DNA from: Haplodiscus bocki
Taxonomy: Eukaryota
Assembly: GCA_965655095.1 (NCBI GenBank)
Contig: OZ296648.1
Location: forward strand, 104,346,001 to 104,410,000
DNA length: 64,000 bases
Direction of reading: 5' to 3'
The notes beneath the pieces were generated by a model, which did no database searches, was not told where the DNA came from, and saw only the letters and a program-made list of their open reading frames with translations. The translations under genes and the position numbers were made by a program. Of the stretch, positions 1 to 64,000 are shown piece after piece; position 1 is the first letter of the stretch; each line of letters starts with the position of its first letter.

Positions 1-1194
1 AGCGAAGAAAAGCCTTTCCAAACACCAACACTGGAGAGGTCATTTTCGCTTTAAATTGAAAAACTTCGTTTGAAGATCAAAATTTCCCCACCTAATTGAC
101 AGATTTTTTCGAGCTCTGCAGAAACGTTACAAAAAACTCTAATTTATGACAAGCTTTTTTTGGTTGCGGTCCGGAAATGCTTTGATAGTTTTCTTTGCGA
201 GAAACTTGAAAAATGAGCTGATTTTCGTCAATTTGACCAAAGTTGTCACGTTACAGGTCCCTTTATTCCACATGTAGGCCTCGAGAGTGCCTCAAATTTG
301 CACAGATTTCACAAAGAGACTGCTCTATCAGGCACTAAAATTTATTTGTGCTCCCACCTCTTAAGTTATTCCTAAGAAAAAAAACCTGAAAAAGGAGCTA
401 ATTCTGTCAACTGGGACGATATGTCATCAAATAAGTCATTTGTTTCATTGAAGGCTCTAAACTGCCTGACTTCTGCTCTGACCTAAAAAAGGATTTCTTC
501 CATCATACACAAAATTTTGGCTGCAGTTCGATTTTTTCATATTTGCAAAAGAGACTTGAAAATCGAGCTAATTTCAGCTACTTTGACGTTATTTGTCATT
601 AAAAGTCGTTCAATTCCGCATGTAGGGAACCAAACGGCTTCAATTTTCGACACGCTCCACAATAGTCCTCTTTTGCTATCACAAACTTCAGTTGGGGTCC
701 CACAATTCGATTTGTTCTGCAAAAGAAACTTGAAAATAACTTTTTCGGTATTTCGATGATTTCACGGGTTTAAGATCTTTCATTTTGGCACATAGCTCTT
801 CAATTCACTTCAATTCTAAAAGACGATAATAAGAATGTCCAAATCCATCATAGTAGCATGGTTTTCATATAAGAGCAAAAACACCCCCAAAGCTACTCGA
901 TTCTTCAAAAAAATTTTTCCCCAATCCCAAGTATTTACAAAGTTTTGTTTTAAAAAAAAATTACACTGAAAATTATAGTTGACAAAGCATATCTACTTAG
1001 GACATCCCCATTTTTTGGAGGGATGGATGAAAATACAGGCGAAAGTATTGAAATAAGTGCATATATGCATGTAAGTTTCTATTTTGCAGCTTTACTTTTA
1101 TGAGATTTTTTCAGGAAAATTGAGTAGCTATGGGGGTGCTGCTCCTCTGATTTCAACATCATATTACTATTAAGGAGAGTTTTGGCTATAAAAT

Positions 1195-1465
1195 AAATGA
1201 TAAAACCAAGTTTGGTGGCAATCCAAGTACTGTTTCGTGTAAAAAAATTTTGTGTTTAAAGTTGATACCATCAATATTCAAAGTAAAAAAATCAAAGTTA
1301 CGTGTGTCAATCAAAACGAGCAAAAAGCCAAGGTTGGTGTCCAGCCAAAGGCTCATTCATATAAAAAACGACTTTTAGCGTTAGTTCAACTATTAATCGA
1401 GTAAATAAAACTAAGCTAGGTGTGTAGATCCAAGTGAGTAAAAACTAAGGTAAGTTACTATCCAA
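1195..1465. repeat. Degenerate minisatellite-like tract
   Basis: Recurring AAAA(C/G)CAAG(T/G)TTGGTG..ATCCAAGT-like units at ~1201, ~1290, ~1324, ~1407 and ~1441. Confidence 0.4.
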
Positions 1466-2859
1466 TTATTTTTCAAGATTGATTTCTTTTGATAAAAGAA
1501 AAAAAAAACAAAATTAAAAATGCTATGTTGAAGTCTTTGCAAAGTTTATTTTATCGAATAAAAAAATTGATCTACATAACTTGAAAAGAATTATTTTACT
1601 GAAAATAACAAGCAAAAAGATGAGTTTCGTTCAAAATTGTTGAAAACTTAATTAGCGGGGGAACACCTAAACACGGAATTAATGAAAATTTGTATGGTAG
1701 AAGATATGAGTTTAAACATTATGAAACCTATGACAATGTTAATATATTAAATAACAAAACACCTTGAGAAAAATATGAATTCATAAGGTAAAACTAAAAG
1801 TGATCAAATTAAGTATAGTTGGTATCTTGAAAATATAAGTTTACTATTTATATAGGAAATTTGATAAAAGAATACTAAATTTGATTGAAAGAACATTCAT
1901 AAAAACATGAAACTTAGATATGAATTAGATATAGTATCACATTTTTTGAAAAGCAAATATTTCTAAATTAACAAAGACAATCAGCGAATCACATAGGATG
2001 TTCTGATTCGACGAGAAAATATATAAAAGATATGAATAGGGAGAGCCCATATAACACAAATAAAATTTGAAGAAAAAATAAGAACCCCCAAGGACCTCCC
2101 CGATGACCTCTTCAAAACTCAAAGGTGTAAAATACATAAGAGGTAACCGCGAATTGTCATATTAGTATCACTGAATACTTAAATTCAAGAAAAATGAACA
2201 TATCAAGAACTGCTGAAGTTAGCAAAAACAGCTTGTATCAATCGATAAAACTGAAAACAAAAACCCAATTTAAAAGATTATCACACTTAATCGTTCATAA
2301 CACAAGCTAAAATGCGAGAAGAGTTAATAACAATGAAGCCCCCGTTTTAAAAAACATCAAAGCTGATGGGAGCTGATAACATAGAATTAACAACTGAAAA
2401 ATAAGTATTAAAAAATAGAAGAGAGTACGCGGAAAAATGGTTACAGGAAGCTAGAGCAAAACGTTAAAAGATGAAGATGACAAAAAGAGCTATTTTATCA
2501 TGGAGAAAATAAAAAACCAATTATCAAAAGCAAGAACTTTTTGGAATTAACTTCATTTGAAAAATTAAAAGAATGAGTACTGATAAAAATAGTAGACTAG
2601 AGGATGATATTGATGAGAAAAAATCACTAAGATACAGACTAAAGAAAAATCACTAGATCATCATATTAAACTATTAGAAGATTCAGTTTCTTGAAAACAC
2701 GATAGAATAACAACACACTACCCTAAAATAGAAAATGAAGGTGTAGTGGACAAAGAAAGTTTAGGTTTAAACGTAGAATCTCAAGTATATAAAAAAGATT
2801 TGCAAATACATTTGGAACGATTAGAATCTCAAAGATATAAAACAGAAGAATTTGAGTTA

Positions 2860-4190
2860 TACCTAAAAAAGCATAGAATACCAACTATTTATTTCTACGA
2901 TCACAAAATAGTTTATTACCTGGTCTTTGTTCTGTTGGTCTTGTTTTTTTTCATATAGTCAGATTATTCATAAACTGGACGTTTTCAACTTTCTGGACCA
3001 AATGGGAAAAAAAGACAATCTTTTATGCCTTTCCTGAGCACCTTAAATCAACTTCTATAGCTTATCCCGTATGAGCACTATGTGAAGTAGAGGGTAGTTC
3101 TTCTACAGAGTAGTAGTATTATTAAACTTTATTTTTGCACATGGTGAAATTTGCGACAAACAAAGACCATATATATTATCTGCAACTTTAAATAATAAAT
3201 TTATAACCCCTCAGAAACTATATACCTAATACCCATAACTCCAGATGTTCTACATTATAGAGCAAATTCAAATCTAATGAAAAATTCTAGACTTTATATT
3301 CCCCAAATCAATTTTTGTTTATTTTAATCCAGCATTCCAAATATACGCAGTTAACCATCAAAAGTATAATGGATTATTCTCATCTTTAACATGTTTCATA
3401 AAAGTTTTTAAAAAACTCAGCTAAAAACGTAACATCCGAAGTACTATAAAACTCAATTATTTCCTTTCAGGACGTAATCCACTTACATTATTAACTAATG
3501 TTGTTAAATTTATTAGATGTATCTAATTTTTCATCACACGGTACACCTCCTGTTAATTTTGAGAAAAACCTTGTTTTCGAAGGTTTGTTATTGGTATATC
3601 AATCTATTTTCGTAAATATTTCATAGGGATAAGCTACGTTTCATGAAAAAACCATGTAATTCCTTAGCGGTCTTTTTTTGTGGAAAAAAAATGCTTCTTT
3701 CATGAAAATATTGATAATTTATCTCAACTACATTTTAAAACTCTAAATGAGGCAATAAAACTCAAACATACAAAATTCACAGGATCAAGGATTTCATTGG
3801 TTGTAGGAGTTTCATTTAATTCCACCAAATTAGGTCTACGGCTTATAAAATTTTTCAAAAAGCAAATGTGAATCACATTTATTGAAAGCATGGAAAAAAA
3901 TGGCATGAAAGATGGTTGAATTTCCTTAACAGTTCAAACATATGCTTCATCAGCTGCTCTTCACATTTTCCTGTCAAGCTAATCCTGTATTTTGAACCTA
4001 TTACGAAAACTATTGAAGATACAAATGAAAAACTAGTTGCGGCTTGCTCTCCAACTAAAGCAATAGAGAGATCCATTAAAGTAAAAAATTTATAAATCTT
4101 TTCAATTGGGAACATCGAAAACGACAGAAACCCACCCCACCCCCCCCCCCCCCCAAAAAAAAGTTTTGAGTCCAAAATGATCAAATGCAT
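2860..4190 (-). pseudogene. Protein-primed family-B DNA polymerase remnant, copy 1 (N-terminal/exonuclease to palm region)
   Basis: Manual minus-strand translation gives decayed pPolB motifs in order: LTGK (endonuclease-VII-like HLTGKYRGAAH region, ~3975), FFHAFNKCDSHLLF (FHNLxGYDxH, ~3870-3900), FVCLSFIASFRVL (FIDSxRF, ~3740-3780), AYPYE (~3620-3636), FYSTSDVTFLAEFF (YxxxDVxxLADVF, ~3410-3450), VADNIYGLCLSQISP (DANNLYGxAMSQxLP, catalytic Asp lost, ~3142-3190), and GYxxEVDL / FPFGPE (~2990-3070). Confidence 0.85.
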
Positions 4191-4259
4191 GAAGACTTAT
4201 TAGATCAACCATCAGCAAAGAAAAGTTCACCAAAGAAAAACCGATTCAAAACTAAACAC

Positions 4260-4745
4260 GATAGAAACTCCAGGGATAATAAATTGTCCATTTTAAGACT
4301 ATATCTTTTAAAATTAAAACACAATTTTCTTTTGTTATAAAACTGCAGATATGAACTAGATCTTCTACAAAAGATGAATAATTCAAAATTTGACAAAAAA
4401 CATTTCGTCAGATCGGAAAATATCAAAAATTTTTCTCGGAGAGAGGAAGCTTTCTGTTTCTTATACGGGTATTAAGTCTAGAGATCAAAAAGCCAGAGTA
4501 AGATAACTATATGAATTGTTGATCCACAGAAAAACAAAAGAATTTGAAGCAACATCAGCTTCAGGTTTAGTAACATTCAATTCAGAAAAACCAGATGAAA
4601 TATGCGATAGATGGCGTTTGATAACACAAGAAAAACGCAAAGTGGAAGAGATAGTAAGATTTGATGACGGATTCATTGCTAAAATTGATCAATAATTTGA
4701 ATTAAAATGCAATACTCCAACTCAACACCGAAACATTCAAATCCA
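4260..4745 (+). pseudogene. Conserved Polinton-type ORF remnant upstream of capsid (DPNELxDRLxLL-like C-terminal motif)
   Basis: 4558-4730 translates as ASGLVTFNSEKPDEICDRWRLITQEK...IAKIDQ*FELKCNTPTQH. This resembles the SSDPNELCDRLKLLLQEKQAGN motif recalled from Polinton/adintovirus hypothetical proteins. Confidence 0.55.
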
Positions 4746-4769
4746 TTTTAATCTAAATTAAGTAATAAC

Positions 4770-5985
4770 GTCAAAGTTATCTGAAAGATATGATGTAGAG
4801 AGATGAATTCTTAAATGTGATTAGAATCGCTATACACTTCCATCAGTAAATATAATAAACACTGTTAATTCTCAAATTGTTATTGATATAGCAAGAAAAG
4901 GTACAGTAAAATCTCCAAAAGATAGTTATTTAGATTTCCTCAACGAAAAAGTGAAAGACTTGTAGCTGCTGATAAAATTCGATTAGTTATATCAGGTCCA
5001 TTTGCTTAGTTTCGTGAAATAAAACTGACTAACAAAAGTGTAGGAAGTATGGATATCCTTGATGTACAAATTGTTAACAGCTAGTAAAGATGAAGAAGAA
5101 TTATCAAATGGATTTTGTAGGCTTCTCCAAAATCATACACAAGAATCAATCACCAAAAAAAGAATTAATGGAAAATTCAAGGTGAAGATTTTATCAAAAG
5201 ATGTTTTCGGTTTTGCTGAATATCGGGAGAATGCTACATATGGTTTAAGTTGAACATAAACAATGAAAAGAAATCATGAGATGTTGTTTCAAGTCGCGTC
5301 GAAGTAGAGGATGGGAAAACACTATGAAATATATTAGCTGGTATGTACATTACACTCGAAATATTACGCAACAAAACTTACTAAGCTAGAAGACCACAAA
5401 CAAAGCTCCACTGAAATGTTTTATATCCAAAGATCTGTTTTTGTAAGAGGTGTATAACAACAAAGTTATTGAATTTTTGAATTCAAGCTTAAAAATGTGG
5501 AACCGATGCTCCTATTTATGTGATAGTAGGATTCCAATAAAGGCAAAGATCCTCAACTCCTAAAAATAGATAACTCCCTCAAACCGATAGTTACTTTTGC
5601 GCCATGTAACATTGCGACAGGAAAAATCTACTTGATGCTACAAATTTTGATTTTGATGATCACGAACACTCTCAAGTTTATGAAGAAATTGAATCAGACT
5701 GTTGTTGCACACATTTAACTAAAGACAACATTCTTCAACCAAAGATATCCCAGAAAGATTTAGAACCAACAAAGTTGGTGAATAAGGTTTTGCTACTATT
5801 GATGTTGGATGAAAGTACATGACTTTAATATACGACACCAGAAAGCAATTCTTAACCTATAGGTGAAATTTGTTTTCCGAGAATGTCTAGGCTGTAGTTG
5901 GGTATGCATTAGTATTATTCACAAAACTAATAACAATTAGCAGTGATGGAAAAATTTCAGTTCCATGGTTCAGATTCAAATAGAT
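4770..5985 (+). pseudogene. Polinton/adintovirus-like major capsid protein remnant
   Basis: Reads ILKCD..RYT..INTVNSQIVIDI..DSYLDF, then the track ORF 5059-5253 (MYKLLTASKD...GKFKVKILSKDVFGFAEYRENATYGLS), then WYVH, TEMFYIQRSVF, PIYVIVGFQ, LTKDNILQP and GYALVL...ISSDG. This matches the order of motifs I recall for this capsid family. Confidence 0.75.
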
Positions 5986-6049
5986 TTATAAATTTTCCTT
6001 TGTCCTGAAAAGTTCATTGCTAATTTATCAACTTTTCGTGAAAACAATT

Positions 6050-7060
6050 TATGATTTTTATTTCTAATATGTATGTTATTTACATATTTTTTCAATCCCA
6101 TTAGACTTTATGATAATCTTCTAATTAAATTTCCCTTCTATACGATTTGGATATTGCTTTTAACTTTATTTTATTATGTTCAGAGTTACATTCAAATATG
6201 TAACCTTTTGCTTTTAATACGCATAAATCACCAATGCATTTACTTTAAGGGTTTTCTATCTAAGAAGTTCCAAAACTTTAATTTTATTACTATATGTGCG
6301 ATGAGTTTTATTCAAAGTACTAAAAACAAAAATCTTTCAATATCCTTAGGTTTTCATTCACGTCTTTTGTTTTGGTACTAAAAATGAATGAGTCAAAAAC
6401 CAAACATTGAAATTCTATAAATTGTAGATTGAAATATAGTTGTATTACTTTGGAAAAAATTTCCTACATTTATTTTGACAATTGAAAACACAGAAACCTA
6501 AAGATATTGGTTTATTAAACGTTTGTTTTTCAAAAGAACGACAATCGAAATATTAGCATAAGAAAATTCTATCTACAAATGGAGCTTCATTTTGTTCCTT
6601 TCAACGTTTTTCATAATCATCAGTTGATATTCCGATTTTTTTGTTAAGTACATTTTCCATTGTCTTTCCATAAAAGCATTGTTCAATCGTTCAAAAAACA
6701 CTTGCAGGAATATATCATTTGTTGCTGCTTTTTTTTGTATTTTTGGTGGTATATGGTTTCAAGGATGGTTTCTGTTGAAATTATGTTAATTGGTTACTTT
6801 CATTCCTTGAGAAACTAAAAATGACAACAAAGTAAAAAAATTCTTGAGTTTTATGGATACAGAGTACATTATTACCTGGTATATGATCTGTTGGTCTTGT
6901 TTTTCTTTCTTATAGTCACATTCTTCATAAACTGGACGTTTTCAAATCTCTGGACAAAAATTAAAAAAAAAACTTAAGTTTAGGCAATTTGTGAGTATCT
7001 TAAATCAACTTCTAAAGCATATCCAAGATAAGCATTATCTGGAGTGGAGGGGCTGTTTTG
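6050..7060 (-). pseudogene. Protein-primed family-B DNA polymerase remnant, copy 2 (palm to C-terminus)
   Basis: Minus strand reads GYALEVDLRY (~6995-7027), KPSLKPY, RLNNAFYGKTMENV (motif B, ~6649-6690), NKPISLGFCV (~6490-6520) and a decayed YxDTDS-like FDSF (~6385-6400). Many frameshifts. Confidence 0.85.
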
Positions 7061-7069
7061 GATTTTTGG

Positions 7070-8360
7070 ACTGGTATTTTCAACAGTTTCGCAAACAGGT
7101 CGCTTTCCGATTGTTCTTTCGAAATTTCGACGCTTTCAAAACCCCAAGAGTTTTTTGACGCAATGCATACTTCGAAAATTTGACGCTCTGAATAGTCTAA
7201 AGATTTCGACGCGATGAATACTTCAATTTATTTTCGACGCAATGAACAGTTAATTTGAATTCGATGCGATAAATAACCACCTTCGCTAATGATTCGTCGC
7301 AATACGAAACAAGACGTCCAGCTACCACCGGCTTAATTTTTTGCGCTCCAATTTTCATGAAAAGTACCTTTAAATGGATCAAAACTTTTTTCTCAAAATT
7401 ACTCTCTTCATGCTTTCTAAATTGAAAAATTTCAATTTTTTGCTTTAAAAAACTTTACAATTAAACTGGAAAGACGCGCATTTCAAAGCGAATTCACCAT
7501 CTTTACCGATTTTGAAAAAAAAACAGGTGTTTTTCCAAAAAAAAACAATTTCCAAAAATACTCAAATTGCTTACGTATTTGAGAAATCTTCATTTCAGTC
7601 GCACTTTACGGCAAATTTGCTATAATTTGTTGATAGTTTCAAATTCAGAATCTAGGCTGCCCAAATAATGGGTAAATGTAAAAAAACGCACCGCTTTGAG
7701 TGAATGATTTTCCTTCCATAACATTAAAATGGGCCGCAAAAAAATAGCAATGTCTAAATTATTATTCTCCGCCCATATTTATAACATGGAAGGAAAATCA
7801 TCCAATCAACGCGAACAATTTTCAACGTTTGTTTGCCAATTGAAAATGTCCGACAGCTCCGAATTTGAGAACTTTCATCACCAAATTATAGCAGATCTGC
7901 CCCAATGATGCCACTGAAATAATAAAATTTCTGAAAAACGTACGAAATTCGGGTTTTTTTTGAAAAACTTCCATTTTTGCAAAATCTGTAAAGGTTGCAA
8001 ATTTGCTGTAAAATGCGTATCATATGAAATTATTTCATGAAAACGTCTTTTTTCCACCTGAATTGAGAGCTGTTTCGCAGAAATCAAAAGAAATAATTTA
8101 AATTTTGGAAAAATTATCAAAATTTGCAAAAAATAGTATTTTCTTCGAAAAAAAAATTTTCATCTTTCTAAAAAGCATCTTTAGCAGAGCTTGAGGGCAG
8201 AAAATACGCCCCTGGTCCTTCGCCGTCTTGATTAACGAAACTATGCTGGATTCCCATCGCGTCCAACAATGAAAGTGTCGCAATTTTCGGAGCATCCAAT
8301 GTTTTCCTGGTCAATTTTCGACGCTTTGAATAGACTGCAATTTTTTGACCAGGGAAGTTC
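7070..8360. repeat. Older repeat with recurrent TTCGACGC motif, interrupted by the foldback element
   Basis: About seven TT(C/T)GACGC-like motifs at 7125-7300, and the same TTTCGACGCTTTGAATAG(A/T)CT-like motif again at ~8316-8336 on the other side of the insertion. Confidence 0.5.
7310..8230. mobile_element. Non-autonomous foldback/MITE-like palindromic element (921 bp)
   Basis: Ends are CAAGACG... and ...CGTCTTG. Internal arms are reverse complements, e.g. ATTTCAGTCGCACTTTACGGCAAATTTGCTATAATTTG (~7592-7629) vs CAAATTATAGCAGATCTGCCCCAATGATGCCACTGAAAT (~7882-7920), and ATGATTTTCCTTCCAT (~7704) vs ATGGAAGGAAAATCAT (~7786). Centre at ~7755. Confidence 0.8.
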
Positions 8361-8898
8361 AAAAATACTAGTTAATACTATTTTTCCGAAATTAATATAT
8401 TTCACAGTACGTGTTGAAAAATGAATAATTTTATATATCATATGTCAGGAAAATTCCCAATCAAACATTTCGTTATTTAGTTTTAGGCCACCCATATTAG
8501 TGGCCTCGAACAAAGGCACAGAGGATTCGAGATTCGTCGGGGGAAATTCTCCCCTGATTTTCAAAAAATGTTTTTCCACGACTCAACAAACGTTCAACTT
8601 TTGAAGTGCGATGAATTCACTTCAGATCGATGACTAATTATCACTGATTAACAAGTATATTTCATATCTCAGGATTGAAAATGAACAAATTTGATAAATA
8701 TTGCAATAAAATTTCAGAAAAAGTAATTTCGACGCCTTGGAAATTGTTTTTTAGGCGACGAATAGTCGGGTGGTCTGTCTCATTTGTCAAAAAGGAGTAG
8801 TAAAGAAAAATACGGATTTTTGAACCTTGCTCTAAAATCCGCAATTTTCGAGTACTACTATCTCCCCAAAAAAACACGCAAAAACTATCCTTCGAAAA

Positions 8899-8996
8899 AT
8901 ACCCATCATAAAATAAGTAATAAAACATGCTTTTCCTCAACGACTATACGTTCTTTCGTAAAAGCATGTTTTTTTTACTTATTATATGATGGGTAT
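8899..8996. repeat. Long inverted repeat (hairpin core, about 34 of 36 bp paired) present in every array unit; extends imperfectly 8878-9018
   Basis: ATACCCATCATAAAATAAGTAATAAAACATGCTTTT, a 25-nt spacer, then AAAAGCATGTTTTTTTTACTTATTATATGATGGGTAT. Confidence 0.9.
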
Positions 8997-9190
8997 ATTT
9001 GTGATAGATATTTTTGTAATGCACAAAAATTTACTTTTTTTCATCAATAAAATCATACACATACTTTACAGCAGTGTGATAAAGATATACTTTCTGCGTA
9101 CTTCATGCTGGATTATTTTGCATGCAAACACATTACTGGCCAATTCTATCGAACATTCCTGGTGAAGAACGTAATTTATTACGTTGTGTA

Positions 9191-9246
9191 CAGATTCTCT
9201 GGTGCACCATCTTTTCCCCTCCCGATGGCATACACCAGCGAATCTG
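9191..9246. other. 56-nt GC-rich stem-loop in the GC-richer island (9065-9350) of every unit; candidate structured RNA
   Basis: CAGATTC-T-CTGGTG-CA-CCATC [TTTTCCCCTCCC] GATGG-CATA-CACCAG-C-GAATCTG gives 7+6+5 Watson-Crick pairs. No RNA family recognised. Confidence 0.4.
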
Positions 9247-10224
9247 AGCTAATGCACCATAACTATCTGCTTGAGATGGGGGATAGGCTGACTAGGCCTT
9301 TCAGGTGACAATAACCAGTCGAAAATCCATAATTTGGCCTAAATCAGTATCAGTGTTTTTTTACCACATTGTCACAGTTGACAAACAAATGAATAAGAAA
9401 TTTTATTTTTACTTTTTTCAACTTTAAAATGTGAGATTTTTCAATTGACTCAATTGTAAAAATACAAAAACATCACTGCCTGTCAATTTATTCCTGGGTC
9501 AGGACTGATTTTTCGGAAGGATTGATTTTCAAAATACAATTTTGTGTAATTTCTTTGCCGCGTACTCACAAATCAGCATTTAGGTGAAGATTTCCGAGCG
9601 GCAGGAAAAGTGTAAAAAAAAAATAAAAAGATGATGATAGACTTCGATTTTTTTTCAATTCAGTGAAATAGGAGCAGTGCGAACGGTTTGTTGTTCTACA
9701 AAAATTTATTATTTTTATATAAATGTTCCATTTTCAAAAAAGGTCCATCAATGTCCCGTTTATGAATTAAAATTTTACATTCAATGCAAAAATATTAAGA
9801 GGTGAAATACTTTAACCTAAGTGAATTTTAGCATTTTCAAAATGATTTCGTGTACTTTCAGATTTTTTATTTTCCTTTTCAACATGAAAATCACCAAATT
9901 TACAGAAATAAAAGGTTTTCCTTACAAGTCTAAAAACTTTTACAAAATTATCTTTAGATAACAAATGACAAGCCAGAGGTGGATTAATAACAACTTGGCC
10001 AACAAGGCTACAAAACAAACTTCTCATATTACTTTTTCCAACAATTTTTTTAAATAAAAATAATTCCAATATCATTATATTTTGAAATTTTTCCTCTAAA
10101 TTTCTGATTAGGAGTTAGATTCCCTTCTATATTAGAATCTAATACAATTTTCTGAATACAATACCATCTCTTTCAATATTTAGAAACAACATTCAATTTT
10201 ATTGAAAAAAAAACATATTGGCAA

Positions 10225-10930
10225 ACGAAATATGTTCTATAAAAAATACATTTATGTTTCAAACCTGAAGAACTTTAACAACTCTCATAATCATTGATGA
10301 CCACACTGACGAAAAGCATACACACTTGGCTGCTCCAAACGGATAACACATTTTTGATTAAAAACTGCTAAAACTTCATTCGCTCCATAAAACTTTCTTC
10401 ATCTGCACTGTCCGAATTCTCCTCAGAATTATTGTTATCTTTAGCATCTATCGCACAATATGAAAGTATTTTTTCTATTTTCACAAATGAAAATTTTCAA
10501 CATTTTGATACATGATAATCATAAGGATCAAAAGAATTATCTGTTGTTTTCAACATTGTGCCTTCTTCAAAGTTATGTTTTCGATAAAATCAAAAAGATT
10601 AAATGAAAATTATGTATTAGTTTCTCCGATAGCTATTGGATATGATGTCATACTAGTGCCCATATTAAATATGCAATTTAATTTTTTTCCTTCTGTGATG
10701 AAAGTGTAAAAACCATACCCTGAAAAATGCATCCATTTACTTTCAGTCTCTTTGCGACCATAATTCAAGCAAAATGGTATTTCCATCAAAACAAGGATCG
10801 TCAAGAGCACCTGAAAAGTCTGTCATTTAACAAAATTGACTTGTTCCAATGAATGTTCTGTTAAGTTTCAAATTAACAAACGGCCCTCTAAGGTTATAGG
10901 TTTCATATTTATGAATTTTATTCTCATTAT
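10225..10930 (-). pseudogene. Viral-type hypothetical domain plus acidic linker plus C3HC4 RING finger (dead; one per array unit, unit 1 shown)
   Basis: Minus strand reads TFIGTSQFC*MTDFSGALDDPCFDGNTILLEL ... HFSGYGFYTF ... MGTSMTSYPIAIGE ... EEGTMLKTTDNSFDPYDYHVSKC, then acidic EENSDSADEE, then KCVIRLEQPSVYAFRQCGHQ*...ESC*...KCI.YRT. Confidence 0.65.
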
Positions 10931-11031
10931 CGATTGTTACTAGACAACGACTAAAAAAGTGATGTTATAATACATATAATTTAGATTTTTTAAACGTAGG
11001 TCTAAATTACAGTTGTATTTATATATTTCAA

Positions 11032-11390
11032 TGAGCTCTGACAACGTTATATCAAATACTTTTCTTTAAAACAGACATCAAAAACAGGAAATCATGACGC
11101 TAATTTGATATTATGACAATATAAACTAGATTTAAGGTCTCGATTTATTGAGATCAAATCTGACAATTCACAATCAACCAAAAAACAAATAGCATAACAA
11201 TTAGGTTAATCAGTTGCTACATTCACAAGATCAAAGCAACATCTCTAGTCCTTACAACAGAAAGAATACCAAAAGAAGAAATATCAACACCCAAGAATCT
11301 TCTGTGAACACAACTCAAAGTAAAGGTGGTAAAGGTGAGAATGTTTTTCTGCTAAAAAACTAATTGATAAAGGTTTTAATAAAAACTAAA
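11032..11390 (+). pseudogene. Helix-turn-helix protein remnant of viral/Polinton type (one per unit, unit 1 shown)
   Basis: Translates as SKTGNHDANLIL*QYKLDLRSRFIEIKSDNSQSTKKQIA*QLG*SVATF.R, an IAxxLGxSxxT HTH pattern with in-frame stops, followed by SSPYNRKNTKRR. Confidence 0.55.
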
Positions 11391-14300
11391 TGACGGAAGT
11401 TACAGAAACAACTAAAAACAATCTAAAAACACAAAAAATATAGAACTTATTGTTAATAAATATTCAGATAAATCCTAGAGAACACAATCTCAAAAATGGC
11501 AAAAGGCTTTAATCCAAAGAGGAACTTATGAACAAGCAATAGAAATAAAGGGTGAGACTATTGAAGATTTGGATAAAGAATTGAACTTATAGACAATAAA
11601 TTTAAGATTTAGCTGATAAAAAAGGAATTTCAGGTGAGCAAATTAGAAAAGATATCGCACGACCCAACGAACGTTCAACTTTTGAAGTACGATGAATTCA
11701 CTTCAGATCGATGACATATTTTTTACTGATTAAGAAGTATATTTTATATTCCAGGATTGAAAATGGATAAAATTGATACACTTATTGCAATAAATTACCA
11801 AAAACTAGTATTTTCGACGCTTTGGAATTTCTCGTCTCTTTCCAGGCGCCGAATAGTCGGGTGGTCTCATTTGTCAGAGAGGAGTGGTAGAGAAAAATAC
11901 GGATTTTTGAGCCTTGTTCTAAAATCCGGTTTTTTCGAGTAATACTACCTCACCAAAAGTTACGCAAAAACTATCCTTCAAAAAATACCCATCATAAAAT
12001 AAGTAATAAAACATGCTTTTCCTCAACGACAATACGTTCTTTCGTAAAAGCATGTTTTTTTTACTTATTATATGATGGGTATATTTGTGAGAGATATTTT
12101 TGTAATGCACAAAAATTTACTTTTTTTCATCAATAAAATCATACACATACTTTACAGCAGTGGGATAAAGATATATTTTCTGCGTACTTCATGCTGGATT
12201 ATTTTGCATGCAAACACATTACTGGCCAATTCTATCGAACATTCCTGGTGAAGAACGTAATTTATTACGTTGTGTACAGATTCTCTGGTGCACCATCTTT
12301 TTCCCTCCCGATGGCATACACCAGCGAATCTGAGCTAATGCACCATAACTATCTGCTTGTGAGATGGGGGATAGGCTGACTAGGCCTTTCGGGTGACATT
12401 AACCAGTCGAAAATTCATAATTTGGCCTAAACCAGTATCAGTGTTTTTTTACCACATTGTCACAGTTGACAAACAAATGAATAAGAAATTTTATTTTTAC
12501 TTTTTTGAACTTTAAAATGTGAGATTTTTCAATTGACTCAATTGTAAAATTACAAAAACATCACTGCCTGTCAATTTATTCCTGGGTCAGGACTGATTTT
12601 TCGGAAGGATTGATTTTCAAAATACAATTTTGTGTAATTTCTTTGCCGCGTACTCACAAATCAGCATTTAGTTGAAGATTTGCGAGCGGCAGGAAAAGTG
12701 TAAAAAAAAGATGATGATAGACTTCGATTTTTTTTCAATTCAGTGAAATAGGAGCAGTGCGAACGGTTTGTTGTTCTACAAAAATTTATTATTTTTATAT
12801 AAATGTTCCATTTTCAAAAAAGGTCCATCAATGTCCCGTTTATGAATTAAAATTTTACATTCAATGCAAAAATATTAAGAGGTGAAATACTTTAACCTAA
12901 GTGAATTTTAGCATTTTCAAAATGATTTCGTGTACTTTCAGATTTTTTATTTTCCTTTTCAACATGAAAATCACCAAATTTACAGAAATAAAAGGTTTTC
13001 CTTACAAGTCTAAAAACTTTTACAAAATTATCTTTAGATAACAAATGACAAGCCAGAGGTGGATTAATAACAACTTGGCCAACAAGGCTACAAAACAAAC
13101 TTCTCATATTACTTTTTCCAACAATTTTTTTAAATAAAAATAATTCCAATATCATTATATTTTGAAATTTTTCCTCTAAATTTCTGATTAGGAGTTAGAT
13201 TCCCTTCTATATTAGAATCTAATACAATTTTCTGAATACAATACCATCTCTTTCAATATTTAGAAACAACATTCAATTTTATTGAAAAAAAAACATATTG
13301 GCAAACGAAATATGTTCTATAAAAAATACATTTATGTTTCAAACCTGAAGAACTTTAACAACTCTCATAATCATTGATGACCACACTGACGAAAAGCATA
13401 CACACTTGGCTGCTCCAAACGGATAACACATTTTTGATTAAAAACTGCTAAAACTTCATTCGCTCCATAAAACTTTCTTCATCTGCACTGTCCGAATTCT
13501 CCTCAGAATTATTATCTTTAGCATCTATCGCACAATATGAAAGTATTTTTTCTATTTTCACAAATGAAAATTTTCATTTTGATACATGATAATCATAAGG
13601 ATCAAAAGAATTATCTGTTGTTTTCAACATTGTGCCTTCTTCAAAGTTATGTTTTCGATAAAATCAAAAAGATTAAATGAAAATTATGTATTAGTTTCTC
13701 CGATAGCTATTGGATATGATGTCATACTAGTGCCCATATTAAATATGCAATTTAATTTTTTTCCTTCTGTGATGAAAGTGTAAAAACCATACCCTGAAAA
13801 ATGCATCCATTTACTTTCAGTCTCTTTGCGACCCTAATTCAAGCAAAATGGTATTTCCATCAAAACAAGGATCGTCAAGAGCACCTGAAAAGTCTGTCAT
13901 TTAACAAAATTGACTTGTTCCAATGAATGTTCTGTTAAGTTTCAAATTAACAAACGGCCCTCTAAGGTTATAGGTTTCATATTTATGAATTTTATTCTCA
14001 TTATCGATTGTTACTAGACAACGACTAAAAAAGTGATGTTAAAATACATATAATTTAGATTTTTTAAACGTAGGTCTAAATTACAGTTGTATTTATATAT
14101 TTCAATGAGCTCTGACAACGTTATATCAAATACTTTTCTTTAAAACAGACATCAAAAACAGGAAATCATGACGCTAATTTGATATTATGACAATATAAAC
14201 TAGATTTAAGGTCTCGATTTATTGAGACCAAATCTGACAATTCACAATCAACCAAAAAACAAATAGCATAACAATTAGGTTAATCAGTTGCTACATTCAC

Positions 14301-17300
14301 AAGATCAAAGCAACATCTCTAGTCCTTACAACAGAAAGAATACCAAAAGAAGAAATATCAACACCCAAGAATCTTCTGTGAACACAACTCAAAGTAAAGG
14401 TGGTAAAGGTGAGAATGTTTTTCTGCTAAAAAACTAATTGATAAAGGTTTTAATAAAAACTAAATGACGGAAGTTACAGAAACAACTAAAAACAATCTAA
14501 AAACACAAAAAATATAGAACTTATTGTTAATAAATATTCAGATAAATCCTAGAGAACACAATCTCAAAAATGGCAAAAGGCTTTAATCCAAAGAGGAACT
14601 TATGAACAAGCAATAGAAATAAAGGGTGAGACTATTGAAGATTTGGATAAAGAATTGAACTTATAGACAATAAATTTAAGATTTAGCTGATAAAAAAGGA
14701 ATTTCAGGTGAGCAAATTAGAAAAGATATCGCACGACCCAACGAACGTTCAACTTTTGAAGTACGATGAATTCACTTCAGATCGATGACATATTTTTTAC
14801 TGATTAAGAAGTATATTTTATATTCCAGGATTGAAAATGGATAAAATTGATACACTTATTGCAATAAATTACCAAAAACTAGTATTTTCGACGCTTTGGA
14901 ATTTCTCGTCTCTTTCCAGCCGCCGAATAGTCGGGTGGTCTCATTTGTCAGAGAGGAGTGGTAGAGAAAAATACGGATTTTTGAGCCTTGTTCTAAAATC
15001 CGGTTTTTTCGAGTAATACTACCTCACCAAAAGTTACGCAAAAACTATCCTTCAAAAAATACCCATCATAAAATAAGTAATAAAACATGCTTTTCCTCAA
15101 CGACAATACGTTCTTTCGTAAAAGCATGTTTTTTTTACTTATTATATGATGGGTATATTTGTGAGAGATATTTTTGTAATGCACAAAAATTTACTTTTTT
15201 TCATCAATAAAATCATACACATACTTTACAGCAGTGGGATAAAGATATATTTTCTGCGTACTTCATGCTGGATTATTTTGCATGCAAACACATTACTGGC
15301 CAATTCTATCGAACATTCCTGGTGAAGAACGTAATTTATTACGTTGTGTACAGATTCTCTGGTGCACCATCTTTTTCCCTCCCGATGGCATACACCAGCG
15401 AATCTGAGCTAATGCACCATAACTATCTGCTTGTGAGATGGGGGATAGGCTGACTAGGCCTTTCGGGTGACATTAACCAGTCGAAAATTCATAATTTGGC
15501 CTAAACCAGTATCAGTGTTTTTTTACCACATTGTCACAGTTGACAAACAAATGAATAAGAAATTTTATTTTTACTTTTTTGAACTTTAAAATGTGAGATT
15601 TTTCAATTGACTCAATTGTAAAATTACAAAAACATCACTGCATGTCAATTTATTCCTGGGTCAGGACTGATTTTTCGGAAGGATTGATTTTCAAAATACA
15701 ATTTTGTGTAATTTCTTTGCCGCGTACTCACAAATCAGCATTTAGGTGAAGATTTCCGAGCGGCAGGAGAAGTGTAAAAAAATAAAAAGATGATGATAGA
15801 CTTCGATTTTTTTTCAATTCAGTGAAATAGGAGCAGTGCGAACGGTTTGTTGTTCTACAAAAATTTACTATTTTTATATAAATGTTCCATTTTCAAAAAA
15901 AAGTCCATCAATTTCCCGTTTATGAATTAAAATTCTACATTCAATGCAAAAATATTAAGAGGTGAAATACTTTAACCTAAGTGAATTTTAGCATTTTCAT
16001 AATGATTTCGTGTACTTTCAGATTTTTTTTCCTTTTCAACATGAAAATCACCAAATTTACAGAAATAAAAGGTTTTCCTTACAAGTCTAAAAACTTTTAC
16101 AAAATTATCTTTAGATAAAAAATGACAAGCCAGAGGTGGATTAATAACAACTTGGCCAACAAGGCTACAAAACAAACTTCTCATCTTACTTTTTCCAACA
16201 ATTTTTTTAAATAAAAATTATTCCAATATCATTATATTTTGAAATTTTTCCTCTAAATTTCTGATTAGGAGTTAGATTCCCTTCTATATTAGAATCTAAT
16301 ACAATTTTCTGAATACAATACCATCTCTTTCAATATTTAGAAACATTCAATTTTATTGAAAAAAAAACATATTGGCAAACGAAATATGTTCTATAAACAA
16401 TACATTTATGTTTCAAACCTGAAGAACTTTAACAACTCTCATAATCATTGATGACCACACTGACGAAAAGCATACACACTTGGCTGCTCCAAACGGATAA
16501 CACATTTTTGATTAAAAACTGCTAAAACTTCATTCGCTCCATAAAACTTTATTCATCTGCACTGTCCGAATTCTCCTCAGAATTATTGTTATCTTTAGCA
16601 TCTATCGCACAATATGAAAGTATTTTTTCTATTTTCACAAATGAAAATTTTCAACATTTTGATACATGATAATCATAAGGATCAAAAGAATTATCTGTTG
16701 TTTTCAACATTGTGCCTTCTTCAAAGTTATGTTTTCGATAAAATCAAAAAGATTAAATGAAAATTATGTATTAGTTTCTCCGATAGCTATTGGATATGAT
16801 GTCATACTAGTGCCCATATTAAATATGCAATTTAATTTTTTTCCTTCTGTGATGAAAGTGTAAAAACCATACCCTGAAAAATGCATCCATTTACTTTCAG
16901 TCTCTTTGCGACCCTAATTCAAGCAAAATGGTATTTCCATCAAAACAAGGATCGTCAAGAGCACCTGAAAAGTCTGTCATTTAACAAAATTGACTTGTTC
17001 CAATGAATATTCTGTTAAGTTTCAAATTAACAAACGGCCCTCTAAGGTTATAGGTTTCATATTTATGAATTTTATTCTCATTATCGATTGTTACTAGACA
17101 ACGACTAAAAAAGTGATGTTAAAATACATATAATTTAGATTTTTTAAACGTAGGTCTAAATTACAGTTGTATTTATATATTTCAATGAGCTCTGACAACG
17201 TTATATCAAATACTTTTCTTTAAAACAGACATCAAAAACAGGAAATCATGACGCTAATTTGATATTATGACAATATAAACTAGATTTAAGGTCTCGATTT

Positions 17301-20300
17301 ATTGAGACCAAATCTGACAATTCACAATCAACCAAAAAACAAATAGCATAACAATTAGGTTAATCATTTGCTACATTCACAAGATCAAAGCAACATCTCT
17401 AGTCCTTACAACAGAAAGAATACCAAAAGAAGAAATATCAACACCCAAGAATCTTCTGTGAACACAACTCAAAGTAAAGGTGGTAAAGGTGAGAATAGTT
17501 TTTCTGCTAAAAAACTAATTGATAAAGGTTTTAATAAAAACTAAATGACGGAAGTTACAGAAACAACTAAAAACAATCTAAAAACACAAAAAATATAGAA
17601 CTTATTGTTAATAAATATTCAGATAAATCCTAGAGAACACAATCTCAAAAATGGCAAAAGGCTTTAATCCAAAGAAGAACTTATGAACAAGCAATAGAAA
17701 TAAAGGGTGAGACTATTGAAGATTTGGATAAAGAATTGAACTTATAGACAATAAATTTAAGATTTAGCTGATAAAAAAGGAATTTCAGGTGAGCAAATTA
17801 GAAAAGATATCGCACGACCCAACGAACGTTCAACTTTTGAAGTACGATGAATTCACTTCAGATCGATGACATATTTTTTACTGATTAAGAAGTATATTTT
17901 ATATTCCAGGATTGAAAATGGATAAAATTGATACACTTATTGCAATAAATTACCAAAAACTAGTATTTTCGACGCTTTGGAATTTCTCGTCTCTTTCCAG
18001 GCGCCGAATAGTCGGGTGGTCTCATTTGTCAGAGAGGAGTGGTAGAGAAAAATACGGATTTTTGAGCCTTGTTCTAAAATCCGGTTTTTTCGAGTAATAC
18101 TACCTCACCAAAAGTTACGCAAAAACTATCCTTCAAAAAATACCCATCATAAAATAAGTAATAAAACATGCTTTTCCTCAACGACAATACGTTCTTTCGT
18201 AAAAGCATGTTTTTTTTACTTATTATATGATGGGTATATTTGTGAGAGATATTTTTGTAATGCACAAAAATTTACTTTTTTTCATCAATAAAATCATACA
18301 CATACTTTACAGCAGTGGGATAAAGATATATTTTCTGCGTACTTCATGCTGGATTATTTTGCATGCAAACACATTACTGGCCAATTCTATCGAACATTCC
18401 TGGTGAAGAACGTAATTTATTACGTTGTGTACAGATTCTCTGGTGCACCATCTTTTCCCCTCCCGATGGCATACACCAGCGAATCTGAGCTAATGCACCA
18501 TAACTATCTGCTTGTGAGATGGGGGATAGGCTGACTAGGCCTTTCAGGTGACATTAACCAGTCGAAAATTCATAATTTGGCCTAAACCAGTATCAGTGTT
18601 TTTTTACCACATTGTCACAGTTGACAAACAAATGAATAAGAAATTTTATTTTTACTTTTTTGAACTTCAAAATGTGAGATTTTTCAATTGACTCAATTGT
18701 AAAATTACAAAAACATCACTGCATGTCAATTTATTCCTGGGTCAGGACTGATTTTTCGGAAGGATTGATTTTCAAAATACAATTTTGTGTAATTTCTTTG
18801 CCGCGTACTCACGAATCAGCATTTAGGTGAAGATTTCCGAGCGGCAGGAGAAGTGTAAAAAAAATTAAAAGATGATGATAGACTTCGATTTTTTTTCAAT
18901 TCAGTGAAATAGGAGCAGTGCAAACGGTTTGTTGTTCTACAAAAATTTATTATTTTTATATAAATGTTCCATTTTCAAAAAAAGTCCATCAATTTCCCGT
19001 TTATGAATTAAAATTTTACATTCAATGCAAAAATATTAGGAGGTGAAATACTTTAACCTAAGTGAATTTTAGCATTTTCATAATGATTTCGTGTACTTTC
19101 AGATTTTTTATTTTCCTTTTCAACATAAATATCACAAAATTTACAGAAATAAAAGGTTTTCCTTACAAGTCTAAAAACGTTTACAAAATTATCTTTAGAT
19201 AAAACATGACAAGCCAGAGGTGGATTAATAACAACTTGGTCAACAAGGCTACAAAACAAACTTCTCATATTACTTTTTCCAACACTTTTTTTAAATAAAA
19301 ATAATTCCAATATCATTATATTTTGAAATTTTTCCTCTAAATTTCTGATTAGGAGTTAGATTCCCTTCTATATTAGAATCTAATATAATTTTCTGAATAC
19401 AATATCATCTCTTTCATTATTTAGAAACAACATTCAATTTTATTGAAAAAAAAACATATTGGCAAACGAAATATGTTCTATAAACAATACATTTATGTTT
19501 CAAACCTGAAGAACTTTAACAACTCTCATAATCATTGATGACCACACTGACGAAAAGCATACACACTTGGCTGCTCCAAACGGATAACACATTTTTGATT
19601 AAAAACTGCTAAAACTTCATTCGCTCCATAAAACTTTATTCATCTGCACTGTCCGAATTCTCCTCAGAATTATTGTTATCTTTAGCATCTATCGCACAAT
19701 ATGAAAGTATTTTTTCTATTTTCACAAATGAAAATTTTCAACATTTTGATACATGATAATCATAAGGATCAAAAGAATTATCTGTTGTTTTCAACATTGT
19801 GCCTTCTTCAAAGTTATGTTTTCGATAAAATCAAAAAGATTAAATGAAAATTATGTATTAGTTTCTCCGATAGCTATTGGATATGATGTCATACTAGTGC
19901 CCATATTAAATATGCAATTTAATTTTTTTCCTTCTGTGATGAAAGTGTAAAAACCATACCCTGAAAAATGCATCCATTTACTTTCAGTCTCTTTGCGACC
20001 CTAATTCAAGCAAAATGGTATTTCCATCAAAACAAGGATCGTCAAGAGCACCTGAAAAGTCTGTCATTTAACAAAATTGACTTGTTCCAATGAATATTCT
20101 GTTAAGTTTCAAATTAACAAACGGCCCTCTAAGGTTATAGTTTTCATATTTATGAATTTTATTCTCATTATCGATTGTTACTAGACAACGACTAAAAAAG
20201 TGATGTTAAAATACATATAATTTAGATTTTTTAAACGTAGGTCTAAATTACAGTTGTATTTATATATTTCAATGAGCTCTGACAACGTTATATCAAATAC

Positions 20301-23300
20301 TTTTCTTTAAAACAGACATCAAAAACAGGAAAACATGACGCTAATTTGATATTATGACAATATAAACTAGATTTAAGGTCTCGATTTATTGAGACCATAT
20401 CTGACAATTCACAATCAACCAAAGAACAAATTGCATAACAATCAGGTTAATCAGTTGCTACATTCACAAGATCAAAGCAACATCTCTAGTCCTTACAACA
20501 GAAAGAATACCAAAAGAAGAAATATCAACACCCAAGAATCTTCTGTGAACACAACTCAAAGTAAAGGTGGTAAAGGTGAGAATAGTTTTTCTGCTAAAAA
20601 ACTAATTGATAAAGGTTTTAATAAAAACTAAATGACGGAAGTTACAGAAACAACTAAAAACAATCTAAAAACACAAAAAATATAGAACTTATTGTTAATA
20701 AATATTCAGATAAATCCTAGAGAACACAATCTCAAAAATGGCAAAAGGCTTTAATCCAAAGAAGAACTTATGAACAAGCAATAGAAATAAAGGGTGAGAC
20801 TATTGAAGATTTGGATAAAGAATTGAACTTATAGACAATAAATTTAAGATTTAGCTGATAAAAAAGGAATTTCAGGTGAGCAAATTAGAAAAGATATCGC
20901 ACGACCCAACGAACGTTCAACTTTTGAAGTACGATGAATTCACTTCAGATCGATGACATATTTTTTACTGATTAAGAAGTATATTTTATATTCCAGGATT
21001 GAAAATGGATAAAATTGATACACTTATTGCAATAAATTACCAAAAACTAGTATTTTCGACGCTTTGGAATTTCTCGTCTCTTTCCAGGCGCCGAATAGTC
21101 GGGTGGTCTCATTTGTCAGAGAGGAGTGGTAGAGAAAAATACGGATTTTTGAGCCTTGTTCTAAAATCCGGTTTTTTCGAGTAATACTACCTCACCAAAA
21201 GTTACGCAAAAACTATCCTTCAAAAAATACCCATCATAAAATAAGTAATAAAACATGCTTTTCCTCAACGACAATACGTTCTTTCGTAAAAGCATGTTTT
21301 TTTTACTTATTATATGATGGGTATATTTGTGAGAGATATTTTTGTAATGCACAAAAATTTACTTTTTTTCATCAATAAAATCATACACATACTTTACAGC
21401 AGTGGGATAAAGATATATTTTCTGCGTACTTCATGCTGGATTATTTTGCATGCAAACACATTACTGGCCAATTCTATCGAACATTCCTGGTGAAGAACGT
21501 AATTTATTACGTTGTGTACAGATTCTCTGGTGCACCATCTTTTCCCCTCCCGATGGCATACACCAGCGAATCTGAGCTAATGCACCATAACTATCTGCTT
21601 GTGAGATGGGGGATAGGCTGACTAGGCCTTTCAGGTGACATTAACCAGTCGAAAATTCATAATTTGGCCTAAACCAGTATCAGTGTTTTTTTTACCACAT
21701 TGTCACAGTTGACAAACAAATGAATAAGAAATTTTATTTTTACTTTTTTGAACTTTAAAATGTGAGATTTTTCAATTGACTCAATTGTAAAATTACAAAA
21801 ACATCACTGCATGTCAATTTATTCCTGGGTCAGGACTGATTTTTCGGAAGGATTGATTTTCAAAATACAATTTTGTGTAATTTCTTTGCCGCGTACTCAC
21901 AAATCAGCATTTAGGTGAAGATTTCCGAGCGGCAGAAGTGTAAAAAAAATAAAAAGATGATGATAGACTTCGATTTTTTTTCAATTCAGTGAAATAGGAG
22001 CAGTGCAAACGGTTTGTTGTTCTACAAAAATTTATTATTTTTATATAAATGTTCCATTTTCAAAAAAAGTCCATCAATTTCCCGTTTATGAATTAAAATT
22101 TTACATTCAATGCAAAAATATTAGGAGGTGAAATACTTTAACCTAAGTGAATTTTAGCATTTTCATAATGATTTCGTGTACTTTCAGATTTTTTATTTTC
22201 CTTTTCAACATAAATATCACAAAATTTACAGAAATAAAAGGTTTTCCTTACAAGTCTAAAAACGTTTACAAAATTATCTTTAGATAAAACATGACAAGCC
22301 AGAGGTGGATTAATAACAACTTGGTCAACAAGGCTACAAAACAAACTTCTCATATTACTTTTTCCAACACTTTTTTTAAATAAAAATAATTCCAATATCA
22401 TTATATTTTGAAATTTTTCCTCTAAATTTCTGATTAGGAGTTAGATTCCCTTCTATATTAGAATCTAATATAATTTTCTGAATACAATATCATCTCTTTC
22501 AATATTTACAAACAACATTCAATTTTATTGAAAAAAAAACATATTGGCAAACGAAATATGTTCTATAAACCATACATTTATGTTTCAAACCTGAAGAACT
22601 TTAACAACTCTCAATCATTGATGACCACACTGACGAAAAGCATACACACTTGGCTGCTCCAAACGGATAACACATTTTTGATTAAAAACTGCTAAAACTT
22701 CATTCGCTCCATAAAACTTTCTTCATCTGCACTGTCCGAATTCTCCTCAGAATTATTGTTATCTTTAGCATCTATCGCACAATATGAAAGTATTTTTTCT
22801 ATTTTCACAAATGAAAATTTTCAACATTTTGATACATGATAATCATAAGGATCAAAAGAATTATCTGTTGTTTTCAACATTGTGCCTTCTTCAAAGTTAT
22901 GTTTTCGATAAAATCAAAAAGATTAAATGAAAATTATGTATTAGTTTCTCCGATAGCTATTGGATATGATGTCATACTAGTGCCCATATTAAATATGCAA
23001 TTTAATTTTTTTCCTTCTGTGATGAAAGTGTAAAAACCATACCCTGAAAAATGCATCCAATTACTTTCAGTCTCCTTGCGACCCTAATTCAAGCAAAATG
23101 GTATTTCCATCAAAACAAGGATCGTCAAGAGCACCTGAAAAGTCTGTCATTTAACAAAATTGACTTGTTCCAATGAATATTCTGTTAAGTTTCAAATTAA
23201 CAAACGGCCCTCTAAGGTTATAGGTTTCATATTTATGAATTTTTTTCTCATTATTGATTGTTACTAGACAACGACTAAAAAAGTGATGTTAAAATACATA

Positions 23301-26300
23301 TAATTTAGATTTTTTAAACGTAGGTCTAAATTACAGTTGTATTTATATATTTCAATGAGCTCTGACAACGTTATATCAAATACTTTTCTTTAAAACAGAC
23401 ATCAAAAACAGGAAATCATGACGCTAATTTGATATTATGACAATATAAACTAGATTTAAGGTCTCGATTTATTGAGACCAAATCTGACAATTCACAATCA
23501 ACCAAAGAACAAATTGCATAACAATCAGGTTAATCAGTTGCTACATTCACAAGATCAAAGCAACATCTCTAGTCCTTACAACAGAAAGAATACCAAAAGA
23601 AGAAATATCAACACCCAAGAATCTTCTGTGAACACAACTCAAAGTAAAGGTGGTAAAGGTGAGAATAGTTTTTCTGCTAAAAAACTAATTGATAAAGGTT
23701 TTAATAAAAACTAAATGACGGAAGTTACAGAAACAACTAAAAACAATCTAAAAACACAAAAAATATAGAACTTATTGTTAATAAATATTCAGATAAATCC
23801 TAGAGAACACAATCTCAAAAATGGCAAAAGGCTTTAATCCAAAGAAGAACTTATGAACAAGCAATAGAAATAAAGGGTGAGACTATTGAAGATTTGGATA
23901 AAGAATTGAACTTATAGACAATAAATTTAAGATTTAGCTGATAAAAAAGGAATTTCAGGTGAGCAAATTAGAAAAGATATCGCACGACCCAACGAACGTT
24001 CAACTTTTGAAGTACGATGAATTCACTTCAGATCGATGACATATTTTTTACTGATTAAGAAGTATATTTTATATTCCAGGATTGAAAATGGATAAAATTG
24101 ATACACTTATTGCAATAAATTACCAAAAACTAGTATTTTCGACGCTTTGGAATTTCTCGTCTCTTTCCAGGCGCCGAATAGTCGGGTGGTCTCATTTGTC
24201 AGAGAGGAGTGGTAGAGAAAAATACGGATTTTTGAGCCTTGTTCTAAAATCCGGTTTTTTCGAGTAATACTACCTCACCAAAAGTTACGCAAAAACTATC
24301 CTTCAAAAAATACCCATCATAAAATAAGTAATAAAACATGCTTTTCCTCAACGACAATACGTTCTTTCGTAAAAGCATGTTTTTTTTACTTATTATATGA
24401 TGGGTATATTTGTGAGAGATATTTTTGTAATGCACAAAAATTTACTTTTTTTCATCAATAAAATCATACACATACTTTACAGCAGTGGGATAAAGATATA
24501 TTTTCTGCGTACTTCATGCTGGATTATTTTGCATGCAAACACATTACTGGCCAATTCTATCGAACATTCCTGGTGAAGAACGTAATTTATTACGTTGTGT
24601 ACAGATTCTCTGGTGCACCATCTTTTCCCCTCCCGATGGCATACACCAGCGAATCTGAGCTAATGCACCATAACTATCTGCTTGTGAGATGGGGGATAGG
24701 CTGACTAGGCCTTTCAGGTGACATTAACCAGTCGAAAATTCATAATTTGGCCTAAACCAGTATCAGTGTTTTTTTTACCACATTGTCACAGTTGACAAAC
24801 AAATGAATAAGAAATTTTATTTTTACTTTTTTGAACTTTAAAATGTGAGATTTTTCAATTGACTCAATTGTAAAATTACAAAAACATCACTGCATGTCAA
24901 TTTATTCCTGGGTCAGGACTGATTTTTCGGAAGGATTGATTTTCAAAATACAATTTTGTGTAATTTCTTTGCCGCGTACTCACAAATCAGCATTTAGGTG
25001 AAGATTTCCGAGCGGCAGAAGTGTAAAAAAAATAAAAAGATGATGATAGACTTCGATTTTTTTTCAATTCAGTGAAATAGGAGCAGTGCAAACGGTTTGT
25101 TGTTCTACAAAAATTTATTATTTTTATATAAATGTTCCATTTTCAAAAAAAGTCCATCAATTTCCCGTTTATGAATTAAAATTTTACATTCAATGCAAAA
25201 ATATTAGGAGGTGAAATACTTTAACCTAAGTGAATTTTAGCATTTTCATAATGATTTCGTGTACTTTCAGATTTTTATTTTCCTTTTCAACATAAATATC
25301 ACAAAATTTACAGAAATAAAAGGTTTTCCTTACAAGTCTAAAAACGTTTACAAAATTATCTTTAGATAAAACATGACAAGCCAGAGGTGGATTAATAACA
25401 ACTTGGTCAACAAGGCTACAAAACAAACTTCTCATATTACTTTTTCCAACACTTTTTTTAAATAAAAAAATTCCAATATCATTATATTTTGAAATTTTTC
25501 CTCTAAATTTCTGATTAGGAGTTAGATTCCCTTCTATATTAGAATCTAATACAATTTTCTGAATACAATACCATCTCTTTCAATATTTACAAACAACATT
25601 CAATTTTATTGAAAAAAAAACATATTGGCAAACGAAATATGTTCTATAAACCATACATTTATGTTTCAAACCTGAAGAACTTTAACAACTCTCAATCATT
25701 GATGACCACACTGACGAAAAGCATACACACTTGGCTGCTCCAAACGGATAACACATTTTTGATTAAAAACTGCTAAAACTTCATTCGCTCCATAAAACTT
25801 TCTTCATCTGCACTGTCCGAATTCTCCTCAGAATTATTGTTATCTTTAGCATCTATCGCACAATATGAAAGTATTTTTTCTATTTTCACAAATGAAAATT
25901 TTCAACATTTTGATACATGATAATCATAAGGATCAAAAGAATTATCTGTTGTTTTCAACATTGTGCCTTCTTCAAAGTTATGTTTTCGATAAAATCAAAA
26001 AGATTAAATGAAAATTATGTATTAGTTTCTCCGATAGCTATTGGATATGATGTCATACTAGTGCCCATATTAAATATGCAATTTAATTTTTTTCCTTCTG
26101 TGATGAAAGTGTAAAAACCATACCCTGAAAAATGCATCCAATTACTTTCAGTCTCCTTGCGACCCTAATTCAAGCAAAATGGTATTTCCATCAAAACAGG
26201 GATCGTCAAGAGCACCTGAAAAGTCTGTCATTTAACAAAATTGACTTGTTCCAATGAATATTCTGTTAAGTTTCAAATTAACAAACGGCCCTCTAAGGTT

Positions 26301-29300
26301 ATAGGTTTCATATTTATGAATTTTTTTCTCATTATTGATTGTTACTAGACAACGACTAAAAAAGTGATGTTAAAATACATATAATTTAGATTTTTTAAAC
26401 GTAGGTCTAAATTACAGTTGTATTTATATATTTCAATGAGCTCTGACAACGTTATATCAAATACTTTTCTTTAAAACAGACATCAAAAACAGGAAATCAT
26501 GACGCTAATTTGATATTATGACAATATAAACTAGATTTAAGGTCTCGATTTATTGAGACCAAATCTGACAATTCACAATCAACCAAAGAACAAATTGCAT
26601 AACAATCAGGTTAATCAGTTGCTACATTCACAAGATCAAAGCAACATCTCTAGTCCTTACAACAGAAAGAATACCAAAAGAAGAAATATCAACACCCAAG
26701 AATCTTCTGTGAACACAACTCAAAGTAAAGGTGGTAAAGGTGAGAATAGTTTTTCTGCTAAAAAACTAATTGATAAAGGTTTTAATAAAAACTAAATGAC
26801 GGAAGTTACAGAAACAACTAAAAACAATCTAAAAACACAAAAAATATAGAACTTATTGTTAATAAATATTCAGATAAATCCTAGAGAACACAATCTCAAA
26901 AATGGCAAAAGGCTTTAATCCAAAGAAGAACTTATGAACAAGCAATAGAAATAAAGGGTGAGACTATTGAAGATTTGGATAAAGAATTGAACTTATAGAC
27001 AATAAATTTAAGATTTAGCTGATAAAAAAGGAATTTCAGGTGAGCAAATTAGAAAAGATATCGCACGACCCAACGAACGTTCAACTTTTGAAGTACGATG
27101 AATTCACTTCAGATCGATGACATATTTTTTACTGATTAAGAAGTATACTTTATATTCCAGGATTGAAAATGGATAAAATTGATACACTTATTGCAATAAA
27201 TTACCAAAAACTAGTATTTTCGACGCTTTGGAATTTCTCGTCTCTTTCCAGGCGCCGAATAGTCGGGTGGTCTCATTTGTCAGAGAAGAGTGGTAGAGAA
27301 AAATACGGATTTTTGAGCCTTGTTCTAAAATCCGGTTTTTTCGAGTAATACTACCTCACCAAAAGTTACGCAAAAACTATCCTTCAAAAAATACCCATCA
27401 TAAAATAAGTAATAAAACATGCTTTTCCTCAACGACAATACGTTCTTTCGTAAAAGCATGTTTTTTTTACTTATTATATGATGGGTATATTTGTGAGAGA
27501 TATTTTTGTAATGCACAAAAATTTACTTTTTTTCATCAATAAAATCATACACATACTTTACAGCAGTGGGATAAAGATATATTTTCTGCGTACTTCATGC
27601 TGGATTATTTTGCATGCAAACACATTACTGGCCAATTCTATCGAACATTCCTGGTGAAGAACGTAATTTATTACGTTGTGTACAGATTCTCTGGTTCACC
27701 ATCTTTTCCCCTCCCGATGGATACACCAGCGAATCTGAGCTAATGCACCATAACTATCTGCTTGTGAGATGGGGGATAGGCTGACTAGGCCTTTCAGGTG
27801 ACATTAACCAGTCGAAAATTCATAATTTGGCCTAAACCAGTATCAATGTTTTTTTTACCACATTGTCACAGTTGACAAACAAATGAATAAGAAATTTTAT
27901 TTTTACTTTTTTGAACTTTAAAATGTGAGATTTTTCAATTGACTCAATTGTAAAATTACAAAAACATCACTGCATGTCAATTTATTCCTGGGTCAGGACT
28001 GATTTTTCGGAAGGATTGATTTTCAAAATATAATTTTGTGTAATTTCTTTGCCGCGTACTCACAAATCAGCATTTAGGTGAAGATTTCCGAGCGGCAGAA
28101 GTGTAAAAAAAATAAAAAGATGATGATAGACTTCGATTTTTTTTCAATTCAGTGAAATAGGAGCAGTGCAAACGGTTTGTTGTTCTACAAAAATTTATTA
28201 TTTTTATATAAATGTTCCATTTTCAAAAAAAGTCCATCAATTTCCCGTTTATGAATTAAAATTTTACATTCAATGCAAAAATATTAGGAGGTGAAATACT
28301 TTAACCTAAGTGAATTTTAGCATTTTCATAATGATTTCGTGTACTTTCAGATTTTTTATTTTCCTTTTCAACATAAATATCACAAAATTTACAGAAATAA
28401 AAGGTTTTCCTTACAAGTCTAAAAACGTTTACAAAATTATCTTTAGATAAAACATGACAAGCCAGAGGTGGATTAATAACAACTTGGTCAACAAGGCTAC
28501 AAAACAAACTTCTCATATTACTTTTTCCAACACTTTTTTTAAATAAAAAAAATTCCAATATCATTATATTTTGAAATTTTTCCTCTAAATTTCTGATTAG
28601 GAGTTAGATTCCCTTCTATATTAGAATCTAATATAATTTTCTGAATACAATATCATCTCTTTCAATATTTACAAACAACATTCAATTTTATTGAAAAAAA
28701 AACATATTGGCAAACGAAATATGTTCTATAAACAATACATTTATGTTTCAAACCTGAAGAACTTTAACAACTCTCATAATCATTGATGACCACACTGACG
28801 AAAAGCATACACACTTGGCTGCTCCAAACGGATAACACATTTTTGATTAAAAACTGCTAAAACTTCATTCGCTCCATAAAACTTTCTTCATCTGCACTGT
28901 CCGAATTCTCCTCAGAATTATTGTTATCTTTAGCATCTATCGCACAATATGAAAGTATTTTTTCTATTTTCACAAATGAAAATTTTCAACATTTTGATAC
29001 ATGATAATCATAAGGATCAAAAGAATTATCTGTTGTTTTCAACATTGTGCCTTCTTCAAAGTTATGTTTTCGATAAAATCAAAAAGATTAAATGAAAATT
29101 ATGTATTAGTTTCTCCGATAGCTATTGGATATGATGTCATACTAGTGCCCATATTAAATATGCAATTTAATTTTTTTCCTTCTGTGATGAAAGTGTAAAA
29201 ACCATACCCTGAAAAATGCATCCAATTACTTTCAGTCTCCTTGCGACCCTAATTCAAGCAAAATGGTATTTCCATCAAAACAGGGATCGTCAAGAGCACC

Positions 29301-32300
29301 TGAAAAGTCTGTCATTTAACAAAATTGACTTGTTCCAATGAATATTCTGTTAAGTTTCAAATTAACAAACGGCCCTCTAAGGTTATAGGTTTCATATTTA
29401 TGAATTTTTTTCTCATTATTGATTGTTACTAGACAACGACTAAAAAAGTGATGTTAAAATACATATAATTTAGATTTTTTAAACGTAGGTCTAAATTACA
29501 GTTGTATTTATATATTTCAATGAGCTCTGACAACGTTATATCAAATACTTTTCTTTAAAACAGACATCAAAAACAGGAAATCATGACGCTAATTTGATAT
29601 TATGACAATATAAACTAGATTTAAGGTCTCGATTTATTGAGACCAAATCTGACAATTCACAATCAACCAAAGAACAAATTGCATAACAATCAGGTTAATC
29701 AGTTGCTACATTCACAAGATCAAAGCAACATCTCTAGTCCTTACAACAGAAAGAATACCAAAAGAAGAAATATCAACACCCAAGAATCTTCTGTGAACAC
29801 AACTCAAAGTAAAGGTGGTAAAGGTGAGAATAGTTTTTCTGCTAAAAAACTAATTGATAAAGGTTTTAATAAAAACTAAATGACGGAAGTTACAGAAACA
29901 ACTAAAAACAATCTAAAAACACAAAAAATATAGAACTTATTGTTAATAAATATTCAGATAAATCCTAGAGAACACAATCTCAAAAATGGCAAAAGGCTTT
30001 AATCCAAAGAAGAACTTATGAACAAGCAATAGAAATAAAGGGTGAGACTATTGAAGATTTGGATAAAGAATTGAACTTATAGACAATAAATTTAAGATTT
30101 AGCTGATAAAAAAGGAATTTCAGGTGAGCAAATTAGAAAAGATATCGCACGACCCAACGAACGTTCAACTTTTGAAGTACGATGAATTCACTTCAGATCG
30201 ATGACATATTTTTTACTGATTAAGAAGTATACTTTATATTCCAGGATTGAAAATGGATAAAATTGATACACTTATTGCAATAAATTACCAAAAACTAGTA
30301 TTTTCGACGCTTTGGAATTTCTCGTCTCTTTCCAGGCGCCGAATAGTCGGGTGGTCTCATTTGTCAGAGAAGAGTGGTAGAGAAAAATACGGATTTTTGA
30401 GCCTTGTTCTAAAATCCGGTTTTTTCGAGTAATACTACCTCACCAAAAGTTACGCAAAAACTATCCTTCAAAAAATACCCATCATAAAATAAGTAATAAA
30501 ACATGCTTTTCCTCAACGACAATACGTTCTTTCGTAAAAGCATGTTTTTTTTACTTATTATATGATGGGTATATTTGTGAGAGATATTTTTGTAATGCAC
30601 AAAAATTTACTTTTTTTCATCAATAAAATCATACACATACTTTACAGCAGTGGGATAAAGATATATTTTCTGCGTACTTCATGCTGGATTATTTTGCATG
30701 CAAACACATTACTGGCCAATTCTATCGAACATTCCTGGTGAAGAACGTAATTTATTACGTTGTGTACAGATTCTCTGGTTCACCATCTTTTCCCCTCCCG
30801 ATGGATACACCAGCGAATCTGAGCTAATGCACCATAACTATCTGCTTGTGAGATGGGGGATAGGCTGACTAGGCCTTTCAGGTGACATTAACCAGTCGAA
30901 AATTCATAATTTGGCCTAAACCAGTATCAATGTTTTTTTTACCACATTGTCACAGTTGACAAACAAATGAATAAGAAATTTTATTTTTACTTTTTTGAAC
31001 TTTAAAATGTGAGATTTTTCAATTGACTCAATTGTAAAATTACAAAAACATCACTGCATGTCAATTTATTCCTGGGTCAGGACTGATTTTTCGGAAGGAT
31101 TGATTTTCAAAATATAATTTTGTGTAATTTCTTTGCCGCGTACTCACAAATCAGCATTTAGGTGAAGATTTCCGAGCGGCAGAAGTGTAAAAAAAATAAA
31201 AAGATGATGATAGACTTCGATTTTTTTTCAATTCAGTGAAATAGGAGCAGTGCAAACGGTTTGTTGTTCTACAAAAATTTATTATTTTTATATAAATGTT
31301 CCATTTTCAAAAAAAGTCCATCAATTTCCCGTTTATGAATTAAAATTTTACATTCAATGCAAAAATATTAGGAGGTGAAATACTTTAACCTAAGTGAATT
31401 TTAGCATTTTCATAATGATTTCGTGTACTTTCAGATTTTTTATTTTCCTTTTCAACATAAATATCACAAAATTTACAGAAATAAAAGGTTTTCCTTACAA
31501 GTCTAAAAACGTTTACAAAATTATCTTTAGATAAAACATGACAAGCCAGAGGTGGATTAATAACAACTTGGTCAACAAGGCTACAAAACAAACTTCTCAT
31601 ATTACTTTTTCCAACACTTTTTTTAAATAAAAAAAATTCCAATATCATTATATTTTGAAATTTTTCCTCTAAATTTCTGATTAGGAGTTAGATTCCCTTC
31701 TATATTAGAATCTAATATAATTTTCTGAATACAATATCATCTCTTTCAATATTTACAAACAACATTCAATTTTATTGAAAAAAAAACATATTGGCAAACG
31801 AAATATGTTCTATAAACAATACATTTATGTTTCAAACCTGAAGAACTTTAACAACTCTCATAATCATTGATGACCACACTGACGAAAAGCATACACACTT
31901 GGCTGCTCCAAACGGATAACACATTTTTGATTAAAAACTGCTAAAACTTCATTCGCTCCATAAAACTTTCTTCATCTGCACTGTCCGAATTCTCCTCAGA
32001 ATTATTGTTATCTTTAGCATCTATCGCACAATATGAAAGTATTTTTTCTATTTTCACAAATGAAAATTTTCAACATTTTGATACATGATAATCATAAGGA
32101 TCAAAAGAATTATCTGTTGTTTTCAACATTGTGCCTTCTTCAAAGTTATGTTTTCGATAAAATCAAAAAGATTAAATGAAAATTATGTATTAGTTTCTCC
32201 GATAGCTATTGGATATGATGTCATACTAGTGCCCATATTAAATATGCAATTTAATTTTTTTCCTTCTGTGATGAAAGTGTAAAAACCATACCCTGAAAAA

Positions 32301-35300
32301 TGCATCCAATTACTTTCAGTCTCCTTGCGACCCTAATTCAAGCAAAATGGTATTTCCATCAAAACAAGGATCGTCAAGAGCACCTGAAAAGTCTGTCATT
32401 TAACAAAATTGACTTGTTCCAATGAATATTCTGTTAAGTTTCAAATTAACAAACGGCCCTCTAAGGTTATAGGTTTCATATTTATGAATTTTATTCTCAT
32501 TATCGATTGTTACTAGACAACGACTAAAAAAGTGATGTTAAAATACATATAATTCAGATTTTTTAAACGTAGGTCTAAATTACAGTTGTATTTATAAATT
32601 TCAATGAGCTCTGATAACTTTATATCAAATACTTTTCTTTAAAACAGACATCAAAAACAGGAAATCATGACGCTAATTTGATATTATGACAATATAAACT
32701 AGATTTAAGGTCTCGATTTATTGAGACCAAATCTGACAATTCACAATCAACCAAAGAACAAATTGCATAACAATCAGGTTAATCAGTTGCTACATTCACA
32801 AGATCAAAGCAACATCTCTCGTCCTTACAACAGAAAGAATACCAAAAGAAGAAATATCAACACCCAAGAATCTTCTGTGAACACAACTCAAAGTAAAGGT
32901 GGTAAAGGTGAGAATAGTTTTTCTGCTAAAAAACTAATTGATAAAGGTTTTAATAAAAACTAAATGACGGAAGTTACAGAAACAACTAAAAACAATCTAA
33001 AAACACAAAAAATATAGAACTTATTGTTAATAAATATTCAGATAAATCCTAGAGAACACAATCTCAAATATGGCAAAAGGCTTTAATCCAAAGAAGAATT
33101 TATGAACAAGCAATAGAAAGAAAGGGTGAGACTATTGAAGATTTGGATAAAGAATTGAACTTATAGACAATAAATTTAAGATTTAGCTGATAAAAAAGGA
33201 ACTTCAGATGAGCGAATTAGAAAAGATATCGCACGACCCAACGAACGTTCAACTTTTGAAGTACGATGAATTCACTTCAGATCGATGACATATTTTTTAC
33301 TGATTAAGAAGTATATTTTATATTCCAGGATTGAAAATGGATAAAATTGATACACTTATTGCAATAAATTACCAAAAACTAGTATTTTCGACGCTTTGGA
33401 ATTTCTCGTCTCTTTCCAGGCGCCGAATAGTCGGGTGGTCTCATTTGTCAGAGAGGAGTGGTAGAGAAAAATACGGATTTTTGAGCCTTGTTCTAAAATC
33501 CGGTTTTTTCGAGTAATACTACCTCACCAAAAGTTACGCAAAAACTATCTTTCAAAAAATACCCATCATAAAATAAGTAATAAAACATGCTTTTCCTCAA
33601 CGACAATACGTTCTTTCGTAAAAGCATGTTTTTTTTTTACTTATTATATGATGGGTATATTTGTGAGAGATATTTTTGTAATGCACAAAAATTTACTTTT
33701 TTTCATCAATAAAATCATACACATACTTTAGAGCAGTGGGATAAAGATATATTTTCTGCGTACTTCATGCTGGATTATTTTGCATGCAAACACATTACTG
33801 GCCAATTCTATCGAACATTCCTGGTGAAGAACGTAATTTATTACGTTGTGTACAGATTCTCTGGTGCATCATCTTTTCCCCTCCCGATGGCATACACCAG
33901 CGAATCTGAGCTAATGCACCATAACTATCTGCTTGTGAGATGGGGGATAGGCTGACTAGGCCTTTCAGGTGACATTAACCAGTCGAAAATTCATAATTTG
34001 GCCTAAACCAGTATCAGTGTTTTTTTTACCACATTGTCACAGTTGACAAACAAATGAATAAGAAATTTTATTTTTACTTTTTTGAACTTTAAAATGTGAG
34101 ATTTTTCAATTGACTCAATTGTAAAAATACAAAAACATCACTGCCTGTCAATTTATTCCTGGGTCAGGACTGATTTTTCGGAAGGATTGATTTTCAAAAT
34201 ACAATTTTGTGTAATTTCTTTGCCGCGTACTCACAAATCAGCATTTAGGTGAAGATTTCCGAGCGGCAGAAGTGTAAAAAAAATAAAAAGATGATGATAG
34301 ACTTCGATTTTTTTTCAATTCAGTGAAATAGGAGCAGTGCAAACGGTTTGTTGTTCTACAAAAATTTATTATTTTTATATAAATGTTCCATTTTCAAAAA
34401 AAGTCCATCAATTTCCCGTTTATGAATTAAAATTTTACATTCAATGCAAAAATATTAGGAGGTGAAATACTTTAACCTAAGTGAATTTTAGCATTTTCAT
34501 AATGATTTCGTGTACTTTCAGATTTTTTATTTTCCTTTTCAACATAAATATCACAAAATTTACAGAAATAAAAGGTTTTCCTTACAAGTCTAAAAACGTT
34601 TACAAAATTATCTTTAGATAAAACATGACAAGCCAGAGGTGGATTAATAACAACTTGGTCAACAAGGCTACAAAACAAACTTCTCATATTACTTTTTCCA
34701 ACACTTTTTTTAAATAAAAAAAATTCCAATATCATTATATTTTGAAATTTTTCCTCTAAATTTCTGATTAGGAGTTAGATTCCCTTCTATATTAGAATCT
34801 AATATAATTTTCTGAATACAATATCATCTCTTTCAATATTTACAAACAACATTCAATTTTATTGAAAAAAAAACATATTGGCAAACGAAATATGTTCTAT
34901 AAACAATACATTTATGTTTCAAACCTGAAGAACTTTAACAACTCTCAATCATTGATGACCACACTGACGAAAAGCATACACACTTGGCTGCTCCAAACGG
35001 ATAACACATTTTTGATTAAAAACTGCTAAAACTTCATTCGCTCCATAAAACTTTCTTCATCTGCACTGTCCGAATTCTCCTCAGAATTATTGTTATCTTT
35101 AGCATCTATCGCACAATATGAAAGTATTTTTTCTATTTTCACAAATGAAAATTTTCAACATTTTGATACATGATAATCATAAGGATCAAAAGAATTATCT
35201 GTTGTTTTCAACATTGTGCCTTCTTCAAAGTTATGTTTTCGATAAAATCAAAAAGATTAAATGAAAATTATGTATTAGTTTCTCCGATAGCTATTGGATA

Positions 35301-38300
35301 TGATGTCATACTAGTGCCCATATTAAATATGCAATTTAATTTTTTTCCTTCTGTGATGAAAATGTAAAAACCATACCCTGAAAAATGCATCCATTTACTT
35401 TCAGTCTCTTTGCGACCCTAATTCAAGCAAAATGGTATTTCCATCAAAACAAGGATCGTCAAGAGCACCTGAAAAGTCTGTCATTTAACAAAATTGACTT
35501 GTTCCAATGAATATTCTGTTAAGTTTCAAATTAACAAACGGCCCTCTAAGGTTATAGGTTTCATATTTATGAATTTTATTCTCATTATCGATTGTTACTA
35601 GACAACGACTAAAAAAGTGATGTTAAAATACATATAATTCAGATTTTTTAAACGTAGGTCTAAATTACAGTTGTATTTATAAATTTCAATGAGCTCTGAT
35701 AACTTTATATCAAATACTTTTCTTTAAAACAGACATCAAAAACAGGAAATCATGACGCTAATTTGATATTATGACAATATAAACTAGATTTAAGGTCTCG
35801 ATTTATTGAGATCAAATCTGACAATTCACAATCAACCAAAGAACAAATTGCATAACAATCAGGTTAATCAGTTGCTACATTCACAAGATCAAAGCAACAT
35901 CTCTAGTCCTTACAACAGAAAGAATACCAAAAGAAGAAATATCAACACCCAAGAATCTTCTGTGAACACAACTCAAAGTAAAGGTGGTAAAGGTGAGAAT
36001 AGTTTTTCTGCTAAAAAACTAATTGATAAAGGTTTTAATAAAAACTAAATGACGGAAGTTACAGAAACAACTAAAAACAATCTAAAAACACAAAAAATAT
36101 AGAACTTATTGTTAATATATATTCAGATAAAGCCTAGAGAACACAATCTCAAAAATGGCAAAAGGCTTTAATCCAAAGAAGAACTTATGAACAAGCAATA
36201 GAAATAAAGGGTGAGACTATTGAAGATTTGGATAAAGAATTGAACTTATAGACAATAAATTTAAGATTTAGCTGATAAAAAAGGAATTTCAGGTGAGCAA
36301 ATTAGAAAAGATATCGCACGACCCAACGAACGTTCAACTTTTGAAGTACGATGAATTCACTTCAGATCGATGACATATTTTTTACTGATTAAGAAGTATA
36401 TTTTATATTCCAGGATTGAAAATGGATAAAATTGATACACTTATTGCAATAAATTACCAAAAACTAGTATTTTCGACGCTTTGGAATTTCTCGTCTCTTT
36501 CCAGGCGCCGAATAGTCGGGTGGTCTCATTTGTCAGAGAGGAGTGGTAGAGAAAAATACGGATTTTTGAGCCTTGTTCTAAAATCCGGTTTTTTCGAGTA
36601 ATATTACCTCACCAAAAGTTACGCAAAAACTATCTTTCAAAAAATACCCATCATAAAATAAGTAATAAAACATGCTTTTCCTCAACGACAATACGTTCTT
36701 TCGTAAAAGCATGTTTTTTTTACTTATTATATGATGGGTATATTTGTGAGAGATATTTTTGTAATGCACAAAAATTTACTTTTTTTCATCAATAAAATCA
36801 TACACATACTTTAGAGCAGTGGGATAAAGATATATTTTCTGCGTACTTCATGCTGGATTATTTTGCATGCAAACACATTACTGGCCAATTCTATCGAACA
36901 TTCCTGGTGAAGAACGTAATTTATTACGTTGTGTACAGATTCTCTGGTGCATCATCTTTTCCCCTCCCGATGGCATACACCAGCGAATCTGAGCTAATGC
37001 ACCATAACTATCTGCTTGTGAGATGGGGGATAGGCTGACTAGGCCTTTCAGGTGACATTAACCAGTCGAAAATTCATAATTTGGCCTAAACCAGTATCAG
37101 TGTTTTTTTTACCACATTGTCACAGTTGACAAACAAATGAATAAGAAATTTTATTTTTACTTTTTTGAACATTAAAATGTGAGATTTTTCAATTGACTCA
37201 ATTGTAAAATTACAAAAACATCACTGCATGTCATTTTATTCCTGGGTCAGGACTGATTTTTCGGAAGGATTGATTTTCAAAATACAATTTTGTGTAATTT
37301 CTTTGCCGCGTACTCACAAATCAGCATTTAGGTGAAGATTTCCGAGCGGCAGAAGTGTAAAAAAAATAAAAAGATGATGATAGACTTCGATTTTTTTTCA
37401 ATTCAGTGAAATAGGAGCAGTGCAAACGGTTTGTTGTTCTACAAAAATTTATTATTTTTATATAAATGTTCCATTTTCAAAAAAAGTCCATCAATTTCCC
37501 GTTTATGAATTAAAATTTTACATTCAATGCAAAAATATTAGGAGGTGAAATACTTTAACCTAAGTGAATTTTAGCATTTTCATAATGATTTCGTGTACTT
37601 TCAGATTTTTTATTTTCCTTTTCAACATAAATATCACAAAATTTACAGAAATAAAAGGTTTTCCTTACAAGTCTAAAAACGTTTACAAAATTATCTTTAG
37701 ATAAAACATGACAAGCCAGAGGTGGATTAATAACAACTTGGTCAACAAGGCTACAAAACAAACTTCTCATATTACTTTTTCCAACACTTTTTTTAAATAA
37801 AAAAAATTCCAATATCATTATATTTTGAAATTTTTCCTCTAAATTTCTGATTAGGAGTTAGATTCCCTTCTATATTAGAATCTAATATAATTTTCTGAAT
37901 ACAATATCATCTCTTTCAATATTTACAAACAACATTCAATTTTATTGAAAAAAAAACATATTGGCAAACGAAATATGTTCTATAAACAATACATTTATGT
38001 TTCAAACCTGGAGAACTTTAACAACTCTCAATCATTGATGACCACACTGACGAAAAGCATACACACTTGGCTGCTCCAAACGGATAACACATTTTTGATT
38101 AAAAACTGCTAAAACTTCATTCACTCCATAAAACTTTCTTCATCTGCACTGTCCGAATTCTCCTCAGAATTATTGTTATCTTTAGCATCTATCGCACAAT
38201 ATGAAAGTATTTTTTCTATTTTCACAAATGAAAATTTTCAACATTTTGATACATGATAATCATAAGGATCAAAAGAATTATCTGTTGTTTTCAACATTGT

Positions 38301-41300
38301 GCCTTCTTCAAAGTTATGTTTTCGATAAAATCAAAAAGATTAAATGAAAATTATGTATTAGTTTCTCCGATAGCTATTGGATGTGATGTCATACTAGTGC
38401 CCATATTAAATATGCAATTTAATTTTTTTCCTTCTGTGATGAAAATGTAAAAACCATACCCTGAAAAATGCATCCATTTACTTTCAGTCTCTTTGCGACC
38501 CTAATTCAAGCAAAATGGTATTTCCATCAAAACAAGGATCGTCAAGAGCACCTGAAAAGTCTGTCATTTAACAAAATTGACTTGTTCCAATGAATATTCT
38601 GTTAAGTTTCAAATTAACAAACGGCCCTCTAAGGTTATAGGTTTCATATTTATGAATTTTATTCTCATTATCGATTGTTACTAGACAACGACTAAAAAAG
38701 TGATGTTAAAATACATATAATTCAGATTTTTTAAACGTAGGTCTAAATTACAGTTGTATTTATAAATTTCAATGAGCTCTGATAACTTTATATCAAATAC
38801 TTTTCTTTAAAACAGACATCAAAAACAGGAAATCATGACGCTAATTTGATATTATGACAATATAAACTAGATTTAAGGTCTCGATTTATTGAGACCAAAT
38901 CTGACAATTCACAATCAACCAAAGAACAAATTGCATAACAATCAGGTTAATCAGTTGCTACATTCACAAGATCAAAGCAACATCTCTAGTCCTTACAACA
39001 GAAAGAATACCAAAAGAAGAAATATCAACACCCAAGAATCTTCTGTGAACACAACTCAAAGTAAAGGTGGTAAAGGTGAGAATAGTTTTTCTGCTAAAAA
39101 ACTAATTGATAAAGGTTTTAATAAAAACTAAATGACGGAAGTTACAGAAACAACTAAAAACAATCTAAAAACACAAAAAATATAGAACTTATTGTTAATA
39201 AATATTCAGATAAATCCTAGAGAACACAATCTCAAAAATGGCAAAAGGCTTTAATCCAAAGAAGAACTTATGAACAAGCAATAGAAATAAAGGGTGAGAC
39301 TATTGAAGATTTGGATAAAGAATTGAACTTATAGACAATAAATTTAAGATTTAGCTGATAAAAAAGGAATTTCAGCTGAGCAAATTAGAAAAGATATCGC
39401 ACGACCCAACGAACGTTCAACTTTTGAAGTACGATGAATTCACTTCAGATCGATGACATATTTTTTACTGATTAAGAAGTATATTTTATATTCCAGGATT
39501 GAAAATGGATAAAATTGATACACTTATTGCAATAAATTACCAAAAACTAGTATTTTCGACGCTTTGGAATTTCTCGTCTCTTTCCAGGCGCCGAATAGTC
39601 GGGTGGTCTCATTTGTCAGAGAGGAGTGGTAGAGAAAAATACGGATTTTTGAGCCTTGTTCTAAAATCCGGTTTTTTCGAGTAATATTACCTCACCAAAA
39701 GTTACGCAAAAACTATCTTTCAAAAAATACCCATCATAAAATAAGTAATAAAACATGCTTTTCCTCAACGACAATACGTTCTTTCGTAAAAGCATGTTTT
39801 TTTTTACTTATTATATGATGGGTATATTTGTGAGAGATATTTTTGTAATGCACAAAAATTTACTTTTTTTCATCAATAAAATCATACACATACTTTAGAG
39901 CAGTGGGATAAAGATATATTTTCTGCGTACTTCATGCTGGATTATTTTGCATGCAAACACATTACTGGCCAATTCTATCGAACATTCCTGGTGAAGAACG
40001 TAATTTATTACGTTGTGTACAGATTCTCTGGTGCATCATCTTTTCCCCTCCCGATGGCATACACCAGCGAATCTGAGCTAATGCACCATAACTATCTGCT
40101 TGTGAGATGGGGGATAGGCTGACTAGGCCTTTCAGGTGACATTAACCAGTCGAAAATTCATAATTTGGCCTAAACCAGTATCAGTGTTTTTTTTACCACT
40201 TTGTCACAGTTGACAAACAAATGAATAAGAAATTTTATTTTTACTTTTTTGAACATTAAAATGTGAGATTTTTCAATTGACTCAATTGTAAAATTACAAA
40301 AACATCACTGCATGTCATTTTATTCCTGGGTCAGGACTGATTTTTCGGAAGGATTGATTTTCAAAATACAATTTTGTGTAATTTCTTTGCCGCGTACTCA
40401 CAAATCAGCATTTAGGTGAAGATTTCCGAGCGGCAGAAGTGTAAAAAAAATAAAAAGAAGATGATAGACTTCGATTTTTTTTCAATTCAGTGAAATAGGA
40501 GCAGTGCAAACGGTTTGTTGTTCTACAAAAATTTATTATTTTTATATAAATGTTCCATTTTCAAAAAAAGTCCATCAATTTCCCGTTTATGAATTAAAAT
40601 TTTACATTCAATGCAAAAATATTAGGAGGTGAAATACTTTAACCTAAGTGAATTTTAGCATTTTCATAATGATTTCGTGTACTTTCAGATTTTTTATTTT
40701 CCTTTTCAACATAAATATCACAAAATTTACAGAAATAAAAGGTTTTCCTTACAAGTCTAAAAACGTTTACAAAATTATCTTTAGATAAAACATGACAAGC
40801 CAGAGGTGGATTAATAACAACTTGGTCAACAAGGCTACAAAACAAACTTCTCATATTACTTTTTCCAACACTTTTTTTAAATAAAAAAAATTCCAATATC
40901 ATTATATTTTGAAATTTTTCCTCTAAATTTCTGATTAGGAGTTAGATTCCCTTCTATATTAGAATCTAATATAATTTTCTGAATACAATATCATCTCTTT
41001 CAATATTTACAAACAACATTCAATTTTATTGAAAAAAAAACATATTGGCAAACGAAATATGTTCTATAAACAATACATTTATGTTTCAAACCTGAAGAAC
41101 TTTAACAACTCTCAATCATTGATGACCACACTGACGAAAAGCATACACACTTGGCTGCTCCAAACGGATAACACATTTTTGATTAAAAACTGCTAAAACT
41201 TCATTCGCTCCATAAAACTTTCTTCATCTGCACTGTCCGAATTCTCCTCAGAATTATTGTTATCTTTAGCATCTATCGCACAATATGAAAGTATTTTTTC

Positions 41301-44300
41301 TATTTTCACAAATGAAAATTTTCAAAATTTTGATACATGATAATCATAAGGATCAAAAGAATTATCTGTTGTTTTCAACATTGTGCCTTCTTCAAAGTTA
41401 TGTTTTCGATAAAATCAAAAAGATTAAATGAAAATTATGTATTAGTTTCTCCGATAGCTATTGGATATGATGTCATACTAGTGCCCATATTAAATATGCA
41501 ATTTAATTTTTTTCCTTCTGTGATGAAAGTGTAAAAACCATACCCTGAAAAATGCATCCATTTACTTTCAGTCTCTTTGCGACCCTAATTCAAGCAAAAT
41601 GGTATTTCCATCAAAACAAGGATCGTCAAGAGCACCTGAAAAGTCTGTCATTTAACAAAATTGACTTGTTCCAATGAATATTCTGTTAAGTTTCAAATTA
41701 ACAAACGGCCCTCTAAGGTTATAGGTTTCATATTTATGAATTTTATTCTCATTATCGATTGTTACTAGACAACGACTAAAAAAGTGATGTTATAATACAT
41801 ATAATTTAGATTTTTTAAACGTAGGTCTAAATTACAGTTGTATTTATATATTTCAATGAGCTCTGACAACGTTATATCAAATACTTTTCTTTAAAACAGA
41901 CATCAAAAACAGGAAATCATGACGCTAATTTGATATTATGACAATATAAACTAGATTTAAGGTCTCGATTTATTGAGATCAAATCTGACAATTCACAATC
42001 AACCAAAGAACAAATTGCATAACAATCAGGTTAATCAGTTGCTACATTCACAAGATCAAAGCAACATCTCTAGTCCTTACAACAGAAAGAATACCAAAAG
42101 AAGAAATATCAACACCCAAGAATCTTCTGTGAACACAACTCAAAGTAAAGGTGGTAAAGGTGAGAATAGTTTTTCTGCTAAAAAACTAATTGATAAAGGT
42201 TTTAATAAAAACTAAATGACGGATTGTTCTGTAAATGACGGAAGTTACAGAAACAACTAAAAACAATCTAAAAACACAAAAAAATATAGAACTTATTGTT
42301 AATATATATTCAGATAAAGCCTAGAGAACACAATCTCAAATATGGCAAAAGGTTTTAATCCAAAGAAGAATTTATGAACAAACAATAGAAATAAAGGGTG
42401 AGACTATTGAAGATTTGGATAAAGAATTGAACTTATAGACAATAAATTTAAGATTTAGCTGATAAAAAAGGAATTTCAGATGAGCGAATTAGAAAAGATA
42501 TCGCACGACCCAACGAACGTTCAACTTTTGAAGTACGATAAATTCACTTCAGATCGATGACATATTTTTTACTGATTAAGAAGTATATTTTATATTCCAG
42601 GATTGAAAATGGATAAAATTGATACACTTATTGCAATAAATTACCAAAAACTAGTATTTTCGACGCTTTGGAATTTCTCGTCTCTTTCCAGGCGCCGAAT
42701 AGTCGGGTGGTCTCATTTGTCAGAGGAGTGGTAGAGAAAAATACGGATTTTTGAACCTTGTTCTAAAATCCGGTTTTTTCGAGTAATACTACCTCACCAA
42801 AAGTTACGCAAAAACTATCCTTCAAAAAATACCCATCATAAGTAATAAAACATGCTTTTCCTCAACGACAATACGTTCTTTCGTAAAAGCATGTTTTTTT
42901 CACTTATTATATGATGGGTATATTTGTGAGAGATATTTTTGTAATGCACAAAAATTTACTTTTTTTCATCAATAAAATCATACACATACTTTACAGCAGT
43001 GGGATAAAGATATATTTTCTGCGTACTTCATGCTGGATTATTTTGCATGCAAACACATTACTGGCCAATTCTATCGAACATTCCTGGTGAAGAACGTAAT
43101 TTATTACGTTGTGTACAGATTCTCTGGTGCATCATCTTTTCCCCTCCCGATGGCATACACCAGCGAATCTGAGCTAATGCACCATAACTATCTGCTTGTG
43201 AGATGGGGGATAGGCTGACTAGGCCTTTCAGGTGACATTAACCAGTCGAAAATTCATAATTTGGCCTAAACCAGTATCAGTGTTTTTTTTACCACATTGT
43301 CACAGTTGACAAACAAATGAATAAGAAATTTTATTTTTACTTTTTTGAACATTAAAATGTGAGATTTTTCAATTGACTCAATTGTAAAATTACAAAAACA
43401 TCACTGCATGTCATTTTATTCCTGGGTCAGGACTGATTTTTCGGAAGGATTGATTTTCAAAATACAATTTTGTGTAATTTCTTTGCCGCGTACTCACAAA
43501 TCAGCATTTAGGTGAAGATTTCCGAGCGGCAGAAGTGTAAAAAAAATAAAAAGATGATGATAGACTTCGATTTTTTTTCAATTCAGTGAAATAGGAGCAG
43601 TGCAAACGGTTTGTTGTTCTACAAAAATTTATTATTTTTATATAAATGTTCCATTTTCAAAAAAAGTCCATCAATTTCCCGTTTATGAATTAAAATTTTA
43701 CATTCAATGCAAAAATATTAGGAGGTGAAATACTTTAACCTAAGTGAATTTTAGCATTTTCATAATGATTTCGTGTACTTTCAGATTTTTTATTTTCCTT
43801 TTCAACATAAATATCACAAAATTTACAGAAATAAAAGGTTTTCCTTACAAGTCTAAAAACGTTTACAAAATTATCTTTAGATAAAACATGACAAGCCAGA
43901 GGTGGATTAATAACAACTTGGTCAACAAGGCTACAAAACAAACTTCTCATATTACTTTTTCCAACACTTTTTTTAAATAAAAAAAATTCCAATATCATTA
44001 TATTTTGAAATTTTTCCTCTAAATTTCTGATTAGGAGTTAGATTCCCTTCTATATTAGAATCTAATATAATTTTCTGAATACAATATCATCTCTTTCAAT
44101 ATTTACAAACAACATTCAATTTTATTGAAAAAAAAACATATTGGCAAACGAAATATGTTCTATAAACAATACATTTATGTTTCAAACCTGAAGAACTTTA
44201 ACAACTCTCAATCATTGATGACCACACTGACGAAAAGCATACACACTTGGCTGCTCCAAACGGATAACACATTTTTGATTAAAAACTGCTAAAACTTCAT

Positions 44301-47300
44301 TCGCTCCATAAAACTTTCTTCATCTGCACTGTCCGAATTCTCCTCAGAATTATTGTTATCTTTAGCATCTATCGCACAATATGAAAGTATTTTTTCTATT
44401 TTCACAAATGAAAATTTTCAACATTTTGATACATGATAATCATAAGGATCAAAAGAATTATCTGTTGTTTTCAACATTGTGCCTTCTTCAAAGTTATGTT
44501 TTCGATAAAATCAAAAAGATTAAATGAAAATTATGTATTAGTTTCTCCGATAGCTATTGGATATGATGTCATACTAGTGCCCATATTAAATATGCAATTT
44601 AATTTTTTTCCTTCTGTGATGAAAGTGTAAAAACCATACCCTGAAAAATGCATCCATTTACTTTCAGTCTCTTTGCGACCCTAATTCAAGCAAAATGGTA
44701 TTTCCATCAAAACAAGGATCGTCAAGAGCACCTGAAAAGTCTGTCATTTAACAAAATTGACTTGTTCCAATGAATATTCTGTTAAGTTTCAAATTAACAA
44801 ACGGCCCTCTAAGGTTATAGGTTTCATATTTATGAATTTTATTCTCATTATCGATTGTTACTAGACAACGACTAAAAAAGTGATGTTAAAATACATATAA
44901 TTCAGATTTTTTAAACGTAGGTCTAAATTACAGTTGTATTTATATATTTCAATGAGCTCTGACAACGTTATATCAAATACTTTTCTTTAAAACAGACATC
45001 AAAAACAGGAAATCATGACGCTAATTTGATATTATGACAATATAAACTAGATTTAAGGTCTCGATTTATTGAGACCAAATCTGACAATTCACAATCAACC
45101 AAAGAACAAATTGCATAACAATCAGGTTAATCAGTTGCTACATTCACAAGATCAAAGCAACATCTCTAGTCCTTACAACAGAAAGAATACCAAAAGAAGA
45201 AATATCAACACCCAAGAATCTTCTGTGAACACAACTCAAAGTAAAGGTGGTAAAGGTGAGAATAGTTTTTCTGCTAAAAAACTAATTGATAAAGGTTTTA
45301 ATAAAAACTAAATGACGGAAGTTACAGAAACAACTAAAAACAATCTAAAAACACAAAAAATATAGAACTTATTGTTAATAAATATTCAGATAAATCCTAG
45401 AGAACACAATCTCAAAAATGGCAAAAGGCTTTAATCCAAAGAAGAACTTATGAACAAGCAATAGAAATAAAGGGTGAGACTATTGAAGATTTGGATAAAG
45501 AATTGAACTTATAGACAATAAATTTAAGATTTAGCTGATAAAAAAGGAATTTCAGGTGAGCAAATTAGAAAAGATATCGCACGACCCAACGAACGTTCAA
45601 CTTTTGAAGTACGATAAATTCACTTCAGATCGATGACATATTTTTTACTGATTAAGAAGTATATTTTATATTCCAGGATTGAAAATGGATAAAATTGATA
45701 CACTTATTGCAATAAATTACCAAAAACTAGTATTTTCGACGCTTTGGAATTTCTCGTCTCTTTCCAGGCGCCGAATAGTCGGGTGGTCTCATTTGTCAGA
45801 GGAGTGGTAGAGAAAAATACGGATTTTTGAACCTTGTTCTAAAATCCGGTTTTTTCGAGTAATACTACCTCACCAAAAGTTACGCAAAAACTATCCTTCA
45901 AAAAATACCCATCATAAGTAATAAAACATGCTTTTCCTCAACGACAATACGTTCTTTCGTAAAAGCATGTTTTTTTCACTTATTATATGATGGGTATATT
46001 TGTGAGAGATATTTTTGTAATGCACAAAAATTTACTTTTTTTCATCAATAAAATCATACACATACTTTACAGCAGTGGGATAAAGATATATTTTCTGCGT
46101 ACTTCATGCTGGATTATTTTGCATGCAAACACATTACTGGCCAATTCTATCGAACATTCCTGGTGAAGAACGTAATTTATTACGTTGTGTACAGATTCTC
46201 TGGTGCATCATCTTTTCCCCTCCCGATGGCATACACCAGCGAATCTGAGCTAATGCACCATAACTATCTGCTTGTGAGATGGGGGATAGGCTGACTAGGC
46301 CTTTCAGGTGACATTAACCAGTCGAAAATCCATAATTTGGCCTAAACCAGTATCAGTGTTTTTTTTACCACATTGTCACAGTTGACAAACAAATGAAAAA
46401 GAAATTTTATTTTTACTTTTTTCAACTTTAAAATGTGAGATTTTTCAATTGACTCAATTGTAAAATTACAAAAACATCACTGCCTGTCAATTTATTCCTG
46501 GGTCAGGACTGATTTTCCGGAAGGATTGATTTTCAAAATACAATTTTGTGTAATTTCTTTGCCGCGTACTCACAAATCAGCATTTAGTTGAAGATTTGCG
46601 AGCGGCAGGAAAAGTGTAAAAAAAGATGATGATAGACTTCGATTTTTTTTTCAATTCAGTGAAATAGGAGCAGTGCGAACGGTTTCTTGTTCTACAAAAA
46701 TTTATTATTTTTATATAAATGTTCCATTTTCAAAAAAAGTCCATCAATTTCCCGTTTATGAATTAAAACTTTACATTCAATGCAAAAATATTAAGGGGTG
46801 AAATACTTTAACCTAAGTGAATTTTAGCATTTTCATAATGATTTCGTGTCCTTGTAGATTTTTTATTTTCCTTTTCAACATAAATATCACAAAATTTACA
46901 GAAATAAAAGGTTTTCCTTACAAGTCTAAAAACGTTTACAAAATTATCTTTAGATAAAAAATGACAAGCCAGAGGTGGATTAATAACAACTTGGCCAACA
47001 AGGCTACAAAACAAACTTCTCATATTACTTTTTCCAACACTTTTTTTAAATAAAAATAATTCCAATATCATTATATTTTGAAATTTTTCCTCTAAATTTC
47101 TGATTAGGAGTTAGATTCCCTTCTATATTAGAATCTAATATAATTTTTTGAATACAATACCATCTCTTTCAATATTTAGAAACAACATTCAATTTTATTG
47201 AAAAAAAACATATTGGCAAACGAAATATGTTCTATAAACAATACATTTATGTTTCAAACCTGAAGAACTTCAGCAACTCTCAATCATTGATGACCACACT

Positions 47301-50300
47301 GACGAAAAGCATACACACTTGGCTGCTCCAAACGGATAACACATTTCTGATTAAAAACTGCTAAAACTTCATTCGCTCCATAAAACTTTCTTCATCTGCA
47401 CTGTCCGAATTCTCCTCAGAATTATTGTTATCTTTAGCATCTATCGCACAATATGAAAGTATTTTTTCTATTTTCACAAATGAAAATTTTCAACATTTTG
47501 ATACATGATAATCATAAGGATCAAAAGAATTATCTGTTGTTTTCAACATTGTGCCTTCTTCAAAGTTATGTTTTCGATAAAATCAAAAAGATTAAATGAA
47601 AATTATGTATTAGTTTCTCCGATAGCTATTGGATATGATGTCATACTAGTGCCCATATTAAATATGCAATTTAATTTTTTTCCTTCTGTGATGAAAGTGT
47701 AAAAACCATACCCTGAAAAATGCATCCATTTACTTTCAGTCTCTTTGCGACCCTAATTCAAGCAAAATGGTATTTCCATCAAAACAAGGATCGTGAAGAG
47801 CACCTGAAAAGTGTCATTTAACAAAATTGACTTGTTCCAATGAATATTCTGTTAAGTTTCAAATTAACAAACGGCCCTCTAAGGTTATAGGTTTCGTATT
47901 TATGAATTTTATTCTCATCATCGATTGTTACTAGACAACGACTAAAAAAGTGATGTTAAAATACATATAATTTAGATTTTTTTAACGTAGGTCTAAATTA
48001 GAGTTGTATTTAAACATTTCAATGAGCTCTGATAACTTTATATCAAACACTTTTCTTTGAAACAGACATCAAAAACAGGAAATCATGACGCTAATTTGAT
48101 ATTATGACAATATAAACTAGATTTAAGGTCTCGATTTATTGAGACCAAATCTGACAATTCACAATCAACCAAAAAACGAATAGCATAACAATTAGGTTAA
48201 TCAGTTGCTACATTCACAAGATCAAATCAACATCTCTAGTCCTTACAACAGAAAGAATACCAAAAGAAGAAATATCAACACCCAAGAATCTTCTGTGAAC
48301 ACAACTCAAATTAAAGGTGGTAAAGGTGAGAATAGTTTTTTTGCTAAAAAAATAATTGATAAAGGTTTCAATAAAAACTAAAGGACGCAAGTTACAGAAA
48401 CAATTAAAAACAATCTAAAAACACAAAAAATATGGAACCTATTGTTAATAAATATTCAGATAAAGCCTAGAGAACACAATCTCAAATATGGCAAAAGGCT
48501 TTAATCCAAAGAAGAATTTATGAACAAGCAATAGAAATAAAGGGTGAGACTATTGAAGATTTGGATAAAGAATTGAACTTATAGACAATAAATTTAAGAT
48601 TTAGCTGATAAAAAAGGAACTTCAGATGAGCGAATTAGAAAAGATATCGCACGACCCAACGAACGTTCAACTTTTGAAGTACGATGAATTCACTTCAGAT
48701 CGATGACATATTTTTTACTGATTAAGAAGTATATTTTATATTCCAGGATTGAAAATGAATAAAATTGATACACTTATTGCAATAAGTTACCAAAAACTAG
48801 TATTTTCGACGCTTTGGAATTTCTCGTCTCTTTCCAGGCGCCGAATAATCGGGTGGTCTCATTTGTCAGAGAGGAGTGGTAGAGAAAAATACGGATTTTT
48901 GAGCCTTGTTCTAAAATCCGGTTTTTTCGAGTAATACTACCTCACCAAAAGTTACGCAAAAAATATCATTCAAAAATATACGCACCATAAAATAAGTAAA
49001 AATATGTTTTTACTCAATCACAAAACGTTCTTCCGCAAAAGCATGGTTTTTTCAACTTATTTTCTAATGGGTATATTGTTGAAAGATATTTTTTAATGCA
49101 CAAAAATTTATTTTTCATCAATGAAATCATACACATACTTTATAGCAGTGGGATAAAGACATATTTTCTGTGTACTTCATGCTGGATTACTTTGCATGCA
49201 AGCACATTACTGGCCAATTCTATCGAACATTCCTGGTGAAGAACGTAATTTGATACGTTGTGTACAGATTCTCTGGTGCACAATCTTTTCCCCTCCCGAT
49301 GGCATACACCAGCGAATCTGAGCTAATGCACCATAACTATCTGCTTGTGAGATGGGGGATAGGCTGACTAGGCCTTTCAGGTGACATTAACCAGTCGAAA
49401 ATCCATAATTTGGCCTAAACCAGTATCAGTGTTTTTTTTACCACATTGTCACAGTTGACAAACAAATGAATAAGAAATTTTATTTTTACTTTTTTCAACT
49501 TTAAAATGTGAGATTTTTCAATTGACTCAATTGTAAAATTACAAAAACATCACTGCATGTCAATTTATTCCTGGGTCAGGACTGATTTTTCGGAAGGATT
49601 GATTTTCAAAATAAAATTTTGTGTAATTTCTTTGCCGCGTACTCACAAATCAGCATTTAGTTGAAGATTTGCGAGCGGCAGGAAAAGTGTAAAAAAAAGA
49701 TGATGATAGACTTCGATTTTTTTTCAATTCAGTGAAATAGGAGCAGTGCGAACGGTTTCTTGTTCTACAAAAATTTATTATTTTTATATAAATGTTCCAT
49801 TTTCAAAAAAAGTCCGTCAATTTTCCGTTTATGAATTAAAATTTTACATTCAATGCAAAAAGATTAGGAGGTGAAATACTTTAACCTAAGTGACTCTCAG
49901 CATTTTCATAATGATTTCGTGTACTTGCAGATTTTTTATTTTCCTGTTCAACATAAATATCACAAAATTTACAGAAATAAAAGGTTTTCCTTACAAGTCT
50001 AAAAACCTTTACAAAAATTATCTTTAGATGAAAAATGACAAGCCAGAGGTGGATTAATAACAACTTGGCCAACAAGCCTACAAAACAAACTTCTCATATT
50101 ACTTTTTCCAACACTTTTTTTAAATAAAAATAATTCCAATATCATTATATTTTGAAATTTTTCCTCTAAATTTTTGATTAGGAGTTAGATTCCCTTCTAT
50201 ATTAGAATCTAATATAATTTTTTGAATACAATACCATCTCTTTCAATATTTAGAAACAACATTCAATTTTATTGAAAAAAAACATATTGGCAAACGAAAT

Positions 50301-53300
50301 ATGTTCTATAAACAATACATTTATGTTTCAAACCTGAAGAACTTCAACAACTCTCAATCATTGATGACCACACTGACGAAAAGCATACACACTTGGCTGC
50401 TCCAAACGGATAACACATTTTTGATTAAAAACTGCTAAAACTTCATTCGCTCCATAAAACTTTCTTCATCTGCACTGTCCGAATTCTCCTCAGAATTATT
50501 GTTATCTTTAGCATCTATCGCACAATATGAAAGTATTTTTTCTATTTTCACAAATGAAAATTTTCAACATTTTGATACATGATAATCATAAGGATCAAAA
50601 GAATTATCTGTTGTTTTCAACATTGTGCCTTCTTCAAAGTTATGTTTTCGATAAAATCAAAAAGATTAAATGAAAATTATGTATTAGTTTCTCCGATAGC
50701 TATTGGATATGATGTCATACTAGTGCCCATATTAAATATGCAATTTAATCTTTTTCCTTCTGTGATGAAAGTGTAAAAACCATACCCTGAAAAATGCATC
50801 CATTTACTTTCAGTCTCTTTGCGACCCTAATTCAAGCAAAATGGTATTTCCATCAAAACAAGGATCGTGAAGAGCACCTGAAAAGTGTCATTTAACAAAA
50901 TTGACTTGTTCCAATGAATATTCTGTTAAGTTTCAAATTAACAAACGGCCCTCTAAGGTTATAGGTTTCGTATTTATGAATTTTATTCTCATCATCGATT
51001 GTTACTAGACAACGACTAAAAAAGTGATGTTAAAATACATATAATTTAGATTTTTTTAACGTAGGTCTAAATTAGAGTTGTATTTAAATATTTCAATGAG
51101 CTCTGATAACTTTATATCAAACACTTTTCTTTGAAACAGACATCAAAAACAGGAAATCATGACGCTAATTTGATATTATGACAATATAAACTAGATTTAA
51201 GGTCTCGATTTATTGAGACCAAATCTGACAATTCACAATCAACCAAAAAACGAATAGCATAACAATTAGGTTAATCAGTTGCTACATTCACAAGATCAAA
51301 TCAACATCTCTAGTCCTTACAACAGAAAGAATACCAAAAGAAGAAATATCAACACCCAAGAATCTTCTGTGAACACAACTCAAATTAAAGGTGGTAAAGG
51401 TGAGAATAGTTTTTTTGCTAAAAAAATAATTGATAAAGGTTTCAATAAAAACTAAAGGACGCAAGTTACAGAAACAATTAAAAACAATCTAAAAACACAA
51501 AAAATATGGAACCTATTGTTAATAAATATTCAGATAAAGCCTAGAGAACACAATCTCAAATATGGCAAAAGGCTTTAATCCAAAGAAGAATTTATGAACA
51601 AGCAATAGAAATAAAGGGTGAGACTATTGAAGATTTGGATAAAGAATTGAACTTATAGACAATAAATTTAAGATTTAGCTGATAAAAAAGGAACTTCAGA
51701 TGAGCGAATTAGAAAAGATATCGCACGACCCAACGAACGTTCAACTTTTGAAGTACGATGAATTCACTTCAGATCGATGACATATTTTTTACTGATTAAG
51801 AAGTATATTTTATATTCCAGGATTGAAAATGAATAAAATTGATACACTTATTGCAATAAGTTACCAAAAACTAGTATTTTCGACGCTTTGGAATTTCTCG
51901 TCTCTTTCCAGGCGCCGAATAATCGGGTGGTTTCATTTGTCAGAGAGGAGTGGTAGAGAAAAATACGGATTTTTGAGCCTTGTTCTAAAATCCGGTTTTT
52001 TCGAGTAATACTACCTCACCAAAAGTTACGCAAAAAATATCATTCAAAAATATACGCACCATAAAATAAGTAAAAATATGTTTTTACTCAATCACAAAAC
52101 GTTCTTCCGCAAAAGCATGGTTTTTTCAACTTATTTTCTAATGGGTATATTGTTGAAAGATATTTTTTAATGCACAAAAATTTATTTTTCATCAATGAAA
52201 TCATACACATACTTTATAGCAGTGGGATAAAGACATATTTTCTGTGTACTTCATGCTGGATTACTTTGCATGCAAGCACATTACTGGCCAATTCTATCGA
52301 ACATTCCTGGTGAAGAACGTAATTTGATACGTTGTGTACAGATTCTCTGGTGCACCATCTTTTCCAATCCCGATGGCATACACCAGCGAATCTGAGCTAA
52401 TGCACCATAACTATCTGCTTGTGAGATGGGGGATAGGCTGACTAGGCCTTTCAGGTGACATTAACCAGTCGAAAATCCATAATTTGGCCTAAACCAGTAT
52501 CAGTGTTTTTTTTACCACATTGTCACAGTTGACAAACAAATGAATAAGAAATTTTATTTTTACTTTTTTCAACTTTAAAATGTGAGATTTTTCAATTGAC
52601 TCAATTGTAAAATTACAAAAACATCACTGCATGTCAATTTATTCCTGGGTCAGGACTGATTTTTCGGAAGGATTGATTTTCAAAATAAAATTTTGTGTAA
52701 TTTCTTTGCCGCGTACTCACAAATCAGCATTTAGTTGAAGATTTGCGAGCGGCAGGAAAAGTGTAAAAAAAAGATGATGATAGACTTCGATTTTTTTTCA
52801 ATTCAGTGAAATAGGAGCAGTGCGAACGGTTTCTTGTTCTACAAAAATTTATTATTTTTATATAAATGTTCCATTTTCAAAAAAAGTCCATCAATTTCCC
52901 GTTTATGAATTAAAATTTTACATTCAATGCAAAAATATTAAGAGGTGAAATACTTTAACCTAAGTGAATTTTAGCATTTTCATAATGATTTCGTGTCCTT
53001 GCAGATTTTTTATTTTCCTTTTCAACATAAATATCACAAAATTTACAGAAATAAAAGGTTTTCCTTACAAGTCTAAAAACCTTTACAAAAATTATCTTTA
53101 GATGAAAAATGACAAGCCAGAGGTGGATTAATAACAACTTGGCCAACAAGCCTACAAAACAAACTTCTCATATTACTTTTTCCAACACTTTTTTTAAATA
53201 AAAATAATTCCAATATCATTATATTTTGAAATTTTTCCTCTAAATTTTTGATTAGGAGTTAGATTCCCTTCTATATTAGAATCTAATATAATTTTTTGAA

Positions 53301-56300
53301 TACAATACCATCTCTTTCAATATTTAGAAACAACATTCAATTTTATTGAAAAAAAACATATTGGCAAACGAAATATGTTCTATAAACAATACATTTATGT
53401 TTCAAACCTGAAGAACTTCAACAACTCTCAATCATTGATGACCACACTGACGAAAAGCATACACACTTGGCTGCTCCAAACGGATAACACATTTTTGATT
53501 AAAAACTGCCAAAACTTCATTCGCTCCATAAAACTTTCTTCATCTGCACTGTCCGAATTCTCCTCAGAATTATTGTTATCTTTAGCATCTATCGCACAAT
53601 ATGAAAGTATTTTTTCTATTTTCACAAATGAAAATTTTCAACATTTTGATACATGATAATCATAAGGATCAAAAGAATTATCTGTTGTTTTCAACATTGT
53701 GCCTACTTCAAAGTTATGTTTTCGATAAAATCAAAAAGATTAAATAAAAATTATGTATTAGTTTCTCCGATAGCTATTGGATATGATGTCATACTAGTGC
53801 CCATATTAAATATGCAATTTAATTTTTTTCCTTCTGTGATGAAAGTGTAAAAACCATACCCTGAAAAATGCATCCATTTACTTTCAGTCTCTTTGCGACC
53901 CTAATTCAAGCAAAATGGTATTTCCATCAAAACAAGGATCGTCAAGAGCACCTGAAAAGTCTGTCATATATACAAAATTGACTTTTATTCTCATTATCGA
54001 TTGTTACTAGACAACGACTAAAAAATGATGTTAAAATACGTTTAATTTAGATTTTTTTACCGTAGGTCTAAATTATAGTTGTATTTAAATAGTTCAATGA
54101 GCTCTGATAACTTTATATCAAATACTTTTCTTTAAAACAGACATCAAAAACAGGAAATCATGACGCTAATTTGATATTATGACAATATAAACTAGATTTA
54201 AGGTCTCGATTTATTGAGGCCAAATCTGACAATTCACAATGAACCAAAGAACAAATTGCATAACAATTAGGTTAATCAGTTGCTACATTCACATGATCAA
54301 ATCAACATCTCTAGTCCTTACAACAGAAAGAATACCAAAAGAAGAAATATCAACACCCAAGAATCTTCTGTGAACACAACTCAAATTAAAGGTGGTAAAG
54401 GTGAGAATAGTTTTTCTGCTAAAAAGTTAATTGATAAAGGTTTTAATAAAAACTAAATGACGCAAGTTACAGAAACAATTAAAAACAATCTAAAAACACA
54501 AACAATATAGAACCTATTGTTAATAAATATTCAGATAAAGCCTAGAGAACACAATCTCAAATATGGCAAAAGGCTTTAATCCAAAGAAGAATTTATGAAC
54601 AAGCAATAGAAATAAAGGTTGAGACTATGGAAGATTTGGATAAAGAATTGAACTTATAGACAAAAAATTTAAGATTTAGCTGATAAAAAAGGAATTTCAG
54701 ATGAGCGAATTAGAAAAGATATCGCACGACCCAACGAACGTTCAACTTTTGAAGTACGATGAATTCACTTCAGATCGATGACATACTTTTTACTGATTAA
54801 GAAGTATATTTTATATTCCAGGATTGAAAATGAATAAAACTGATACACTTATTGCAATAAATTACCAAAAACTAGTATTTTCGACGCTTTGGAATTTCTC
54901 GTCTCTTTCCAGGCGACGAATAGTCGGGTAGTCTCATTTGTCATAGAGGAGTGGTAGAGAAAAATACGGATTTTTGAGCCTTGTTCTAAAATCCGGTTTT
55001 TTCGAGTAATACTACCTCATCAAAAGTTACGCAAAAAATATCCTTCAAAAATATACGCACCATAAAATAAGTAAAAAATATGCTTATACTCAATCACAAA
55101 ACGTTCTTTCGTAAAAGCATGGTTTTTTTAAACTTATTTTCTAATGGGTATATTGTTGAAAGATAATTTTAATGCACAAAAATTTACTTTTTTTCATCAA
55201 TAAAATCATACACATACTTTACAGCAGTAGGATAAAGGCATATTTTCTGTGTACTTCATGCTGGATTACTTTGCATGCAAGCACATTACTGGCCAATTCT
55301 ATCGAACATTCCTGGTGAAGAACGTAATTTGATACGTTGTGTACAGATTCTCTGGTGCACCATCTTTTCCCCTCCCGATGGCATACACCAGCGAATCTGA
55401 GCTAATGCACCATAACTATCTGCTTGTGAGATGGGGGATAGGCTGACTAGGCCTTTCAGGTGACATTAACCAGTCGAAAATCCATAATTTGGCCTAAACC
55501 AGTATCAGTGTTTTTTTTACCACATTGTCACAGTTGACAAACAAATGAATAAGAAATTTTATTTTCACTTTTTTCAACTTTAAAATGTGAGATTTTTCAA
55601 TTGACTCAATTGTAAAGTTACAAAAACATCACTGCATGTCAATTTATTCCTGGGTCAGGACTGATTTTTCGGAAGGATTGATTTTCAAAATACAATTTTG
55701 TGTAATTTCTTTGCCGCGTACTCACAAATCAGCATTTAGTTGAAGATTTGCGAGCGGCAGGAAAAGTGTAAAAAAAAGATGATGATAGACTTCGATTTTC
55801 TTTTCAATTCAGTGAAATAGGAGCAGTGCGAACGGTTTGTTGTTCTACAAAAATTTATTATTTTTATATAAATGTTCCATTTTCAAAAAAAGTCCGTCAA
55901 TTTTCCGTTTATGAATTAAAATTTTACATTCAATGCAAAAAGATTAGGAGGTGAAATACTTTAACCTAAGTGACTCTCAGCATTTTCATAATGATTTCGT
56001 GTACTTGCAGATTTTTTATTTTCCTGTTCAACATAAATATCACAAAATTTACAGAAATAAAAGGTTTTCCTTACAAGTCTAAAAAGGTTTACAAAATTAT
56101 CTTTAGATAAAACATGACAAGCCAGAGGTGGATTAAAAACAACTTGGTCAACAAGGCTACAAAACAAACTTCTCATATTACTTTTTCCAACACTTTTTTT
56201 AAATAAAAAAAATTCCAATATCATTATATTTTGAAATTTTTCCTCTAAATTTCTGATTAGGAGTTAGATTCCCTTCTATATTAGAATCCAATATAATTTT

Positions 56301-59300
56301 TTGAATACAATACCATCTCTTTCAATATTTAGAAACAACATTCAATTTTATTGAAAAAAAAACATATTGGCAAACGAAATATGTTCTATAAACAATACAT
56401 TTATGTTTCAAACCTGAAGAACTTTAACAACTCTCAATCATTGATGACCACACTGACGAAAAGCATACACACTTGGCTGCTCCAAACGGATAACACATTT
56501 TTGATTAAAAACTGCTAAAACTTCATTCGCTCCATAAAACTTTCTTCATCTGCACTGTCCGAATTCTCCTCAGAATTATTATCTTTAGCATCTATCGCAC
56601 AATATGAAAGTATTTTTTCTATTTTCACAAATGAAAATTTTCAAAATTTTGATACATGATAATCATAAGGATCAAAAGAATTATCTGTTGTTTTCAACAT
56701 TGTGCCTTCTTCAAAGTTATGTTTTCGATAAAATCAAAAAGATTAAATGAAAATTATGTATTAGTTTCTCCGATAGCTATTGGATATGATGTCATACTAG
56801 TGCCCATATTAAATATGCAATTTAATTTTTTTCCTTCTCTGATGAAAGTGTAAAAACCATACCATGAAAAATGCATCCATTTACTTTCAGTCTCTTTGCG
56901 ACCCTAATTCAACCAAAATGGTATTTCCATCAAAACAAGGATCGTCAAGAGCACCTGAAAAGTCTGTCATATATACAAAATTGACTTTTATTCTCATTAT
57001 CGATTGTTACTAGACAACGACCAAAAAATGATGTTAAAATACGTATAATTTAGATTTTTTTACCGTAGGTCTAAATTATAGTTGTATTTAAATATTTCAA
57101 TGAGCTCTGATAACTTTATATCAAATACTTTTCTTTAAAACAGACATCAAAATCAGGAAATCATGACGCTAATTTGATATTATGACAATATAAACTAGAT
57201 TTAAGGTCTCGATTTATTGAGGCCAAATCTGACAATTCACAATCAACCAAAAAAACAAATAGCATAACAATTAGGTTAATCAATTGGTACATTCACAAGA
57301 TCAAATCAACATCTCTAGTCCTTACAACAGAAAGAATACCAAAAGAAGAAATATCAACACCCAAGAATCTTCTGTGAACACAACTCAAAGTAAAGGTGGT
57401 AAAGGTGAGAATAGTTTTTCTGCTAAAAAACTAATGATAAAGGTTTTAATAAAAACTAAATGACGGAAGTTACAGAAACAACTAAAAACAATCTAAAAAC
57501 ACAAAAAATATAGAACTTATTGTTAATATATATTCAGATAAAGCCTAGAGAACACAATCTCAAATATGGCAAAAGGCTTTAATCCAAAGAAGAATTTATG
57601 AACAAACAATAGAAATAAAGGTGAGACTATTGAAGATTTGGATAAAGAATTGAACTTATAGACAATAAATTTAAGATTTAGCTGATAAAAAAGGAATTTC
57701 AGATGAGCGAATTAGAAAAGATATCGCACGACCCAACGAACGTTCAACTTTTGAAGTACGATGAATTCACTTCAGATCGAAGACAAATTTTTTAATGATT
57801 AAGAAGTACATTTTATATTCCAGGATTGAAAATGGATAAAATTGATACTTATTGCAATAAATTACCAAAAACTAGTATTTTCGACGCTTTGGAACTTCTC
57901 GTCTCTTTCCAGGCGACGAATAGTCGGCTGGTCTCATTTGTCAGAGAGGAGTAGTAGAGAAAAATACGCATTTTTGAGCCTTGTTCTAAAATCCGGTTTT
58001 TTCGAGTAATACTACATCACTAAAAGTTACGCAAAAAATTCCTTCAAAAATATACGCACCATAAAATAAGTAAAAAATATGCTTTTACTCAATCACAAAA
58101 CGTTCTTCCGTAAAAGCATGGTTTTCAAAACTTATTTTGTAATTGGTATATTGTTGGAAGATATTTTTTAATGCACAAAAAATTACTTTTTTTCATCAAT
58201 AAAATCATACACATACTTTACAGCAGTGGGAAAAAGACGATAAATTCGCTGTACTTCATGCTGGAGTATTTTGCACGAAAAAACTTTACTGACCAACTCT
58301 ATCTAACATTCCTGGTGAAGAACGTAATTTAATACGTTGTGTACAGATTCTCTGGTGCAACCATCTTTTCCCCTCCCGATGGAATACACCAGCGAATCTC
58401 AGCTCATTCACCACAACTGTCTGCTTGTGAGATGGTGGATAGGCTGACTAGGCCTTTCAGGTGACATAAACCGGTCGAAAAACCATAATTTGGCCCAAAC
58501 CAGTATCAACCGAATCATTTCAGCTAAAAACAGCTTTCTAATTTTTTCATCGATTTTGGTAGAAACAAAAGTTTTTACCACATTGTAACTGTTTAAAAAT
58601 GAATTAACAAGCAAATGAATGGCAAAATTTTGATTTCTTTTCAACTTTTAAAAGTGAGATTTTTCAATAAAATGTAAAATTACAAAAACATCATTGCATG
58701 TAAATTTATTATTGGCGGGAGGGGGAGGGATTTTTCGGAAGGACTGATTTTTCGAATACAGTTTTGTCTAAATTATTTTCCGCGTACTCACAAATCAGCA
58801 TTTAAGTGAAGATTTGTGTGTAGCAGGAACATTTTACAAAAATAAAAATATGATGATGGACTTGGATTTTTTCAATTCAGTGAAACAGAAGCAAGGGGAA
58901 CGGTTCGCTGTTCTAAAAAAATTTAATACTTGTATATAAAAGTTCCGTTGTCAAAAAAAGTCAAACAATTTTCCGTTTAAGAATTAATATTTTACATACA
59001 ATGCAAAAATATTAGGAGGTGAATTACTTTAACCTAAGTGACTTCTAGCATTTTCATATTGATCTCCTGTACTTTCAGATTTCTTATTTTCCTTTTCAAC
59101 ATGAATATCACCAAATTTACAGAAAAAAAAGGTTTTCCTTACAAGTCTAAAAACGTTTACAAAATTATCTTTAGATAAAACATGACAAGCCAGAGGTGGA
59201 TTAATAACAACTTCGTCAACAAGGCTACAAAACAAACTTCTCATATTACTTTTTCCAACACTTTTTTAATTAAAAATAATTCCAATATCATTATATTTTT

Positions 59301-59439
59301 CCTCTAAATTTCTGATTAGGAGTTAGATTCCCTTCTATATTAGAATCTAATATAATTTTCTGAATACAATACCATCTCTTTGAATATTTAGAAACAACAT
59401 TCAATTTTATTGAAAAAAAAACATATTGGCAAACGAAAC

Positions 59440-59560
59440 ATGTTCTACAAACAATACATCTCCGTTCCAAACCTAAAGAAGTGTAACAACTCTCATAAAC
59501 TCAATGATGACCACATTGACAAAAAGCATAAACACTTGGCTGCTCTAAACACAATTTTGG
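59440..59560 (-). pseudogene. Best-preserved RING finger remnant (divergent unit 17)
   Basis: Reads CLEQPSVYAFCQCGHH*VYESCYTSLGLERRCIVCRT in one frame. Confidence 0.7.
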
Positions 59561-62500
59561 TTAATAAGTTTTACAATTTCATTCCTTCCATCAAAACTTT
59601 CTTCATTTGCACTGTTCGAATTCTCCTCAGAACTATTGTCATCATTATCATCTATCACAAAAGATGGATGTACCTTTTGTCTATTTTCATGAGCGAAAAA
59701 TTTCCACATTTTGATACATGATAATCATAAGGATCAAAAGAATTATCTGTTGTTTTCAACATTGTGCCTTCTTCAAAGTTATGTTTTCTATAAAATCAAA
59801 AAAATTAAATGAAAAAAATGTATTAGTTTCTCCAATAGCTATTGGATATGATTTCATACTAGTGCCCATACTAAATATGCAATTTAATTTTTTTCCTTCT
59901 CTGATGAAAGTGTAAAAACCATACCCTGAAAAATGCATCCATTTACTTTCAGTCTCTTTGCGACCCTAATTCAAGCAAAATGGTAGTTCCATCAAAACAA
60001 GGATCGTCAAGAGCACCTGAAAAGTCTGTCATATAACAAAAATGACTTTTATTCTCATTATCATTGTTACTAGACAACGACTAAAAAATGATGTTAAAAT
60101 ACATATAATTTAGATTTTTTAAACGTAGGTCTAAATTACAGTTGTATTTATATATTTCAATGAGCTCTGACAACGTTATATCAAATATTTTTCTTTAAAA
60201 CAGACATCAAAAACAGGAAATCATGACGCTAATTCGATATTTTGACAACATAAACTAGATTTAAGGTCTCGATTTATTAGGACCAAATCTGACAATTCAC
60301 AATCAACCAAAAAACAAATAGCATAACAATTAGGTTAATCAATTGGTACATTCACAAGATCAAATCAACATCTCTAGTCCTTACAACAGAAAGAATACCA
60401 AAGGAAGAAATATCAACACCCAAGAATCTTTTGAGAACACAACTCAAATAAAAGGTGGTAGAGGTTAGAATAGTTTTTCTGCTATAAAATTAATTGATAA
60501 AGGTTTTAATAGAAACTAAATGACGGAAGTTACAGAAACAATTGAAAACAATCTAAAAACACAAAAAATATAGAACTTATTGTTAATATATATTCAGATA
60601 AAGCCTAGAGAACACAATCTCAAATATGGCAAAAGGCTTTAATCCAAAGAAGAATTTATGAACAAGCAATAGAAATAAAGGGTGAGACTATTGAAGATTT
60701 GGATAAAGAATTGAACTTATAGACAATAAATTTAAGATTTAGCTGATAAAAAAGGAATTTCAGATGAGCGAATTAGAAAAGATATCGCACGACCCAACGA
60801 ACGTTCAACTTTTGAAGTACGATGAATTCACTTCAGATCGATGACATATTTTTTAATGATTAAGAAGTATATTTTATATTCCAGGATTGAAAATGGATAA
60901 AATTGATACACTTATTGCAATAAATTACCAAAAACTAGTATTTTCGACGCTTTGGAATTTCTCGTCTCTTTCGAGGCGACGAATAGTCGGCTGGCCTCAT
61001 TTGTCAGAGAGGAGTAGTAGAGAAAAATACGGATTTTTGAGCCTTGTTCTAAAATCCGGTTTTTTCGAGTAATACTACCTCAGTAAAAATTACGCAAAAA
61101 AAATCCTTCAAAAATATACGCACCATAAAACAAGTAAAAAATATGCTTATACTGAATCACAAAACGTTCTTTCGTAAAAGCATGGTTTTTTTAAACTTAT
61201 TTTCTAATGGGTATATTGTTAAAAGATAATTTTAATGCACAAAAATTTACTTTTTTTCATCAATAAAATCATACACATACTTTACAGCAGTGGGATAAAG
61301 ACATATTTTCTGTGTACTTCATGCTGGATTACTTTGCATGCAAGCACATTACTGGCCAATTCTATCGAACATTCCTGGTGAAGAACGTAATTTGATACGT
61401 TGTGTACAGATTCTCTGGTGCACCATCTTTTCCCCTCCGGATGGCATACACCAGCGAATCTGAGCTAATGCACCATAACTATCTGCTTGTGAGATGGGGG
61501 ATAGGCTTACTAGACCTTTCAGGTGACATTAACCAGTCGAAAATCCATAATTTGGCCTAAACCAGTATCAGTGTTTTTTTCATCACATTGTCACAGTTGA
61601 CAAACAAATGAATAAATTTTATTTTTACTTTTTTCAACTTTAAAATGTGAGATTTTTCAATTGACTCAATTGTAAAGTTACAAAAACATCACTGCATGTC
61701 AATTTATTCCTGGGTCAGGACTGATTTTTCGGAAGGATTGATTTTCAAAATACAATTTTGAGTAATTTCTTTGCCGCGTACTCACAAATCAGCAATTAGT
61801 TGAAGATTTGCGAGCGGCAGGAAAAGTGTAAAAAAAAGATGATGATAGACTTCGATTTTCTTTTCAATTCAGTGAAATAGGAGCAGTGCGAACGGTTTGT
61901 TGTTCTACAAAAATTTATTATTTTTATATAAATTTTCCATTTTCAAAAAAAGTCCATCAATTTTCCGTTTATGAATTAAAATTTTACATTCAATGCAAAA
62001 ATATTAGGAGGTGAAATACTTTAACCTAAGTGACTTTCAGCATTTTCATAATGATTTCGTGTACTTGCGGATTTTTTATTTTCCTGTTCAACATAAATAT
62101 CACAAAATTTACAGAAATAAAAGGTTTTCCTTACAAGTCTAAAAAGGTTTACAAAATTATCTTTAGATAAAACATGACAAGCCAGAGGTGGATTAAAAAC
62201 AACTTGGTCAACAACGCTACAAAACAAACTTCTCATATTACTTTTTCCAACACTTTTTTTTAAATAAAAAAAATTCCAATATCATTATATTTTGAAATTT
62301 TTCCTCTAAATTTCTGATTAGGAGTTAGATTCCCTTCTATATTAGAATCCAATATAGTTTTTTGAATACAATACCATCTCTTTCAATATTTAGAAACAAC
62401 ATTCAATTTTATTGAAAAAAAAACATATTGGCAAACGAAATATGTTCTATAAACAATACATTTATGTTTCAAACCTGAAGAACAACTCTCAATCATTGAT

Positions 62501-64000
62501 GACTACACTGACGAAAAGCATACACACTTGGCTGCTCCAAACGGATAACACATTTTTGATTAAAAACTGCTAAAACTTCATTCGCTCCATAAAACTTTCT
62601 TCATCTGCACTGTCCGAATTCTCCTCAGAATTATTGTTATCTTTAGCATCTATCGCACAATATGAAAGTATTTTTTCTATTTTCACAAATGAAAATTTTC
62701 AACATTTTGATACATGATAATCATAAGGATCAAAAGAATTATCTGTTGTTTTCAACATTGTGCCTTCTTCAAAGTTATGTTTTCGATAAAATCAAAAAGA
62801 TTAAATGAAAAATATGTATTAGTTTCTCCGATAGCTATTGGATATGATGTCATACTAGTGCCCATATTAAATATGCAATTTAATTTTTTTCCTTCTCTGA
62901 TGAAAGTATAAAAACCATACCATGAAAAATGCATCCATTTACTTTCAGTCTCTTTGCGACCCTAATTCAAGCAAAATGGTATTTCCATCAAAACAAGGAT
63001 CGTCAAGAGCACCTGAAAAGTCTGTCATATAACAAAAATGACTTTTATTCTCATTATCGATTGTTACTAGACAACGACTAAAAAATGATGTTAAAATACA
63101 TATAATTTAGATTTTTTAAACGTAGGTCTAAATTACAGTTGTATTTATATATTTCAATGAGCTCTGACAACGTTATATCAAATAATTTTCTTTAAAACAG
63201 ACATCAAAAACAGGAAATCATGACGCTAATTCGATATTATGACAATATAAACTAGATTTAAGGTCTCGATTTATTAGGACCAAATCTGACAATTCACAAT
63301 CAACCAAAAAACAAATAGCATAACAATTAGGTTAATCAATTGGTACATTCACAAGATCAAATCAACATCTCTAGTCCTTACAACAGAAAGAATACCAAAA
63401 GAAGAAATATCAACACCCAAGAATCTTTTGAGAACACAACTCAAAGTAAAGGTGGTAAAGGTTAGAATAGTTTTTCTGCTAAAAAATTAATTGATAAAGG
63501 TTTTGATAGAAACTAAATGACGGAAGTTACAGAAACAATTAAAAACAATCTAAAAACACAAAAAAAATAGAACTTATTCTTAATATATATTCAGATAAAG
63601 CCTAGAGAACACAATCTCAAATATGGCAAAAGGCTTTAATCCAAAGAAGAATTTATGAACAAGCAAAAGAAATAAAGGGTGAGACTATTGAAGATTTGGA
63701 TAAAGAATTGAATTTATAGACAATAAACTTAAGATTTAGCTGATGAAAAAAGAATTTCAGATGAGCAAATTAGAAAAGATATCGCACGACCCAACGAACG
63801 TTCAACTTTTGAAGTACGATGAATTCACTTCAGATCGAAGACAAATTTTTTAATGATTAAGAAGTACATTTTATATTCCAGGATTGAAAATGGATAAAAT
63901 TGATACTTATTGCAATAAATTACCAAAAACTAGTATTTTCGACGCTTTGGAACTTCTCGTCTCTCCAGGCGACGAATAGTCGGCTGGTCTCATTTGTCAG

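Follow-up and report, generated by a model that had tools for sequence, protein, structure and literature searches.

Polintons (Mavericks) as a rule carry an AG terminus and a 6-bp target-site duplication. Elements of this kind in the Haplodiscus bocki genome resemble described Polintons in their inverted repeats, 6-bp duplications, double-jelly-roll capsid, A32-like ATPase, rve integrase and PF03175 polymerase, and the gene set found here fits the Maverick core gene list in the available text of PMC9683012. The tandem array analyzed here differs from such elements in that its unit holds one inverted repeat and accessory genes, all with dead reading frames, and contains neither a core gene nor a right end.

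Satellites are described in the available text of PMC9659126 and PMC12628747 as arising via tandem amplification of whole elements or of sub-segments, inverted repeats included, and the former presents Tetris TIR-220 of Drosophila virilis, which like this array is a transposon-derived satellite. According to the available sections of PMC3648361, the maize repeats CRM1TR and CRM4TR are likewise tandem repeats, derived from a single element's terminal repeat and the region next to it, with locus-specific variants shaped by gene conversion; their parent, however, is a centromeric Ty3/gypsy retrotransposon, whereas here the parent is a Polinton and the 3.08-kb unit includes host flank and dead genes. 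The array also departs from the tandem transposons outlined in the accessible part of PMC5932611, as it was not begun by a double insertion, because host flank lies inside the unit. At C. elegans eri-6/7, as excerpted from PMC11414722, Polinton ends persist as direct repeats that mediate rearrangement, but two repeats have been co-opted there in the trans-splicing of a host gene, whereas the array shows no evident host gene or function. The words Polinton and Maverick do not occur in the main text of PMC9659126 or PMC12628747, the available text of PMC9248874 and PMC13130569 describes no Polinton-derived satellite, and searches of open-access literature found none, although supplements could list such repeats. 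The array is a real transposon-derived macrosatellite, known in kind and unusual in its source element.

Within the window, i.e., the whole 64,000-nucleotide stretch that was analyzed, a head-to-tail tandem array with a period of ~3.08 kb starts at position 8577 (Table 1). Eighteen full units and the first 216 bp of a nineteenth lie inside the window, as anticipated by an earlier note on this DNA, which had claimed a macrosatellite of at least 19 units from that position. A genome search together with the neighboring stretches extended the count to 25 full units and a 357-bp stub (~77 kb) in the whole assembly; the array ends ~21.7 kb beyond the window and is followed by unrelated DNA. As expected of a transposon-derived macrosatellite, its multi-kilobase units lie head-to-tail, stem from one part of an element and are locally homogenized. 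On the largest chromosome-scale contig (197.9 Mb), the locus lies at 104.4 Mb, close to the midpoint. Tandem Repeats Finder, whose longest period is 500, made no call for the array, and an Rfam scan of positions 1-12,000 returned no matches. That the array was created during assembly is an explanation already largely refuted, and we consider it almost certainly wrong. The joint between successive units (11657>8577) was found in contigs of three of the four DNA runs, and since these runs come from one sample, possibly the assembly's own source, they would be compatible with an artifact. However, the copies show structured differences of up to ~10%, in three runs the junction contig was, by a rough figure, 16-19 times as deep as the left-edge contig, and in a second sample 0.59 of the unit's words were present at raised depth.

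Each unit consists of 219 bp of host flank followed by 2.86 kb that form, without a break, the left end of one old Polinton/Maverick, so that a single contiguous Polinton end makes up 2862 of 3081 bp (93%). The order is flank, one inverted repeat, small ORF, RING gene (minus strand), HTH gene (plus strand) and the beginning of a further gene; the unit breaks off within this fourth ORF and is not a complete Polinton. The dispersed ~400-bp repeat that supplies most of the flank runs across the left edge of the array, and three further loci (L060-L062) match 8350-8728 at ~67%. The segment from 8796 (or 8875) to 9640 matches both ends, in inverted orientation, in four of seven extended old copies (L009x, L010x, L014x and L016x), and it is therefore a terminal inverted repeat; the dispersed copies L016, L063 and L064 start at the same base with AGTAGTA. 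In tblastn, the RING and HTH remnants matched Polinton ORFs, and the Polinton origin suggested in the earlier note is right. The earlier description of the unit as ~60% dead viral-type coding sequence, with RING on the minus and HTH on the plus strand, is borne out (~60% is coding-derived). Its picture of viral fragments joined to hairpins holds for the two hairpins, which are real, but not for the joining, as both belong to the element's own terminal inverted repeat; a composite unit was ruled out on this ground and on the 93% contiguity. The continuation of the founder element was sought over 18 kb downstream and was not found. With its right end missing, the founder's own target-site duplication cannot be seen. 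No clear microhomology was present at the unit junction in a comparison with three dispersed copies that are too diverged to decide the matter.

Table 1. Positions of the array, the components of its first unit and the upstream Polinton remnant, numbered from the first letter of the window.
Feature	Position	Strand	Remarks
Tandem array	8577..64000, on to window-equivalent 85692; G000:C1:104,354,577-104,431,692	+	unit ~3.08 kb
Host flank of unit 1	8577..8795	.	right portion of a dispersed ~400-bp repeat (8350-8730) plus ~65 bp
Left terminal inverted repeat, unit 1	8796..9640	+	begins AGTAGTA at 8796; inner end approximate
Hairpin 1, terminal 65 nt of the element	8796..8860	.	z -5.3
Hairpin 2, subterminal ~135-nt palindrome within the inverted repeat	8881..9015 (unit 305-439)	.	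z -11.0 (8876-9020)
Small ORF remnant of old Polinton subfamily	9812..10114	-	dispersed counterparts without library match
Dead Polinton accessory gene, N-terminal domain and C3HC4 RING	~10230..10985	-	frameshifts and stops, one at ~10291
Dead Polinton HTH gene	~11060..11450	+	stops at ~11114 and ~11207 in 25/25 copies; 3' end approximate
Next Polinton ORF, start only, cut by unit junction	11450..11657	+	tblastn E 2e-5
Separate decayed Polinton remnant upstream, outside the array	2267..5953	+	small ORF 2267-2461, capsid gene 4774-5953

A search of the genome with the RING region gave 403 first-look candidates; among the 40 scored, 25 were the array and the best other match was 73% identical. 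All ten dispersed loci examined, which were chosen as the best RING-region matches, cover 63-97% of 8796-11657 collinearly, one of them aligning across 97% of the unit's Polinton stretch, and the dispersed loci stay alike for kilobases past the end of the unit. When seven old loci were extended, six contained remnants of capsid, integrase and polymerase in Polinton order, and the seventh ended after minor-capsid-like genes. In dispersed old copies, the left and right ends are 14-25% diverged from each other. A 6-bp target-site duplication was observed for L016, which has AGTAGT ends, and for the C1 copy; the AG-type terminus of these family members recurs at 8796 of the array, and the long terminal inverted repeat at 8796-9640 likewise assigns the array to Polintons. 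A protein search with a dispersed RING frame produced 5228 first-look candidates, and of the 150 scored most were open for ~260 codons; the genome's Polinton load, at thousands of candidate copies, is very large and diverse. Five younger loci with an open RING are ~15-19-kb elements with the same left-end gene order. Each of these five elements has some of its genes in pieces.

Proteins of the younger elements matched PF21738 (double jelly roll), PF00665 (integrase), PF04665 (A32 ATPase) and PF13920 (RING), whereas the HTH protein gave weak matches to HTH models; the capsid identity agrees with an Atlas search. The polymerase frames alone gave no polymerase match, nor did PDB sequence searches with two of them return any match, but P0121, which is identical over the L007 frame of a neighboring element, carries PF03175, which we take to be the protein-primed type B polymerase family. 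The core genes PF21738, PF04665, PF00665 and PF03175 are thereby represented in collinear relatives, with remnants in old copies; a protease and a minor capsid, which lack Pfam matches, were presumptively assigned by position. Inverted repeats of family members here measure ~0.6-1.1 kb. No longer homologues of the L007 RING frame occurred among 441 candidates, and a homologue search with the RING protein gave 649 matches, of which the 120 listed were all unnamed ENA proteins. For the same protein, the ESM Atlas offered only leads below 0.9. PHROGs gave nothing informative.

Both hairpins lie inside the terminal inverted repeat and recur in dispersed element ends, and for neither was any of 200 shuffled sequences as stable. 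In a scan of unit 2, eight of 50 windows reached z <= -3 (12 shuffles each), with hairpin 2 the strongest. In the dispersed copies L063 and L064 hairpin 1 folds at -23 and -21 kcal/mol, but in the array it reaches only -12.5 in unit 1 and -3.5 in u19-u20. Hairpin 2 folds at -36 to -40 kcal/mol in u01-u11, -30 in u12-u13 and -15 to -24 in u14-u25, part of one arm having been lost in u19-u20; it has thus decayed in half of the units. Selection on RNA hairpins was rejected on this weakening across u14-u25. Conversely, hairpin 2 of the A block (-36) exceeds all eight old dispersed ends that were folded (-14 to -30.5 kcal/mol), which counts against a purely passive reading of the array.

Comparison of the 25 copies revealed two haplotypes, type A (u01-u16 and u18) and type B (u19-u25), with u17 a mosaic. 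They differ by ~9% overall; between unit positions 400 and 1950 the difference is ~10-20% (mostly 15-20%), and elsewhere it is 1-7%, while A copies 2-12 are only 0.1-1.5% apart. Mosaic copies (u14-u20 and u23-u25) occur at the border of the two haplotype blocks. The most diverged sequence sits at the left edge of the array, where the first 200 bp of unit 1 are ~14% off and most of its private changes (42 of 54) fall no further in than position 318. The RING stop after the CGHQ motif (~10291) is present in 25 of 25 copies by a column-based count (lesion counts leave out the out-of-frame read-through 'stops' that follow frameshifts), in a region where A and B differ by ~15%. As this stop is shared across two haplotypes that are 15-20% apart, gene death preceded amplification and is older than the oldest split between copies. 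The earlier note had argued that amplification followed gene death and did not serve protein dosage, and both points are upheld by these copies. The small ORF was also considered as a conserved gene and rejected, as the A/B changes by codon position (18/11/12) show neither positional bias nor any sign of purifying selection, and the frame is not open in B-type copies. The end divergence of old dispersed copies is similar to or above the A/B split, which is consistent with an insertion that decayed before it was duplicated.

The array represents 25 tandem copies of the left end of a dead Polinton and its host flank, and we consider it likely that it expanded neutrally by unequal exchange and gene conversion. 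An old Polinton would have inserted at 8796 and decayed, after which a tandem duplication of the segment 8577-11657 presumably gave two copies that drifted ~14-20% apart. Exchanges near unit positions ~300 and ~1950 could then have created the A and B types, each of which expanded later, and a deletion from hairpin 2 of the last copy may have removed the remainder of the founding element. Small RNAs made from such an array, if any, would reflect passive repeat silencing. The 15-20% internal divergence implies long persistence, which neutral turnover allows and does not require. The earlier note had called neutral amplification equally possible; the neutral reading stands, but not on an equal footing, as we judge it the better one. 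Recent tandem duplications of Polinton parts were also found at five other loci (C12, C3, C8, L012 and L009), spanning 11 kb at 97-99% identity in C12, with periods of ~19 and 17.5 kb at 98% in C3 and C8; C12, C3 and C8 were chosen since their matches lay close together, and they show recurrence and give no rate. Under neutral expansion, the array is a clear, fully assembled case of a satellite made from a transposon end, with a history that can be read copy by copy, and more broadly it points to the host genome's very large and diverse load of Polintons. It would matter more if end palindromes had driven amplification or if small RNAs were enriched. The former possibility, to which we assign a small share, is that the palindrome at the Polinton end extrudes or stalls forks and breaks, and that repair or a trans-acting Polinton replication protein drives expansion without host benefit. 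Three break points do fall at hairpin 2 (unit 305-439), namely the limit of most unit 1 private changes at 318, the array end at 357 and the start of the u19-u20 deletion at 410, and the strongest hairpin is found in the youngest and largest block. This pattern was, however, spotted after the fact and serves as a lead only; some ten further indel or switch points fall outside the hairpin (612, 778, 829, 1038, ~1420-1700, ~1950, 2265-2339 and 2810), the unit junction is not at a hairpin, and the duplications at other loci mostly span internal genes. Were the palindromic end repeat of a dead Polinton a site of breakage or re-replication that amplified itself into a macrosatellite, which we doubt, tandem arrays of virus ends might arise systematically in genomes rich in Polintons, where they could titrate the proteins of live elements that bind such ends.

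Host benefit is assumed by the proposal that the array is kept as a piRNA or siRNA source that remembers and silences Polintons, a weak reading that we regard as very unlikely. Piwi-domain proteins are encoded in the genome (13 matches above the cut-off), which makes passive small RNAs possible, and the divergent genes, with a likely promoter region between them, and the hairpins could yield double-stranded RNA. Guide potential was assessed by ungapped matching of 26-mers from unit 2 with up to three mismatches (shuffled sequence gave 0): 163-213 of 3049 matched four old subfamily copies, but in the five younger open-RING copies sampled only 12, 0, 5, 0 and 0 matched, so the close complementarity to younger targets expected of such a memory is lacking. 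The left 3 kb of a younger copy, by comparison, scored 462-1508 of 3045 against the other four, and on this five-element sample the array would be a far poorer source of guides than an ordinary recent insertion. The copies that the array does match are broken, and the best matches outside it reached 73%, 78% and 81.6% (the last over 571 bp of the inverted repeat), with 40 candidates scored per search. Clusters that act as piRNA traps are made up of many elements, and the array is a cluster of one unit without this make-up. The memory reading loses its main supports because the unit is not composite, the hairpins are inherited element ends decaying inside the array, the array is too diverged to target the younger Polintons sampled and a Polinton neighbor is expected; with 5228 first-look candidates for the RING gene in the genome, the neighbor carries little weight. 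Even more remote, in our judgment, is a young centromere or heterochromatin seed. The mid-chromosome position would fit it, as would the element-end tandem repeats of maize centromeric retrotransposons in the available text of PMC3648361, but the array spans only ~77 kb at one locus, with no other copy above ~82% among those scored, and its flanks are ordinary, repeat-rich sequence. Its observed/expected CpG ratio of 0.78, compared to 0.85-0.93 nearby, gives no clear signal of methylation decay.

The decayed Polinton that the earlier note placed close to the array was confirmed by its capsid remnant (4774-5953), and the nearest upstream piece lies at 6869-7051. It was rejected as a continuation of the array, as it sits before the left terminus of the unit. 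No decayed Polinton was seen within 20 kb before the start of the window, and another lies ~13 kb beyond the right edge of the array. Unrelated Polinton pieces were also present beside several of the other loci that were fetched.

The Polinton load of the H. bocki genome is very large: a first look across the 1.5-Gb assembly returned 5228 candidates for the RING accessory gene, which fall in both old and young Polinton subfamilies and retain open frames in many cases. The encoded protein carries an N-terminal domain of ~170 residues, for which no match was found in Pfam or PHROG and no confident one in Atlas.

Among the Polintons of stretches L032-L046 and the extended old loci (diverged, broken dispersed copies), which are otherwise collinear, the polymerase module that precedes the right inverted repeat seems to come in two types and can face either way; one type includes an endonuclease VII-like stretch. 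This pattern suggests possible swapping of polymerase modules.

Polinton remnants and other repeats were also observed around the array. Its right edge is followed, after ~13 kb, by a second decayed Polinton, and upstream the window holds an 80% copy of an inverted Polinton piece (window 2913-3094), together with a MITE-like element whose contig depth reaches 10^4 to 10^5. Elsewhere, Polinton remnants adjoin a host exon, and a Polinton end adjoins or sits inside an old degenerate satellite array (L052-L053).

Coordinates of Polinton-related and neighboring features (L-numbers, stretches fetched from the same genome)
Feature	Location	Strand or orientation
Polinton piece, copy	window 6869-7051	
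Degenerate short tandem repeat, 25-28 bp period	window 7124-7275	
Short MITE-like element, inverted repeats, very high copy	window 7420-8143	
Decayed Polinton, integrase and capsid	L004:4396-7129	opposite
Polinton RING protein	L046:3610-4389	
PP2A B56 regulatory-subunit exon (host)	L007:8917-9999	-
Polinton end at or inside old degenerate satellite array (L052-L053)	G000:C3:67.295-67.308 Mb
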